This document shows positions 1 through 64,000 of a stretch of DNA of 64,000 nucleotides, in pieces. The DNA lies in contig OZ237752.1 in NCBI GenBank assembly GCA_965178125.1, positions 1 to 64,000 on the forward strand, read 5' to 3'. How positions within the stretch are numbered: the stretch's first letter is position 1; the number at the start of each line of letters is the position of its first letter. Position numbers and translations under genes: made by a program. The DNA comes from Bilabrum cf. latius (taxonomy: Eukaryota). The notes beneath the pieces were generated by a model. It was not told the origin of the DNA. It was given only the letters and a program-made list of their open reading frames with translations, and did not search any database.

Positions 1-883
1 CCTAACCCTAACCCTAACCCTAACCCTAACCCTAACCCTAACCCTAACCCTAACCCTAACCCTAACCCTAACCCTAACCCTAACCCTAACCCTAACCCTA
101 ACCCTAACCCTAACCCTAACCCTAACCCTAACCCTAACCCTAACCCTAACCCTAACCCTAACCCTAACCCTAACCCTAACCCTAACCCTAACCCTAACCC
201 AACCCTAACCCTAACCCTAACCCTAACCCTAACCCTAACCCTAACCCTAACCCTAACCCTAACCCTAACCCTAACCCTAACCCTAACCCTAACCCTAACC
301 CTAACCCTAACCCTAACCCTAACCCTAACCCTAACCCTAACCCTAACCCTAACCCTAACCCTAACCCTAACCCTAACCCTAACCCTAACCCTAACCCTAA
401 CCCTAACCCTAACCCTAACCCTAACCCTAACCCTAACCCTAACCCTAACCCTAACCCTAACCCTAACCCTAACCCTAACCCTAACCCTAACCCTAACCCT
501 AACCCTAACCCTAACCCTAACCCTAACCCTAACCCTAACCCTAACCCTAACCCTAACCCTAACCCTAACCCTAACCCTAACCCTAACCCTAACCCTAACC
601 CTAACCCTAACCCTAACCCTAACCCTAACCCTAACCCTAACCCTAACCCTAACCCTAACCCTAACCCTAACCCTAACCCTAACCCTAACCCTAACCCTAA
701 CCCTAACCCTAACCCTAACCCTAACCCTAACCCTAACCCTAACCCTAACCCTAACCCTAACCCTAACCCTAACCCTAACCCTAACCCTAACCCTAACCCT
801 AACCCTAACCCTAACCCTAACCCTAACCCTAACCCTAACCCTAACCCTAACCTAAACCCTAAACCTAACCCTAACCTAAACCC
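1..883. repeat. Terminal telomeric tract (CCCTAA)n
   Basis: Near-perfect CCCTAA array from base 1, with one 1-nt slip near 200. Degenerate units (CCTAA, CCTAAA) at ~850-883. Confidence 0.98.
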
Positions 884-1696
884 TGTCCTGTAGTTGCCGA
901 GATCTCAATCCGCGAAAATTCAGCATGAAATCCTTCATCGGCTCGTATCGGCGCCGCGCGACATAAACGGAACCTGGGGAACATTTGGCCCATGTTGTGC
1001 CCCAAAGCCGTCCCAATGCAGTTTGAACGGTCTTCATATGTCCTGTAGTTGCCGAGATCTCAATCCGCGAAAATTCAGCATGAAATCCTTCATCGGCACG
1101 TATCGGCGCCGCGCGACATAAACGGAACCTGGGGAACATTTGGCCCATGTTGTGCCCCAAGGCCGTCCCAATGCAGTTTGAACGGTCTTCATATGTCCTG
1201 TAGTTGCCGAGATCTCAATCCGCGAAAATTCAGCATGAAATCCTTCATCGGCTCATATCGGCGCCGCGCGACATAAACGGAACCTGGGGAACATTTGGCC
1301 CATGTTGTGCCCCAAGGCCGTCCCAATGCAGTTTGAACGGTCTTCATATGTCCTGTAGTTGCCGAGATCTCAATCCGCGAAAATTCAGCATGAAATCCTT
1401 CATCGGCTCATATCGGCGCCGCGCGACATAAACGGAACCTGGGGAACATTTGGCCCATGTTGTGCCCCAAGGCCGTCCCAATGCAGTTTGAACGGTCTTC
1501 ATATGTCCTGTAGTTGCCGAGATCTCAATCCGCGAAAATTCAGCATGAAATCCTTCATCGGCTCATATCGGCGCCGCGCGACATAAACGGAACCTGGGGA
1601 ACATTTGGCCCATGTTGTGCCCCAAGGCCGTCCCAATGCAGTTTGAACGGTCTTCATATGTCCTGTAGTTGCCGAGATCTCAATCCGCGAAAATTC
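884..1696. repeat. 155-bp tandem satellite, about 5.25 copies
   Basis: The unit starting TGTCCTGTAGTTGCCGAGATCTC recurs at 884, 1039, 1194, 1349, 1504 and, partially, 1659. Copies 3-5 look identical; copies 1-2 differ at a few bases. Confidence 0.97.
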
Positions 1697-1756
1697 GACA
1701 AAAATTGAAGATGAAAATATTTTTTCCCCGACCCTGTCCCTGACTTTATAATAGAT

Positions 1757-2923
1757 ACCCTAACCCTAACCCTAACCCTAACCCTAACCCTAACCCTAAC
1801 CCTAACCCTAACCCTAACCCTAACCCTAACCCTAACCCTAACCCTAACCCTAACCCTAACCCTAACCCTAACCCTAACCCTAACCCTAACCCTAACCCTA
1901 ACCCTAACCCTAACCCTAACCCTAACCCTAACCCTAACCCTAACCCTAACCCTAACCCTAACCCTAACCCTAACCCTAACCCTAACCCTAACCCTAACCC
2001 TAACCCTAACCCTAACCCTAACCCTAACCCTAACCCTAACCCTAACCCTAACCCTAACCCTAACCCTAACCCTAACCCTAACCCTAACCCTAACCCTAAC
2101 CCTAACCCTAACCCTAACCCTAACCCTAACCCTAACCCTAACCCTAACCCTAACCCTAACCCTAACCCTAACCCTAACCCTAACCCTAACCCTAACCCTA
2201 ACCCTAACCCTAACCCTAACCCTAACCCTAACCCTAACCCTAACCCTAACCCTAACCCTAACCCTAACCCTAACCCTAACCCTAACCCTAACCCTAACCC
2301 TAACCCTAACCCTAACCCTAACCCTAACCCTAACCCTAACCCTAACCCTAACCCTAACCCTAACCCTAACCCTAACCCTAACCCTAACCCTAACCCTAAC
2401 CCTAACCCTAACCCTAACCCTAACCCTAACCCTAACCCTAACCCTAACCCTAACCCTAACCCTAACCCTAACCCTAACCCTAACCCTAACCCTAACCCTA
2501 ACCCTAACCCTAACCCTAACCCTAACCCTAACCCTAACCCTAACCCTAACCCTAACCCTAACCCTAACCCTAACCCTAACCCTAACCCTAACCCTAACCC
2601 TAACCCTAACCCTAACCCTAACCCTAACCCTAACCCTAACCCTAACCCTAACCCTAACCCTAACCCTAACCCTAACCCTAACCCTAACCCTAACCCTAAC
2701 CCTAACCCTAACCCTAACCCTAACCCTAACCCTAACCCTAACCCTAACCCTAACCCTAACCCTAACCCTAACCCTAACCCTAACCCTAACCCTAACCCTA
2801 ACCCTAACCCTAACCCTAACCCTAACCCTAACCCTAACCCTAACCCTAACCCTAACCCTAACCCTAACCCTAACCCTAACCCTAACCCTAACCCTAACCC
2901 TAACCCTAACCCCTTAACCCTAA
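1757..2923. repeat. Second, internal telomeric tract (CCCTAA)n, same orientation
   Basis: About 1.17 kb of CCCTAA with a sharp left edge and one variant unit near 2911. Confidence 0.98.
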
Positions 2924-3061
2924 GAGAGTGCCCTGGATGAGTCCATGAGGGGGGCAGGCTGGTCATGTGGTGGGTGTCGGGAGAGTGCCCTGGATGAGTC
3001 CATGAGGGGGGCAGGCTGGTCATGTGGTGGGTGTCGGGAGAGTGCCCTGGATGAGTCCATG
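2924..3061. repeat. 57-bp subtelomeric tandem repeat, about 2.4 copies
   Basis: GAGAGTGCCCTGGATGAGTCCATG recurs at 2924, 2981 and 3038. Confidence 0.93.
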
Positions 3062-3256
3062 CGAGTCGACTAGGTTTGTGGGGCCAGCGCATGTCTGCCA
3101 TTTCACGAGGCCACTGGTGACACAGCCCGCAACAACAAACTGTTGACTTTGTTGCTTCTCTTTCTCAATTGCCGAAATGCCCAAAATTCAAGTAGAATAC
3201 AGGAGGCTATGTGTTCACTCTAGCATTCTTTGCCATTTGAACCTGTTCATTGACGA

Positions 3257-5638
3257 ATGCAGTTGCTTGAAGAATCGCGACAGCAGCCGTGGCTGTAGCG
3301 ACTGGGTTTGTTGACCAAATCAGCTTCGTAGCAAGTATCCAACAGTGAAGTCACCATTCACGGCAGTATCAATGTGTGAGTGATAGCAAGCATTGCATAG
3401 CATCTCCGCCATGTACATAGCATCTCCGCCATGTACTGTATATATGCATCGATTGTGGCCTTTACAAGCCAGTTTTGAGCGGCTCCTTGCAGGTGGATCC
3501 GAACCATGAAATTCGCATGGCCCCGGCAGTTGCTGCTGGTCTTAACCGCCGTAGTCCTCACTCAATTGCTTTCACTTAAGAACCTGCTATCACCCATGCT
3601 TCTCGGCACGCTAATCGACGGCGTATCACACTCAGCAGAGGAGTTGGGGGGGTCCGACAACAGGGACACTTACGTGAATCCCAGCAGCGGCAGAGGAGCA
3701 GGATCCGTTAGTTCTACAGAGGATGCCAATGTGTAGGCACTAGAATCTAGTGGGGGATCTCTCAACTGGTTATCAAGCGCTGCACCGCATAATTTTGGGA
3801 CGTTGGGGCAGTCACTTTTGCTGCTGCTTGCAGTGGAGATTGGGGGGGCCCTTCTAAAGGGTCTTTAGGAGGTGGCTACAGCTGAGCTCGGCGACAGAGT
3901 CACCCGTGATACCAAGTAGAGATTCATGCAGAGCGTACTAGCGCAGGAGCAGGCCTTCTTCGACAACACGCACACCTCGGTGCTATCCCAGGCGTACGAC
4001 CAGCTTGGGCACGTGTACGCGATGGTGGGGCAGCTGCTGCCCGACGCGCTCCGGAACGTGCTACAAGTAGGTCTTGCGGCAGCATATCTGCTTCGATCCA
4101 GCCCCGCGACCTGCGGCGCGCTGGTTGCGCTGCTGCCCGTGGTGGCCCTGGTGGAGCGGGTGTGCGACCAGCTGGTGAACGAGGCCCGGCTGCAGCTGCA
4201 GGCGCTGGAACGGGAACAAGCCAAACACAGGGGAGAGAGCTTGCGGGCGGTCGGTGCGATCAAGGCGTGGTCCTGGGAGGACAGGAGGTGCGGCGAGTAT
4301 GACAAGCTACTGGAGGAGGACGCGAAGGTTCGCACGTGGCTGACCATGGTGAAGGGGCTGCGTGGGGGGGTCAATGCGCTGACCCTCGCACTGGCGTCCT
4401 CGATCACGTGGTACATGGGCCTGCAGGAGGTGCAGACGGGGGTGCGCACCATCGGGCAGCTGTCCGCCAGCGCGGTGATTGTGGAGAGGCTGCGCACAGG
4501 GCTCGCCACGATGCTCAAGCAGAGCAGGCAGTTCTTCGAACACACCAGGGATCTATCTCTGGCCTATCGCATCATCGACCGGGTGCCACGCATGCAGTTG
4601 AGGTAGCTAGAGGACTGCAGCAGCGAAGTGGCACGTAGGGGGTCTTCGGAGGAGACAAGGGGGGCAGGAGGGGGTTCAGCGGAGGAGACTCAGGGGGCAG
4701 GTGCGGGCAAGTCCAGTGGACACATGCAATCAACATTGAGAACACCTCGCCAACCAATCCGCGTGGTGTTTGAGGGGGTCAAATTCCGTTACATTGCTGA
4801 CAATAGCCTGGGAATCAAGGAGCCAAGGCGGGGCCAGGGCCCACAGGGAGCAGGGCAAAGGAAGCAGCATCAACACAGGCCCTCCTCTGCCTCATCAGAG
4901 GGCAAGGGGACTAGTGCGGAGGTCCTCCGCGGGCTGGATCTGGTGCTCGCGCCGGGCAAGGTGACTGCAGTGTGCGGGCCCAGCGGATCTGGCAAGAGCA
5001 CTCTTGCTGCCCTGGCTCTGCGGCTGCACGACCCGACCGAGGGGCGAGTGCTGCTGGATGGACGAGACTTGCGGACCGTAGATCCAAGTGCACTGCACGC
5101 TCGCACTGCAGTCGTGAGCCAGGACCCTGTTCTGTTCTCTGCGTCCATCCGAGAGAACATCACGTTCGGGTGCAGGAGGCGAGACACTGGCCCCGGGGGA
5201 GGGGCATCCTCGGTGGAATTCAGCCTGGAAGAAGTGCAGGAGGCAGCGCGGCTAGCGCACGCACACTCGTTCATTACCCAGAAAGAGGGTGGGTACGACG
5301 CGCAGGTGGGGGAGCGGGGCTCGCAGCTGTCTGGGGGCGAGCAGCAGAGGGTGGCCATTGCCCGGGCCATCTTGGCTGATCCGGATCTGCTCGTGCTGGA
5401 TGAAGCCACCAGCGCGCTGGACGCGGTCAGTGAGGGTTAGGTGCAGCAGGCTCTGGACCAGGTGATGCAGGGGCGCACCGTGCTAGTGATCGCGCACAGG
5501 CTCGCCACCATCCGGAAGGCCGATCATATCGCCGTGTTGCGAGATGGGGTCATCGCAGAGCAAGGCACGCATTCCGAATTAATGGGGGTGCAAGGTGGCC
5601 TGTACAATGATTTGGTTCGTCAACAGGATGAATCCTAA
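3257..5638 (+). CDS. ABCB-type half ABC transporter (TMD+NBD)
   Basis: Walker [11 protein letters not shown]-loop VSQDP, signature LSGGEQQR, Walker [13 protein letters not shown]-loop IAHRL. Likely intron 3376-3492; the 5' exon is less certain. One frame interrupted only by TAG (3296, 3329, 3734, 3866, 3917, 4604, 5438). Ends TAA. Confidence 0.9.
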
Positions 5639-6042
5639 CCCAGGGGGTCCCCAATTTCAACCGGACCGCGGCAAGGAAAATCTAGATTTGGGTACATATT
5701 AGCACGCAACAATTGACTTCGCGAGGTTTTTTACAGTCCTTGCAGCTGCATCTTACTAGGAAGGTACCCAGGTAAGAGACTGGGTGTTTACTTTACTATC
5801 CCTTTACTTCTTTGTGCGCTGGGAACGTTGAAACAATGCCGTCGTGGGTGTTTGCTGGCCATGTTGTTGTAGTCGTTGAGTCGTGGGTGGTTTGCTAGCG
5901 AGGCACTCAACGCACTGATCCCTGATTGCAAGTCTTTTCAGAAACGGTCCTTGAGTCTTATTGTAAATCTGGCACTCTGTGCGTTTGCGCTATTATTTCG
6001 TTCTAATCGGTTGGCTACATCGTGCTATCGCAGCGAACCGCC

Positions 6043-7442
6043 ATGATCCCTTTCAACAACAAGAAGCACTCAGACATTACAGTTGTGGTATCGTCTGGTG
6101 CCATAACTGGAGCTAAAGATGAAGGCACTGGGGCAGCATCGTCGGCTGCAGCAGGGTCAGAGGTTGAAGAGAAGACATTCTTCCTGCACAAGTTTCCTCT
6201 AATCAGCAAGAGCCACTACTTCCATGACCATATCCCCGAGACAGCTGCCGCGCAAGGAGCTATTGAAATGCGATTGGCTGACTTTCCTGGAGGTCCTCGT
6301 GCTTTTGAGACTGTCGCGCGTTATTGCTACAACATGGATATCGAGGTGACTGTGGAGGACGTGGCGCTCACGTACTGCGCTGCCAAGTACCTGCGGATCC
6401 CTGATTTGGAGAAGAGCACGGAAAAATTCATGGCTGAGGTTGTGCTTCCTGATCCCAGGAGGAGCGCCAAGGTGCTCCAGGTGGCCACGGGCCTCGAGAA
6501 CATGACGGATGACATGATGGAGGGCCTCATCGGACAGAGCATCAACGCGATTGCCGCTCGGTTCGAGGCACCCCTTGCCGTGAGAAGGAACAGGCCACCC
6601 ATGTTGGCCTGCTTTCTATTTCGCTTTCCCTTTCTTATCTCGTCTTTAGGTCTACCTATATGCACCCGCCACGCCCTAGCCATCCAACACCGCCAGCGTC
6701 TTCCGTCTGATCGCAGGAGCTCAACGCGCTGCCTGCAGATTGTTTCGCATGCGTGATTCGCACCGCGCAGTGAGTGGAGCATGCATGACCGTGCTTAACA
6801 CATTATCGTTGCTTGCATTAACCCGCATGCTGTCGTTGTGTGGGCCATACTCGAGTCGATTAGTCTGCAACCGAGCAGTTGCTTTGGCGCGAACACTCTG
6901 AGTGATTTTCGACCGCGGCATTCTACCTTTGTCCCCGCAGTCAGATGGAAACAGACAAGCGCCGCCTGGAGGCAGCCGTAGTGGCCTACCTGGACTCTAG
7001 AATTAAAGAGGACGCGGTGCAGCTGAGCGTCGACGAATTCGTGGATGTGGTATCTTCCTCGGGCCGCATGGAGGCGATGCGGCACTGCGAGGCCATATAC
7101 GCCTTCCTCGAGGTGATGCTCAAGACGTACACGGGCGACGAGGAGGCGGAGCAGCTGTGCCGGGCGCTGCACGACCAGGGGTTCTGGGTGTGCCTCCCGC
7201 ACGTGGTCATCGAGCGGGCCTACGGGGACCACAACATCCCGGACAGGTACTGTACGGTGGCGCTCATGGCGGAGAACAGGCACCTGCTCAAGGTGAACGA
7301 GCAGTTGACGGCGCAGGTGGAGCAGCTGACGGACGCGATCACCTCGTCGGCCGGTGCCAGCGCGGGGGTCGGTGGCATGGCGAGCATGGGCGCGTCTGGC
7401 AAGGCTGCAGCTGGAGCCACTGAGGGGGGCGCAGGCATGTGA
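6043..7442 (+). CDS. BTB/POZ protein resembling the NPH3-type BTB, with a C-terminal coiled coil
   Basis: SDITVVV...FFLHKFPLISKS...FPGGPRAFETVARYCY...VALTYCAAKYL. Introns 6580-6716 and 6770-6940 restore the frame. Ends TGA. Confidence 0.8.
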
Positions 7443-7727
7443 GGTGTCGGGCGTGATCACGACGTTGCCGGGTGCTGCCTTGCTACTGGCAGTGTTGTCA
7501 GCCTGCGCTCTCTGGTTGCCGCGACTGGTGTCTGCGGCTGTTGGGCCTGCACAACGAACTTGTTGAGTATCAAAGTTTCGATCGATCAATCCATCTCTTC
7601 AGAGTCCTTCTCAATTACTGTGGGGGTTCAAGTTTCCTGATCCGCTCCACTGTTTGTTCATCCTTTGCAATTCAAGTGTGCAGCGGCACCTCCACGGCAA
7701 GCCAACCAGCACTCTGCCTCTTACACC

Positions 7728-9066
7728 TCACGCCTCCTCATCGGGCACCACCTTGTTCCCCTGCCAGGTGTAAAACCCGCGCCCTGACTTGCGGCCCATG
7801 CGGCCCTGGCCTACCATGTCCCTCAGCAGGCCAGGCACGTGGAAGGCGGGCTCGTCGGGGAACTTCTCGGTCCACCCCTCGAGGATGGACAGGCACAGGT
7901 CCAGCCCCACGTAGTCGGCCAGCATGAGCGGACCCATGGGGTGCCCCGCCCCCAGCTTCATGCCCGCGTCGATGTCGTCTCTCGAGGCCACGTCTCGCTC
8001 CCGCATGGCAACTGCCTGGGCAAGGTAGGGCACCAGCAGGCGGTTCACCACGAAGCCGGGGGTGTCCCCGCACGTGATCGCGGTCTTGCCCAGGCCATCC
8101 CTGGCCAGAGCAGTGGCTCGATCCATGACCGCGTCGGTGGTGTCGGCCCCACGGACCACCTCCACAAGCTTCCTGCGATACACCACGGACCAGTCAGGTA
8201 CGAGGAAGATGACATACGCACACAGCTTGAGAAACAAACAAACGCATGCACAGCAATTGGACACCACCGCATGTATGCACGAAAGCCCGCGCGACTCGGA
8301 GGCTCACATCATTTGCACGGGGTTGAAGAAGTGCAGGCCCACCAGCCGGCTGGGGTCCTTTACGCTGGCTGAGATGTCAGACAGCAGGAGCGAGCTCGTG
8401 TTGGAGGCCAGGATCGCGTCAGGGGCGGCGATCTCCGAGAGCTGCTTGAAGATGCCTCGCTTCGCCTCAAGGTTCTCGGTGGCCGCCTCGATGATGACGT
8501 CACACTCCGCCAGTGCGTCCATCGAGGTTGACGTGGACAGACGGGACAGTGCATCATCTGCGCTTGCTCTGGCAGCCGATTGGGCCTCATCACCTCCTTT
8601 CTTTCCCGCTCTTCGCACTGCCTGGTCCATGGATCCCTTAATCATGCCCATTCCTCGTTCGACTGATTCATCGTTTATCTCGGTTGCAACGACTTCGTAT
8701 CCTCGCTCAGCAGCTACCTGTGCAACACCGTGTCCCATCAGGCCCAGTCCAACGACGCCAATCTGCGATCATACAGGACTAGTAGCGCAAACTGCCTTGG
8801 TGCAGGAGACGGACGACATAATCGCCGCAACACGGGAAGGCACAAAAATGAACACAAACACACAATGGTCGTCCAAGTCTCACCTTTTTCACACCAGTCT
8901 ACCCGTGGGTGGCGTCTGCTGGACTGCTGCAACTTGGTGAGGATGCGATTCCCATGCGTCCAATTGAGCTGAGGAGATGTGATCCAGTGCACTTCAACTT
9001 GCAGCGGGTCAAGTGTCCCGCTGCAAGTCTAAATCCTGACGACAGCGCCCGGTTCATCTGCATCAT
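7728..9066 (-). CDS. 3-hydroxyacyl/3-hydroxybutyryl-CoA dehydrogenase, probable mitochondrial presequence
   Basis: GVVGLGLMGHG Rossmann motif, ASNTSS, GLHFFNPV, DTPGFVVNRLL, GHPMGPL. Introns 8173-8307 and 8763-8883. In-frame TAG at 8899-8901. Ends TGA. Confidence 0.92.
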
Positions 9067-9303
9067 CAGTATCTTGCTAGAGTTGCCGTACCGGGCGATT
9101 TTTGTGCCGTTTCTGCACCTTACAATAGGTATAACCAGACTTGGCAATAACAAGAATAGATACAGCTCGACATCAAGATCTAAACGAGTAAGAATACTTT
9201 TGTTGCCATAATATCTGATTTCATGTTCATCTGCGCGCGTACATACAACCGAACTTCCTGTAACGTACCCTTGAGTCCTGATTTCCCGCCCGGCGTTCGC
9301 AGG

Positions 9304-11214
9304 ATGTATTCCCAGCAGCAATCTGCAGGTTGGCAGGCAGGTGGCGGCGCTGGGGGACACGGAGATGGAGCCAGCATGGGTGCTGGGGGTGCCTATGGAG
9401 GGCAGCGATAGTATGGTGGTGGGCAAGGAGGCCGCGGCCGTTCGAGCGGCCCCGGGAACCACAAGTCGTCCGTGATGGAGAGGTTCGTGCATGGACGGTA
9501 CGTAAGGCAAGATCGTGCAAGCAAGACGCAGTCTGCATAGGCTAGACGTATGGAGCGAGAGGAAGAGCGGAAGCGCGGCTTTTTCGTTGTATCAGCTCAT
9601 GACGACGCTGTCGCACATACAGGTAAGAAGGTTCACAGCCAGGTTCAAACTGTTTTCCGCAATCCATGGATGCTTATATCGCGTAATAATTGCATCACCT
9701 CGTTGCGCCGCCTTCTACTCGCAGCCGGCAATGCTGCCAGCTTCATGCTGGCAGGCCCTGCGTTCGGCGGGGAGGAGCCCAAGCCCGAGGACGTCCCGTG
9801 CGTGACCATCCAGGGGATGGGGCGGGCCGCCACACACGCCATCGCGGCGGCCGAAGCGGCGAAGCGCCTCGTGCGCGGGTCCCACTCGGTCACCACGGTG
9901 GGCAACAGCGTCCGGGAGCAGGTCTGGCTGCCCCTCGAGGAGGGCCTGGACAAGGTGGTCATCAAGCAGGACGTCGCTTGCGTCACCATCGTGCTCTCGT
10001 GCTCGCCACAGGCCCTGGCAGCCGCCGCCAAGGATGCGGGGGCTGTATACTTGGGCGCTGAGGACGCCTCTGACGTCCGCTCGCTGGTCGGCTACTCGGG
10101 CCCTCTGCCATCCGCGGAGGTGGCGGGGGGACCCCCGGGCCCCGAGGGGCTGGCCGCGATGGATATGGCCCTCCGGCAGGTGATCGAAATCATGCAGGTG
10201 GCAGACCCCATGCAGCCGGTGGACATGCCGCAGAGGGACAGCGGCAGGGGCCGAGGGAGAGGCGGGAGGGGCAGGGGCCGAGGCGGCCGGTTCGGGGGTG
10301 GCCGGGGCCGCGGGCGCGGGCGCGGAGGGTTCCACTCGGACTTTGGTGGGTTCATGGGCGGTTTCACGGCCGGTTACGGCGACCCGGGCTACCAGGCCAT
10401 GATGGCCGCAGCCCAGATGCAAGCGGCGCAGGGGGCTGGTGCGGGCGTGGCCCCTGGTAGCCCGTACATGGCGGGGGGAGCCCCTGGCCCCTGGGGAAGC
10501 GCACCCCCCGCGGGCGGTGCCCCGGGGGGTCCGGGTCCAGCCGCTCGGCAGTGGGGTTGGGCGGGGGCTCCGGGGGGTGCCCCTGGTCCCCAGGGTGGGG
10601 GTGTGCCCCCTGCCTCTGGCGGGATGGTGCCAGGGTCCGCAGCGCAGTGGGCGCAATACCAGCAGATACAGCAGCAGCAAGCGTACCAGCAGCAGCAGCA
10701 GCATGCCGCCTACATGCAGCAGTAGCAGCAGCAGGCTGCCGCTGCAGCCCAGCAGCAGCAGCAGTAGCAGCAGGGCGGTGCGGGCTTCCCGTCTGGGTAC
10801 GCTGCATCGGCCGCGGTCCCGGGAGCTGTCGCTGAAGGCGGCAAGCCCACGCCGGAGGCAGGTGCTGCAGGTGCGGCAGGGGCTGGGGCTGGCCCTGCTG
10901 GGGAGCGCATCGTGGATGTTGTAGACGCTTAGAACCAGAAGAACATGAGGCGCATCACTGCCCAGCGGTCGGCCTCTCTGGAGACGCTCTCGGCGAGGGC
11001 TTGCGCTGCCTACGGGGTGCCTGCGCTGGCACTCTACGGGGTGGAGCAGCCTCCCGGGGAGCAGGCGCGGCTGGTGGCGCTGGGCTCGGATGCGGCTCTG
11101 CAGCAGGCCTGGATGCAGGCGGAGGCGCGGGGCGGACCGCAAGCCAGTCTGGTCGTGTATGCGCAGGCGGTGCAGGCGCAGCCACAGCAGGCAGGAGAGG
11201 CAGGCGCCACGTGA
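9304..11214 (+). CDS. Alba (Rpp25-like) protein with RGG box, polyQ and a small C-terminal domain
   Basis: TIQGMGRA...AEAAKR...VWLPLEEGLD...VTIVLS resembles the Rpp25/Alba family, followed by RGG repeats. Probable intron 9623-9724. In-frame TAG at 9409, 9538, 10723, 10765 and 10930. Ends TGA. Confidence 0.8.
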
Positions 11215-11400
11215 GGCCAGACCAGGGTTCGCGGTCCCATGCATACATGCAGAACAATTGACAGCATCGTCCACGCGCGACCGAAGGTACACCACAAGTA
11301 CACAAAATGAATCGTACTGCAGCAACCTGCGCAACCTGCACACATGACACGCCCATGATTCAATGGCACCCCTACTGACGAATACAGAGCATCCATGTAC

Positions 11401-13177
11401 AGTGATGTTTGGGCCGATAGTGGTATACTGATCGGATCAATTCCGAGTACGAGCTGAGCGAGACCAGCGCTCTCACTTAGGGGAATTCAGAAGAAGATAA
11501 AGGAAATAATTTTTACTTTTTATGGAATTGTTTCTTGTCTTGTTGGCCCCATTTCCTTCGGATATGGATGGGGCGGCATCGCGGCGGAGGCCGGGAGGTG
11601 AGGGGGGACCAGTAGTTGGCGGACAACAGAGGGGCCTACAGCTGAAGGGAGGGGTGCCAGGCGGATAAGGTTTACTCAGCGAGACAGGGCGTCTTAGGGG
11701 CGGGTAAGTGTGTGTGTGTCACTGCTGCCAGGTAGTGTGTGTAATATTCTCTTGGGAGGGGGGGCGGAGGCAGACCGCTCCTCCTCCCTCCGCACTCAGT
11801 ACCAGCATGAACCAGCCCTCTTTTCTGTTCATGTGGACCCCCTGACAACGGGGGGACCACGTGGCACCCACGCAGGATGGCGACGCAGATTCGGAGGGTA
11901 CCAACACTCATACCTAGCTACCAACATTTAAGCGTTGCGGAGGGCAACGGAACGGGGCCAGGGAAGCTGCGTGCGTCTAGCCATCTAGAACACGTGGATG
12001 AACTGGTGGTGGCCTTTGCCACCATCCCATTTCACCAACCAGATGAGGCTCCGTGGTCGCATCTGGTGCCGATGGCCACTGTTAGCAGGACCGTTGGTGG
12101 GTGGCTTGGGGGGCCAGGGACTTGGCTGAGTCAAGTAGGCGTGGGAGTAGGGGTGGGTGCGGTCAGTATGAGGTCCGTGCCTCATGTTGATCGCTGTAAA
12201 TCCGGCTATAGGTCGGAAGCAACCCACCCTCCCGGTTGCAACAGTGGGGACGGGTGTGAGGTGGCCACGCGTGAGGTGGTCATGAGACTGGGAGCAGAGG
12301 TGTGGTCCGTGCCGTAAAATCCCCCATGTGGAGCACCTCTGTTTTTCTGGAAGCACAAAGAACCGCGTTGCGGGCCCAGGAAACTTCTGTCCTTTGGATG
12401 GCTCCGTGGCCGAAGGGGGACAGAGTGACCTGCACAGCCGAGAGGAGAGCCTGAATCTCGGATCGACCCTGGGACAGTCGCACCGGCGACACCCACCGAG
12501 AGAGCGAGGCGAGATCCTGCACAGCGTACGCTGCAGTGGAGGACCACTGTGGTGCTGCAAGAGGCACGGCAACGTGCGGACAGCAGCCGGACCCCGTATC
12601 CTCACAGAGGGTAAGGCAATGGGAGCCTGAATAGGAGCGGACCGGGTGACGACTGTGCTGGGGCTGCGGTGAGCATACAGGACCGTGTCGAGCGTGGTGG
12701 GCTGGGCGGGATGTGCGAGCGGTGATGCCCTAACTCGATCGAGTTCAAGATTTTTTCTTCTTTTTGCGTGGTGGCGTCCCCTAGGTCGGGGCGGCGTGGG
12801 TGTTCCTTGCGGCGTTCGATGGGCGAACAGCCAAAAGGGGGGCCCAGTGTAGATCCCGTGGCCAGTGGCAGGTAGTCCCCATAGCGGCTTGAAAGGTCCG
12901 TGCCGCCTGCCCAGTGCCCGGGGAAGCACCAGCCAAAACCAAAGCGCCACGGAAGGAGGAGATTACGAGGAGCAGGTACTAGGTACGAGAGTGGAAGCTG
13001 AGGGCAGGACAAAGCGGCCAGCCGGGCCTAGGCGGCACGGAGACGGCCGTGCTAGCGACAGACGAGTGGGCGACGGTGGGTAGCGGCGCACGAGTGGCGC
13101 GTGGCGGGAGAGGGAGAGTGCTGGGGGAGCGAAGCATTGAGCGGTTGATCGACAGATCCACATTACCAACCATCACC
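11401..13177. mobile_element. Possible degenerate non-autonomous element with imperfect inverted ends
   Basis: The largest gene-free gap in the window. 11401-11478 aligns loosely, with gaps, to the reverse complement of 13111-13177. No recognisable transposase or RT. Confidence 0.25.
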
Positions 13178-13262
13178 AAACTGTTGCTCTGGCGCTAGTG
13201 CAGCGCACTGTAGGCAACCGGGACGAAGCGTCACGGATCCACAATTGCAATTGAAGCTTCTC

Positions 13263-14773
13263 ATGCGATCCCTTGTTGCAGCCCTTGCTATTGTTGCTGC
13301 AATTCCATCCCTGGCTCTTGACAATGGCCTGGCTAGGCTTCCCATGCTTGGTAAGCTCCTGCCCGCTGGCGCAAGATCAAGCTGTTTTTCCTAGCCATGA
13401 TATACCCACGGCTCTAGCTTGCCGTATTCGCAGGATGGTCTAGCTGGAATGCATTCGGCTGTACAGAAGCTATGAATGAAACTAGCATTAAAAAAGTCGC
13501 CGATTTTATGGCTTCAGAGGGACTCCTCGCAAGCGGCTACAAGCTGATCGCGCTTGACGACTGCATGGTTTCAAGGGACCGTGACGCCTCTGGTAACCTA
13601 GTTGCGGATCCTAAACGTTTCCCTTCAGGCTTTGAATCGTTGTCGTCCTACCTTACGAGCCGCGGCTTCCTGTTTGGTGTTTACAGCGACCGTGGCAGTT
13701 TGACATGTGCTGGTAGGGCCGGTGGGTATAACCACTGGGAGCAGGACGCAGCCACATACAAATCATGGAATGTATCTTGGCTGAAATGGGACAGCTGCCA
13801 CGACCCTGATCAGTACCAGGACAACACGCTGTACCTGAACGAGCAGATGACCAAGGCGCTCAATGCAACCGGGCACCCCATTTGGTTCTACATGTGAGGA
13901 AAAATGGGCTCCAGCCATCGTTAAAGCATTGCACTGTATCACTAGTCCATCTCGATATCTATTGATGCCCTGCCACCCCGCAGCAAACAAGATCTGCGCC
14001 CTGGAGGGTTCGCAGGCATGGCGCGGATCAGCAACAGCCATCGTGTGGCCAACGACATCAAGCCTTTGCCCTCGGACACGGGGCGCCTGGCCGATGCGCT
14101 GGCCCCCATCCAGCGGTGGTCAGGCCCCGGGTCGTTCAATGACGCGGACAGCCTGGAAGTGGGCTCCCCCAAGGCTGCTGGCAGCAAGTACCCGGGGCTC
14201 ACCCCCATGGAGCAGAAGGTGCAGATGCAGCTCTTCTCCATCGCGTCCGTCCCCCTGATCGCCGGGTTCGATTTCACCATCACCCCCGAGGAGCTCACCA
14301 TTCTGAAGAACAAGAACGCCATCGCGGTCAACCAGGATCCGCTGGGCGTGCCCGGGGAGCGGCTGCACGCCTCCCGCACTGGCCTCGGGGAGGTCTGGGC
14401 CAAGCCAATGGCGGACGGCTCCTTCGCCGCCATGCTGTGGAACAGGAACAACACGTATGGCCACTACACGCGCATCATGGGCATCTACCTGAATTTCGCT
14501 GAGCTGGGATTCGAGGGGGAGGCGGACGTCTACGACATGTGGGCGGATCCGCCGGTGCACCTGGGCTCGTACAACGGCGTCATCGGGAACCAGACTCTGG
14601 CCCCTCAGGACTCGATGTTCCTCAAGGTGGTGCCTGCCAAGGGCAAGAGCTCGCTGACCGGCACTGGGTTCTGGGGCCAGCGCGCCACCTCAACCCCCGA
14701 CTGCGAGTCGGCTGGGTTCCACTCCCATTTCTGGTGCGACGAGCAGCTGCAGAGCAGGCATTCGTCGCAATGA
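13263..14773 (+). CDS. Secreted GH27 alpha-galactosidase
   Basis: Signal peptide followed by LDNGLARLPMLGWSSWNAFG, LDDC, ADPKRFPSG, FGVYSDRG, LKWDSC, AVNQDPLG. Introns 13351-13433 and 13894-13983. Ends TGA. Confidence 0.95.
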
Positions 14774-14978
14774 AGCGCGATCCCACGTTATCTGCACGGA
14801 TGGCCAGGCGCTGCCCCGAAGCAGTGGATTATTGGTCGTGCTGAGCGGGATACGTTTGTTGCAGCAGGTTCACGGCGCAGAACCGGGTCGCTGATTGGTA
14901 TTCGTAATCATCGATTCGAGTCTGTGCCCCTCCAAGCAATCAACCGTTCATTCACTCACGCGGCGTAGCAGACCGGGA

Positions 14979-17900
14979 TCAGCCCCGCGAGGACCCCTGC
15001 TTCCCGCCGCGTCTGCCGCCGCGATATCCACCGCCGCCCCCACGCCCGCCGCCCCACCCGCTCGCGCGCCCCTGCCTGCGCCTGCCCCCGCCCTGCCGCC
15101 CGCCGAAGCGCCCGCCGCTCTTGCCGCCCCACCGGTTGCCATCGCCCGCCCGATCCCCAGCAGCATCACCCGCGGCCCCCTCTCCGTCCTCGCCGTCCAG
15201 CTCGGCCTCTTGCGCGCGCCCCCTGGCCCGCGCGCTCAGGGCCCACTCGGCGTCCCGGAGGCCGTACCTGACGGACCTCACCGCGGCCAGCCCCGCCTCT
15301 GCCACCTTGGAGGCAGGTGCCTTGCGGAGGGCGAGCACAGGGCCGCTCCCCCGCACCTTTCCATCCGCTGAGGTCTTGCTCTCTCCTCCAGCGTCATCGC
15401 CCGCCTCCTCCGACTCGCCCTCCCCGCGCTCCGCCCAACTCGCCTCCACGCGGCCCGTCGCCACCATGCGGCTGGCAGCCGCAAATGCCTCAGCCTCGCT
15501 CAGCCCGAACCTCCTGGCCAGCGCCTCGGCCCCGATGTCCCGGAAGCAGCCCCCGCGCGCCACCAGCACGCACTCCATCGCGGCGCGCTTGACAGCCCGT
15601 GCCAGCCTGCGCTTGACTGCCAGAGCCGCCGATGGGCCTGACCTCCTGGCCATGCAGTCCCACCCGGGGGCCTGCAGCACCAGCTGCAGCGCCTTGCGCC
15701 AGCCGCCGTCCAGCAGCGACACGCCGGCGGTAGCCGCCAGCTCCATGGTGGACGAGGGCGGCAGCTGCCACGAGTGCTCGCCGGCCCCCTGCCTGCCCCC
15801 GCGCTGAGTGGAGGACCCCGCCGCAGTGCCGGCCAGCACCTTCTGCTTCTCGCACACGGTGGCAGGAGAGGCTGCCACAGCGCCCGCCCCGCCTGCCCTC
15901 GACACGGCCGCGCTGGTGCGGGCCGAGCCGCCGTCCGCCTCCCCGTCGTCGCCCAGCAGGGCAGCCGCGCCTGCCGCCGCCACTGAGGCAGCCACGTTGG
16001 GGGTGCCCTGCCCGCCGCTGCCGGCAGTGCTCGAGCCGACCTCGGCAGCAGCCGCCGCCGCAGCCTCGGCCTCCGCAGCCGCGGTACCCTGTCCGGCTAG
16101 CCTGGCGCTGCCCCTCCAGTCCGCCACGCAGGCCCGCAGGCGGTTCAGGAAGGCGCGGGTGCGATCGTCCGACCGCCCGCCGGTGCCGACTCGCGCGCGG
16201 CGGGGCGTCTCCACGACCATGGCCGAGAAGTGCAGCGCCGCCTCCACCTCCTGGTCGGGCAGCCAGCGGTGCGCAGGCACCAGCCTCCTCCGCTCCTCCC
16301 ACAGGTCTCTGCGGGCCCTGGCCAGCGCCTGCTTGTCCGTGATGTCCCTAGTGCGGTCCCTGCCCACGGCCTGCCCCACCAGGGGCCAGAACCGGTGCCC
16401 GTGCTCGAACCCACGGAAGTGGTCCAGCGCCCGCTGCCACTCGCCCCGCTTGAAGGCAGCCAGCCCGAGGGCAACCTGCGCGCGGTTGTTCAGCACCTGC
16501 ACCTCTGCATCCGCCGACTCGAGCTCGTGGGCCTCCAGGGGGCGGCTCCCCGCCCGCAGCGCCAGAGCCTCCCCCAGGCTGCCGTCCATCGCCAGACAGA
16601 AGACCTTGAAGAGCAGGCAGCGGCGCACGAGGTCGGTCGTCCACGACTCGCGGGCCGCCCCACCCCAGGATCCCGCGCCGGACGCCGCTCCCCCCGCGGC
16701 GTCTGCCGCCCCCTCACCCGCGCCGCTGGTTACCGCCCGCTCCTCGGCTGCCCCGATGGCGCAGTGCCGCAGCACTGCCGAGGTGAGTGAGTCCACGGCC
16801 GCGGTGGTGGCAGAGGCCCTGGCCTTGGCGGCCACTGGCAGCGGCAGCCCGGCGGTCTCGTTGCTCTGCAGGGAGGCCAGCAGGTAGGCGGCCGATGCAC
16901 GCAGCATGTCGGCGCCCACCGCGTCGCTGGCGCGGGCCTCGAAGGGCGCCACCCACGCGCCGGGAGGCAGCCGCATGCCGCCGGATGGGGCGGCCCCCTC
17001 AGTGGCCTGGGCAAACGCCGCCTCAAACAGGGGCCGCGCCCCCGCCGAGAGTCCCGCCGCCACTTCCATGTCCACACCAAGGGTGGGGCCGTCCGCCGGG
17101 CCCCCCGGGGTGGGTGCGGCTCCCAGCACGGAGCCCGCCTCCCGCACGGCGGACAGGGCCAGGGTCACCAACGAGGAGGGCGCGGCAACGGAGGCGGCTC
17201 CCAGGATGGCGTCATCGCTGGCCACCCCGTCCGCGGCCAGCACGGCGCGCAGTGGGGACAGGGGACCCACCAGGCGGGCTGGCACCAGCCGGGCCCCAGC
17301 AGATCCGGCGGCACTCCCGTGGAAGTCGATCGCCTGGCTGGCCGTCTGCTTGGCCGACTTGAGCGCGGTCTCTGCGGATGCCCCGCCCATCACAGCGGCC
17401 ATCACCGCCAGAGGCGAAGCTGCCCCGGCGGCCGCACCCGTCCAGCCCGCCTCGTCCGCCCCCGCGAGCATCTGCTGCACCCACTCGAGACGGAAGGCGG
17501 GCAGCTCGTTGGCCCGGGCCCGCGCCACGGCCTCCGCCGCTGCTCCCGTCAGCCCGTGCCAGACCTCGGCCGACTTGGCCAGGAGCCTGGCGGCCCCCTT
17601 GGCATCTCCGCACCTGGCGCTCCATGCCGCAGCCCGCTCCCACAGCGCCGTCATCCAGAGGCACTCATCGCGCACCCGCTGGGCAAAGTCTCCGCTCGTC
17701 GCGTCCGGGGAGCGAGTGGCCCGCGGCATCGCCTCAACCTCCGTGGCGCTGGCGACCGCCCTCGGAGCCAGGTCCACGCCCAGCTCCTGGTCCGAGGGAC
17801 CCAGCTGGCGCAGCTTGCGCGTGATGGCAGAGGAAAAGGCGCCCGCGGTTGAGGACGCGGGCTTGGGCGCGGCCGCAGTCGGCGTCGCGTCGTCGCCGTC

Positions 17901-20289
17901 CTCCTTGAGGTCGTCCTCGAGGCCCGCCAGCGGGTCCTCCTCGTCCTCATCCTCGTCGCCGGCCTTGCTCTCCTCAGCGCCGGAACCCCCTTTGCTTCCT
18001 GCAGCAGACCCCGCCAGCAGCGCCCTGACCCTGCGCCTCCACTCCATCGCGGCAGCCTCCGACTTGGTCTAGTCGCCCTGCCCAGTGGCAAAGGCGGCCG
18101 GCCCCGGGGGCACGCCCCGCTCCATGGCCGCCTGCTGCGCGCCAGCCTCCCCCCAGGCAGCCTGCTGGTTGAGGCTTGCATACGTCAGGTTGGACAGCGC
18201 CACGTGCAGCGTGCTGCCGATGTCCTGCACCACCGCAGGCACCCGGGCCTGCGACCGCAGCAGCGGGGGCGCGGGCGCATCGGCGGCCCCTGACGCCAGG
18301 GCCTGCAGGCTCCGGAGGTCACTGGCCCGCCCCACGGCAGGCACACGCGCAGCCAGGTCGCTCCGCACCACCGCCACCTTGCGCCTGTCCGTGGACGCCT
18401 CCTCGTCCTTGGTCTCTGGGGACAAGAAAGCCTCCCGCGTGACGCGGACGGCCCCCTCACTGGCCGCCGCCGCTTCCCTACGGGACGCCGAGAGCCCGTC
18501 CCTCAGCTGCTTGACGTCCTGCTCGGCCGCCTCGAGGCTGGCCTTGGACGAGGCCAGCGCGTCCTTGCCCGCGTCCACGTCGTCCTCGTCGGCACCGGAG
18601 GCCTTGAGCTCCGCCAGCCGCTCCTCGTCCTGCTGCACCTGCTGCCGGGCGCGCCGGGCCTTGCGTTCTGCCGCCTCCAGCTGCCTCGCCACGTCGGCGC
18701 TCACGCCCTCGGCCTTGCGCCAGGCCCGGACCGACTCCACCAGCCGCTGCCTGTCGGCCGCGTCCACGCGCAGGGCCACCATGCGGGCGGGGCCCGAGGC
18801 GGGGCTTGCGGCGGCCTTGCCCACGGCTGCCAGGCCCCCCTTGACGGCCTCTCCCAGCGGGGGCAGGTCCCTCTGGGCGCGCCTCAGCTCGCCCTCCTCC
18901 AGCAGATCCATCGCAGTCCACGTCTCGTGCCAGCTGTGCCACCACTCGCGCCGGGAGAGCATGCGATTCGTCTGCCGGGCGGCGTCCAGCCTGCACCGGG
19001 GCACCAGCAGCCACAGGCGGGCCAGCTCCTCGGCGGTCAGCGCGCTAGCGTCCTCCCGCGCGGCGCCCACCTCCTCGCCGGGCGAGTACAGGTCCAGCGA
19101 GGCCCTCACGGCCGCCTCCTGCACCCCCTCCAGCCGATCCCTGCGCTCGTCCTCGGCCTGGGGCATGGCCTCGCACTCGCGGGCCAGGGCCAGCCAGTAG
19201 TCCGAGACCGCAAACCGCCGCATGGCCGTCAGCGGCCCGCTTTCCACATCGTCCCTGTTCTTGGGGGCCACCTTCTGCAGGCGCTTCTCCGTCTTGCGGC
19301 CCCCGCTGGCCAGCCTGGTGAGCACCTCCTGCAGCTTTTCCCTCGCGTCCGAGGGGAGCTCATCCACAATGCCCGCGGGCAGCAGGTCAAGCTTGACGAA
19401 CTTCCAGCGGCCGTGCAGCGCCTTGCGCACCTCCTCCTCGGGGCCCGCCTCCTCGTCCTCAAAGTCGTTCGGCTCGGACTCCAGGCTGTCGTCCGTGTCG
19501 GCAACATCCGATCCCGACCCGGATCCGCTCCCGCTGCCGTCGGTTGTCTCCGAGTCGGTGTCCGAGTCCGAGTCCGAATCGTCGTCCGAGGAGCTGTCGT
19601 CGTCGCTGTCCGTGGACCCGAAGTCGGACGAGTCCCCGTCGTCGCCACCCGCCCCGCTGCCCCCTGCTTTCTGCAGCTCCGCCACCTCGTCCGCCCTGGC
19701 CGCCTCGAAGGCCTCCCGGTCCTCCTGGAACTCGGCGAGCGCGGCGGACAGGTGCGCCGCGGCGAACTCGTCGTCGTCGGGGGCGTCCTTCTTCGTAATG
19801 CGCTTAAACGCAGCCCTCATGCGGACGAAACTCGTGGCGTTCGTCCTGGACATGCGCTTCTGCACTGCCTTGGTCGTAGTCTTGGCAATGTCATGGATCT
19901 GGGCCAGGAGCTGCACCAGGCTGAGGGGCACCTTCGTGGCATTCTGCGTGACCGCCGCTGCGTAGCCTCTTGTCGAAAACTCTCTCTTGATTTCCTCAAA
20001 AACGCCCTCGGCGCGGGCGTAGTCGCCAATCTGAAGGGCTTGCGCCATGGATCTGCATTGCTTCTGCGGCATCCAGAGTGGTACAGAGAGGCACTTCAAC
20101 GAAACAATGCAGCCGCGGCGGACAGTTGCAATATAAAAGTGTGTTCACTATGAATCGCCTGAATGTATGATGCGACAAGACGTGAGCGCGATATGCCGGA
20201 AATGACGTTCTTGGAATGCCACAACTCACCGCCAGTGAGAGGCGCTGCCGGTCAAGAGCAGCCCCAGTAGGAAGTCCTACCGCTGCCAT
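14979..20289 (-). CDS. EIF3C: Divergent eIF3 subunit c-like protein (about 1700 aa)
   Basis: N-terminal KRMSRTNATSFVRMR resembles the eIF3c KKMSKNNAKAL-type motif. QVLNNRAQVALGLAAF...LVGQ...EERRRLVPAH...SAMVVETP matches the eIF3c pre-PCI block. Intron 20064-20229. TAG at 18069-18071 joins the two long ORFs. Ends TGA. Confidence 0.75.
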
Positions 20290-20905
20290 ATTTGTTTCTA
20301 GTCTACCTGCTATGAATATGAATGCAACGTTACGCTCATGTCTTGTGGTTGAAGCACAGGGACCGGACAGAGTACAATTGGGACAAGTGCATTCGAAGTA
20401 CCAGTGGCTGGTTTGATATGATACGCCATTTCATTCCCGATCCGACCATATCAGCGCATGGATACGTGAACATATCACAATATGGCAGCCGCTCACCTCG
20501 ATACCTTCACTACACTTGGCTGAGAAGCGCGAGTTACACGAGCCGAAGAATGCCTGGTCCAAGAAGTAGCGTGTTGTTTAGCAGTATGACGAGTGTCGGA
20601 GTCCAACAGCAAAGCTGGCGGAAAATTGGAAATAGGGCCCATTTGGAACATAGATACATACATCAAAGGGTCACATTTTAGGATCATTACTAGAAACAAT
20701 ATAGTCCTGGGTTGTGGGGCTGGATTAGTGATCAATAATTGTCCGGATAGGTGATCTTTGATCGCTGGCCAGTTGCTGCAGATCATCACTGGTACAGGGC
20801 AATTGAAGCGCAGCCACCGATTGTGGAGGTGATATAGTGCAGCAGGTAATTAAATTTGCATTTTTGGGTGCACACGAATTCGATAGCGAAGTATCTTGGT
20901 CCCAG

Positions 20906-23900
20906 ATGATGAAACCTGCGAGGTCGGCGCGTGGTAGAAGGGCACCTGGCGCTGGGCGAACCAGTAGAAGGTCCGAACGAAGCCGGCGATTCGTTGACCT
21001 GGATGATAATCCTGCTTTTGTTGTTGCTGGTAAGCCGAAACGATCTAGAGTGTCGAAACGAGCGCGCATACCATCGGGCACTGACCAGCCGGCACCTGTT
21101 GGGCAACCCGAGCGTGCCGAGAAACGTGCTTTGAACAGCGCATCGCAAGGCCCTAGAGCTGTAACTCGAAATGAGTCCGCGAGAGCTAGCCGCGGAGACA
21201 CAGTACGAGAGTGGGATGGCGTGTCCCTTCGCGGAGAGCAGCCAGAGGCTGTGCATCGATCGCTCGGCAATGGAAGTGCTCGCGGCCCAGGGTCTGGCCG
21301 CAGAAAGCTCGAGATCCCGAGGCAGCCACTTGATAGTTCTCAGCGTCAAGGCAATGGACGATCAGTGTCTTCGACGCGGCCCAGGCGGGCGGGCAGGGCT
21401 GCCCCCGGGGGCCGGAGGGATGCGACGCTTGCCGCGGGAGGTGCGGGCAGTGCCAGTGCCAGTGCTAGAGGCTACTAGTAGAGAGGGAGAAGCAGAGGGG
21501 CTCGGCCCACCTCTGCCGCACCTGCACGCCCTCCGCTTCCTCCACACATGAGCCCAGAGGGCAGTGGCAGCGACAGACATGCCTATAGGCGGCCGCCCCG
21601 GGCCGCTGCATCAGCCCACCAGCGCGCATCAGCTTCCTCAGCCTTTGGGTAGCGACACCCTGGCGCGGACCGCATGCACCCCAGTGGCGCGTCTCTATCA
21701 GCTGCTGGACAACCTGCACGCAGGCCAGCGGGGCGCGCTGCCTCGGCGCCTCGTGTCAGGCGCAGGCTCTTCAATTCGCAATACACGAACGGCGGATCCG
21801 CATCGACTTATAGTTCGCGAAGAGCGGCCCATGCACGGCTTGATCCAGGGCCAATGGACCCATTTACACGTCTTGGAGATGCCCCGGTGCCCAGTTCGTA
21901 TGACGAGCAGGGCCACTTTGAGGCAGACAGTGAAGCAGGCAGCGTATCGCTCCTCCAGGAAACCGCCGAGTCCAGCGCGGGCCCCACTGCAGAGCTACCA
22001 GAGGCTACGTCCCTGAGGCTGCGAGCGCGGCTGTGGGCCAGGCACCGCACCCCTGCTAAGCAGCTGCTGCCTCCCGCGGACCCCTCGCAGCCAGCGATGG
22101 ACCCATACCTCCATCACCTGCAGCACGCGTTGCCGAGGGACGGCGAAGGCGGCACACAGCGACCGAAGATGGCCCGTGGGGTCTCGTTGCTGGCAGGTTT
22201 TGGATCCCCTACAGCAGCTTCCAGGGGCCCCGAGCCTCGCCGCGTCGCGCCCGTGCAGCCCCCTGCCTTGCCCTAGTCCTCCAGGCCCTCCTCTGGGCAG
22301 AGGTCCATGCTGCACGCTCTCACTGCATCGGCCGCGCAGAGGGCAGTGCAGGGGACCGGCAGTGATGCCAGAACAGGCAGCGGGGACCGTAGCAGCCAAG
22401 TGGTGGCAGGGGGACACTCCTCTGTATCCGCATACTCTGCGTCCATGCGAGCCCCGCCGTCGGCGCAAGGAGTGCTGGTGTCCTCGTCGATGAGCGGCGA
22501 GCAGGCACAGGCAGCGCTGCGTGCAGGGGCCGGGGCTGGGGCTGGGGCTGGGGCTGGAGCCGAAGGAAGCCAGCCACAGGGCAATGGCGCGGCCACTGCC
22601 ACATCGGGCAGGAGGGACTGGGCCAGCATCCTTGGCCTGGTGCCACCCGATCCCGCGGGACCCGCGCTTGCCCCCGCCCGACCTGCAGCCCAGCTAGCCA
22701 GCCCGCCTGCCAACGACGCACCCGTGGACGCGGCCCCAAGCTAGCTGCCTTAGGAAGCGAGGCAGTGGCTCCACACGGACGGCGGACACATGCCTCGGGA
22801 ATCGCTCGAGCCCCGTGACGCAAGTGCTCTGGCGCAGCCGGCGCCTGCAGCGCTCCCCACCGACTCGGTCAGGCCGGCTCCGGACGGTATCGCACAGCCA
22901 GCTGTGAAAGACGGTGGAAGAGCAGAGCCCTCCAGCCAGGCCAACACCCCCACGAGCGGGTCTTCAGCCGACAGCGGAGTCGCACCGTCTGCCCTTGGGC
23001 AGGTGACCCGTTCCATAGCATAGGCACCGCGTCCATCGGAGCTGGCGGCGTCCTCAGCGCAGGCCAGCACTGCCTCGGCCAGGAGTGGCGGAACGACCGT
23101 GGCATCGTCTCGAGGCAGCAGCAGGCCGCACACGCCACCAAAACCTGGGATGCCCGATGAGGTCACCGAGTCAAGCGCGGCCAGCCCGCACGATGCGGAC
23201 AAAGAGGAGCTGGATGTGTCCGTGCTGGCTCTGCTGCAGAAACCGCTGGCTTCCTTGTCGGAAGAATAGGTGCAGACGCTCGTGCATAGTGGCATGTTGA
23301 CGGGCGAGATGGCTGCTGTGCTGCAGCGCGTTCATGGCGCCAGCCAGGCGAGGGTTAGGCACAGCCCTGCCACCGCCCATGCAAGCCGTATGTCGCCGGC
23401 CCCGAGCGTGGCATCTACCGCCAAGTACGCGAGTCCCTTGCCCCCGGCTAGTCCTGTGCCCGCTGCTGCTGCTGCTACTGGGAGCACCACCACGACGATT
23501 CCCGTCCCCCATACCACTGCTGCGGATGCCGCTGCCCGCGCTATGGGTGTGCAGCTGCCGCACACTAGCCCGGATCGGGACCGCGTGCCTCTTGACAATA
23601 GGCCCGATGCAGGGGGGGGCAGATCGAACGCTCATAGTGCCGCCAGTTCAAGCCATTCGCAGCTTACTGCGCGCAGCACGCCGGGCAGCACTGGATCGGG
23701 CCGCAGGTCGCTCCCCTCCCCTAGACGGCAGCCCCCCCCGCTGCCTGCAGAGGCGAAAAGGGCGCAGGCCAAGAACGGCACCACGAGGGCGGCAGCTCCA
23801 CTGTCAGACGAAGGCACTGCATCTCGGGGACATGGTGGCAATCAAGCTGGAAGAGCACCTGTGGCGCTCGAATCGCAGGCTAGCGACCTTTCGCAGTAGT

Positions 23901-25069
23901 CCCCAGCCGCGATGGAGGGTGACACCAGCGGGCCTTAGCCAGTGCCCCACAAGCCGAGCCGTGTGCGGGTGCTGGATCTCGCCGGGGAGTCCACTCGGGG
24001 ATACTACCCGCAGTAGCCGGGCAAGCCCAACCAGGATTCCTATCTGCTACTGGCTGTGCCCTCGACTGGAGCGGAGGGCGGAGATGATTCTGGGGAGCCC
24101 ATTGCTACCGCTGCCGGTGGGAAGGGCGGAGGAGCTGCTGCCACCTTTTTGCTGGCGGTGTTCGACGGGCACGGCGAGTTTGGGCACTCGGTCAGCCAGG
24201 CCATCAAGGAGTCTTTCAGGGAGCAGCTCATGGGGGACACGCGGGTGCTGTCAGCAGCCAGAAGTGCGGCTGCGGTCGCGGGCGATGAAGCGGGGTATGA
24301 CTGGAGCGGGGTTGAGGGGGCCATGCAGGAGGCCCTGCAGGACGCCGAGAGCGCGCTGGTCGACAGCGGGGAGGTGGACTGCTCGCTGAGCGGGTGCACC
24401 GCCGTGGCTTGCCTGGTGCAGGGCTGCCGGGTGGTGGTTATGAATGTGGGGGACAGCAGGGCCGTCGTGTGCGTGGCAGGACTCGAGTCGCAGAGCTAGG
24501 GCCAAGGTGGGGAGGACGAAGATGGGCAGGCCAGCGGCGGGGCGCGCGGACAGGAGGACGAAGGGCAAGGGGGGCAGTCCAAAGTCCCTGTCCTGCGGCC
24601 TGACAGGCTGTCCCGGGACCACAAGCCCACAGAGAGGGACGAGACGCGGCGCATCCTCATCGCTGGCGGTGAGCTGCGGGCCATCCAGTACGATGACGGC
24701 GAGGAGGGCCCCGTGAGGGTCTGGGTAAGGGGGCAGGACGTTCCTGGTCTGGCCATGAGCCGATCTGTGTGCGACCTGGTGGGCAAACAGGCGGGCGTGA
24801 CCTCGGCACCGGAGTTCACCCGGCGCACGATCGGTGCGGCAGACGCCTTCTTGGTGGTGGGGAGCGACGGCCTCTTCGAGTTCATCGAGGACGACGAGGT
24901 GTGCGGTGCACTGCTGGCCACGCACGCGGACTGCCATGCGCAGGGGCGGCCGGAGGAGCATCTCGACGTGGCGCTGGAGGAGCTGCGGGAGGAGGCGAGG
25001 GCCAGGTGGGTGGAGCGGGAGGGTTGCATCGATGACTGCACCATCCTGCTGGCCAAACTCGGCTACTGA
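20906..25069 (+). CDS. PP2C (PPM) phosphatase with a long low-complexity N-terminus (about 1387 aa)
   Basis: GYYP..PGKPNQDS, VFDGHG, SGCTA, NVGDSRA, LSRDHKP, PGLAMSRS, GSDGLFEF, DDCT. One frame over 4.16 kb interrupted only by 12 TAGs. Ends TGA. Start codon is approximate. Confidence 0.88.
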
Positions 25070-25214
25070 GTAAGGCTAGGTGGCAAAACATGTCAATGAT
25101 CGGATCAATGCGGTGGTGATCCGGATCCGGATTTGTCAGGGAAAAGAGCCACATTCGAAATTCGAATAGACTGCGAATCGGTGATCACGCAGTCTGGAAT
25201 AGCAGGTCGCGGGG

Positions 25215-27720
25215 TCACAGGCTGGACTGCAGCTTGGCTTGTATCCCGCCTCTCACAGCGATGCCCCCTGCGAATGCCAGCAGCACCAGAAGCACCCACT
25301 GCCACACCATGAGCCCAGACCCATCCGCCCGCTCTGCAGGATCCTCTTCATCGCCCCCCCCCGAGTTTCCGCCCGCACCAGCTCCCTTGCTGCTGCTCGC
25401 CTCCCGCGCCCTCGACAGCTCGGCCTCCAGCTCGCGCCGCCGGTCCTGCGCCTCCTGCAGCTCCCGAGACACGCCGTCCAGCTGCTGCTCCAGCTCGCGT
25501 CTGCCCTGCGCCAGCACCCTTGCCTCCTCCTGCAGCCGCTTCTTGTCATCCACCGCGCCATCCACCCTCTCACGCGCCTCCCGCAGCTCAGCTTCGCGCG
25601 CGTCCCGCTGCCGCAACAGTCTGCTCACATACCGCACCAGCTTGGTCTCACGGGCTGAAAGCCCGCTCCAGTCGCTGTCTGCGCTTCCAGCCATGGCCCC
25701 CGACGCAGCACCAGCCTGCAATCCCCCCTCTGCCCCTGCTCTCAGATCTGCCTGCCAGTCAGGCAGCCACGGGCCTACCGGTGATGGCGTGCTGCCTGGC
25801 CTGTCCCTGGGTCCCGAGGGCACCTCTCCACCGGCACCCTCCTGTTCCCCCCCCTCCTCCTCCCAAGGCATGCGACCTCCCTCTCCAACCCCCCCACCAT
25901 CGCGCCCATCTGGTCCCTCGCCTATCCCCAGCAACGCCTCCCTATCCGGCGAGTCAGGCGTCAGCACCTCCCGGGCTGCCTGCATGAGCTGGGCCCGGCT
26001 GTCGCGCTGCGAGCCAGCAGCGGGCCCCTCGGTTCCCGCCCCTCTCCCGTTCCCGTGCAAGCCGACAGCAGCCTCTGCCTCTGCCACGTCGATAGCAGCG
26101 CCCTGTTCGCCCCTCTGCTGCTGGAGGGCCTCCTCCTCTAGGTCACCGGGCCCGTCCTCCTTGCCCGCACCAAGTTCACCCCCTTCTTCCTCCTCCTCCT
26201 CCTCCTCTTTGTCCTCCAGGACAGGCGCCTCATCCCACTCGCAGCCCGCCTGCCGCCGCGCCTCTGTCTCCCACGGGGCCTCCACGCGCGCCTCAAGCTG
26301 CTCCACGCTCATGCCCTCCAGCGCGCCCCTGCCCTCCGTCCCGCCCTCGCCCAGCAGCGCCTCCTGCAGCAGGACCTCTTTCACGTCAAAGGTTAGCTCC
26401 CACACCACGTGCAGCCTCTGCACGTTGATGCCGCCCACGGCCCACGCGCCCAGCTTGTGGGGCATGCGGCCAGTCAACAGCTGCTTGATGGTCCGCCTCG
26501 GGGCAGTCAGCGGGTCACTGTTACTACCTCCCATCAGGTCGTCGGTACCCTCGCGACTGAGACCCACCAGCTGCAGCTGCACAGCGTCCAGCGTCTCCAC
26601 GCGCATGGCCACTGGTCTCACCTCATGGGCCGCCAGTCGAGCCGCCTCCGCTGCAGCTGACTTGGACAGACCCGCCTCCAGCGCCTCCTCCGCCGCCAGC
26701 TTGCCCTGCTGCCGCCGCTGCCACCTCACGTTGGCGCCGCATCTCCTCCAAAACTGCCCCGGCGGCGGCCATGCCCTGTACTCACCCATTTGCTCCGCGC
26801 ACCTCTGCAACTCCTCCTCCAAGCCGCCCCCCTCACCCTCACCCTCGCCCTCCTCGCCCGCCTCGTCCGCCCCCGGCGGCTTCTCGCCTCCTGCTGCGGC
26901 CCTGGTCTTCGCTGCCCTCGAGCTCACCGCGTGTGTGGCGGCATGCATGGCTCGCCACGCATCCGAAAAGCCCTCCTCCCACAGGCCCCCCTCCCTCTCC
27001 CAGGCCCGAGACACGTCGTTGGGCGCGTCGGACGGGCACTGCATCCGCATCGCGTCTCGGGCCACCACACCCGCCACCCCCCGAGCCCAGTGCTCCAGCG
27101 TACTCTGCACTGCCGGCTGCTTGCAGAAGAACCGCGGGGCCCCCGTGGACCCGATGGGAACCAGGCCGGCGTACCGCTTCACGCCGTACCGCTGAGGGGG
27201 CCGGCGGGCCGACGGTGGGGGCTTGGGGTGCTAGGCGATGCGCAAGTTGTATGCCAGGCATGCTATTGCATGATCGCCTGACCGCATGCGTGCGGTGAGC
27301 ACCAGTGTGCCAGCAGCAGCGGCGCCATTCGCCTGGTCCTCGCTCGCAGACGCGACTAGCGCCTCGTCGGCGCCCTCGCCTAGTCTTGGAGGCGTACATT
27401 CTCCCCTTGCGACTCCGTCCACGGTAAACCCTTCTGTGCTTTCAACACATGAGGCGGTAATCGTAGAAATTGATGCAGAAAATCAGCAGCAACGCGAAAC
27501 CATTGGCATTGTAGTGGCACTCACCCAATTCCACGAGCAATTGCTCATGCTCTTTTACCGTTGGTGGGCGTCTGGCAGCTGACGAGTCTACTGAGTATGA
27601 TACAGACATATTTGTGACACCAGTAGCCCTGCTCCCGACAGACATGGCGTCGTGGCTGCCGTAGTGGTGTGGCTCGGCGGAGTCTTCCACAGATGAGACG
27701 CGAGGATCTACACCAGCCAT
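25215..27720 (-). CDS. Tail-anchored coiled-coil protein, possibly a divergent VAP/MSP-domain protein
   Basis: LAYNLRI...PQRYGVKRYAGLV loosely resembles the MSP motif AFKVKTT.PKRYCVRP.SG. Coiled coil, then C-terminal TM GLMVWQWVLLVLLAFAGGIAV. Probable intron 27434-27524. In-frame TAG at 27231. Ends TGA. Confidence 0.55.
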
Positions 27721-28201
27721 ACTGCGACTGCGCATCACAAGAAAACAATACATCAACTGCTACTGCTAGCGATATGGCCACGTTTCATGGTGACTGGAAG
27801 CAAGGACGTATGCTTTGGTACTTTCAACCAAGAGGCCAGCTTGCGATGGGATCACTGGCGACTAGCAACCTTCTCACCCTGCAGAATTGTATGCTCGTAC
27901 TTATCAAATGTATCAGGTAGATGTATTGTGGGCCAGGTTAGTATAGATCGCAATGGGGAGGCACCGAGCGTTGCCGCCGCCAGTAGCGATGATGAGTGCC
28001 AGTTGTGGTGCCCGCCGTTCATCATAAATCAGTGGGTGAAATGAATCGTTGCTCTTGTTGCTAGTCTGACTGGGTCGTGCGTCCATGCGAGGCTAGCCAT
28101 AGGCCAACGGCGACAAGGAGGCGGCACAGGAAAGCGGGAATGCCGGTACGAAGCCATTCAAGTAAACACGTGTGTGCGACCCCTCAAGCAGCACTCTCAC
28201 A

Positions 28202-29218
28202 TCAGCGCGCCCCAATCACCAGCCCACGCCCAGCCGCCCCCTCCTGCGCCCCCAGCGCCGCCTCCACCCTCGCCAGCCTCGCCGCCAGACTGCCCCGCGC
28301 CCTCTCCACGGCATGCAGCCGCTGCAGGTGGGACTGCAGCGCGCGGCGGACGCTCTGCAGGCCCCCGCCCCCTCCAGACGCCCTTTCTGCCGCCGCCCTC
28401 TCCGCCCTTGCTCGCCTCGTCAACGCGCGGACGGCAGCCGCAAGCTCACCCGCCCGCCGATCCGCCGCCCGCAGCCGCTGCACGTACCGCCGCCGGCTGC
28501 CGGCCCCGTCCCCTGCCGGCGCCCCTGCCTCCTGCCCGCTCTCTATCCCCAACTCGGCCCCCCTCTGCCTGAGCTTGTGCTCCACGTCGTCCAGGGCCTT
28601 GCTCACCTCGGACTGCGCCGCTCGCACTCGCTCCAGCTGGCCCGACAGGCCGCGCGCCTCGCGACGGAGGGCCGCATGGCGGCGGGTGGCTTCCACGAGC
28701 TGGGCGGAAGCGCGCCTTCTAGCTTCTTCCCAGCGTCCAAGCGCCTCTGCCTACTTTCGGAAAGCTTCTCGGTGCACTCGCAGTCGCCTGGACCACGTCG
28801 ACAAGACATCGCGCACCGCTGTTGCCGAGAGTGCTCCAAGCTTCTAGTCAGCTTCTTTCGCGGCTTCCACGCGTTCAGCATAATCACCTATGTCAGCCGA
28901 AACAACAGGGGCGGCTGGTGCAGGCGCAGGGGTGCCAGAGCCAGATTCTTTGCTTTCGCTAGTGCCACCGTCTGCCGGTGCCGGCGCCGGAGCTGATGTA
29001 TCCCAATCTGAGGCAGCCGCTCCCGCGGAATCGCCTGCTTTACTAGAATCATCAGTTTTGCTCTGGTCAGCTGGAGCTGGTGTTGGCGAAGGTGAAGGCG
29101 CTGCTGCTGAGCCTCCAGGCGTGTCCCATTCTCCAGCCCCCCAATCATCTGTGGAGGGAGCTGGTGCCGGTGTACCTGAGGTACCAGTATCACCCCAATC
29201 TGCGCCCCAATCTGTCAT
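28202..29218 (-). CDS. NUP62: Nup62/Nsp1-like coiled-coil nucleoporin lacking FG repeats
   Basis: VRDVLSTWSRRL...FRK[TAG]AEALGRWE...LSGQLERVRAAQSEVSKALDDVE matches the Nsp1_C pattern (I..W...L...F..QA..I..WD). In-frame TAG at 28844 and 28751. Ends TGA. Confidence 0.7.
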
Positions 29219-29489
29219 TTAGAATCTGGAATTGACTGTAATCGCAAATTTTGCCCAGAGCTCAAACACTTTCCCGCTTTCTTCTTCATATTTGTAAGCA
29301 GCAGGAGGTATTAAAAAACAGAAAGATTTTTTGGATCACAGAACGCCACGGTTGCCTGGCAGACCTATCAAATGCACAGAATGGCGAGTAATTGTGCTGA
29401 ATTATGGTTTACCAAGTGGTTATTGAGCATTGGTACCGCAATATCATTTCCAAGTCGCAGCGCAGATCGCCAACCGGGACGGGCGCACA

Positions 29490-30287
29490 TCAGCAAGCAC
29501 AGCCGCCCCCGCTGCCGCCAGAACCCGCGCCATCCCCGCCCTTCGACAGATCAACACGATCACGCGCCGCGTCCTGCCTAGAAGCCCCGTCCCTGCCTCC
29601 GTACCCGTCGTCGCCACCCGGCCCTGCCGTTGGCCCCGGCCCCGCCCCGCTCCCCCCGGGCCCTCCCCCCGCCTGCCCCTCCATGGCCGCCTGCTCCCGC
29701 TCCAGCTCTAGGTCCTCCTCCATTACGGCGCGGGCCAGCGCCGCGAACACTTCCTCCACGTTCTTGCCCGTGGCAGCCGATGTCTCGTAGTAGACTGCCC
29801 CGATCTCCTCCGCCGTGGCCTCCGCCGTGTGCTGCTCGACCGCTCGTCGGTCCTGCAAATCGCACTTGTTCCCCACCAACGCAACCAGGATGTCCTCGGG
29901 TCCATTTCGTCTCAGCTCGTCCACCCAGGACTGCAGGCAGTCGAAGGATACCGCCTTGGTGATGTCGTATGCCACGATCGCGCACCGGGCGCCGCGGTAG
30001 TACATGGGAGCCAGCGATCGGTATTTTTCCTGACCCGCAGTATCCCAAATCAAGAATTTTACTGCCTATCCGTCCACGAGAACTGTCCGATTCAAGAACG
30101 CAGCCCCGATGGTAGACTGCGAGTACGGGTCGAAGTGACCACTCACAAACTTCTACGCAAGACTAGATTTACCAACTGCGGCGTCACCAAGTAACACGAC
30201 TTTAACTTCTTTCGGAGCTGAAGCTCCACCGCCCTGTCCAGGTCCACCCATCCCGCCACCCCCGTAGGGATCTCCTGCTCCAGCCAT
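29490..30287 (-). CDS. Rab5/Rab22-group small GTPase
   Basis: KVVLLGDAAVGKSS, STIGAAF, WDTAGQEKYRSLAPMYYRGA, VGNKCDL, ETSA, C-terminal CAC. In-frame TAG at 30153 and 30066, inside the G domain. Ends TGA. Confidence 0.95.
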
Positions 30288-30682
30288 TAAACTGGTAAGT
30301 TACCCGCTAACGAACCTGCGCAGTCATGCCAGCGGTGATATATGAGACATGTTGGCTAACATTCAAGTGACGATCGTTTTATTCGTAAAATTGGCTCAAA
30401 GACAAGCCTATGGGCAGCATACGTGAGCACCAACCAGTTAAGTTCGCAATTTGGCACCTACGCATGAGACTTAAACAAGCATTCACATAAGCAGACGCTA
30501 ACTCACGCTGATAAATAACCGAAGAAGCTATTTACTAGCCCAAGTATACTGCACGTGACGTTGTGGGCGCTCTCTTATCCAGCAACAGTCCGGGATTCAA
30601 AACGACACCTCACATTGAAGGATAAACCAGAGAGGTCCAATCGTGCCGCTGAGTGCAACCACGACGAAATTTTCTTAAAAGA

Positions 30683-31589
30683 ATGGCCGCTGCCGTAGAG
30701 ACCAAGAAGGAGGAGGTTGGTGAGTACTGCGCCTTTGGATTCAGTTGCTATTGATGCTGATGTACCTTGCATTGTGTGCAGGCAGTCCGTGGTTCCGTGC
30801 GGCAGCCAACACAGCTCCCGGAGGCTTCTACTGCTTGTTCGAGTGCTCTTGGAGTAACTTGACCTCGCCAAGGTTGATGATGATTTATGTTCACATAGTA
30901 AATCGGCAAGACTTTCTTGTTTAGCAAATACTTTGCCGAACAAGGCGCAATATCGCGATTTACCTTTCCGATCTCAAATCGTCGCAGCCGCCGAGGAGCC
31001 CGTGGAGGAGAGTGAGGCCGCCGCCCCCCAGTCTCGTGCCGAGAAGAAGGCGCGCAAGGCGCTGTCGAAGCTTTCTCTGACCCCTGTGGCTGGCGTGAAC
31101 CGGGTGACGATCAAGAAGAGCAAGACCATCCTCTTCATCGTGGACAAGGCCGATGTGCTGAAGAGCCCCATCGCTGATACCTACGTTGTGTTTGGAGCCG
31201 TCAGGATCGAGGATCTCTCTCAGTCTGGCCCCCGCGCCGGCGGCTTCGGCGGTGCCGGCGGCCCGGGCGCCCTCAACATCGAGGCACTGCGCGCTCTGGC
31301 CGAGCAGAACCCCCAGATTGCCGCTGCTCTGCAGCAGGAGGGCGCCGGCGGCCTGCAGGCCATGCTGGCACAGGCCGCAGGCGCCGCTGGCGCTGCCGGC
31401 GATGCCGCGGAGGGCGACGACGAGGAGGACGGCGTGGAGGCGGGCGCGGGGGGTGAGGGCGCGGAGATCGCTGAGGAGGACGTGCAGCTGCTGATGAGGG
31501 ACCGGAACGTGTCTAGGGAGCGTGCCATGGAGGCGCTCAAGGATGCGGATGGGGACCTGGTCAACGCCATCATGGCGCTGGAGGAGTGA
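30683..31589 (+). CDS. NACA: Nascent polypeptide-associated complex alpha
   Basis: QSRAEKKARKALSKL...VNRVTIKKSKTILF...DTYVVFG..IEDLS plus the C-terminal UBA (GDLVNAIMAL). Intron 30720-30987. Ends TGA. Confidence 0.95.
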
Positions 31590-31868
31590 ATCTCTCCGAC
31601 GACTGGTCTCGACTTGGCCGAATTGAAATAACCAGACAGCATAGTATTGAATCCGCACCAGGCCAGCCGTGCATCTCGGGGCTTCAAATAGACTTTCCGT
31701 AGCGCAAACATGTGTCCAAACGTTTGTCTCGTGGAGCAGGACAAACTCCCTCTCATCAGCAGAGCGGCGCTTCGCCGCACTCCGAATCTGTGAAAATGGC
31801 GAGCGCAAGATGGCATAGCCCTAAGCAACCTACATCGGCTTCGGACTGAAGACTAAGGGAATAACAAT

Positions 31869-33860
31869 ATGATTGGCACGTTGGTGTTGATTGCGGCATG
31901 TTTAGCCGCGGGGGCCGCTGTCGGGGCGGCATTCCTGCGAGAGAGCGTCGGTGCTGACATTGCCAACTACTACAAGGATCTGGAAGCGGTACTCCTAAAC
32001 CTTGACAGTACACAGGCAATCATTGCATGCTCTATTGCGTTGGGAGCCGTAATTATCCTCTTCGCTGGGGTGTGGGGCGAAACGGGGCTCTTCTCTCAGT
32101 CTGTACCTCGCGTGCTAGTCAACATGCACGCAGACTCTCTCTGCGACGAAACCGGGAGAGAGAAGCCTTCTGACAAGAAGTATAGCAAGTCTTCAGGCAA
32201 CGATACGCAGGCCCCTGCTGATCCTGCCGCTACCGAGCAGTGGATGCGAGCTGACAGCTCCAAGATCCGCGCGCTGAACCCCTCCACCGGTCGTGCTCTG
32301 CCCCCCATCCAGGTGACTTCGCCGGAGGAGGTGCGCGAGACCATCGCAGACGCTAGAGAGGCGCAAAAGAAGTGGGCAAAGACGTCGTTTGCGGAGCGGC
32401 GCCGCGTGCTGCGCTGCATGGCACAGGCGGTGCGCGACCACGAGGACTCGATCTGCCGCCTGTCCGCGCTGGACACGGGCAAGACGCACGTGGAGGCGTA
32501 CATGGGCGAAGTGATGGTCACGCTGGGCAAGATCCAGTGGGTGCTGGACAACGGGGAGGAGACCCTTCGCCCCGAGGCCCGTGAGACTGGCATCCTGACG
32601 GTGCACAAGACGGCCCGCGTGGAGTACCAGCCGCTGGGCGTGCTGGGGATCATCGCGCCCTGGAACTACCCCTTCCACAACCTGTGGAACCACGTGGTCT
32701 CGGGTCTGTTCGCCGGCAACGCAGTCGTGCTCAAGGTCAGCGAGTACTCGGCCGTCTCTGGGCACCAGTTCACCGAGCTGGCCCGGGCCTGTCTGCGCGC
32801 GTGCGGGCACAGCGCCGACCTTGTGACGCTCGTGCAGGGGTTCGCGCCTACAGGGGCAGCGCTGGTGAGCGGCGGCGTGGACAAGGTGATCTTCACGGGG
32901 TCTCCTCAGGTGGGCAAGCACGTGGCGCGTGGAGCCAGCGAGAGCCTGACTCCGTGCGTGCTTGAGCTCGGTGGCAAGGACCCGCTGGTGGTCACCGAGG
33001 ACGCGGACCTGGACCAGGTGCAGCACATTGCGGCGCGGGGAGCCCTGCAGAACTGCGGCCAGAACTGCATCGGGGTGGAGCGCTTCGTTGTGTACGAGAG
33101 CGTGCACGACGATTTCGTGGACAGGCTGGAGAAGATCGTGAGGGGCATCCGGCAGGGGGCCCCCCTGCGGCCCGACGGTCGGTGGGCCGAGGGCGTGGAT
33201 CTCGGGGCCACCACGACGGGGGCGCAGCTGTCGCACATTCAGGCGCTGGTGGATGACGCGGTGGCCAAGGGGGCCACCGTGGTGTGCGGGGGCAGGGAGA
33301 ACACGGAGGCCAGGGAGGCGGCGGGCGGGGGCTTCTACTTCGAGCCGACCATCCTGACGGGGGTGCGGCCCGGCATGCGCATCCACGAGGAGGAGGTGTT
33401 CGGGCCCGTGTTCTCCGTGATAAAGGTGCCGAGGGACAGCGACAAAGAGGCCGTACGGATGATCAACGCGAGTCCGTACGGGCTCGGCGGCTCGGTCTTT
33501 TGCAGGGACGTAGCCCGAGGCGAGAGGATCGCAGGCGCGCTGCGGGCGGGGATGATGAACGTGAACGACTTCGGGCTCAACTACTTGGCGCAGTCGCTTC
33601 CCTTCGGAGGTGTGGGTGTGTCGGGGTACGGCCGGTTCGCGGGCAAGGAGGGCTTGCGCGAGTGCTGCCTCATGAAGAGCGTGACCAGCGACAAGTTCTC
33701 CCTCCTGGGGGTGAGGACCGCGCTGCCGCCCCCGCTGCAGTTCCCCATCGGGTCCGGCGCCGTTGGATTCGCCCGCGGGCTGGCGGATCTGGCCTACGGG
33801 CGCTCTCTGGCGGAGCAGGCCGGGGGAATCTGGAGCCTGGCCACGGCGCGGGCGGATTGA
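31869..33860 (+). CDS. Aldehyde dehydrogenase with N-terminal hydrophobic anchor (ALDH22/Msc7-like)
   Basis: IAPWNYPFHN, FTGS, LELGGKD, catalytic GQNC, EEVFGP, LPFGG. Intronless, no TAG. Ends TGA. Confidence 0.93.
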   Translation: MIGTLVLIAACLAAGAAVGAAFLRESVGADIANYYKDLEAVLLNLDSTQAIIACSIALGAVIILFAGVWGETGLFSQSVPRVLVNMHADSLCDETGREKPSDKKYSKSSGNDTQAPADPAATEQWMRADSSKIRALNPSTGRALPPIQVTSPEEVRETIADAREAQKKWAKTSFAERRRVLRCMAQAVRDHEDSICRLSALDTGKTHVEAYMGEVMVTLGKIQWVLDNGEETLRPEARETGILTVHKTARVEYQPLGVLGIIAPWNYPFHNLWNHVVSGLFAGNAVVLKVSEYSAVSGHQFTELARACLRACGHSADLVTLVQGFAPTGAALVSGGVDKVIFTGSPQVGKHVARGASESLTPCVLELGGKDPLVVTEDADLDQVQHIAARGALQNCGQNCIGVERFVVYESVHDDFVDRLEKIVRGIRQGAPLRPDGRWAEGVDLGATTTGAQLSHIQALVDDAVAKGATVVCGGRENTEAREAAGGGFYFEPTILTGVRPGMRIHEEEVFGPVFSVIKVPRDSDKEAVRMINASPYGLGGSVFCRDVARGERIAGALRAGMMNVNDFGLNYLAQSLPFGGVGVSGYGRFAGKEGLRECCLMKSVTSDKFSLLGVRTALPPPLQFPIGSGAVGFARGLADLAYGRSLAEQAGGIWSLATARAD

Positions 33861-34319
33861 GCTGGCGGGCCTGATTTGGATCGAGTTGGCTGGCTCGGCG
33901 GGCCTTCCTCTCGTCTGGGGGCGATAGTCTCTGCCCTGCGGGATCGGCTCGGCTTTGAAAGGGGATCGTGGTGGAAAGGACTCTGGATGGGACCGCCTGG
34001 TACCGTGCTAGAGATTGGGTAGAACGAGCGGGTCGACGAGCTCATACGGAGCTAGCTGCCCTGGGTGTCCCCCCGCAGCATCTTGCCGCCAGTGGCCACT
34101 CTTTGCCGAGCTCGGAGGGCTTGTCCTCTCTCGCTCCGCGGAGACCACGGCAGTTGCTGCGTCTGTATTTTCAGCTATAATTTCTGTGTATTTTACGCTG
34201 CGTTGAGCCACACCGCATTTCCGTGGCTGCCCCGGCGCCGCGCGGACCGGTGGCGGGGTTTGCGGATCTCGCGACCCGAACGGGTCAACAAGTGAAGTCG
34301 GAACGGAAATTGTCGGACT

Positions 34320-36116
34320 ATGGCGATCAAGAAGCAGAAATACGACGATTTCCCGCCATGGTTCCCACATGCTGCCGTTCCGCCATACCTGCACGTTGCA
34401 TGGTGGTTCTTTTTCTACCACCTCTTCATATTGCCCGTTTGGGCTCCACTGCAGTTCGCCTTGTTCGGTAGGCCCCCGCTCCTTCACAAGGCTGAGAAAG
34501 ACGGGCGGCATTCTGTCTACGGCTACACATGTAGATCACTTTTCTATACCTTGGTGAAGGAGCTGCACGATGGTGAAGGCAGCAAATCGGGCCGTGCACC
34601 GCCAGGCGTCGGCCTAGCCGCAACAGGTGCCGACGAAGGTGCCACCAGTGGAGCTGAGCTGCACCAGCTTTCTTCAAATAGTGGTGGTATGGCACGGAGT
34701 TACGGGCGCAAAACGGCCTCGGTGACTACATCCCCGGGAACGGAGGCGTCAGCGGGCAAGTGGGCGTCCGAGGGGGCTGAAGCCTCAGCCCCGCACGCGT
34801 GGTCGTGCCGGGGCAAGAAAATCCTAGTGTCCCCACTCATGCATAGGAACGGCTTCCTGGCTGTCATGCAGAATGCCTGCAAGGACGACCCCAGTCGCCT
34901 GATTAGCGTGGATTTGGACGTCAACCCCGACTGCACTGGGTCCTGGCGGCTGGTGGTGCCCGATGGCAGCGGTGGCAGCTCTGCGCTCCCCGAGCCCAGC
35001 GAGGTGGGCATGATTGTCATCACGCACATGTTTGGCGTCAGGTATGGAGTCGATTGGTGCGAGCCGTACCGCAGGGCAGGTGCCCTCATCGTGGAGGACA
35101 CGGTGCAGGGCGGGCCGTACACGCGGTGGAAGGCGCAGCCGGGCATCGACGTGAGCCTCTTCTCGGCAGGGTAGGACAAGCTGCCCACTGCCATGGGAGG
35201 GGGCATCATGGCGACACACTCGCAGGCCCTGGCCAAGGCCGTGGCCGATCGCGTGGAGGCCTATCCGCAGGAGACGGTGCTGCAGCGGCTGTGGTTCATG
35301 CTTCTCAAGGTCCCCACTTTCCTGCTGTATAACCAGCCCTGGTTTCTGGTGGGGTTCTCCATGCTGCTGCGGGTGCTGGGCAAGACCCTATTTGACACAG
35401 CGCACGCGTACCGGAAGGCCAACAGCGGCTTCGACCACGACAACTTCGAGCGGGCCCCGTCCGCCGGTCTCCTCCTTGGCCTGCAGCAGCGGTTCACCAA
35501 CCCGCTGCAGGACTTCGAGAACACCGCCATGGCCCACCGCAAGAGGCTCAGGCAGGGGCTATCACCCGAGGCCAGGGCGTTCTTCTTCCCCTGGTACCAG
35601 GCCACCGGGCTGGGGCAGGACGGGACGGACCCGTCCCCCCCCACTGCGGAGCGCAGCCCGGCAGAGGGGGGCATGCAGGAGCTGAGCGCGCCCAATGACG
35701 CGGGGGCGGGCGAGGACAGGTGGTGCAACCCCAGCGAGGACCTGTGCATCTACCAGCACGTGCACGTGGGCGAGGACAGGCTGGGCTTCCTGCGGCAGCT
35801 CCAGGCCGCAGGGTTCATCGTGACGCACCAGCAGACGTGGGCGGCCCAGGACGCGGATCGGTGGTGCAAGGTGCTGGGCCGCATGTGCCTCATGCCTGCG
35901 CCCGTGGCTTTGAGCGGGAGCAGCATCGATGCAATGGCGGGTGCGATGGAGCAGTGGTTCAGTGATGAGTGCCAGCGGCTCGAGAGGGAGGGTAGGGTGC
36001 AGTGGGGGGCCACTGGGGCTGGCGGGGGCAAGGGCAAGGGCAAGGGCAAGGGCAAGGGCAAGGGCAAGGGCAAGGGCAGGAAGCGGCGAGGATCTAGGGG
36101 CGGCTCGCAGGGGTGA
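34320..36116 (+). CDS. DegT/DnrJ/EryC1/StrS-like PLP-dependent enzyme
   Basis: IVITHMFG, IVEDTVQG, SLFSAG[TAG]DKLPTAMGGG (PLP-Lys motif). N-terminal hydrophobic segment and C-terminal (GK)n tract. TAG at 35172. Ends TGA. Confidence 0.7.
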
Positions 36117-36301
36117 TGCTTGGCACTGGCTGTGCCTCATAATCGCTGCTCATAATGCACCGTGCGTTTATCCAGGCGCATGTCTTGGCGCATGCATGCT
36201 GCTTGCTGCTGCCACGTCGCAAGTGGCAGACTCGGAATCTCACGGCCCAACATTCGCCCGGCTGGTCTGAGCCTACACTTGAACCAAAAAGGCCGCAAAG
36301 A

Positions 36302-36884
36302 ATGGAAGCCCTTAAGCCTATTCTAATTGACCCTCTTTTCTGCCTAGCTGCATTCTCTGGGTGAGTTTCCCTTTCGTGCGAAAAGTTTGTAGCTAGGTGA
36401 CGGCAGCAGACCAAATCCAAATGCGCGTTCAAAAGAGTTGGTTCGCAGGATGGTCTTGGTGCCCCACTTCATCAAAGGCTTTACGATTTTCTTTTCGGAT
36501 AAAGGGTACAACAATATTGACCCGCGGAAAGGAGCCGAGGCTGCCATCAAGAGACTCAACGATGCGGACGACGCAAGCAAGAAAGCGACGGCTCGGTTCA
36601 TATCTCGCTGCATTGGCTGCCACCAGAATTCTTGGGAGGCTCTTGCATTTTTTGCAGCGGGTGTGCTCGCAGTGAAGGCGGTGGGCCTTGATGGGGATCT
36701 GGTCAAGCAGCTAAGCCTCGCGTTCCTTGCGGTTCGAGCCGTTTATATTGCGCTCTATCTCGGGGGCACGTCAAGGCCGGTCGCAGGAGCGAGGTCTATT
36801 GTATGGGCTGCAGGCACCGTGATTTCGTTCACTCTGATGATTCTTGCGGCTCGCAAGGCAACCGCTGACGAGGCGTCATCGTGA
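36302..36884 (+). CDS. MAPEG-family membrane protein
   Basis: YNNIDPR...RCIGCHQNSWEAL..F...RAVYIALY...ARSIVW. Intron 36361-36448. Ends TGA. Confidence 0.85.
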
Positions 36885-37087
36885 CTAGCTCCCCGCCGAA
36901 GATTCGCAGTGTGTGAACCTGGGGGAAGCCCTACCTCCAACTTGGATAGTTGATTGAACTACCGAGACTCATACTGCGATGTACGCATGCGCGCAGCTCA
37001 CGCGCAACCACCTCGCGATGAATTGCAACGGCCACGCTGTGCTCGCTCGCTCCGACAGATCCTCCCAGACGCTCTGTGCTAATAAAC

Positions 37088-38826
37088 TCACTTCCCGCTG
37101 CCGCTGCTCGCAGCCGCACCTTCGCCTTCCCCTCCACTAGCACCTGCTGCGGTCTTGCTCTCCACCCCAGCCCTGCCCTTGCCATCCCCCCCGGCGCCCT
37201 TCTGCATGGTTGCAATGGCCCCCATCATCCCCCCGCCCTCGCCCAGGTCGGCCCCCAGCGCCCGCGCCACCTGCTCCATGTCCTTGTCCCCGCGCCCGCA
37301 CATGTTCACCAGCACCCTCTTCCCCGGGCCCAGCTCCTTGGCAAGCAGCATGGCGTGCGCGATGGCATGGGATGGCTCCAGCGCGGGGATGATGCCCTCG
37401 CACTTGGACAGGGCCTGCAGCGCGCCGAGGGCCTCCTTGTCCGTCACAGACACGTACTCGGCCCGCCCAATGTCCTTCAGGAACGAGTGCTCGGGGCCCA
37501 CGCCGGGGTAGTCCAGCCCCGCGCTGATGCTGTGCGTCTCCGTGATCTGCCCGTCGCCGTCCTGCAGCAGGTAGGTCCTCGTGCCGTGCAGCACCCCGGG
37601 GGACCCAGCCGACAGCGTGCTCGAGTGCTTGCCCGTGCCCACCCCATCCCCGCCCGCCTCCACGCCCACGAGGCGCACCTCCTTGTCCCCCACGAAGCCC
37701 TCGAACATCCCGATGGCGTTGCTGCCGCCCCCCACGCACGCCACCACCGCGTCCGGAAGCACCCCTGCCTGCTTGAGCATCTGTGCCCTGGCCTCCCTCC
37801 CGATCACCGACTGCAGGTCACGCACGATGGAGGGGAAGGGGTGCGGCCCGATGGCCGACCCGATGATGTAGTGCGTGGTCTCCACGTTCGTCACCCAGTC
37901 CCGCAGCGCCTCGTTGATTGCGTCCTTGAGCGTGCGGCTGCCCGACTCGACCCCCACCACGCTGGCGCCCAGCATGCGCATGCGGAACACGTTGAGCGCC
38001 TGTCTCTGCATGTCCTCCGCCCCCATGTACACGGTGCAGTCCAGGTCCAGCAGGGCGCAGGCAGTGGCGGTGGCCACGCCGTGCTGGCCTGCCCCCGTCT
38101 CGGCGATGATGCGGCGCTTGCCGATGCGCTTGGCCAGCAGCCCCTGCCCCAGGGCGTTGTTGATCTTGTGCGCCCCCGTGTGCGCGAGCTCTTCCCGCTT
38201 CAACCAGATCTCCGCGCCGCCGACCTGGTCGGAGAACCGCCTAGCCAGGTACATGGGAGTGGGGCTGCGAGGGGGGCGGGAGAGGAGATGGCAATGGGTG
38301 GGGGTGGCGGAGCAGTTACACGCTTCAAGCTACTCAAACACTCTCAAGAGATAGCGATAGCCACCAGGTTCGCATGACAAAACCGGCAAGCATCGGATGA
38401 CGGGGCGCTGTTGTGGCGCCGTAGCCGTGACGTACCCGCCTCCACTGAGTTTCGTACCGCCGGCACAGTCAATGGCGCGGCATCTCACCGTCCAATGTAA
38501 TCGCGCCCAAGAGTCTCGAACTCTTCGCGAAACTTCGGGTCCTTGCTAGCTTCCACGTACAGCGTTTCTAGCTGTTCGTGGGCCCGCATCAGTGTCTCGG
38601 GGATGAATCGCCCGCCAAAGTCGCCGAAGCGAGATTTGAGAGCCGCTTCATCCTCATAGATAGGCGGCGCATTAGTGATTTCCAACACAGGGTTGTCGAT
38701 GTGAACAACCTTGTAGCGCTCCGTGCCGGCGTCGATGGCGGCCTGCGTTTCAGCAGTCAGAGGAACATCCTTTGTGACCGCGATTGGTGCCGACGAGACC
38801 TTTGACTCTTCCGAACTAGCTGACAT
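37088..38826 (-). CDS. trpB: Tryptophan synthase beta chain (stand-alone)
   Basis: [70 protein letters not shown]. Intron 38265-38488. Ends TGA. Confidence 0.97.
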
Positions 38827-39022
38827 TTGTAATATTCGCGTGCAGATACAAGTAATAAGGGCAAAATGTCCTTCAAAAGGCCTCTAGAGTGCAAAGATCG
38901 ACCGGGCGCAACCTTTCCCGTGGTTGGACCCGGAGCGAAATATTTCATGGACTGTGCTGCCGCTACCGCAGGAAACACTGTGTCCCACGGTACCCCAACC
39001 AATTTCACGCGCTCACACTCCC

Positions 39023-41398
39023 TTACGCGTATTGTGGGGCCATGCTGGATGCATCTGCGCCCTGGATGGCAGCCTGCAGCGCCGCCTCGGCCCGCAGCCC
39101 CGGGTCCACGGTCACCTTCCTGAGCTTGTGCGCATCATTGTTGAGCCGCAGCGTGTAGGCCAGCTTGGCCAGGATCTGTCTCCGCTCGAAAGGGGAAGAT
39201 GCGATGTACCTCACGGTCACAGGCGCAGCCCCCGCCCTGGTGTCTTCCTGGAAGGAGATGGCGAAGGCCAGCTGCGACTCGAGAGGGGCCACCCCCGACG
39301 AGGACAGCCCTCCCGCGGGGGAGGCGGCCTAAGCAGCCGCCCTGGCCCGCGCCTCCAGGAGCGCCCGGGCAGCGGCCGCGGGTGGATCTGGCACGATGAC
39401 CCTGGCGATCTGGGTCACGAGCCTCTCCCTGTTCCTCGTGGAGGAGGAGCCCATCCTCGACTTGGACGGGTCTTTCTCGTTCGTGACTCGCAACAGGTCC
39501 AGCCCAAGCAGACGCTCCTGCCTGCGCCCGAACGCGTTCACCTTCAGCACCCTCCACTCCTGGAACCGACTCGCCGTCACGATGTCGAAGGCCAGCTCCC
39601 GCTCCCTCTCCTCCTCCTCCTCCTCGCCGCCGTCCTCGCCGCCCCCGACCCCTCCTCCAGAGTCAGCCCCGGGGCCCTTGCCCGCCCGTGCACCAGACCC
39701 GCCCTCCCCGCCGCTGGAGCTTGCGCCACCGTGCGCTGCACCCGCACCGCCCGCCCCCGCGCTCGCCCTGCTCCCCCGCTTGCCCTGACCCAGCGCCTCC
39801 GCCACTGCCTCTGCCGCCCTCGTTGCTGTGATGGCGGCCGAGGCAGCGGGCACCCCCGGCGCGTCCTGAAAGGCCCTCCGCCGCAGACCCACCTGCGCGA
39901 CCCCCCGCCGGAGCAGCGACTCGGCCAGCACGTCGGGGCCCAGCGAGCGCGAGGGCGTCCTCAGCACCGCCTGGTCAGCCTCGGTCAGCCTGAGCTCGTA
40001 CGTTGCCCGGAACAGCGACAGCTTCAGCTGCGCCGCCAGCGCCTCGAGGAGGCCCCTCACCGTCGTACCCCGCAGCACGGCCACGGGCAGCTGCACGCCA
40101 GAGGGCGCCCCGCCCGCCGTGGACTGCCTCCGCCGCACCAGCGCACCCGGACCACCCGCGCCCGGCCCCTCCATCGCCTCCGCCGCCCTGGCCGCCGCCT
40201 GGATGGCCTCGTCCCCCGCGATGGACCGGGGAACAACCACCTGGAGGGTGCCCACGAACAGGGGCACGGGGGGCGACCGGCCCGAGCCAGTCGAGGCCCG
40301 CCCCGCGCTCCCGTGCCCGGACCCCCGGGGACTGCCTGCCCCGTCCGTCCCCGCACCGGCTCCTCCATCCGCCCCGCCGGCATAGGCCGCCGCTGCCGCC
40401 GCGATCCTGGCCTGCTTGGCTGCCTGCGCCCTCCTCGCCTCGAAGGCCGCCAGCGCCCCGTCGATCTCCACCAGGCAGTACTCGTTCCCTCCCACGCCCG
40501 AGGAGGAGAAGTGGCGCATGCGGCGGTCCCTCTCCAGCGCTGGGAAATCCAGGTCCGGCTCCCCACCGTGCTCGTGCATCCGAAGCTCGTAGCACCACGC
40601 GTCCCCGGGGAGCACGATGGGGGGGGGACCCCCACTCGGGGGACCGACCCCCTGGGTGGACGGGGCCACACCCGCCCCCTCCTTTCCTCCCCGCGGCCCC
40701 GCCCCGTCCCCGTGGGTTCCCGCACCGGCCACCCCCTGCCCCGGCCCGCCCGCCCCTGCCCCTGTCCCTGTCCCTGCTCCCACTCCCGACTGCCCCTGCC
40801 CCTGCCGGTCCCTCCTCGCCGTCCGCAGCACCTCGTCGATGCAGTCGTGAACCGTGGCGCGCTCCCTGACTCGAACCCGCAGAGGGAATCGGTCGGGCAA
40901 AAACACGGTCAAAAAGACCGAGGGAGCCAGGTTGCGCTGCAGCAGGCTGCGCTGGGAGCCGGCGGCAGCGTCCGAGGACGGTGCGCCTGACGGGGTAGCT
41001 CCGCCTGAAGCCGTAGGGTCGGTTCCGCCTGCTGTGCCGACGCGTTCCTTTGATAGTGCCAATCGGGGCGGGACGCTCTTCGTGGATCCACCGACGTGAT
41101 TCTTTGGTTCGCTTGCCGGCCGCTCTACGTCGGCTTTTGGGACGGTTGCTGGTGATTCTGTCTTCCTGTCACCGGCGGCGCCCCGCTGCCAGCGTTCGCT
41201 GCAGCGAATAGCGTCTAAATCTCGCACATACCCTTGTCGCGATACTGTCGTTGGCATCACGTGGTCGGCATAGGCCCCGGCGTGCGGAATATCACCAAAG
41301 AGAAGCATCTCCTCTGGAGAGGGGAGCGACTGGTGATAGCGCCCAGTCTGCATGAAACCTAATATGGAATCTAGCTCATATCTTGAAGAAAAATTCAT
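39023..41398 (-). CDS. SIN1: TORC2 subunit SIN1/Avo1-like (CRIM + PH)
   Basis: CRIM-like YELRMHEHGGEPDLDFPALER and PH-like FQEWRVLKVNAFGRRQERLLGLD. The PH domain end (FAISFQED...RYIA...ILAKL) lies past the TAG at 39329. Ends TAA. Confidence 0.8.
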
Positions 41399-41523
41399 CG
41401 CGGATGGCTGCTGTTGGAAGCGAAAATTATAGCCTGGAAAAAAACATCACGCTATAATGCAGAATCGTGATTATCAAGAATGCGTGTGTGTACTTGGCTC
41501 AGTCCTTACACGCAAGCTTAAGC

Positions 41524-42347
41524 ATGGCATCTGCTAGCGCCGCTGGTGAAGATATGATCACACTTGTCAGCTAGGTAAGCAACCTGCAACGGCTCCCAAT
41601 CCCCCTTGGAAGACAGCCTTGTTGCGACGCTCACTCCGTGGTGGCGATCGATACCGATTGTGCTGGTTCGCAGGAAGGAGAAAACTTCGAGATCCCTAGA
41701 TCTGTCGGGAGCATGTCTGTGTTGATTTCCACCATGACAGAGGACGGAGGTAAGCCTGCGGAGTTCAGCGGAGCACGCACGGTCAAACAGATGCGAGCAG
41801 GCTGCCTGCTTCTTGCGATTTGAAATGCAATCGCATCGCCGTGGCATGCAAATTTCTGCTCTCATTCTTGTTGCAGATGATGAGGAAGAGGTGCCTCTGA
41901 TGGAGGTGAAGAAGGACATCCTGGCCAAGGTAATCGAATACATGACGCATTACAAGGATCAGAAGCCTGCCGAAATCGAGAAGGTGGGTCCAAACAAACC
42001 GTCGTATTTCTTTTCAAGTATGTGACCATCAGCTGAAGCGTTGTCAATGTGCTACCACCTGTTCGTCCGCCTCGCAGCCGCTCAAGAGCAGCAACCTGGC
42101 ATCGGTGGTGGGCGAGTGGGACGCAAACTTTGTCGACCTGCCGCAGGAGACCCTGTTTGAGCTTATTTTGGCAGCCAACTACATGGATATCAAGCCGCTC
42201 CTGGATTTGGCCTGTGCCAAGGTAGCATCGATGATCAAGGGCAAGAAGCCCGAGGAGATTAGGAAGACGTTCAACATTGTGAACGATTTCACGCCCGAGG
42301 AGGAAAGGCAGGTCCGAGAGGAGAACAAGTGGGCTGAGGATGCCTGA
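41524..42347 (+). CDS. SKP1: SKP1
   Basis: ITLVS[TAG]EGENFEI...VPLMEV...ILAKVIEY...[21 protein letters not shown]...[16 protein letters not shown]. Introns 41575-41673, 41750-41876 and 41984-42077. Ends TGA. Confidence 0.97.
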
Positions 42348-42514
42348 GAAGCATACATTCCAACTTTGATAAACTGCCCACACACTCTAAAAACAAAGCA
42401 AAGTCTGTCGAGCGTGAAATTTCGAATTTACTGCACTGTGGTGCAGCTCAGGTCCGTTTTAGTGGACTCATTTGGACTTCGTTTGCTCGCTCTAATGCTG
42501 ACCTACAGCTGATT

Positions 42515-44605
42515 ATGGAGTGCCCGCAAGTAGTACTCTTGATTGATACCCGAGAAGTGATCCGAAAGTCGTCTCGAAATCTCTTTCACCTCAAACTACG
42601 TGACAGCGGCGTCGAGGCCGAGACTAGGCAGCTTGCTCTCGGTGACTTCTAGTGGGTGGTGCGGTGCCGCGAGAAACGTTCAGAACCTATAGTTGAGTAT
42701 GTTACAGATTTTATAGTGGAGCGCAAGACCGTGAATGATTTGGAGGGATCAATTGTAGACGGCAGGTATGAGGAGCAGAAAGTAAGGCTGCGGGCGTGCC
42801 CCTGTCGCAAGGTCATGTACCTCGTAGAGGGCAACCTCACTGCAAGACGTCTAGGCAAAGACGCTATCGAATCGGCTCTGGCATCAACGGTGGGTATAAG
42901 CGGCTTGCACGTGCGCCACGCCGACTCAACGGATGACGCAATTCGACTCCTCGCCTCGATGCATCGCGCGATCCGGGGCGAGGTGCTCCGGCAGTGGGCA
43001 GAGACAGTCGGGAGCGAACCCGCCTCCATTCCAGCGACAGCCAGCAGCAGCAGCAGCAGCAGCAGCCGCCCCACGCCCTGGTCCATGTCTGCCCCTCGCT
43101 CAGGAGACGGCTGGTCCCGCTGGACCCGATGGCTCCGGGGCTGGCTCCCCCCGCTGCCACTGCCACTGGCATCTCCCTCTCTTGCACCCGCTCCTGGCTC
43201 TGCCCCTGGCCCAATGCACTACGCAGCCTTCGCGCGGGAGTACTCGCGGGGCTCCTCCCGGCGCTCCCTGCTGCAGTGCTGGGCCGCCATGCTGCGGCAG
43301 GTCCCCGGCTGCAGTGCTCCCCGTGCCCAGGCAGTGCTGGCCAGGTGGGCCACTCCCAGGGCGCTTCTCCGGCGGGTTCAACAGGTCGGTAGCGAGGAGT
43401 TCGCCACGGAGGTGCAGGCCCTGCAGTCGGAGGGCAAGGCGGGGAGAAGGCGGCTGGGGCCTGCGCTGGCCCGTGCCCTGGTGGCAGCTGTAGGGCACTG
43501 CGAGGCGGCTCCTTGCAGCCACGGCAGTGAGGGCTCGTCCTCGTTCTAGTCGTCCTCATCCTCTCAGCCGTCATTGACACCCGCGGGTGGCAAATTTTCA
43601 GCACCGCATGCACCCGGCCACGCAACGCCTGATGCACCCATCAGCCCAGCCAGTAACAGCAGTCAATGCAGTAGGAGCGACAGCGATGAAGACGAGTGCA
43701 GTGCCGAGAGCGCGGGCAGCTTCAGCGGTGCACACGCCCCTTTGCGGTAGAGGCTTCTGCACCGCCGAAAGCCCCAGCAGGCCAAACGCCAGGCAGGGGG
43801 CGAGCCGTCTCAGTCTCCTTCCAAGCGTCCTGCTGGCAGCTCGGAGGGCCCTGCAATGAAGGCAAGGCGGCCTGGGCCACCACCTCTGTCGCCTCCCCTG
43901 CTATCGAGTGGGTCATAGGAGACTGCCGCCAGCAGCAGCAGCAGCAGTAGTAGCAGCAGCAGCGAATTGGATGACTCCGGTATGCGCATCCCAGGCGAGG
44001 GTGACACGAATGCGAGGTCACCGATGGCCGCCTATGGCCAAGGAACAGGCATGGTGGTGGACCTGTGTTCCCCAGATAGCATGCCCCCGAGCGGCTCCAT
44101 GTCCAGGTCGAGGAAGAGGCACAGACCGCAGGGCGGGAACAGCCACAGGCACAACAGCGCCACCGCTGGGTCTATGCGGAGCCCGCCGTTCGAGCAGATG
44201 CACCCATCCGGACAGGCGAGGCCAAGCAGGGGTCAATCCTCGCGGCATTCCAAGCGCAGGCGAACTAGTGATGGCCCCTCCTCGCCCCTGGGCTCCCCCT
44301 CTGCCGGGGCGGAGATCGAGATCGACCTGTGCACGCCCAGCACGCGAGCCAGCACGCGAGGCACGGCCACCACCGGGAGGGCATCCATGCCCATTGCATC
44401 CGGTGGCAGGGGGTCAGCGAAGAGCATCCCCGCGAGGAGCACCGGTCGCAGGCCGGGCGCATCAGGCCGCACAGGGGCAGCGGGGCCCGGCAGCACTCGT
44501 GCCCACACCAGTGAAAACTCACCGGCCCTGGCCCGAAAGGTCTAGTTCGGAGACGGGGAGGCGGGCAGTCCGGGAGAGCCCCAGCGCTCCCCTCACGGCG
44601 TGTAA
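42515..44605 (+). CDS. MUS81: MUS81-like ERCC4 endonuclease with a long disordered tail
   Basis: LLIDTRE, LALGDF[TAG]W, IVERKTVNDLEGSIVDGRYEEQKVRL, YLVEG, then HhH-like MLRQVPGCS...LGPALA. TAG at 42650, 43547, 43748, 43916 and 44543. Ends TAA. Confidence 0.85.
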
Positions 44606-44667
44606 TCCCAAGCTGCCTGCAACTCGAAAACAGCCACATGCACTCACGCTCATCACACAGCAAGCAG

Positions 44668-46797
44668 TCAGCTCACCACGCAGCAGCACCGCCCACCCCC
44701 AGCCGCAGCTGGACCTGCCTCGGTTCCTCCGTCCCGTGCAGGCGACACGTGCATCGCCGCGGGCCGCCCGCCGTCGGACTACGCCTGGGAGGACGCTTCC
44801 GGTTTCCCAGCCTGTCCCTACCCAGCCGCGAGCGCTCTCCCATTACCCCCATCACCCCCATCGCCCTCGCGCTCGCAGTGCACGGCCACTCCGCTGCTGG
44901 AAGCCACCGACTGCCGAGATGCCCCTGGGTTGCCACCTCCCAGGCCATGCCCCCCAGCTCCGCCTCCCGTTTTCGCACCCGACCCAACTCCCGCGCCCTC
45001 CTTGGCCTGCAGAGCGGCCCGCAGGCCAGACACACTGCTTGTCCCCCTCACTGGGAGGGACAGCGACATGGGCTCGGCCCAGCCCTCCATGCCGTCATCC
45101 TCGTCCTCGTCCTCGCTCGCCCCCTCCCCGCCCCAGCCCATCAGCTTGCGGTGCATGCGGTCCTGCTTGTGGTCGCCACTCCCACTCCCACTCCCGTGCC
45201 CGTCCTCCGTGCTGCCTGCACTGCACGCGCCCGAAGAGCCGCCATCGGACTATGACCCGTCGCTGTCCCCGTCCTCGCCCGGCATGCCCTCCCACTCGTC
45301 ATCCACATCCAGCCAGTCGGGGTTCAGCGCCTGCCGCCGCTCCGCCAGCGCCTGCAAGTTGCCCATCAGGCCGGACCGGGTCCCCCCTCCCGCACGGTCA
45401 ACGCCCGCCAGCGGACTCCCGTTGCTCCCCGCCGCCAGCCGAGCCATGAGCGCCAGACCCACTGGTGCGCTCTCCGTGGGACGATGCCCCGGCCCCGGGC
45501 CCATCCACTCGTCCCCGCCAGGGCCGGGGGCCCCCTCCACCTCTGCGGGGTCGAATGGACCCCAGTCCACCGGTGGAGCGGGCGACTCGCAAGCCGGCGC
45601 AACATCCACCACACCCCCAGCTACCCGTCCGGCTTCTCCAGCCCCGGCTCGGGCGACCTTCAGCCAGCCGAGCTCCTCCAGCGCGGGGCGCAGGGACAGG
45701 CGCTTGGCGGTTTCGGCTGAGAGCCCCGGGAGCCCCCTGGCTCCGTGACCACCGTGACCCCGCAGCGGGGACACGCTCGCGCTGCGACCCCCTCGCTGCA
45801 CCAAGCCCCCCGACACCCCGCTGGGGTCAGACAGGGCCCGCAGCGCGGAAGACGCCCGGCTGTCTCCCACCCGATCACCAGCACCCAACCCCAACCCCGC
45901 CCCGTCACCGTCCCCATCATGGGGGGGGGCCATTGCAAGGTGTGCCTCCGCCGCTGCCTGTGAGCTGGGGGGAGGGGACCGCTGGGGACCTGCGCTGGTG
46001 GCCCGTATCCCCTGGCTGGCGGCGCCGCGCGGCAGTCGAGGCCCGTTCGGAGTGAGCTGCACCCCGGCTGCCTCTGCCAGCGCCCACGCCCACCGAGAGG
46101 CGAGGGCGAGGGCCGCCTTGTCGGACGAGTCGGCGGGGGCGCCGGGGCTGCGCTGGGCGGACTCGTGCGTGCTGGATGCAGCACTAGAACTTGATTCCTG
46201 GTCGCTCGGCTTGTAAAATACGGCGCAAGACGGAAGGACCGACGGAAGGCTGGGCGGCGCGCGATGTGCGGCGCCAGCTCCCAACCTGCGGCTCTACCCC
46301 GCCGCGCCACCGATTTTATCGCCTGTTACATGAACGCTCGCACTCTTGCTTGTTTTTAATCCAACTGCGTTCTGCCCTGCCACTTGCCCCCTAGGGGAGC
46401 GCGTGCGACGCATGGCAGCAACCGCTTCAGCGAATTCGGCAGCTGCGAGACAAACTCTTAGTTTGCTGAACCGCAGAAACAGGAATCGCGTGGGCCCAGG
46501 TACACCAACTGCTGAATCAGACGAATGTGAGCCCAAGCTTCCGACTGCGGTAGACTGTATCCTCAAAGTCTGCAGCATAAGCATGTGCAAGCTGCGCAGC
46601 AGCGGGCCAACCATCCTAGGGTGCTGGACGGCATCCGCAGGCTCGCTACTGAGCTTAGCGGTTCGAAGAACTATTCCAGTTGGGCTCAATAACAATGCGC
46701 CTGTCAAGGTTGGCAGGGCAGCCAGTCGTCTTGACCCAGTCGCAGCCTCCGTTTCGCGCTTGCTGACATTGGCATTTTCAGATGATAGCGAGGACAT
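44668..46797 (-). CDS. Hypothetical protein (about 709 aa) with a C-terminal CaaX motif (CCCVVS)
   Basis: Three listed ORFs share one frame and are joined by TAG at 46294, 45250, 44818 and 44779. Ends RCCCVVS-TGA. Confidence 0.6.
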
Positions 46798-47085
46798 GCG
46801 CAAGCCAGGAGATCAAATAAGTATATTAAGTATAAAAAGGGCCAAAGTATGGTACCCCCGCCGCAAAACCTGAGCTGTGAGCTACAGTGGATTGTGGACA
46901 CGGATGATTCGTTGGCCGCGCAAATTCGAGCTGCGGAACCAGAAGCCGAGGAGCACCACAAGGTGCATCATGTCTCTGGCTGCATGCATGTCGCACTCAT
47001 GTATTGTGTGCCATGCTCGTCGATTAAGCGATAGACCAATTGGTTGCACCAAGTGTTTTGGACGAAAATCTCTCCCACCTACCAG

Positions 47086-48267
47086 TCAAAGCTCCTCGCT
47101 GCCTCGTGGGGTATCACCAGCGGGAACCTCTGCATCCCCGTCCCACAGGTCCTCCCACCGCTCTCCAAGCTCTTCCCTCACGTGTTGCTGCCCTCGGATG
47201 AGCCTCCACCCCTGGTCCAGCCCCCGCAAGCTCTCCATGTCCTCCTCGCCCAGCTCGAAGTCGAACACCCGCAGGTTCTCCTCGATCCTAGACGGGTTCA
47301 CGCTCTTGGGGATCGCAACTGTACCGTCCTGCACCGCCCACCGCAGCAACACCTACGCGGGAGACCTCCCGAGCCGAGCCGCGATGTCCTTGATCACGGG
47401 GTGGGCCATGGGCACCGGGTCCTCGTTCCTCTAGTGCCGTGATGGACGGTCCGGTGAGCCCAGGGGGGAATACCCCGTGAGCACGATGTTGTGCTCGTCG
47501 CAGAAAGCCTTGAGCGTGGGCTGCTGCAGGAAAGGGTGCCTCTCCACCTGGTTCACGGCGATGGGGGCAGTCAGTGGAGCGGTTCCTTCCTCCAGCATGC
47601 GGGCCCCCGCTCCCCACTCGTCCTCCTCGCGCGTGGGGGGCACGTCTGCATTGAACACATCCAGAAAGTGCTTCAACTTCTTGGTTGAGAAGTTGGACAC
47701 TCCCAAAAATCGGACCTTCCCATCGTTTACCAGCCTCTCCAGCTCCCGCCACACCGCGACGATCCTGTCCTTGTCGTAGCCAAGGGGAACTATCGAGCCA
47801 TCCTGCGACTTCTCCGCGGCACATGGCCAGTGCAAAAGGACCAAATCGACGTAGTCTAGCTGCAAATCTTGGAGCGAAGCCGTCACTGCCTCGTATACCC
47901 TCCCGACGTGCATGTCTGTTGGCATCACTTTGGTGGTCACCCACAGGTCTTTGCGCCCAACAGATCCGTTCACTGCTGATAGAGCGTCCCTGATTCCAGC
48001 GCCAACCTCCTCTTCGTTGCCGTACGCTCTGGCACAGTCGATGTGGCGATAGCCACTTAAGATGGCGTGCTTGACCGCCGCACGGACCTTCCCTGGCGCG
48101 CTCTGCCAGGTTCCTAGCCCAATGGCAGGCATCTTGATTGATCCTACAAGCCCGGAGTCGCTTTCAAACTGTTCCTCGAGCGGTGCCATAGTTTCGGCTG
48201 CAACTGCCACTTGGCAAGCTGGTAGGCAAATCGCGGCCATCACAGCCCACAGCGATAACGCTTGCAT
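47086..48267 (-). CDS. Aldo-keto reductase with signal-peptide-like N-terminus
   Basis: MPAIGLGTW, GYRHIDCA..YGNE, DLVLLHWP, LGVSNF, NQVERHP, YSPLGS, SPA[TAG]VLLRW, IPKS. TAG at 47431 and 47353. Ends TGA. Confidence 0.93.
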
Positions 48268-48443
48268 GGTGACGTAGTAAGAAGCCCAATTATTACTAAG
48301 TAGTACTGGCGGGCGATTCAGCAGAGGATCTGAACGGTCACAAGGCCCCGATTTAAACTCTATTCAATTCGTTGGATTGGATCGAAACGAGAAGAGAATG
48401 AGAACTAATAATCGCACGAATTGGACATGTGCTCGCGAATGAC

Positions 48444-51400
48444 TCATACCCTCGATGCGGCCTAGAAGCCTGGTTTGCCTTTGCTTGGGGTAGATGTGCT
48501 GCTGCCTGCCGCGGCTGCATTCCCCTCCGGAGCGCTCGCCGAGTTGGTGGCCGGCGTGCTGGCCTTGCTCGCGTCTTCCTTGGATTGGTCCCCCACTGCC
48601 AGCTTGAACGTTGTCGCCAAGGAGAACAGCGGCAGCTCGGTCCACGCGTCCCCCCAGGACTTCCCGTCCAGCACGCCCCGGATCAGCAGGAACCAGATGT
48701 ACCTGTAGGCCGCGTCCAGCACGATGAGCGCGGTCACGACAAAGGACAGGATGGCCAGCAGACCCCAGGCATCCCTGGCTTGGTTGTTCAGCGCCTGCAC
48801 CACCAGCTCGGGCATGGACTCGAACACGAGCTCGCTCACGAGCATCTGCTTGAATGCCACGGGCAGCAGAGCGCTGGCAGCGACAGCAGCTCCCGCAGTT
48901 GCAGCCCCGTCTGCCTCGTCCGGGATCTTTGCCTCCAGGTCTAGAGTCCACACCTTGATCCACACAGCCTGCACCGGGCGCAGGGCCAGCAGTCTGGTGG
49001 CATACAGCAGCATGCCCGTCGCCACGACAAGCCCCAGCGCCAGCACGCTGCCCACGAGGAAGAGCACCAGTGCCAGCAGGGACAGGGCCCAGTACAGGGG
49101 CTGCAGCACGAGCACCAGGAGAAACTTGCCCAGCGAGTCGTTCTCTTCGAAGGGAAGCAGCCAGGGGCTGGAGGACGTTGCCTTATTCCAGGCCTCCACG
49201 CCCATCATGTCCCCGATGGCGCCCCTCAGGAGGCCCATGCCGATGGGAAGGGCGAATAGCAGCCGTAGGCCACCAGGAATGCCAGCACCAGCACGAAGAG
49301 CAGGACCAGGAACGCGCCCGAGAGAGCTACAAGCAAGACCATGTACACGGCCTGTAAACCCAGGCCCACGAGACACAGCGCCAAGCTGATGCAGCCCATT
49401 ACGAGAAAGAATGGGAAGAGGCAGACGAACGCTAGCAGCCACACGATCATGGTCTCACAAGGCCCGTCTCCCTCCAGGTCCTCTGCCACGCTCTCTGCAG
49501 AAGAGGCTACAAACGCCGGAGACAAGAAAGCGTCATCCTCCCCGATCCACTCTCCCAGCATCCCAAGCGGCGCGAACAGCACCTCCGAGTCGGTCAGGCC
49601 CTCCCACATGCCGGCAATCAGCTCGAAGGCGGCGTCGAATGGATCCCAACCGAGGATTGATTCCAGATCAGACCACTCCTTTCCCAGCGCCAGAGTCTGT
49701 CCCTCCTCCAGCCCCCGCGGCAGCAGCATCACCAGGGCAGGGTCTCCCTTGAGCGTGATCAGGAACGGCAGCACGGGCACGATCGCAAGAGACGCAAAGC
49801 TCGCCCAGAACAGTGTCTCGCTGTGGTACTCCTCCGTGAACGTGTACAGCACGTCCGTCGCCAGGTCGGCGAAGGCGATGCCAACCAGCACGAACGAGTC
49901 CAGGTCAGCTCCGGCCAGCAGCAGCCCCAGCATCATGATGGCCCCTGGGATGGCGATCCCGATCCCGACGGTCAGCTCGTCCCACTTGGGCCCCGGGGTG
50001 CAGATCTTCACGCCCGTGCTGCTCTCGATCACATTGCCAGTGAAGTCATCGATCTCGCGCTCCGTGATCTGGGTGCGCACCAGGCCCCACGGGAAAGGGC
50101 AGGACGTGCAGTTGTACCGCGAAAACCCATCGCATCGCTGGCAGGACTCGTGGCATGGAAAGCACACGCGATCCAGCTGGGAGGCAGGAGGGTGCAGAGG
50201 ATAGCGACCGTCGGCCCACGCCTGAATCTCGGCACCAGTGGCGGACACCGCAACAGGCTTACTCCCGGCAGCATCGTCGTCATCGTCACCTCCATCATCG
50301 GCGGCATCCTGCGAGCCGGTTCCGTCAGCCAGTCCCCAGCTCACCAGCGCGTCCTGCAGCTCCTCGAGCCAAGAAGGCGAGCTCGCAGATCGGGGCTGCA
50401 GCACTGGCAGCTCCTCGATGGGCGTGCCTGTCTGCTCGTGGAGGAACTGCGCCGCTGATGCCCGATCGACGCCAAACATGCCATCGCCGCAGGCGCGGCA
50501 GGCCCGGTCTCCGTACAGCGTGGGCCCTCGTGCCTCCTCGCTGTCTCCGGTGCACACCGTGGGCGCACTGCACTGCGGCTCGGCTAGCGCACCTCCCGTG
50601 TAGTACGCGACAGACGCATCCTCGCCGCATGCTGCCGTGGAGCGATAGTCCAGGCCGATGCCTGCCTTCGACAGCAGGAGCGCGCCGACTCTTTCGGCCT
50701 GGGGGAGCGAGGCAGACCCCAGCGGCTGCACTGGGAGCTTGTAGTCGCCATGTAGGACCAGGCTGTGGTTGACCCGAGTGGCCGTTGCGTTGACCAGACT
50801 CGGGTCTGCATCCGCCGCCATGGTGTCTCGTCGCACGGCGGCTCTGAGCAGCTCGTAGGTCTCGGTGGAGCGCTTGAATCGGATCTTGCCGATAGAGACG
50901 TCCAAGGTGCTGTCGCTGCTCGCCGTGTCGGACGACTGGCTGGTCGACGTGTGGTCCAGCGCGTAGCCAGCCAGAATAACGCCCGACGGGGAGGACAGAT
51001 CCGGCGACATGGACACGAGCAGGTCGCTGTAGGCCGTGACGGAGTCGGATGCGGCGGAGGTCTGCTGCCGCTGCGGCGAGGCGATGCCGAATTGGCCGAT
51101 GGTTGCATGGATTGCGCCGTGCCTGGACCGCACAAGCTGCGGCACAGTGCCTCCGAACCGGTCTGCCACGGACGCCCCTGCGCCCTGCCCGAGTCTTCGC
51201 ATCGCCTCTGCGCGGATCCAGACCATGGATAGTGCCGACAGGGAGCCTGTCGCACGATCCATGACCCAGAGGTAGGTCTGCGAAGCGTCCAGCGTCATGT
51301 CAACCAGGCCTCTCGGCGAGTCCAGCACGCCCACGGCGGCCCAGACCCACCCACCGCCCTCACTGGGCTGGTGCCCCGCCACGAGGACAGTCTTGGTCCG

Positions 51401-52795
51401 GCGACACACGTCCTCGACGGCCTGACCCCCGCCAGTGGTCCCCCAGATCATGTCTTCGTCGTAGTGCAGCGTGGTCAGGACCAGCGGGCTGGCCCGCATG
51501 CCTCCATCCCCCCCAGTGCCCTCGAACGCGTACAGAGACACGGGGCCGAAGCCCGAGGGCTTGCCCAGCCCCAGCCCAGGGGCCAGCGCGCTGCACCTGG
51601 CCCTCGCCGCCAGCGGACTGAGCTGGTCCTGCCCCGCCACCGCCCTCTCTTCAAGGACGGCCATCCTGTCGAGCAGAGGGGCGTCAGCGGGCAGCTGCAC
51701 AGGGAGATAGCTCCCGTTCTGGGCGGGCCGGGCGTGGTCAATGTCCTCGCTGTGGGCGGCAAGATCCACAGACCCCGCCGCGTCCACCACGGTGGTTGGG
51801 TTCACCTGCCACCGCAGGGACTCCTCGGGAGCGGCTGCCTCCGCTAGTCCATCGAGGAAGAACGGGTCCTGGGACTCGGTGCCCACCACGCGCATGAGCC
51901 AGAGGCTGGGCGGGTAGGAAAATCCCATGGCCACCATGGTGCTGCCCCGGAGGCTCTCTGCGGCCTCGGTCTCGAGCGGAAGGGCGGCCATGCGGCTCAC
52001 GCGGCCCAGCGCAGTCAGGTCGGAGCCGGGTCCAAGCACCCCGCGCAGGGCGGCGGGCTCCAATACAGCCGTCATGGAGCCGCGAGCAGGGCTCAAATTG
52101 TCTGGTCTGGATACCTGGGACCACGCTGCGGCATCATCCTGCAGCTGCTCGTGGACAGCGAACACGGCAGAGCGCATGGCGCTGTTCCCGTGCCTGGCCC
52201 ATTGCACGCGAGCCAGGCCGGGCGCAATGCTGCTGCCACGGATTCCCACAGCGTGGACAGGCAGCAGAGTGGCTCCTGTTATTGCGTCGAACAGGATGGG
52301 CACCGGCGGCAGGACGGACGCCCAGCGCAGCGGAGTCTGGGGATCGCTGAGCGATGCAACAACCCTCGCAAAGTTGCTGCCTGCCCTGGCGTCGAAAAAG
52401 CCCTTGGTAATGCTCCACGCCTCAGCATGGATAGGGTTTAAGTCCTCTCCAAAGGAGAAAACACGCAGAGCGCCGCGAATCGCATCTGCTGGCAGGCTCT
52501 CCAGCGAGCCCGAATCGGCTGCAGCAGCATTCACGTCCAGAGGGCTCGTATACATAAATGCCGCGTCCTATGGGAGGGCCAGCACGCACGATTGCGTATC
52601 TGATGCAATGCCATCCACCGGCTGCAGGGCTGCAGGAACAGAACTATTCGAGCTCGATGAGCAGAGGAGACCGTCGACATCTGCTGAGTCGGTCGATCTT
52701 TGAATCCAGGCATCTAGTCTATCAAGAGCACCATGTACACCATTGGATGCAAACACAATTAGTGTAAAATAATATACGGCCATCGTCGGCGACAT
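48444..52795 (-). CDS. Large type-I/multipass membrane protein with furin-like Cys repeats; apparent 1-nt frameshift near 49263
   Basis: Signal peptide, long ectodomain, CFPCHESCQRCDG...CTSC, then many TM segments and ELVFESMPELVVQALNN. TAG at 52568 and 48462. The frame switches within GCC TAC GG CTG CTA. Ends TGA. Confidence 0.7.
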
Positions 52796-53000
52796 GCACT
52801 CCCCCACGCGCAAGATATGGGTCGCAGGCGCCCATCAGCTGTACACACAACTTGGTCGCATTTGGAGCCTCTGATGAGTGGAGACTGGCAGTTGATGGGC
52901 CCAAGGTTGATGGCTTTGTCCCATCACCTACCCACACTTCTCCACAGGAAGCTGCCAAACAAACAATATCTTCATTATATCATCGATCCCGATTCAGCCC

Positions 53001-54341
53001 TCACTCACCAACCTTCCCTTCTGCTGCTGAGCCTCCCTCGGCACCGCCAGCTGCCTCGGCTGCCTTCCTCCTGGCCTCCCCTGCCTCGGCTGCCTTCCTC
53101 CTGGCCTCCCCTGCCTCGCGGTCTGACTCATCGTCCCACAGGTCCTTCCAGTCCTGGCCTTCCACCGTGAATTCAATGTCCCCGTTCGCCAGCCGCTGGT
53201 GGTAGTCCAGCCCCCGCAAGCTCTCCATGTCCTCCTCGCCCAGCTCGAAATCGAACACCCGCAGGTTCTCCTCGATCCTAGACGGGTTCACGCTCTTGGG
53301 GATCGCAACTGTACCGTCCTGCACCGCCCACCGCAGCAGCACCTGCGCGGGAGACCTCCCGAGCCGAGCCGCGATGTCCTTGATCACGGGGTGGGCCATG
53401 GGCACCGGGTCACCCTCGTTGATGAACCGGGCGGGGCGGTCCGGGGAGCCCAGCGGGCAGAAACCCGTGAGCACGATGTTGTGCTCGTCACAGAATGCCT
53501 TGAGTGTGGGCTGCTGCAGGAAAGGGTGCCTCTCCACCTGGTTCACGGCGGGGAGCACCTTGAGCGGCTCGTCCGGCCCTCCCCCCTCCAGCAGAGCGGC
53601 GAGCTTCTTGGAGGTCATGTTGGAGCAACCGATGTGACGAGTGAGTCCCTTGTCCACGGCCTGCTCCAAGTCCCTCCACACGGCCAGGTAGCTCTCGGGC
53701 GAGTAGCCCAGCCGCTCCGACTTGGGCGGCGGGAAGCTCGAGGGGTCTTGCTTCCAGAAATAGGGCCAGTGGATCAGGACCAGGTCCAAGTACTCCACGC
53801 CGAGATCCTTGAGCGTGTCTTGGATCCTCGGAATGACGAGGCCCGGGTGGCACAAGTGCACGAACACCTTTGAGGTGAGGAAGAGGTCCTCCCGCTTGAC
53901 CACGCCGCGCTCGAACAGGTCCTTCAGGGCTTCTCCAACCTCCTTCTCATTCCCATACGCGTGCGCGAGATCCAAATGCCGGTATCCAGCCACCTCGATT
54001 GCGTGCTTCACAGCCGCGGCGACCTTGCCAGTCTCGCTCTTCCACGTGCTGCGACTCGGAGGGAAAGATCGTGTGGGCGCCGGTGGGATGATGGCTGCCA
54101 TGCTGGACAAAGCGCTCGCATCGTGATGGACGTTCAAACCAAACCAAAGAACCCTAAATTACTAATTTTGATGTTCGAGGTTCTTCCTATCTGCTGTTCG
54201 GCCGTCTGGCCGACACAGGTTGAACCGACGTTGAGCTCACCCTAGCCCGATCTGCGGCATAAGCGCTCCAGTATACAGCTTTAGCGATGCTGATTTATGC
54301 GCTTTGGTCCTGGGCTCTTCAGCATCGCCAACTCCAGCCAT
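53001..54341 (-). CDS. Aldo-keto reductase (cytosolic type)
   Basis: MPQIGLG|TW, GYRHLDLA..YGNE, DLVLIHWP, IGCSN, SPAQVLLRW, IPKS. Intron 54049-54240. Ends TGA. Confidence 0.95.
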
Positions 54342-54467
54342 ACTAGCAATATGACGCGTCGGAAGCGCACAGTTGCACCTGGATCGACCAAAATCCGGAG
54401 CATATTTGTATCAATCCGAGACACAGGTGGTATGGTTTACCCTATTGATCGTGCCAATTGATTGATA

Positions 54468-56006
54468 ATGACATCATCTATACGATCTGCTGCAGAAGCC
54501 CTACGCTTGGATACCCCAACGGCAGATCTGGCGGAAGTCCCCAGGGTAGCGGGCCAGCTATTTGCTGGGAATGATGAAAAGCATGATGCTGAGCTGGTCG
54601 ACTTCGTAACTGCAGCAGTAGATGGGTCGAAGTTGGTGCATGGAGTAGGTCCGTGGACAAAACTGCGTGCATCAACGAGGAACTGGTGCTTTCGTATGCC
54701 ATCAGCGCTGGTGAGGCGATCCCTTCGTCTTGGGGACGAACAGTTGAGCATGAGCGCTGGAGACGTCAAGAATCTTGCATCTGCAGCTTTTCTTCTATTT
54801 CCTACTGTCGATGGAAGGCCAGCCACGTCGACGGCCTCGCTCAGATTCGAATCCGTGCTGGGCCGAGTAGCTCCAGAATTTCGGACTACAGTCCTAAACG
54901 CATATGTTGATGTATCGCGTGGTCATAAGGGGCTAGGATACGATCCGTGGTGTGATTTCAGTCGACAGGGAGCAGCGATGCCTGGCGCCCCGGCCTCCGC
55001 GCGGCTCAAGCCGAGCATCGCCACCACTGCCAGTGGTGGCACTGCCAGTGGTGGCACTGCCAGTGACAGTGGTGCAGCTGCTGCAGCAAAGGCAGCGCCG
55101 CAAGACGCCATGCGTACCGCGAATCAATCAAGCGTCCTAATCACTAGGCATACACCCTAGACGCTGGCTCGCTGGGCGCACGGGTCCTGCATCAGAGAGG
55201 AAGCCGGGGAGAGCGAGGCGGCCTGGCTGCCCCTTGCCCGCGGTGTGCTGGTGCTGCGGGGTGTGACGAGGGACGTGCGCGATGGTCCCAGAGCAAGACC
55301 TACAGATGCTGAATACCCACCTTCTAGCGGCTGTGTGACGAGTGCTCCCTCTCTCCCTCGCACAGTGGCCCGCGACATGGCGGGAATGCTGTGCCCTGGT
55401 CTGCACTTCTCAGACATGCTCGGGGACAGGGCCAAGGAACGGGCCGGGGACAGACCGACAGCACCGACAGCACCACGCACCAGTGCTGTTTCGACCAGCG
55501 GAGCGGCATCCTCTGAATTACCCTTGCCCTCTACTTCATCGGTCTCTGAACCAGCATTGCCTGCGGCCCCATCGGTTGCACCGCCCTGGATGGTCCAAGC
55601 GAGGGCCGGCGCAGCTCGACAGGTGGCCCGGCTGGCGAGGAGGATGTGCTGCTGCACCGCATCATCTGGGGTACAGATTGGGGCTGTGGGTGACTCGCAA
55701 GGTGTTGCACAGCGCGGGAAAGAGGCTGGGAGTGAGCCGACAAGACTGCCCGTCCACGTGGTGGTGCACCACATGGTGGTGCATGGGACGATGGGGCTAG
55801 ATTGCAGGGGACAGCCACTGTCGCAGGGTGCATCGCACGACAGTGATGAGGTCGATCCGTGGGGAGACTCCGGTGCGTGGGAGGACTCGGAGGCCTGCCA
55901 ATGCTGCTCGCTGTGCCGTTGGGCCAAGAGCAGGGAGCCCTGCCCGGCAGGCCCTGGCCCGGGCGCACCCCCTCCATCTAGTAAGCGTGGAGAGGAGGAG
56001 CCTTGA
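54468..56006 (+). CDS. Hypothetical protein (about 512 aa)
   Basis: Two same-frame ORFs joined through the TAG at 55158. Fills the space between neighbouring genes; no family recognised. Ends TGA. Confidence 0.5.
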
Positions 56007-56254
56007 TGGCACTGCAAATCTCTGCGATCGGTGCATTTGTAGTCGATCGCTGCTCTGCGGATGTCGATTATCTTCCTCCCTCCTGGGCCTCACCTCATGT
56101 GCCCGAGCGTGGGATCGTACGTGATGCGGATGCAGGATGGATGCCGACGCAATTTGCGCTCTCGTCACACCACACAGAAGACAAATATTTTCTCATTGCA
56201 GCATAGATCTAGCTCAGCAAGATCCCTCCAACCACGTCGGAAGAAGATTTTGAA

Positions 56255-56989
56255 ATGAACGAATTTGGTGGCCCGGCTTGGGGGGCAGCGCAGTACCGCC
56301 GGGTACCACCACCTGGAAAAGCACTTGCAGCGCGGCAGCAGCGACGGGGCGCAAATCCCCACTTTCCGGCTCCTGCGCCAGCTCCTGCCCCTGGGAAGCA
56401 AAAAAAATCAGATATTGAAGGGAAAGTTAAGGTAGGGTCCGCATCTCTCGTCGCGTACGAAGCACCACCGATTGACGTCGAGAAGGAGCTGTTTCCGTAT
56501 GCAATCACCTGGACGCCGATACCGATGATTACCTGGTGTTTCCCATGCATTGGCCACATGGGTATCTGCGATTCGGATGGCGTGGTGTACGATTTTGCCG
56601 GGCCTTTCTACATCGGAGCCGACCACATGGCGTTTGGTCGCCCCACTCGCTACCTCCAGCTGGACCCCCACAAGATGGCGAATCGGCTGGCGGACTCTGA
56701 CACGTCGCCGGCCGAGTACTGGAATGCCATGGTGCACGCAGCCAACAAGACGTACTCGGGCCGCATGCATAACCTATGCTGCGACAACTGCCATTCCCAC
56801 GTGGCCCTGGCTCTGAACCGAGGCAAGTACGACGGGCTGACGGGGTGGAACATGGTCTGGCTCGCCATGTGGGTGTTCTTCTGCGGGCAGCACGTCACGT
56901 GCTGCAGGACAGTGGCGTGGTGGGCGCCCTTTTTGATCATCGCAGGCATCGCCATGGCCATCGTGTTCGCCTCGCAGCCGCCCGGATGA
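56255..56989 (+). CDS. TMEM222: TMEM222/RTE1-like protein
   Basis: FPYAITWTPIP..TW.FP.IGHMGIC...DFAGP...MAFG.PTRY...HNLCCDNCHSHVA.ALN. Ends TGA. Confidence 0.93.
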   Translation: MNEFGGPAWGAAQYRRVPPPGKALAARQQRRGANPHFPAPAPAPAPGKQKKSDIEGKVKVGSASLVAYEAPPIDVEKELFPYAITWTPIPMITWCFPCIGHMGICDSDGVVYDFAGPFYIGADHMAFGRPTRYLQLDPHKMANRLADSDTSPAEYWNAMVHAANKTYSGRMHNLCCDNCHSHVALALNRGKYDGLTGWNMVWLAMWVFFCGQHVTCCRTVAWWAPFLIIAGIAMAIVFASQPPG

Positions 56990-57200
56990 TGGAGAACTCC
57001 GTGGGTTGACTGATGACATGCGTGTATTCCATTTCGATATTTCGCACCAGGCCCTGCTGTGCGGAGCAGCGCCATGCAAACTAGCAAAATCACCAGCCAG
57101 CGACCGTAGTAGGCGCCGCGCACCGTGACCGCTGCCTTCTGCGGCGGAACCTTGGTCGAGATTCAGCTTTTGTTCGGTATTTGCAGCCAACGCAACCGCA

Positions 57201-59720
57201 ATGATATTTGTCAGTCCTTTCATCATGTTGGCAAGTGCTGTACTTGCATTGGATCCGCCAGCCAAACCCAATTTCTTGTGAGAGTCGTCCCACCGCAATG
57301 CCTTTTCGGTTCTGTCCAATGTATCTATCTGCCTGAGCCGGCAGGAACGACTGTGAATCTCTTCAGCTGATAGTGCATAATCGGTCGTCTGTCACAGGTT
57401 TCTGATGGTTGATGACTTGCGCGTGGACCTCCCGAAGTACCAGACCAGCGCGCCGATCTTTGCGCCTCATTTCAAGCGCTTTGCCGAGCAAAGCGCAACA
57501 TTCCGGCGCGCTTACACAAATCAGGCCGTGTGCTCACCGTCTAGAAACTCGTTGCTGACCGGTTTGCGCCCGAACAGCACGGGAGCCATCTAGTTCATCG
57601 ACCACGCGAAAGCGCCTGTTTGCCTGCCAACAGAGGGGCGGACGAACTACTTTGGGAACGATTTACGGCAGTTCAACTGGCCAAAATCGATGGGAGCCTC
57701 ATCTGCATGCTGTGATGCGTGCACCAGGGATCCACAGTGCTCTTTCTGGACGTACAACTACGACAAGCAGGTGTGCTTCCTCAAGACGAGCGACTCGGGC
57801 CGCAAGCCCCAGAACAACACGGTATCGGGGCCCTCAGGACGAGCAGTTCCCACGGTGTCACTCCCCCAGTACCTCAAGGAGCACGGGCAGTACCTGTCCC
57901 TGGGCACCGGCAAGATCTGGCACCCGGTGAGGACGGTCCCGTCTCCTGCCCATCAAGCCCTGTGCCACATGCCCACGATGTCGGACCACCGCCTTTCGTC
58001 CTCCCTCTCATATCATTTTCTTCCTTTTCCTCCCATCTCCACCCCCTCCGCATCCCACTACCCATCCCATTCCCCACCCCTATCCACCGCGCAGGAGGAG
58101 GGCGGTTTGGACGGTCCTGGCCTGGTCCCCAACATGGACCCTCCGTCCTGGACCAACGCGAGCATTCAGTACCCCGCGAGGCTCAACGAGACGGGCGAGA
58201 CCTGTCCATTCGGAGAGGGCTTCACCAACTGCTACTTCATCCCCCCCATGCCCGGTTGTCTTAAGGGGGGCACCAACGCGAGCCATGGCGTGGTCTGGGC
58301 AGACGAGATCCAGCGAGCGTGCGGGATGAACGCCTCGCTGGACGGGAGCACGGACCCTCCCAACCAGCTCCTGTTCGCGGACCGATCCATCGCGCTGGAC
58401 GCCCGCCGCAAGATGCAGTACGCGAAGCACAATCTCGACAGCACGGGACAGCCCTTCTTCCTCGCCGTTGGGTTCCGCAAGCCGCACCTGCCCTTCCGCA
58501 CCCCGTGGGAGTGGCTCAACACCTCGTATCCAGACTGGGAGAAGCTGCCACTGGCCCAGCAGCGCGTGCTGCCGCCTGACGTCCCCCCCATCTCCCACCA
58601 CGACAACCGCTGGAAGGACGCATCCTCGCTCACAGAGCCCATGCCCAACGCCACCGCGAGGCTACTGCGGGCTGCCTACTACTCGGCGATTTCGTGGATG
58701 GACTCGCGTCTCGGCCAGGTGTTGGATGACCTCCGGGACATGGGGCTGGAGAACAACACGGTGGTGACCCTCGTGGCGGACCACGGGTGGAACCTGGGTC
58801 ACCAGGCAGCGTGGCGGAAGTTCGCGTTGAACGAGAACGCCGTGCGGGTGCCCTTCCTGGTGCGTGTGCCCTGGCTGCAGGGCGCCTCCCGAGGTGCCAT
58901 GCTGGAGTCCATCGTCGAGCTGGTGGACCTGTTCCCCACGGTGGTGGACCTGGCGGGTTTGCCCATGCCCAGTCGCGCCCACGGGCAGCAGAACTTGGAC
59001 GGGCAGTCCGTCGTGCCGCTGCTGATGGCGGCGGGGAACTAGAAGGGGAGTGGGCGAGGGGGCGAATTGAAGCACCGCAACGGGGATACTACTTAGTCAC
59101 CCGCGGAGCAGCCAGTCGCTGGTGGCGACAATCGTCATGGTGACGGCGGTGCGGCTGGTGGTGCAGCCCGGCCTGACCCGTGGGACCCTGCGGGTGGAAA
59201 GGGGTACGCCCTCAGCGTGTATCCCCGGTGCCCTGCGGACCCGGTTCCCTCGCACGACCACCTGTGGCAGGACAACTGGTGCGAGTTCTACGACAGGACG
59301 GTTGTTCCCTACCTTGGCTACTCGCTGCGAGTGCCCGGGTGGAGGTACACGTACTGGTGCGCGGTGCGGTGGAACGGGACTGCCCTGCTGCCCGCGTGGG
59401 GTGAGGGCGCGCTGCCACGGGATTCCTTCGGGTATGAGGAGCCGTGGGTGCCCGAGGGCGGCTGGGATGCGGTGCGGGAGGGCGCGGGGCTCGGGCTGGA
59501 AGAGCACGAGCTGTGGCGCTCGTTGCAGGCCGGCATGCGGGGAGACGCGTGCATCGGCGAGGAGCTGTACGACCACGGGGGCGCTTCTGGTGGATCGGAT
59601 GATCGGGAGGAGGACCTTGACTCGATCGAGGGGGAGAACCTGGCGGACCAGCGGCCGGACATCGTCGCGCAGTTGAGGCTCAGGCTGCAGGAGCTGTTCT
59701 AGGGCGGGTGGCTGCAGTGA
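57201..59720 (+). CDS. Iduronate-2-sulfatase-like sulfatase with inserted PAN/apple domain
   Basis: PNFLFLMVDDLR, FGly motif CSPSRNSLLTG, GKIWH, VGFRKPHLPF, ADHGW, RVPFL, ELVDLFPT, GYSLR..WRYT.W. Introns 57278-57397 and 57927-58094. TAG at 57591, 59040, 59094 and 59700. Ends TGA. Confidence 0.92.
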
Positions 59721-60412
59721 ATCTGCGTTTTGATCTTGTCCAAATCCTTGTGATTTTTAAATATGCTAGATCTATAATTTTCTCGATCGCCCAGCCTTGC
59801 CCTAGGCTGGTACCACTCACCCCACGTCCACTAGACCCCCGTACTCGCCCTGTTGTTCCGCACGGTGGAAATCCTGGCCATTGGTATGCCGTTCATCCGT
59901 GCAACGCGCCGCGCTACGTGGCTAGCAGTGCTTCACCGGACGTCGAATGAGCCTGAGGTGCCCGGCTGCTGGCCAGATAGCAGGTCGACGCGCCGTTTCA
60001 AGAGCCAAGCAAATCGGATCTAAAAGAATGCATTAGTCGCGGGCGGATCTGGATGGTAGGCATCACATTGCATGCCTGTGGTGTGGTGTTGCATGGTGTG
60101 GTGTGGTAAAAATCAACTTGAAGTTCACCACCTCACTTGGCAGTCACAGTTGAAGGCCTCAGTTATTTGGCTACCACCGAGTAGCTATTGCTTAAAGTAG
60201 CGTCTCGAGGCTAAAAAAATAACGATCTATAGCGGTTTCGAAGCTTGCAACGCATAGTGCCGCCGTAAACAATACAGTCTGGCCCAGCAGCTTACCACTG
60301 TTCGCTGCCGCATCGTAGGTGAGACAAGCCCGAGGACCACTCGCTTCTAAGAACTTCAGCGTCACCAGACGAGAACAATATTGACATTCAGGCGTCGAGA
60401 GGTGCATCACGC

Positions 60413-63400
60413 ATGCCTACCAGCCGCGGGAGAGCGCAAGGCGCGCAGCTCCCATATGCAACGAACAAAACCTTGCCGGGCGAGCCCCCGAGCCTACAAC
60501 GCCCAGCTAGAAATTCTACACGACGCACAGCAAGATTGTTGCTTACTATTTTCGTGCTTGCGCGGTGCGAGGCCTTTTTGCCTCAGGACTAGTCGAAAAC
60601 GGAGACGGATCACATCTTTGGGTGAGGAAGACTTATCTCAAGAAAATGCACGATGAAACAATTTAAAATCCCGCCCGAGCCGGCACAGCGTATTTTGGTT
60701 TAACGCTGTTCTCCGCGCGCGCACAGGCACTCGACCCCTACCTATAGTCCGCAGCCAGCGGCTGGGCGGCAAGCAGCAATGCTTGATGAGTACCAGCCGC
60801 CGGCGCTAGGATAGCACAAGCACTGGCAGCATGCAAAACGCCAGCTGTCAGAATCATCTAGCATCTATCACCGCACTATCGATCTGAGCAACAGCGACGG
60901 CAAATGGGTCACGGAAACGCAGGCGCATACGGTGAACGGTAGGCAGTTTAGCACAGCGAGCGCCACGGTGGTCGACCGCAAAGTCACCCTCTCACAGACA
61001 CAGTGTGCCGAGGCGAGGGCCTACGTGTCTCTGGGCAAACTGGAGGGCGATGTTTCCTTCGCATACAATGCCACCATGACCAAGACAAACTTATACACGC
61101 AGCAGTTCCATGTATACCTCGTGGCAGGGCAGGACCTGACAAACTCAACGATGCTTGCTGGAAAGTCTTGGGATGTAACGGCCAGAAGGGTCCACACCCT
61201 GCGCGCACTTGGGTTGCAGGGCGATCAGCAGGTGTGGATTTTGATCCGGTCGTGGGCCTACAACGCCGACTATTATGGCTGCCGCCCTGCTCATCTAATC
61301 TACAACACCGTGCCGGGGCCTCCAAAGTGCGGAACCGAATCTTATTGTTCCTCAAGCCCCCACGGCACTGGCGTGCTGACTGTGGACTTTGAAAAATGGA
61401 GTCTCCAGGTACAATTCAGGCCGACCCCAAGCCCAACCACAACTCCGTCCCCGACCCCGACCCCGACCCCGACCCCGAGCCCGTAGTGGTTCGTCGGGCT
61501 TTCCGAGGACGAGTACGTGGTGGATCCTGCCAGCGTGCCCGCGGGGTGGTCCTTGGCGACGGAGGCACACGTGGTTGATGGGACCCTGTACGACGACGCA
61601 GAGGCGGTGTTGCCTGACTCTGGCGGCAACCGTTCCGTGCACCTGCAGCAGTCGGGGTGTGCCTCTGCCCGTGCGACACTCGCCCTCGGGTACTTGCAGG
61701 GTGACGTGGTGGCCATCCTGAGCTTTGACTGGATTGCCAATGTAATGGAGCCGCCCGCGGAGCTGCACTTCATGCTGCTGGCTGGCAGTACTTTGCTGGC
61801 CGGGGGGTAGGCCACCTCTCGGGGGTTGGGGCAGTCGGTCTCCCTGCGTGCGGCTGGGCTGGATGGCACTCGGCGCATTGACCTGCTGGTGCGGCTGTGG
61901 CCCATCAGCGCCAACTACTACGGGTGTCCAGGGGAGGGCCCTCACATCGTGCGGCAGCCTCCTTATCGATCAACCTCGTGCGGGGTGCTGCCGCAGTCCA
62001 ACTGCACCCTGGCGATCGGCAGCAGCACCTCGGCCACTGTGCGGATCGCGCCCCAGAGCATCAAGGGCGACGACGGGGGCGGAGAGGAGCTGACGGGCGT
62101 TGACCTGCTGTCCATGGCGGGCGCAGATCTTGTGTTCGGGTTCAACGGCACGGGGTGCGGGGAGGCAGGCGAGGCGTGCGCAGCAGGTGCGCGGGCTTTT
62201 GGGGCCAACTGCACGGACATCATGGGTCTCCCTGGTGGTGGCGTTGGCTGCGGCCTCCGTGGGGTGGATCGGCTGCGGGTTGGGTCAGAGCAGGAGTCTG
62301 CTCTGATCCGGAGGCGGGGCTCGGGGCCACATCGCGTGCTCGCGTATCTGGATGTGGCTGGAGGAGTGCCGGCGGCCGCGACGGAGCTACGACATCAGAA
62401 GATATCAGCCACCCAGGGCGGCTTCACGGGGCAGCTGGATAATGGTGACTACTTCGGCATTTCTGTGGCATCGCTGGGGGACCTGGACGGAGACGGGGTG
62501 GTGGATATGGCTGTAGGGGCAGTGAATGACGGTGATGGGGCCTCTGGTAGAGATGCGGCGTGGGTGCTGTTCCTTCGATCCAACGGCACGGTGAAGTCGC
62601 ATCAGAAGATATCAGCCACCCAGGGCGGCTTCACGGGGCAGCTGGATGATAATGACAGGTTCGGCTTTTCTGTGGCATCGCTGGGAGACCTGGACGGAGA
62701 CGGGGTGGTGGATATGGCTGTAGGGGCAGTGAATGACGATGATGGGGGCAATTATAGAGGGGCTGTGTGGGTGCTGTTCCTTCGATCCAACGGCACGGTG
62801 AAGTCGCATCAGAAGATATCAGCCACCCAGGGCGGCTTCACGGGGCAGCTGGATGACTATGACTACTTCGGCTTTTCTGTGGCATCGCTGGGGGACCTGA
62901 ACGGAGACGGTGTGGTGGATATGGCTGTAGGGGCAGTGCATGACGATGATGGGGGCAATTATGGAGGGGCTGTGTGGGTGCTGTTCCTTCGATCCAACGG
63001 CACGGTGAAGTCGCATCAGAAGATATCAGCCACCCAGGGCGGCTTCACGGGGTAGCTGGATGATGATGACTGGTTCGGCATTTCTGTGGCATCGCTGGGA
63101 GACCTGGACGGAGACGGTGTGGTGGACATGGCTGTGGGGGCACTGAATGACGATGATGGGGGCTCTAGTACGGGTGCGGCGTGGGTGCTGTTCCTTCGAT
63201 CCAACGGCACGGTGAAGTCGCATCAGAAGATATCAGCCACCCAGGGCGGCTTCACGGGGTAGCTGGATAATGGTGACAACTTCGGCGTTTCTGCGGCATC
63301 GCTGGGAGACCTGAACGGAGACGGGGTGGTGGACATGGCCGTGGGGGCACATCAAGATAATGATGGGGGCTCTGGTAGGGGTGCGGCGTGGGTGCTGTTC

Positions 63401-64000
63401 CTTCGATCCAACGGCACGGTGAAGTCGCATCAGAAGATATCAGCCACCCAGGGCGGCTTCACGGGGCAGCTGGATGACTATGACTACTTCGGCTTTTCTG
63501 TGGCATCGCTGGGAGACCTGGACGGAGACGGTGTGGTGGATATGGCCGTGGTAGCACATCAAGATAATGATGGGGGCTCTGGTAGGGGTGCGGTGTGGGT
63601 TCTTTTTATGAACAACAGCCATGTGGCCCGAGCTCAATACCCCTAGATCTCACAGCCGTTGCCACCCAGCCAAGCGCATGCCATAGAAGGCTCGGCAACC
63701 AGACTGCAGGGAGGTGCTTGCTCTTTGGAGTCCTCGATTGGAGCCGTAGGTGGCAGTAATTCTCATGTGATCGTGCTGGAAGCCTCATGTGACTCGATGG
63801 CATCTGGCGGGGCTGGCATGCAAGACGCAAGCCAGGTGCACCACTCGTGGCTCTCTCGAGGAGGGTATCGCGTAAGGATGGGTGTCGGGTACGGATCTAG
63901 CGCGCCGACCCTATCTGAGCCTGGCACCTCCCCGGATGCAGTCCTGCTGCAGGGGAGCGCAGTGTGCTCCCTTGGGGACTCGAGGCAGGGCGATGGCAGT
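60413..64000 (+). CDS. Large FG-GAP repeat surface protein, running off the window
   Basis: One frame from about 60750 to the window end, interrupted only by TAG (60812, 61484, 61808, 63053, 63260, 63644). The 5' exon 60413-60621, with TAG at 60590, is tentative. Contains a PT linker and six FG-GAP units. Confidence 0.8.
62393..63610 (+). repeat. Six 207-bp (69-aa) FG-GAP coding repeats
   Basis: HQKISATQGGFTGxLD..D.FG.SVASLGDLDGDGVVDMAVGA...GA.WVLFL starting at 62393, 62600, 62807, 63014, 63221 and 63428. Confidence 0.95.

What the first reader, a model, noticed from the sequence alone, without database searches (positions are those of the whole stretch)
5636..44605. TAA appears to remain a stop: uncoupling evidence and strong TGA preference
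TAA terminates three genes: ABC at 5636 (after [12 protein letters not shown], a typical ABCB end), SIN1 at 39023 and MUS81 at 44603, 62 nt from the stop of a convergent gene. The other 22 end in TGA. Zero internal TAA against 59 TAG, even in AT-richer 5' exons where CAA is used, argues against the ciliate-type TAR=Gln code. Caveat: three examples are few, and GC bias would make TAA-Gln rare anyway.
Basis: partly seen in the sequence, partly recalled or inferred. Interest (0 to 1): 0.75.

Follow-up and report, generated by a model that had tools for sequence, protein, structure and literature searches.

The report
TAG means glutamine, TAA still stops
This chromosome end of a GC-rich protist reads the stop codon TAG as glutamine but appears to keep TAA and TGA as stops, a rare split of two normally coupled codons that has been seen in a few unrelated protists.

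Summary
The window is a eukaryotic chromosome end: CCCTAA telomere, about 62% GC, short GT-AG introns. I identified 25 genes with recognisable 3' ends. Twenty-two end in TGA and three in TAA: ABC at 5636, SIN1 at 39023-39025 (minus strand), and MUS81 at 44603. About 57-61 TAG codons lie in frame. No TAA or TGA does.

TAG reads as glutamine. It replaces CAG in recent paralogs (AKR1/AKR2, FG-GAP repeats). It aligns with a conserved Gln in solved aldo-keto reductases and with Gln in the closest Rab5 relative. It also sits inside poly-Gln runs. cDNA-like contigs from three public runs keep TAG and TAA unedited.

If TAA shared TAG's meaning, the CAA:CAG ratio (81:567) predicts about 8 in-frame TAA. 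None is seen (P about 3e-4). The ABC protein ends at TAA where solved homologs end. Reading through the MUS81 TAA would add 380 codons antisense to a better-coding convergent gene.

The limits are three TAA stops, no tRNA gene or eRF1 in the window, and no whole genome. The code (UAG=Gln, UAA/UGA=stop) is known from Iotanema and some ciliates. This organism looks like a heterotrophic stramenopile, for which I found no such report.

The parts
5636..5638 (+). TAA stop of the ABCB-type half transporter (ORF 3479-5635)
   Evidence: Pfam ABC_membrane and ABC_tran. Alignments to solved ABCB/MsbA chains run to query residues 273-277 of 279 and to within about 2-6 residues of the chain ends. The next in-frame stop is a TGA 25 codons on, and GC falls from 0.56 to 0.49.
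39023..39025 (-). TAA stop of the SIN1 (CRIM domain) gene, ORF 39026-41446
   Evidence: Pfam CRIM. The downstream coding score is negative. A TGA follows 5 codons later, so this case alone cannot separate stop from sense. The TAA is unchanged in cDNA-like contigs of X6 and X7.
44603..44605 (+). TAA stop of the MUS81-like ERCC4 nuclease gene, ORF 42338-44602
   Evidence: Pfam ERCC4 1-140/140 and matches to solved MUS81. Read-through would add 380 codons up to the TGA at 45746. Over that stretch this frame scores -0.20 to -0.26, while the minus-strand frame of the convergent ORF scores +0.22 to +0.48.
47353..47355 (-). In-frame TAG in aldo-keto reductase 1 at a conserved Gln
   Evidence: It aligns with Q in three solved reductases (SPAQ(I/V)LLRW) and with CAG in paralog AKR2. 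It sits inside a 69-codon block whose only other two differences are synonymous.
63053..63055 (+). In-frame TAG in an FG-GAP repeat unit (a second one lies at 63260-63262)
   Evidence: The same column of six 69-residue repeat units is CAG four times and TAG twice.
41572..41574 (+). In-frame TAG as the last codon of SKP1 exon 1. The gene has 4 exons, and its TGA stop at 42345-42347 is at the conserved C-terminus.
   Evidence: GT-AG joints at 41575-41673, 41750-41876 and 41984-42077, with poly(A) after 42373, are seen in contigs of X5-X7. The spliced translation is a full SKP1.
30066..30155 (-). Two in-frame TAG codons (30153-30155 and 30066-30068) in the Rab5-like GTPase
   Evidence: Pfam Ras 1-161/162. 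The closest relative (P0122) and a Chrysophaeum protein have Q at the first column. Five of the next relatives have Q at the second. Solved animal Rab5s have L and T at these two columns.
10723..10767 (+). Two TAG codons (10723 and 10765) inside poly-Gln runs of an RGG/Q-rich protein
   Evidence: The context is YMQQ#QQQAAAAAQQQQQ#QQ.
13894..13983 (+). 90-nt GT-AG intron of the alpha-galactosidase gene. It holds an in-frame TGA, TAA (13922) and TAG (13943).
   Evidence: Sequence read directly. The Pfam Melibiase_2 match is split across it.
57271..57397 (+). GT-AG intron of the sulfatase gene holding the TAA at 57378
   Evidence: Sequence read directly. Joining the exons restores ...AKPNFLFLMVDDLR, the expected start of the sulfatase domain. 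This model is from sequence only; no RNA was laid here.
1..2923 (.). Chromosome end. It comprises a CCCTAA telomere array (1-884), 5.2 copies of a 155-bp subtelomeric repeat (884-1696) and a second CCCTAA array (1757-2923).

Best explanation
The organism uses a nuclear code in which UAG is a glutamine codon while UAA and UGA remain terminators (the Iotanema-type code, translation table 15). UGA is by far the commonest stop because the genome is GC-rich.

Shown here:
- TAG is frequent in frame, is retained in cDNA-like contigs, and stands where Gln stands.
- TAA never occurs in frame.
- TAA closes three ORFs. One closes at a homologous C-terminus, and one is a case where read-through makes no sense.

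Inferred, not shown:
- UAG is read by a tRNA-Gln with anticodon CUA. That anticodon is one base change from tRNA-Gln(CUG), which is the dominant isoacceptor where 87% of Gln codons are CAG. It cannot pair with UAA.
- eRF1 has lost or weakened recognition of UAG while keeping UAA and UGA.
- No tRNA with anticodon UUA exists, since it would read both UAA and UAG.
For: - Real genes. Pfam domains are covered end to end in single ORFs once TAG is read as sense: Aldedh 1-461/461, Ras 1-161/162, ABC_tran 1-137/137, ERCC4 1-140/140, RTE1 1-149/149 and Aldo_ket_red 2-289/291.
- TAG=Gln from paralogs. AKR1 has TAG where AKR2 has CAG, in a block whose other differences are all synonymous.
- TAG=Gln from homologs. 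The same column is a conserved Q in 3 of 3 displayed solved reductases.
- TAG=Gln from repeats. The FG-GAP repeat column is 4 CAG and 2 TAG.
- TAG=Gln from relatives. The closest Rab5 relative has Q at the first Rab TAG column, and Q occurs in 5 of 17 aligned relatives at the second.
- TAG=Gln from context. Two TAG sit in poly-Q runs.
- No editing. Contigs of X5-X7 carry GT-AG joints and poly(A) ends that run X1 lacks, and they show no differing letter at any TAG or TAA they cover.
- TAA is not sense. There are 0 in-frame TAA against 57-61 TAG. A coupled code predicts 8.1-8.7 from CAA:CAG, or 9-15 from other NNA:NNG pairs. P(0) is at most 5e-4.
- Bounding TAA explained. Every TAA bounding a coding ORF is in a 5' UTR, in an intron, or at a C-terminus.
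- TAA as stop. The ABC protein ends where solved homologs end. The frame beyond the MUS81 TAA scores as non-coding, while the opposite strand scores as coding.
- TAG is not needed as a stop in any of the 25 genes. Conserved C-termini (SKP1, the Rab CXC motif, the NAC UBA domain) are followed by TGA.
Against: - There are only three TAA stops.
- Two of them are followed by an in-frame TGA within 5 codons (SIN1) and 25 codons (ABC), so short extensions are not excluded by ORF logic.
- The C-terminal 400 residues of MUS81 are low-complexity and have a weak coding score.
- The zero in-frame TAA is partly by construction. My construction-free screen (coding score on both flanks) recovers only 19 of the 61 in-frame TAG. 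Its expected yield for TAA under coupling would be about 2.7, so its zero is weak. That screen flagged one TAA (39330, plus strand), which lies in the shadow frame opposite SIN1.
- Two TAG columns align with Leu or Val in solved animal homologs: Rab5 column 1 and MUS81.
- No tRNA gene, eRF1 or further genome sequence could be examined.
- In two genes a TAG lies 5 codons (sulfatase) and 19 codons (MUS81) before the stop. Occasional use of TAG as a terminator is therefore not excluded.
Confidence: 0.8

Rival explanations
1. Both TAA and TAG are reassigned to glutamine, as in the ciliate, hexamitin and ulvophyte code (table 6). TAA is simply too rare in a GC-rich genome to appear in 64 kb. Under this reading the three TAA-ended genes really end at the next TGA.
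For: GC3 is high. In-frame TGA codons follow the SIN1 and ABC TAA within 5 and 25 codons. TGA closes 22 of 25 genes.
Against: CAA is still 12.5% of Gln codons, so about 8 TAA would be expected and none is seen (P about 3e-4). The ABC protein would gain 25 residues beyond the point where solved homologs end. MUS81 would gain 380 residues in a frame that scores as non-coding and is antisense to a coding ORF.
Confidence: 0.08
2. TAA is neither a normal stop nor a normal sense codon. It would be a context-dependent or leaky codon, as UAA is in Blastocrithidia or all stops are in Condylostoma. It would terminate near mRNA 3' ends and be avoided elsewhere.
For: Two of the three TAA stops have a back-up TGA shortly downstream. 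3' UTRs are short where poly(A) sites are seen: 66 nt for NAC and 26 nt for SKP1.
Against: Dual-meaning codes show the codon in frame inside genes. Here there are 0 of 16,366. Nothing requires this extra assumption.
Confidence: 0.07
3. The in-frame TAG codons are not translated as Gln. They would be assembly errors, pseudogenes, RNA-edited sites, or codons for another residue such as Leu. The TAA/TAG contrast would then say nothing about a Gln code.
For: Solved Rab5 and MUS81 homologs have Leu or Val at two TAG columns.
Against: TAG is present unchanged in contigs of four runs from three studies, including spliced, polyadenylated ones. The roughly 57 TAG are spread over 19 otherwise intact genes (with SKP1). 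Paralog, repeat and conserved-column evidence points to Gln. The TAA argument survives a Leu reading, because TTA:TTG predicts 9-10 TAA.
Confidence: 0.03

Closest known systems
Iotanema spirale (Fornicata) nuclear code: UAG=Gln, UAA and UGA=stop (Panek et al. 2017, PMC5304391; abstract and sections 7 and 9 read)
   Same: UAG is sense and matches Gln columns. UAA and UGA are never in frame and both terminate. The predicted mechanism is tRNA-Gln(CUA) plus an eRF1 with weakened UAG recognition.
   Different: In Iotanema, UAA is the main stop (104 of 119 against 15 UGA). Here UGA is the main stop (22 of 25) and the genome is GC-rich. The lineages are unrelated: a metamonad there, and apparently a stramenopile here. 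The Iotanema evidence came from 730 transcripts, whereas this rests on one 64-kb window.
Ciliates with UAG=Gln and UAA=stop: Protocruzia tuzeti and two phyllopharyngean lineages (McGowan et al. 2024, PMC11687900; Discussion passages read)
   Same: The codon assignments are the same. It is a further example that UAA and UAG can be uncoupled.
   Different: This is not a ciliate genome. It has ordinary chromosomes with TTAGGG-type telomeres, about 62% GC and canonical introns.
Ciliate/hexamitin/ulvophyte code, UAR=Gln (table 6)
   Same: UAG is read as Gln and UGA is used as a stop.
   Different: That code uses UAA as Gln and UGA as the sole stop. Here in-frame TAA is absent and TAA closes three genes.
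Other UAG-only reassignments: the rhizarian exLh with UAG=Leu (PMC5304391) and Scotinosphaera with UAG=Ser (mentioned in PMC11687900)
   Same: UAG alone is reassigned and UAA is kept as a stop.
   Different: The amino acid differs. Here the paralog and conserved-column evidence points to Gln.

Membership tests
UAG=Gln, UAA/UGA=stop nuclear code (Iotanema type, table 15) | In-frame UAG inside conserved, expressed genes | tested here: met
   About 57 in-frame TAG occur in 19 genes. They fall inside Pfam-covered domains and are retained in spliced, polyadenylated contigs.
UAG=Gln, UAA/UGA=stop nuclear code (Iotanema type, table 15) | UAG corresponds to glutamine | tested here: met
   Support comes from the AKR paralog and a conserved Q, the FG-GAP repeats, the Rab5 closest relative and poly-Q context. 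Two columns are Leu or Val in solved animal homologs.
UAG=Gln, UAA/UGA=stop nuclear code (Iotanema type, table 15) | UAG is not used as a terminator | tested here: inconclusive
   None of the 25 genes needs TAG as its stop, and conserved C-termini are followed by TGA or TAA. However, TAG lies 5 and 19 codons before the stop in two genes with unconserved tails.
UAG=Gln, UAA/UGA=stop nuclear code (Iotanema type, table 15) | UAA is absent in frame and terminates genes | tested here: met
   There are 0 in-frame TAA against about 8 expected. Three genes end in TAA, with support from the ABC homology and the MUS81 read-through argument. The sample is small.
UAG=Gln, UAA/UGA=stop nuclear code (Iotanema type, table 15) | A tRNA-Gln with anticodon CUA, and none with UUA | not testable with these tools
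   There is no tRNA gene or Rfam match in the window, and no genome is held.
UAG=Gln, UAA/UGA=stop nuclear code (Iotanema type, table 15) | eRF1 altered in the stop-codon recognition motifs (GTS, NIKS, YxCxxxF) | not testable with these tools
   eRF1 is not encoded in the window.
UAR=Gln code (table 6) | UAA used in frame as Gln, with UGA the only stop | tested here: not met
   No in-frame TAA occurs in 16,366 codons, and three ORFs close at TAA.
Context-dependent stop/sense codes (Condylostoma, Blastocrithidia) | The same codon is both frequent in frame and used as a terminator | tested here: not met
   TAA and TGA terminate but are never in frame. TAG is in frame but is not required as a terminator.

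The most novel reading that the evidence does not exclude
This would be the first stramenopile, a heterotrophic lineage near bicosoecids and MAST-3, with a non-canonical nuclear genetic code. It would be an independent origin of the UAG-only glutamine code in a GC-rich, intron-poor genome assembled to the telomere. In such a genome GC pressure should have favoured losing UAA rather than UAG. The change would then have been driven by a tRNA-Gln(CUG)-to-CUA mutation rather than by codon disappearance. UAA would survive as a rare stop (about 12%) only because no UUA-anticodon tRNA arose.
Probability: 0.45. Interest if true: 0.7.

Novelty: new member of a known kind. Interest (0 to 1): 0.55.

Why it matters
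UAA and UAG almost always change meaning together, and only a handful of lineages split them. Another independent case would add a natural experiment on how eRF1 can drop UAG while keeping UAA. It would be informative because it is GC-rich, uses UGA as its main stop, and apparently has DNA and RNA data and a chromosome-level assembly.

It would also test whether tRNA supply or codon loss drives reassignment.

There is a practical consequence too. Standard-code gene callers truncate this organism's proteins. A public prediction of its Rab5 (P0121, 99% identical) starts just after the second TAG. Annotation needs table 15 rather than table 1 or table 6.

Tried and rejected
- Whole genome: none is held. 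Genome-wide codon counts, tRNA and eRF1 checks were therefore impossible.
- tRNA search: ARAGORN found no tRNA and Rfam gave 0 matches at gathering thresholds.
- Sequencing runs: no RNA holder is listed on record. I used X5-X7 only for what their contigs bridge.
- The X6 contig that ends at 44643, 38 nt after the MUS81 TAA, comes from one study, and the X5 contig runs on. I do not count it as evidence for an mRNA end.
- Depth was nil for X5-X7 in 35337-36003, which says nothing.
- Taxonomy from the protein atlas: the TrpB query returned clusters labelled bacterial, which was uninformative.
- The homolog search for the 1202-aa ORF 49229-52834 found nothing at E<=1e-5 within the length band searched.
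- I looked for a shared poly(A) signal downstream of the NAC and SKP1 stops, hoping to predict the ends of the TAA-terminated mRNAs. No usable motif appeared.
- The construction-free screen for TAA with coding-like flanks has only about 31% sensitivity (19 of 61 known TAG). Its negative result is weak.
- The ABC NBD TAG column (5438) is variable in solved homologs and says nothing about the residue.
The remaining 63 or more alternative-frame ORFs were not scanned.
- I did not run Pfam across the 128 TGA-bounded ORFs that contain a TAA. I checked by position only those that overlap identified genes.
- Supplements of the papers were not available. Panek's tables of codon counts and eRF1 alignment were not seen.
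Full report
WHAT THE WINDOW IS

The window starts with 147 copies of CCTAAC. After that come 5.2 copies of a 155-bp repeat, a second array of 194 telomere-type repeats, and then genes. GC is about 0.60-0.65 over most of it.

When TAG is read as sense, long ORFs bounded only by TGA or TAA match eukaryotic Pfam families:
- ABC transporter
- BTB
- 3-hydroxyacyl-CoA dehydrogenase
- alpha-galactosidase
- eIF3c
- PP2C
- Nsp1_C
- a Rab GTPase
- NAC
- aldehyde dehydrogenase
- MAPEG
- tryptophan synthase beta
- SIN1 (CRIM)
- MUS81 (ERCC4)
- two aldo-keto reductases
- RTE1
- a PAN-sulfatase
- an FG-GAP repeat protein

Many domains are covered from the first to the last model position within one ORF. Where a domain is split (melibiase, 3HCDH, sulfatase), the break sits between neighbouring ORFs. 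For melibiase and sulfatase I read that break as a canonical GT-AG intron.

RNA-LEVEL SUPPORT

No listed run is on record as RNA. Even so, contigs of runs X5, X6 and X7 behave as cDNA when laid on 28000-47999.
- They show seven GT..AG or CT..AC joints that the DNA-like run X1 lacks.
- They show poly(A) loose ends after 31655 (NAC) and 42373.
- Their depth is very uneven.

The joints revealed a four-exon SKP1 gene (about 41.5-42.37 kb) that I had missed. Its last exon-1 codon is an in-frame TAG, and its conserved C-terminus ...NKWAEDA is followed by TGA.

The joints also gave spliced models of NAC, MAPEG and TrpB with proper N-termini. For TrpB the model restores the [11 protein letters not shown] motif. 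These models contain no in-frame TAA.

No differing letter was reported in X5-X7 at any TAG or TAA they cover. The codons are therefore not edited.

THE COUNTS

In 28 coding segments (16,366 codons), frame 0 holds 61 TAG, 0 TAA and 0 TGA. The other two frames hold 41 and 51 TAA and 260 and 275 TGA.

I removed five TAG that turn out to be intronic or out of frame in 5' exons, and I added the SKP1 TAG. That leaves about 57.

Of the 25 genes with a placed 3' end, 22 stop at TGA and 3 at TAA.

WHAT TAG ENCODES

1. AKR1 carries TAG where its paralog AKR2 carries CAG. The site lies inside a 69-codon block that is otherwise identical in protein, and the only other two nucleotide differences there are synonymous. 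The same column is Q in the three solved reductases displayed.
2. In six 69-residue FG-GAP repeat units, the column in ...GGFTG_LD... is CAG four times and TAG twice.
3. Two TAG lie in poly-Q runs.
4. In Rab5, solved animal proteins have L and T at the two TAG columns. Among 18 database relatives, however, the closest one (P0122) and a Chrysophaeum protein have Q at the first column, and five have Q at the second.
5. The MUS81 TAG aligns with L or V in solved homologs.

On balance the evidence points to glutamine. The two hydrophobic columns are noted as evidence against.

IS TAA A STOP?

The zero in-frame TAA is partly built into ORFs that are delimited by TAA, so I examined each bounding TAA.
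- Thirteen of the 28 segments have a TAA as their upstream bound.
- In eleven of these, the TAA sits in a low-scoring stretch just ahead of a plausible start Met or a 5' exon.
- For Nsp1, the laid RNA pieces reach no further than about 20 nt upstream of the ATG that immediately follows the TAA.
- The other two (13922 and 57378) lie in GT-AG introns.

No identified gene needs TAA to be read.

The quantitative test is as follows.
- CAA is 81 of 648 Gln codons. If TAA had TAG's meaning, 57-61 TAG imply 8.1-8.7 TAA, with P(0) of 1.6e-4 to 4.9e-4.
- Other NNA:NNG pairs predict 9-15.
- A construction-free screen (coding score above 0.15 on both flanks, no TGA within 40 codons) found one TAA against 39 TAG. 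That one TAA is in the shadow frame opposite SIN1.
- The screen recovers only 19 of the 61 known in-frame TAG, so it is weak on its own.

THE THREE TAA ENDS

- ABC. Alignments to solved ABCB and MsbA chains run to residues 273-277 of the 279-residue query and to within a few residues of the chains' own ends. TAA therefore sits at the family's normal C-terminus. Read-through would add 25 residues of lower-GC sequence.
- SIN1. A TGA follows five codons later, so this case is uninformative.
- MUS81. The next in-frame stop is 380 codons away, across a convergent ORF. Over 44700-45749 the MUS81 frame scores -0.20 to -0.26, and the minus-strand frame scores +0.22 to +0.48. Caveats: the MUS81 tail itself is low-complexity with a weak score, and the convergent ORF has no Pfam match.

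MECHANISM (INFERRED)

A tRNA with anticodon CUA reads UAG but not UAA. A UUA anticodon would read both. This logic is set out for Iotanema in PMC5304391, section 9.

In this genome 87% of Gln codons are CAG, so tRNA-Gln(CUG) genes should be the abundant source for a one-base change to CUA. eRF1 must have lost UAG recognition while keeping UAA and UGA.

None of this could be tested here.

WHO IT IS

The closest named aldehyde dehydrogenase homologs are from stramenopiles. A quick single-gene tree used 33 of the 120 hits, and its careful search did not finish. It places the window protein as follows:
- It pairs with an unnamed 88%-identical sequence.
- That pair sits inside a group containing Cafeteria roenbergensis and a EukProt row labelled INCI. 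I read INCI from memory as Incisomonas.
- The group is sister to ochrophytes.

This is a lead and not a placement.

The Cafeteria genome paper mentions a non-standard code only for the mitochondrion (PMC6972860, passages read).

COMPARISON WITH THE LITERATURE

UAG=Gln with UAA kept as a stop is documented for these lineages:
- Iotanema spirale (PMC5304391; abstract and sections 7 and 9)
- Protocruzia tuzeti and two phyllopharyngean lineages (PMC11687900; Discussion passages)

UAG-only changes to Leu or Ser also exist.

Seven full-text searches found no report of a stramenopile nuclear code change in the library held. Subscription papers and supplements were not searchable.

VERDICT

In kind the code is already known. 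The lineage and the GC-rich, TGA-dominated setting appear to be new. The decisive genome-wide checks remain to be done.

Noticed in passing
window 1-3061: The chromosome end has an unusual layout. A terminal CCCTAA array (1-884) is followed by 5.2 copies of a 155-bp repeat (884-1696). Then come a second, longer interstitial CCCTAA array (1757-2923) and 2.4 copies of a 57-bp repeat (2924-3061). This could be a healed or duplicated telomere, or an assembly join.
   Followed up: partly
window 47089-48363 (-) and 53004-54158 (-): Two aldo-keto reductase paralogs lie 5 kb apart. They share a C-terminal stretch that is identical in protein, with only a few synonymous differences, while the rest is about 57% identical overall. 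This suggests recent gene conversion.
   Followed up: partly
window 41450-42373 (+): A four-exon SKP1 gene missed by ORF listing has the highest cDNA-contig depth in the laid region. Its poly(A) site at 42373 lies inside the start of the MUS81 ORF (42338). Neighbouring transcription units therefore abut or overlap.
   Followed up: partly
window 44603-44670: MUS81 and the convergent ORF 44671-46812 have stops only 62 nt apart. Their 3' UTRs must overlap each other's coding regions, and one cDNA-like contig of X5 spans both (43079-45873).
   Followed up: no
P0121, matching window 29493-30063 (-): A public gene prediction 99% identical to the window's Rab5 begins just after the second in-frame TAG (MIWDTAGQ...). 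Standard-code gene calling truncates this organism's proteins in public collections.
   Followed up: partly
window 11215-13350: This stretch of about 2 kb has no recognised gene. The 344-codon ORF 11931-12962 (-) has no Pfam match and flat GC by codon position.
   Followed up: no
window 60704-64000 (+): A large secreted-type protein has at least six near-identical 69-residue FG-GAP repeat units and runs off the end of the window. ORF 49229-52834 (-), at 1202 aa, has no homolog in the length band searched.
   Followed up: partly
window 37559-37760: One contig of run X1 differs from the window at four bases and one inserted base inside TrpB. The cDNA-like runs agree with the window. This is probably a second allele or copy, or a contig error.
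   Followed up: no

Follow-up and report, generated by a model that had tools for sequence, protein, structure and literature searches.

The window analysed here, a single subtelomeric stretch of 64 kb from Bilabrum cf. latius (contig OZ237752.1), carries CCCTAA telomere repeats and has a G+C content of 60-73% past them. Its introns, as defined by RNA joints, are of the GT..AG type and 88-268 bp long. Across 27 ORFs (15,659 codons) we counted 59 TAG, 554 CAG and 90 CAA codons in frame, such that TAG would make up ~8% (59/703) of the presumptive glutamine codons; in this count the TrpB ORF was read one base off frame, which is the source of that ORF's single TGA. By our own gene list, 19 genes contain TAG, 17 of them firmly and two (alpha-galactosidase and RTE1) with uncertainty, and six are free of it (BTB, 3HCDH, NAC, ALDH, TrpB and AKR1). 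These numbers are close to those of an earlier note on the same DNA, which had listed 59 in-frame TAGs in 18 of 26 genes.

An ABC half-transporter on the forward strand (3506..5638; Pfam ABC_membrane and ABC_tran, the latter matched over positions 1-137 of 137 in ORF 3479-5635+) contains TAGs at 3734, 3866, 3917, 4604 and 5438 and ends with TAA. It is followed on the same strand by an ORF ending with TGA (9304..11214) that has five TAGs, two of them in glutamine runs, and for which no Pfam family was found at E<=0.001. An eIF3c-like gene on the reverse strand (14979..20144; Pfam eIF-3c_N) has a single TAG (18069-18071) and a TGA stop. A PP2C phosphatase with a long disordered N-terminal part (20807..25069, forward strand; Pfam PP2C) has twelve TAGs and also ends with TGA.

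The central part of the window, 28401-48400, is where we compared the DNA with RNA-derived contigs from runs X5, X6 and X7, which belong to two studies other than that of the source. Two reverse-strand genes lie at its left edge: an Nsp1-like nucleoporin (28202..29218; Pfam Nsp1_C), both of whose TAGs (28844-28846 and 28751-28753) are covered by X6 and X7 contig pieces with no other letter, and a Rab5-like GTPase (29490..30287; Pfam Ras, matched over positions 1-161 of 162 in ORF 29493-30299-) whose G domain contains TAGs at 30153-30155 and 30066-30068. The X7 contig over the latter gene (29677-30315) likewise has no other letter, and the TGA stop directly follows a C-terminal CAC. A forward-strand gene at 34320..36116, for which searches of Pfam, the PDB and protein homologues returned nothing, has one TAG (35172-35174) with a high coding score both 5′ and 3′ of it. 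The coding sequence of TrpB is free of TAG, because the TAG at 38330-38332 is intronic and removed in the RNA, and that at 38546-38548 is out of frame once the intron of this region is spliced. It follows that the TAG placed by the earlier note at a 'PLP-Lys motif' lies outside TrpB; a candidate is the TAG of the unmatched gene at 34320..36116.

Further along, a Sin1-like gene on the reverse strand (39023..41446; Pfam CRIM; TAA stop) has one TAG (39329-39331), covered by X6 and X7 pieces. The four exons of Skp1 (41524..42347, forward strand) are defined by RNA joints; its TAG (41572-41574) is the final codon of exon 1 and is bridged by an X6 joint, and its TGA (42345-42347) is followed by poly(A) at 42373. 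A Mus81-like nuclease on the forward strand (42512..44605; TAA stop) has TAGs at 42650, 43547, 43748, 43916 and 44543, one of which falls in the ERCC4 domain (Pfam match 1-140 of 140, ORF 42338-44602+) and four of which are within RNA contig pieces. All four TAGs of a reverse-strand ORF lacking a Pfam match (44668..46812) are within one X5 piece, with no other letter. The second aldo-keto reductase, AKR2 (47086..48363, reverse strand; Pfam Aldo_ket_red matched over positions 2-289 of 291 in ORF 47089-48363-), has TAGs at 47431-47433 and 47353-47355, and an X6 contig over it (47173-48341) again has no other letter.

Beyond this region, two further reverse-strand ORFs that lack a Pfam match (48444-49454 and 49226-52834) have one TAG each (48462-48464 and 52568-52570); the table-11 ORF 49229-52567 gave no usable Atlas match. 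AKR1 (53001..54158, reverse strand) is a TAG-free paralogue of AKR2. On the forward strand, a PAN-domain sulfatase identified by Pfam (57381..59720; TGA stop) has TAGs at 57591, 59040, 59094 and 59700, and an FG-GAP repeat gene (60704..64000; Pfam FG-GAP) has six TAGs and runs past the end of the window.

Reading through TAG yields full-length Pfam domains in ~20 genes; under table 11 the same genes are broken into pieces, and a whole domain emerges only if TAG is taken as sense. Matches of this kind also include PP2C, Nsp1_C, sulfatase, FG-GAP, eIF-3c_N and CRIM. In-frame TAGs do occur in conserved genes, as the earlier note had claimed. The 4,249 codons in Pfam-matched stretches, whose bounds are approximate for PP2C and FG-GAP, contain 11 TAG, 0 TAA and 0 TGA. 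Most TAGs are in lineage-specific or disordered sequence, and they are spread evenly along the genes (12, 5, 10, 11 and 9 in successive fifths of 15 ORFs). Of 22 frames in which an in-frame TAG comes after a coding-like stretch, 19 continue for 60 further codons without TAA or TGA, compared to 6 of 23 after TGA; this 60-codon test replaced a stricter version (40 codons, strict threshold) that had only four TAG cases. Two TAGs lie inside glutamine runs, yet TAG is not enriched beside glutamine codons overall (4/59, versus 92/644 for CAG and CAA), and we dropped this context as evidence for glutamine.

Consistent with the expectation that TGA and TAA still terminate, all 19 ORFs that end inside the window do so at one of these codons, 16 at TGA and three at TAA, as the earlier note had stated for every complete gene, and no ORF requires TAG as its end. 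Nor is an internal TAA or TGA needed, also as had been claimed: the lone in-frame TGA, between two 3HCDH ORFs, is part of an intron (GTGAGC...CGCAG). The coding score falls after TGA (median -13.9), and poly(A) begins 26 and 66 bases past two TGA stops, indicating very short 3′ UTRs. TGA is thus clearly a terminator. TAA is probably one as well, a case resting on three ORF ends, of which that of the ABC gene coincides with the point where solved homologues stop: the PDB alignments cross the TAG at 5438 and stop 2-3 residues short of the TAA. The absence of in-frame TAA from the 4,249 domain codons has little power, because CAA occurs only 14 times among them and ~1 TAA would be expected if TAA encoded glutamine.

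RNA had been proposed as a check on whether UAG persists in messages, and it does. The X5-X7 contigs contain seven joints of the GT..AG or CT..AC type and terminate in poly(A) at 31655 and 42373, features that are our sole grounds for taking them as derived from mRNA; the DNA run X2 has no such splice joints and no poly(A) ends. Throughout 28401-48400 these contigs have 0 letters that differ from the window, and of the 17 TAGs there whose frame is credibly coding, 15 are within the contig pieces listed, the TAG of Skp1 being bridged by a joint. Since spliced, polyadenylated contigs keep them unchanged, these TAGs are neither errors of assembly nor parts of introns, nor are they sites of RNA editing, with the qualification that contigs lose rare variants, such that partial editing may remain. 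We conclude that UAG is a sense codon in mature mRNA, and that the frame continues past it inside conserved domains.

The identity of the amino acid was addressed with alignment columns. Seven TAG columns had at least 30 aligned homologues and were scored; summed over these, glutamine reached +8.3 bits, compared to -4.6 for leucine, -4.6 for threonine, -5.7 for lysine, -16.9 for glutamate and -28.9 for tyrosine. With the strongest column removed, glutamine was still first (+3.9 versus -1.7). When calibrated on other codons, the method returned the standard meaning for 51 of the 52 codons having at least five columns, and in 4,345 of 4,600 seven-column subsamples. The mean log-odds for glutamine was 1.19 over the TAG columns, against 1.14 over 48 CAG/CAA columns. 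At the second TAG of AKR2 ('SPAxVLLRW'), glutamine was found in 144 and leucine in three of 170 aligned stretches, which come from the best 150 representatives. AKR1 has CAG at this position, within a 69-codon block that otherwise differs by two synonymous changes. Similarly, the motif codon of the tandem FG-GAP units is CAG in four of six units and TAG in the other two (63053 and 63260), in a run of 16 codons that are otherwise identical in base sequence across units. Hence, in all three paralogue or repeat comparisons the partner of TAG is CAG, and never TTG or CTG. We conclude from these alignments that the amino acid at UAG is most likely glutamine, in line with what had been proposed, although two sites favour leucine or valine.

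Those two sites bear on the possibility that UAG is sense but encodes leucine or another residue, as in the rhizarian exLh and three uncultivated phyllopharyngean ciliates; natural codes with UAG as leucine are described in PMC5304391 and PMC11687900. Site 45 of the Rab is leucine in 108 of 119 aligned homologues, and the Mus81 'GDFxW' site aligns to leucine in zebrafish and valine in human among four solved Mus81 sequences. Valine (48) and leucine (41) are also frequent at the ABC site, where glutamine is the commonest residue (58 of 204). Against this, the sole glutamine among the 119 Rab homologues is that of the best non-self match (P0123), and the summed column scores, the AKR2 site and the CAG partners all disfavour leucine, making this reading very unlikely; the sulfatase site, which aligns to S, D or N in the PDB, is uninformative. 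Even less probable, and largely refuted, is the idea that the TAGs are untranslated, being assembly errors, sites edited to CAG, missed introns or nonsense codons in decaying pseudogenes. The window is indeed subtelomeric, C-to-T decay of CAG would yield TAG, and two TAGs in ORF frames, those near TrpB, proved intronic or out of frame. However, the RNA contigs of two other studies retain the T in spliced and polyadenylated form, the carriers include the single-copy core genes Skp1, Rab5-like and eIF3c-like, and the domains are uninterrupted; from the counts of CAG, CAA, CGA and TGG, random transitions would give TAG only, with neither TAA nor TGA, with P ~0.006. We therefore regard this explanation as extremely improbable.

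UAG might alternatively be ambiguous, read as glutamine within genes and as a terminator near the 3′ end of the mRNA, as in Condylostoma or karyorelicts. Two TAGs, that of the sulfatase at 59700 and that of ORF 48444-49454, each lie five codons before the TGA that ends the ORF, and both measured 3′ UTRs are very short, a feature that goes with context-dependent codes. By our own frequency estimate, though, chance would place ~0.6 TAGs this close to an ORF end, from which the two observed do not differ significantly, and the recognisable C-termini (Rab CAC, Skp1, NAC and ABC) all end with TGA or TAA. We judge ambiguous decoding to be unlikely.

Given these considerations, we think it very probable that UAG is sense in the nuclear translation of this organism and most likely specifies glutamine, termination falling mainly to UGA and to a minor extent to UAA. 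Decoding of this kind would need a tRNA-Gln with anticodon CUA that is unable to read UAA, and eRF1 would probably have weakened recognition of UAG; both are part of the established understanding of such codes, as set out in PMC5304391. A tRNA scan of the 64-kb window found none, an Rfam scan of the window gave no match, and eRF1 is not among the window's genes. UAG may have been freed for reassignment by a GC-driven bias in stop codons (codon capture), and might retain some terminating function where the 3′ UTR is very short.

Among nuclear codes, that of the fornicate Iotanema spirale, with UAG as glutamine and UAA and UGA as stops, is alike in that UAG alone is reassigned, with an inferred glutamine meaning; in the account of PMC5304391, UAG is not seen as a clear terminator, and UAG and canonical glutamine sites fall in similar share on glutamine-dominated columns, which is also the pattern in our alignments. 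The two differ in the preferred stop: UAA ends 104 of 119 genes in the Iotanema set of PMC5304391, whereas TGA ends 16 of 19 ORFs here. They also differ in composition (G+C of 60-73% and CCCTAA telomeres here) and in way of life, Iotanema being an anaerobic gut flagellate, whereas genes for 3-hydroxyacyl-CoA dehydrogenase and aldehyde dehydrogenase are present in the window. These two enzymes are not known from fornicates. In the phyllopharyngean ciliates Hartmannula sinica and Trochilia petrani, UAG alone has likewise become glutamine with wide use as sense, although UAA is their preferred stop, as described in PMC11687900. Our 64-kb window, by contrast, is a GC-rich chromosome end that carries many genes and has GT..AG introns of 88-268 bp. 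Ciliate macronuclear genomes are typically AT-rich and have other telomere repeats. In composition, telomeres and gene content, the window resembles neither ciliates nor Iotanema.

Other codes share part of the pattern. The rhizarian exLh and the TARA phyllopharyngean genomes, with UAG as leucine (PMC5304391, PMC11687900), have UAG uncoupled from UAA and are expected to use a tRNA with a CUA anticodon; they differ in the amino acid, leucine being 13 bits below glutamine here. Codes in which both UAR codons are glutamine, as reported for Tetrahymena, hexamitin diplomonads and some ulvophytes (PMC11687900, PMC5304391), similarly turn a stop into glutamine by one transition from CAG or CAA, whereas here TAA closes three ORFs and no gene requires one in frame. 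The 'code 15' of crAss-like phages, as presented in PMC9523058, has the same codon table, with TAG as glutamine, but is viral and uses bacterial-type translation rather than belonging to a eukaryotic nuclear chromosome.

Our literature search retrieved no report of UAG as glutamine in a GC-rich non-ciliate, although supplementary taxon lists might add lineages; the Carbon-A preprint was set aside as a matching report, as it concerns Tetrahymena only. An independent, undescribed origin is plausible, short of proof: whether UAG alone came to encode glutamine separately in an aerobic eukaryote with introns and a GC-rich genome, belonging to neither ciliates nor fornicates, appears to us evenly balanced. 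If true, it would be an independent origin with a genome, a telomere-level assembly and RNA data already at hand. Codes that split UAG from UAA are few, comprising in PMC5304391 and PMC11687900 Iotanema, exLh and three phyllopharyngean ciliate lineages, and they show that the translation machinery is able to separate the two codons. A further case, with a GC-rich genome and UGA as the main stop, would be notable and would allow a test of whether scarcity of stop codons under GC pressure is an opening for reassignment. Since both DNA and RNA data exist, a suppressor tRNA, the glutaminyl-tRNA synthetase and changes in eRF1 can be searched for directly. Meanwhile, standard gene callers truncate the proteins of Bilabrum cf. 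latius, its Rab among them, and annotation needs the right table.

Taxonomic placement by best matches failed, because the Rab homologues, 53-60% identical, are scattered over many groups of eukaryotes and the ABC matches are mostly bacterial. No relative of the Rab in the protein collection is closer than 58%; the organism's own Rab is present there as a public 188-residue fragment (P0121).

Stop-to-stop frames were listed twice, once with table 11 and once treating TAG as a sense codon, and 30 frames with a coding-like G+C pattern were chosen for a Pfam scan. Reading through TAG gave whole Pfam domains, namely ABC_tran (1-137 of 137, together with ABC_membrane), Ras (1-161 of 162), ERCC4 (1-140 of 140) and Aldo_ket_red (2-289 of 291), confirming the claim of the earlier note that conserved genes carry in-frame TAGs. 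Further matches were to PP2C, Nsp1_C, sulfatase with PAN, FG-GAP, eIF-3c_N and CRIM. The Pfam-matched stretches, 4,249 codons with approximate bounds for PP2C and FG-GAP, contain 11 TAGs and no TAA or TGA. Across 27 ORFs (15,659 codons, with TrpB counted one base off frame) there are 554 CAG, 90 CAA and 59 TAG codons, the last being the number that the note had given. About 19 genes contain TAG and six do not; TAG-free genes include those for aldehyde dehydrogenase (1-461 of 461), a second aldo-keto reductase, TrpB, NAC, BTB and 3-hydroxyacyl-CoA dehydrogenase.

To score openness, we took in-frame codons that follow 60 coding-like codons and checked the next 60 codons for TAA or TGA. After TAG, 19 of 22 frames were free of both, with a median coding score of +5.9; after TGA, 6 of 23 stayed open, with a median of -13.9. 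The three cases after TAA, one of them an antisense frame, had a median of -10.4. TAG positions are even along 15 ORFs, and the 19 ORFs that end inside the window do so at TGA (16) or TAA (3). TAA as a stop has these three ORF ends behind it, the missing in-frame TAA being a test of little power. The Rab ORF stops immediately after its C-terminal CAC, and the ABC protein ends at most three residues from the end of solved homologues. On a naive reading, TGA appears to be read through in the 3HCDH gene, where a sole in-frame TGA separates two homologous ORFs. However, this TGA belongs to a GTGAGC...CGCAG intron (8175-8308, minus strand) of frame-keeping length, whose GTGAGC donor supplies it, and taking the intron out gives the expected sequence. 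We conclude that TAG is almost certainly a sense codon. UAG may keep a residual, context-dependent stop role: two TAGs lie only five codons before an ORF end (in the sulfatase gene, at 59700, and in ORF 48444-49454), and both measured 3′ UTRs are very short, with stop-to-poly(A) distances of 26 bases for Skp1 (42345-42373) and 66 bases for NAC (31587-31655). A Mus81-like ORF starts within the Skp1 3′ region.

We compared positions 28401-48400 with contigs from a DNA run (X2) and from three runs, X5, X6 and X7, that belong to two other studies. The X5-X7 contigs contain seven joints, absent from X2, whose ends read GT..AG or CT..AC, and they terminate in poly(A) at 31655 and at 42373. These runs carry no RNA label on record; because of the spliced joints and poly(A) ends, we infer that their contigs are mRNA-derived. 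They differ from the window by zero letters across this region. Listed contig pieces cover, with zero differences, 15 of the 17 TAGs whose coding frame is credible, those at 35172 and 42650 lying outside all listed pieces. The Skp1 TAG is the last codon of exon 1, and an X6 joint bridges it. Since the mRNA-derived contigs keep TAG unchanged, the TAGs at the covered sites cannot be put down to assembly error, complete U-to-C editing or unseen introns, with the proviso that contigs may mask minor variants. Two TAGs in the TrpB frame are not coding: a 224-base intron seen in RNA removes them or puts them out of frame, and splicing restores a normal N-terminus. Gene 34320-36113, in its 3′ part, and TrpB are also covered by extra X2 contigs (35768-35933 and 37290-37760), which show 27 listed single-letter differences and three single-letter indels relative to the window, none at any TAG, and may represent a second, diverged copy or allele. 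For the first of these genes (34320-36116), which has 598 codons and a good coding signal, neither Pfam nor PDB gave a match, and no homologue turned up in a set of 8,000 scored candidates.

For the meaning of TAG, we built homologue sets for three genes: ABC (120), Rab (119 non-self) and the aldo-keto reductase AKR2 (150 representatives; 47086-48363, minus strand). Residues aligned to each codon were tallied, and log-odds were summed over the 962 columns in which 30 or more residues were aligned. As a control, the procedure assigned the standard meaning to 51 of the 52 codons that had five or more columns, and did so in 4,345 of 4,600 seven-column subsamples. The seven TAG columns summed to +8.3 bits for glutamine, -4.6 for leucine, -4.6 for threonine and -5.7 for lysine; glutamine stayed top without the strongest column, and its mean log-odds was alike in TAG (1.19) and CAG/CAA (1.14) columns. 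Glutamine accounts for 144 of 170 aligned residues at the AKR2 'SPAxVLLRW' site; at the ABC 'SEGxVQQALD' site the counts are 58 glutamine, 48 valine and 41 leucine (n = 204), and at Rab site 74, in the Rab5-like gene (29490-30287, minus strand), 42 lysine, 41 threonine and eight glutamine (n = 120). The AKR2 TAG is CAG in the paralogue AKR1 (53001-54158, minus strand), in a 69-codon block with just two other differences, both synonymous. Likewise, one motif codon in six tandem FG-GAP units is CAG in four and TAG in two, in a 16-codon stretch with no other difference. The homologue columns and these CAG-TAG comparisons thus support the glutamine interpretation of the earlier note. TAG is not enriched beside glutamine codons, which counts against this meaning. 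Leucine is a minor rival: it occupies Rab site 45 in 108 of 119 homologues, and leucine or valine stands at the Mus81 'GDFxW' TAG site in aligned solved structures. However, the best non-self Rab homologue, P0123 (58% identity over 243 residues), has glutamine at site 45, and it also shares the query's unusual alanine preceding the site. We conclude that TAG very likely means glutamine; the whole statement, with TAA and TGA as stops, is likely to a slightly lesser degree.

In the passages of the two papers drawn on here, UAG alone is reassigned to glutamine in Iotanema spirale (PMC5304391) and in Hartmannula sinica as well as in Trochilia petrani (PMC11687900), and UAG encodes leucine in exLh, a rhizarian, and in three TARA ciliates (PMC5304391, PMC11687900); the main stop in all of these is UAA, whereas in the window it is TGA. 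Introns in the window are 88-268 bp long. Its composition, telomere repeat, multi-gene chromosome, introns and aerobic-type enzymes do not fit a ciliate or a fornicate, a judgement that draws partly on general background. The best Rab and ABC matches are taxonomically mixed and do not place the organism. Literature searches, supplementary tables apart, turned up no description of a UAG = glutamine code in a GC-rich organism other than a ciliate. We conclude that the window's code joins the already known UAG = glutamine codes, probably with an independent origin.

The AKR paralogues (47089-48363 and 53004-54158) lie 5 kb apart, with diverged N-terminal halves; over the C-terminal 115 codons the two hardly differ, and most of the few changes are synonymous, a likeness that suggests gene conversion or strong constraint. 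Each of the six 207-bp FG-GAP units (62390-63630) opens with a base-identical 16-codon stretch and is otherwise variable, with more non-synonymous than synonymous differences in 15 of 15 unit pairs. From about 3.3 kb on, the window is gene-dense with 60-73% G+C, reaching up to 73% in the region of an eIF3c-like gene (16001-20000), whose product has many alanine, glycine and acidic low-complexity runs and matches its family over only about 110 residues. Scans of the 64-kb window found no tRNA and no Rfam match. CCCTAA telomeric arrays occupy 1-884 and 1757-2923, with a 155-bp repeat (5.2 copies, 884-1696) between them and a 57-bp repeat (2.4 copies, 2924-3061) directly after the second. The internal array is unusually long and may be the trace of an end that was healed or duplicated.

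Follow-up and report, generated by a model that had tools for sequence, protein, structure and literature searches.

Interlocus (ectopic) gene conversion between dispersed paralogs is a general mechanism. In the genetic code that NCBI lists as table 6, found in ciliates, dasycladaceans and Hexamita, TAA and TAG both specify glutamine. According to the available text of PMC5304391, UAG specifies glutamine in the nuclear code of Iotanema spirale (Fornicata), while UAA is kept as a stop codon and is the primary one. The available text of PMC11687900 reports widespread use of UAG for glutamine in the ciliates Hartmannula sinica and Trochilia petrani, in which UAA is not reassigned and is the preferred stop. 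TAG is also read as glutamine in genetic code 15, used by crAss-like phages (as given in the part of PMC9523058 available).

The window analyzed here, a stretch of 64,000 nucleotides, is a telomeric end with (CCCTAA)n repeats from a GC-rich (GC3 0.77), intron-poor eukaryote, and its genes include eIF3c, Sin1, Skp1 and NUP62. As in the published account of I. spirale, so far as its available text goes, UAG alone has apparently been reassigned, to glutamine, and TAA remains the stop of 3 of 25 genes; unlike that account, where UAA serves as the primary stop, TGA ends 22 of the 25. The genome also differs from that of I. spirale in being GC-rich and intron-poor, and the ALDH encoded in the window groups weakly with stramenopile sequences, not with metamonads. 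Wide sense use of UAG for glutamine, with UAA not reassigned, is shared with H. sinica and T. petrani, whereas a chromosome end of conventional type, bearing (CCCTAA)n repeats, and the usual stop, TGA, set the window apart from those ciliates as the available text describes them. Codon and residue are the same as in the available account of code 15 crAss-like phages, but those phages have bacterial hosts, and the present locus is nuclear and eukaryotic, near a telomere and among genes with spliceosomal-type introns. The explanation that we favor, at a probability of about 0.8, joins interlocus conversion of a tract common to two aldo-keto reductase (AKR) genes with TAG read as glutamine and TGA as the main stop.

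The two AKR genes have the same orientation (minus strand) and lie 5,990 bp apart, about 47 to 54 kb from the chromosome end. The features of the two genes and of the DNA between them are as follows.

47086 to 48267, minus strand: AKR-A coding sequence, intronless, with 393 codons before its TGA stop; PF00248 profile match, 170 bits
47353 to 47355, minus strand: TAG codon 305 of AKR-A, at the glutamine position of SPA-Q-VLLRW
47431 to 47433, minus strand: TAG codon 279 of AKR-A, the second in-frame TAG, inside a diverged patch and at a variable homologue column
48447 to 52813, minus strand: DNA between the AKR copies, with two same-strand ORFs that lack a Pfam match
53001 to 54048, minus strand: AKR-B exon 2; PF00248 match, 161.3 bits (cut-off 24), with a TGA stop at 53001-53003
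54049 to 54240, minus strand: AKR-B intron predicted from sequence, 192 nt, GTGAGC...GCAG
54241 to 54341, minus strand: AKR-B exon 1 predicted from sequence (MAGVGDAEEPRTKAHKSASLKLYTGALMPQIGLG)

Both copies score above the curated PF00248 cut-off of 24 bits and carry the Asp-Tyr-Lys-His tetrad of the AKR superfamily (D77, Y82, K113 and H146 in each), whose columns among 100 homologues hold D in 100, Y in 99, K in 100 and H in 100. AKR-A begins with a hydrophobic, signal-like N terminus. At the sequence level, it matches aldehyde and aldose reductases of known structure (E = 1.8e-73 against the aldehyde reductase 4gac). The AKR-B intron splits the IGLGTW motif after IGLG, and predicted splicing restores MPQIGLGTWKSETGKV; the C-terminal tail of AKR-B contains a 30-nt tandem repeat (53051-53118). 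The copies differ from each other at the N terminus and in the C-terminal tail, as well as by one intron and an insertion of 20 residues, and are predicted to be old, functional aldo-keto reductase paralogs. The ORFs between them run from 48447 to 49454 (membrane-like) and from 49226 to 52813 (1,195 amino acids), in different frames and with an overlap of about 225 nt; the coding score for 49229-52813 is 0.29.

An initial sequence-only reading had described a 207-bp block, near-identical between the two genes, with three differing sites. Pairwise alignment of 47215-47421 with 53205-53411 confirmed every coordinate, giving 3 mismatches (columns 46, 135 and 141) and no gaps in 207 columns. On the coding (minus) strand, the codon pairs in A and B are GAC/GAT (Asp, A codon 336), TTG/CTG (Leu, 307) and TAG/CAG (305), the TAG at 47353-47355 pairing with the CAG at 53343-53345 in the SPA-Q-VLLRW motif. 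The Asp and Leu pairs are synonymous, and all three differences are silent if TAG specifies glutamine, as had been claimed. The similar tract is longer than this block, a mosaic of about 346 nt; blastn aligned 47215-47560 with 53205-53550 at 92.6% identity and, among the blastn repeats listed, this pair is the sole dispersed repeat beyond position 3200, besides the FG-GAP tandem units. The tract is made up as follows.

47215 to 47421, minus strand: block 2 in AKR-A (codons 283-351; 207 nt), 3 of 207 bases differing
47422 to 47475, minus strand: diverged patch in AKR-A (codons 265-282; 54 nt), 18 differences in 17 TAG-free codons
47476 to 47559, minus strand: block 1 in AKR-A (codons 237-264, AVNQVERHPFLQQ...LTG; 84 nt), 3 differences, all synonymous
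53205 to 53549, minus strand: counterpart tract in AKR-B (block 2, 53205-53411; patch, 53412-53465; block 1, 53466-53549)

Three of the 28 codons in block 1 and 3 of the 69 in block 2 differ, and dN is 0 in both blocks (for block 2, over its 68 TAG-free codons); in the patch it is 0.35. Along the genes, dS is 2.33 in the 5' part, 0.18 in block 1, 0.96 in the patch, 0.04 in block 2 and 1.86 in the tail; for the two blocks together it is 0.08, and for the remainder of the paralogs about 2. The 5' halves and extreme C termini are well diverged, as had been proposed. Among codons for the same residue, 91 of 97 are identical in the two blocks; for the 5' core that lies outside the conversion (A codons 50-234), the figure is 34 of 77 (Fisher p = 1.7e-13). 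Identity of the blocks could in principle have arisen without conversion, from protein-level constraint and strong codon bias, and the blocks do cover the best-conserved portion of the fold and have a high GC3 (0.89-0.92). However, the 5' core is equally catalytic and yet shows far lower codon identity, and dS falls from about 2 to 0.04-0.18, and we consider this account barely credible.

The tract therefore combines near-identity with diverged flanks on both sides and an excess of identity at synonymous sites, and interlocus gene conversion fits it best. Because the internal tract is bounded by saturated divergence, the event would have been a noncrossover conversion and not a segmental duplication. 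The sequence-only reading had offered recent gene conversion or chimeric duplication; conversion is supported by the internal identity tract, while segmental duplication is contradicted by the saturated flanks (dS of 2.33 upstream and 1.86 downstream). Internal near-identity, identity at silent sites and saturated cis paralogs are likewise features of interlocus conversion between dispersed paralogs. The AKR tract is unlike a simple conversion tract in being mosaic, with a 54-nt island left diverged, which may correspond to the cofactor-covering loop of aldose reductases.

We also considered whether an assembly or polishing artefact, such as correction of one paralog with reads from the other, might account for the close match or for the TAG itself. 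At 84 and 207 nt, each block could be covered by a short read, but six differences and a sharp-edged diverged patch persist that blanket homogenization would erase, and in-frame TAGs are general across the window. Furthermore, a public protein that shares 99% identity with the Rab gene of the window begins at residue 79, just past TAG codon 74; because it starts right after that codon, a separate gene prediction seems to have met the same Rab TAG. An artefact is accordingly very improbable.

Within the favored explanation, a stretch of the 3' cores of AKR-A and AKR-B would recently have been homogenized by ectopic conversion without crossover, and the two blocks may represent separate events. 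The GC3 of A is 0.68 in the 5' part, 0.71 in the patch and 0.68 in the tail but 0.92 inside the blocks, whereas that of B is 0.80-0.88 outside the blocks and 0.89 inside; on this codon composition, B probably donated sequence to A. The short patch between the blocks may have been left out of the conversion, or may have become paralog-specific again by later divergence. After conversion, a single CAG/TAG transition would have occurred at a near-invariant glutamine codon, silent because TAG would be read as glutamine, and would have been kept like the two other synonymous differences.

Under the standard code, AKR-A would instead carry two nonsense mutations and be either a pseudogene or a fragment at the level of annotation, and TAG/CAG would be a disabling C-to-T change in the converted tract. 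Translation with table 11 does break the AKR-A frame at codons 279 and 305, C-to-T at CAG is a common mutation, and two synonymous changes among only three block differences are weak evidence of selection. Against this, the rest of the 393-codon frame is free of TGA, TAA and frameshifts, the tetrad has been retained, and A lies no farther than B from 100 homologues (47.7% and 46.6% identity, respectively, over the unconverted core). The dN/dS of the 5' part of the A/B pair is about 0.23. By its open frame, its retained tetrad, its divergence and this ratio, AKR-A is judged not to be decaying. A standard code also sits poorly with the abundance of in-frame TAG and with the absence of TAG from 25 gene ends, where some would be expected if it were still a stop, and we regard it as remote.

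Across the window, 48 in-frame TAGs occur in 16 ORFs, at positions from 1% to 99% of ORF length, and the genes that carry them include those for an ABC transporter, a Rab, a Mus81-like protein, a sulfatase, a nucleoporin and an FG-GAP protein as well as AKR-A. These TAGs lie inside conserved, otherwise intact genes: Pfam domains span them, and 14 fall within conserved-domain segments. TAG makes up a similar share of glutamine-type codons in conserved-domain (14 of 210) and poorly conserved segments (32 of 395; p = 0.63). Sites with 50 coding-like codons on either side number 14 of 172 for TAG, 0 of 233 for TGA and 1 of 45 for TAA. TAG therefore appears to be a sense codon in this nuclear genome. 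The decoding agent expected from published work is a tRNA-Gln with the anticodon CUA; no tRNA gene and no Rfam match was found within the window, and an eRF1 gene is absent from it.

The identity of the residue was judged from homologue columns. The column at AKR-A codon 305 has Q in 98 of 100 homologues, A in 2 and Leu in none, and Q stands there in all 3 printed PDB alignments. The column at codon 279 is variable (K 59, gap 18, V 8, I 6, R 4, A 3, T 1 and H 1), with Q in none of the 100 homologues. When profile scores were summed over the seven homologue-aligned TAG columns, Q was the best of the 20 residues (-18.43), 2.8 units ahead of R (-21.22) and followed by K (-21.24) and E (-21.33). 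Codon 155 of the Nsp1/NUP62-like nucleoporin aligns to Q in 4 of 4 PDB alignments and ABC codon 121 to Q in 6 of 10; Q is also the residue found at Rab codon 45 in the nearest full-length relative (P0369, 58% identity).

TAG might still specify another residue, such as leucine, or be decoded ambiguously. The available texts of PMC5304391 and PMC11687900 describe UAG as leucine in the nuclear codes of the rhizarian exLh and of some phyllopharyngean ciliates, and several columns here are hydrophobic: ABC codon 645 (240 domain alignments) has V 86, I 53, L 42, S 41 and Q 0, so that V, I or L accounts for 181; Mus81 codon 46 is L or V in 4 of 4 PDB alignments; and the Rab codon 45 column has L in 64 and Q in 13 of 208. 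At sulfatase codon 63, the aligned residues are D, D and S. Yet the per-column scores for L sum to only -26.44 over the seven columns, and the glutamine columns of AKR-A, the nucleoporin and ABC codon 121, together with the closest Rab relative, all speak against leucine, making a residue other than glutamine improbable.

Glutamine is thus the preferred assignment, as the sequence-only reading had proposed from the AKR pair: its TAG lies at a column of near-uniform Q, the paralog has CAG and Q is best over seven columns. That reading had called the AKR pair the cleanest identification of the amino acid, a fair description, though to call it the sole one would go too far, since homologues are hydrophobic at ABC 645, Mus81 46 and Rab 45. 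The pair alone is not decisive for the residue because C-to-T turns CAG into TAG whatever TAG means. Within the FG-GAP repeat, one codon reads CAG in four of the six units and TAG in the other two, inside 16 codons that otherwise match at every base. Some TAGs sit inside poly-Q runs. Pairs of TAG and CAG between paralogs or repeat units, and TAGs in poly-Q runs, are what mutation gives regardless of the meaning of TAG and are weak evidence for it.

The 25 gene ends comprise 22 TGA, 3 TAA and 0 TAG, although the ORF definition took TAA and TGA as stops, and the absence of TAG ends and of in-frame TAA is therefore partly built in. Some TAGs could still be stops because two genes have a TAG six codons upstream of TGA (48462-48464 and 59700-59702), which would suit a dual meaning with glutamine inside genes and context-dependent termination near the true 3' end. 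These 2 of 25 genes compare with about 0.6 expected, by our own estimate, from the in-frame TAG frequency, a small excess. In-frame TAGs are evenly spread up to 99% of ORF length, the base that follows them is not markedly biased (G 17, A 10, C 11 and T 10), and 22 of the 25 ends have a clear TGA; a dual meaning is therefore unlikely.

With TAG read as glutamine, the window resembles the table 6 lineages, but the reassignment of TAA that table 6 also entails found no support. In this small sample of 45 TAA sites, a weak negative, no convincing in-frame TAA was found in the window; the lone site with coding-like flanks is antisense to the Sin1-like gene, and the sequence past TAA ends is noncoding where scored (ABC tail, -0.26; Mus81 extension, -0.25). 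TGA is probably the main stop and TAA, judged from three gene ends, probably a minor one.

In the papers searched, neither a lineage of this kind nor a UAG-only glutamine code with UGA as the main stop turned up. The organism is a GC-rich, intron-poor eukaryote that we place only tentatively: it is possibly a heterotrophic stramenopile near the bicosoecids, in which UAG alone would have passed to glutamine with UGA, not UAA, as the main terminator. At least one public gene prediction, for Rab, is cut short at a TAG. Nuclear codes that assign UAG to glutamine are already known, and the window would add a further case.

The window lies at the end of a eukaryotic chromosome, and tandem repeats occupy its first 3 kb:

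1-884, a (CCCTAA)n array
884-1696, a 155-bp repeat in 5.2 copies
1757-2923, a second CCCTAA-type array
2924-3061, a 57-bp repeat in 2.4 copies

A 451-aa "ORF" at 1746-3101 is simply the repeat translated (GLGLGL...). Beyond the repeats, genes are tightly packed and introns few. Those confirmed by Pfam encode an ABC transporter, a BTB protein, 3-hydroxyacyl-CoA dehydrogenase, alpha-galactosidase, eIF3c, PP2C, an Nsp1/NUP62-like nucleoporin, a Rab-type GTPase, NAC-alpha, aldehyde dehydrogenase, MAPEG, a PLP enzyme that reads as a tryptophan synthase beta chain, Sin1, Skp1, a Mus81-like ERCC4 nuclease, two aldo-keto reductases (AKRs), an RTE1-like protein, a PAN-sulfatase and an FG-GAP repeat protein. 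In the Mus81-like gene (42515-44605, plus strand), the ERCC4 domain lies at the extreme N terminus of an ORF with a long Ser-rich tail that has a poor coding score; past its TAA end run 381 stop-free codons, overlapping a better-scoring minus-strand ORF of unknown function (44668-46803).

When TAG was read as a sense codon, many of these genes, compared with standard-code calling, fused into single long frames. We counted 48 in-frame TAGs in 16 ORFs, at positions from 1% to 99% of ORF length and with no marked bias in the following base. TAG made up a similar share of Gln-type codons in conserved-domain segments (14 of 210) and in poorly conserved ones (32 of 395; p = 0.63), showing that TAG is not restricted to disposable sequence. 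Coding-like stretches of 50 codons flanked both sides of 14 of 172 TAG sites, none of 233 TGA sites and 1 of 45 TAA sites, and the single TAA site was antisense to the Sin1-like gene. Gene ends (n = 25) comprised 22 TGA, 3 TAA and no TAG, a count that is partly circular because TAG was treated as sense when the ORFs were defined. Several of these ends are natural ones, for example that of the Rab protein, which terminates in CAC. Two genes carry an in-frame TAG six codons upstream of their TGA, where about 0.6 cases were expected: a membrane-like ORF (48462-48464, minus strand) and the PAN-sulfatase gene (59700-59702, plus strand). Chance could account for both, or they could be a sign of remaining termination at TAG close to 3' ends.

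We also considered TAA as a second glutamine codon, which was unsupported: the sequence after two of the three TAA ORF ends scored as noncoding (-0.26 and -0.25), and no convincing in-frame TAA turned up among the 45 TAA sites scored. CAA is used about one-tenth as often as CAG, so by our own arithmetic a few sense TAAs should occur if that codon also meant Gln. TAA is probably still a stop, on this small sample. Scans of the whole window for tRNA genes and RNA families gave no matches, so the decoding tRNA is not encoded in this window.

The two AKR genes, about 6 kb apart on the same strand, allow one TAG to be compared directly with a paralogous codon. We refer to them as AKR-A and AKR-B:

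47086-48267, minus strand, AKR-A, open without a break for 393 codons up to a TGA stop when TAG counts as sense
54341-54241, minus strand, predicted exon 1 of AKR-B, found upstream of the listed ORF
54240-54049, minus strand, predicted AKR-B intron of 192 nt (GT...AG)

Codons 279 and 305 of AKR-A are in-frame TAGs, and standard-code gene calling breaks its frame at codon 279. As the listed ORF (53001-54137), AKR-B has an N terminus without the GLGTW motif, and excision of the predicted intron restores MPQIGLGTWKSETGKV; we therefore infer a two-exon gene. Both proteins match PF00248 far above the cutoff, and AKR-A matches solved aldehyde and aldose reductases with an E value of 1.8e-73. The two are 57% identical by BLASTP (198/347), or 60% identical over 348 aligned positions when spliced AKR-B is used. 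They differ in their N termini (hydrophobic and signal-like in AKR-A), in the intron, which AKR-A lacks, in an insertion of about 20 residues in AKR-A and in their C-terminal tails, that of AKR-B carrying a 30-nt tandem repeat. Between the two copies, ORFs 48447-49454 and 49226-52813 (minus strand) share about 225 nt, read in different frames. Each encodes membrane-like segments, Pfam gave no match for either, and the pair may represent a single gene that has an intron or a frame problem.

Other genes in the window also appear to be divided. An intron-like insert of about 130 nt interrupts the 3-hydroxyacyl-CoA dehydrogenase gene (7731-8768, minus strand); it begins with GTGAGC, the same 5' splice motif as in the AKR-B intron, and contains an in-frame TGA (8304-8306). 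The alpha-galactosidase (13355-14770), BTB (6007-7439) and tryptophan-synthase-like (37091-39012) genes are apparently split as well.

The sequence-only reading had singled out a near-identical block shared by the AKR genes, differing only synonymously if TAG encodes Gln. Pairwise alignment of 47215-47421 with 53205-53411 confirmed this observation, giving 207 columns with no gaps and three differences, which in frame are GAC/GAT (Asp), TTG/CTG (Leu) and TAG/CAG. The last places TAG at 47353-47355 (codon 305) in AKR-A against CAG at 53343-53345 in AKR-B, at the glutamine of the motif SPA-Q-VLLRW.

AKR-A does not look like a dead gene. Apart from the two TAGs, its frame has no stop and no frameshift, and both copies have the tetrad D77, Y82, K113 and H146, whose columns are 99 to 100% conserved among 100 homologues. 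In the unconverted core, AKR-A and AKR-B are about equally close to these homologues (47.7% and 46.6% identity), and dN/dS between them is about 0.23 in the unconverted 5' region. Small introns might instead remove the TAGs from the AKR-A transcript, an idea that we rejected because codon 305 sits within a conserved motif aligned to solved structures.

The 207-nt block sits within a longer region of similarity (47215-47560 versus 53205-53550, 92.6% identity), the sole dispersed repeat listed past position 3200 apart from the FG-GAP tandem units. This tract consists of two blocks separated by a diverged patch, and the 5' part and C-terminal ends of the genes, as had been described from the sequence, are well diverged.

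Divergence between AKR-A and AKR-B along the gene (AKR-A codon numbers)
5' part, codons 40-236: 172 aligned codons, 240 nt differ, dN 0.54, dS 2.33
Block 1, codons 237-264: 84 nt, 3 differences, all synonymous, dN 0, dS 0.18
Patch, codons 265-282: 54 nt, 18 nt differ in 17 TAG-free codons, 8 residue changes, dN 0.35, dS 0.96
Block 2, codons 283-351: 207 nt, 3 differences, dN 0, dS 0.04
C-terminal tail, codons 352-393: 41 aligned codons, 65 nt differ, dN 0.78, dS 1.86

Protein constraint combined with codon bias cannot account for the blocks, since among codons for the same residue 91 of 97 were identical in the blocks versus 34 of 77 in the 5' core (Fisher p = 1.7e-13). Gene conversion and chimeric duplication had both been proposed. 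The tract is internal to the genes and saturated divergence flanks both of its ends, which contradicts a recent segmental duplication; interlocus gene conversion without crossover does leave such an internal tract and is the explanation that fits best.

Base composition suggests which copy was the donor. GC3 in AKR-A jumps from 0.68-0.71 outside the blocks to 0.92 inside them, whereas in AKR-B it is nearly flat (0.80 to 0.88 outside, 0.89 inside), suggesting that AKR-B was the donor. The patch may have escaped conversion altogether, as would follow from two separate events or from patchy heteroduplex repair. It may correspond to the cofactor-covering loop of aldose reductases; if so, selection would have reason to keep it paralog specific.

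Which residue TAG encodes cannot be read from the TAG/CAG pair itself. TAG arises from CAG by mutation alone, so TAG/CAG pairs between paralogs or repeat units, and TAGs in polyglutamine, say little about meaning. One set of such pairs occurs in the FG-GAP repeat gene (62393-63600, plus strand), built of 207-nt units in 5.8 copies at about 91% identity. Of six units, four encode the Gln of GGFTGQLD with CAG and two have TAG at that codon (63053-63055 and 63260-63262, by our own arithmetic from the unit starts). The 16 codons around this site are otherwise identical at every base between units, an indication that the units have evolved in concert within the gene. A Gly/Gln/Ala-rich protein (9223-11214, plus strand) with no Pfam match has five in-frame TAGs, two of which (codons 501 and 515) lie within CAG-encoded glutamine runs.

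The informative test is instead the conservation of the column in homologues. Besides AKR-A, the genes concerned include the following:

28205-29218, minus strand, Nsp1/NUP62-like nucleoporin with two TAGs
29493-30287, minus strand, Rab-type GTPase with TAG at codons 45 and 74

The AKR column had been called the cleanest evidence for the residue, and it is indeed the strongest single datum: codon 305 aligns with Q in 98 of 100 homologues (A in the other 2) and in 134 of 136 domain alignments. Nucleoporin codon 155 (28754-28756, own arithmetic) aligned to Q in all four of the solved NUP62/Nsp1 structures matched, ABC transporter codon 121 to Q in 6 of 10 alignments, and Rab codon 45 to Q in the closest full-length relative (58% identity).

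The chief data against Gln are three columns occupied mainly by V, I or L. ABC codon 645 (5438-5440, plus strand, own arithmetic) aligned to V 86, I 53, L 42, S 41 and Q 0 times among 240 alignments, Mus81-like codon 46 (42650-42652, plus strand) to L or V in all four, and Rab codon 45 (30153-30155, minus strand) to L in 64 and Q in 13 of 208. Elsewhere, AKR codon 279 aligned mostly to K and never to Q among homologues, sulfatase codon 63 fell in a variable column (D, D and S in solved structures), and the PP2C TAGs lay outside the stretches aligned to solved structures. The ABC homologues, mostly double-length ABCB proteins, gave good coverage only at the nucleotide-binding-domain column and were of little use for placing the organism taxonomically. 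Using substitution profiles from the same alignments, we scored each of the 20 residues at the seven TAG columns with at least 10 aligned residues, each column given a weight of one. Q had the best summed score (-18.43), followed by R (-21.22), K (-21.24) and E (-21.33), and the L scores summed to -26.44, so the V/I/L columns did not overturn the sum. Gln is thus the best reading of TAG from these alignments, by a modest yet consistent margin, and the earlier interpretation, that TAG is Gln and that conversion shaped the pair, is supported.

Public sequences give a hint of the organism's placement. The aldehyde dehydrogenase has one relative at 88% identity; its best named match is Cafeteria (49%), followed by other stramenopiles (47 to 52%). 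In a quick tree, this aldehyde dehydrogenase, Cafeteria and further sequences fell together inside a stramenopile group, with SH-aLRT values of 85 to 94 at the relevant forks, one of which was drawn open, hinting at a stramenopile/Cafeteria affinity. A public protein, P0361 (188 aa), is 99% identical to the Rab gene and begins at residue 79, just past the TAG at codon 74, as would be expected of the product of a standard-code gene caller.

Codes that split the meanings of UAG and UAA are described as rare and as bearing on the mechanistic coupling of the two codons (PMC5304391; PMC11687900). UAG is given as Gln, with UAA retained as a stop, in Iotanema spirale (PMC5304391), and as Gln with UAA the preferred stop in the ciliates Hartmannula sinica and Trochilia petrani (PMC11687900); TAG is also Gln in code 15 of some phages (PMC9523058). 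In Iotanema (PMC5304391) and the phyllopharyngean ciliates (PMC11687900), UAA is the primary or preferred stop, whereas in the window it is TGA. In the openly available full-text literature, we found no report of UAG as Gln in stramenopiles, bicosoecids or GC-rich flagellates, and the available text of the Cafeteria genome preprint states a nonstandard code for the mitochondrion only.

If true, the combination of UAG as Gln with UGA as main stop in a GC-rich nuclear genome would stand in contrast to these cases, and here it comes with an assembled chromosome end. Standard-code gene calling truncates many proteins of the window, as at AKR-A codon 279 and in the public Rab prediction. The AKR pair offers a compact internal control, since a paralog-specific peptide 3' of a TAG suits mass spectrometry, and it is a clear small case of probable mosaic ectopic conversion sparing one putative loop. 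The locus is an ordinary reductase paralog pair with a mosaic, probably converted tract; what makes it valuable is the clean testimony it gives, from inside the window, to a UAG-to-Gln nuclear code in a GC-rich eukaryote that uses TGA as its main stop.
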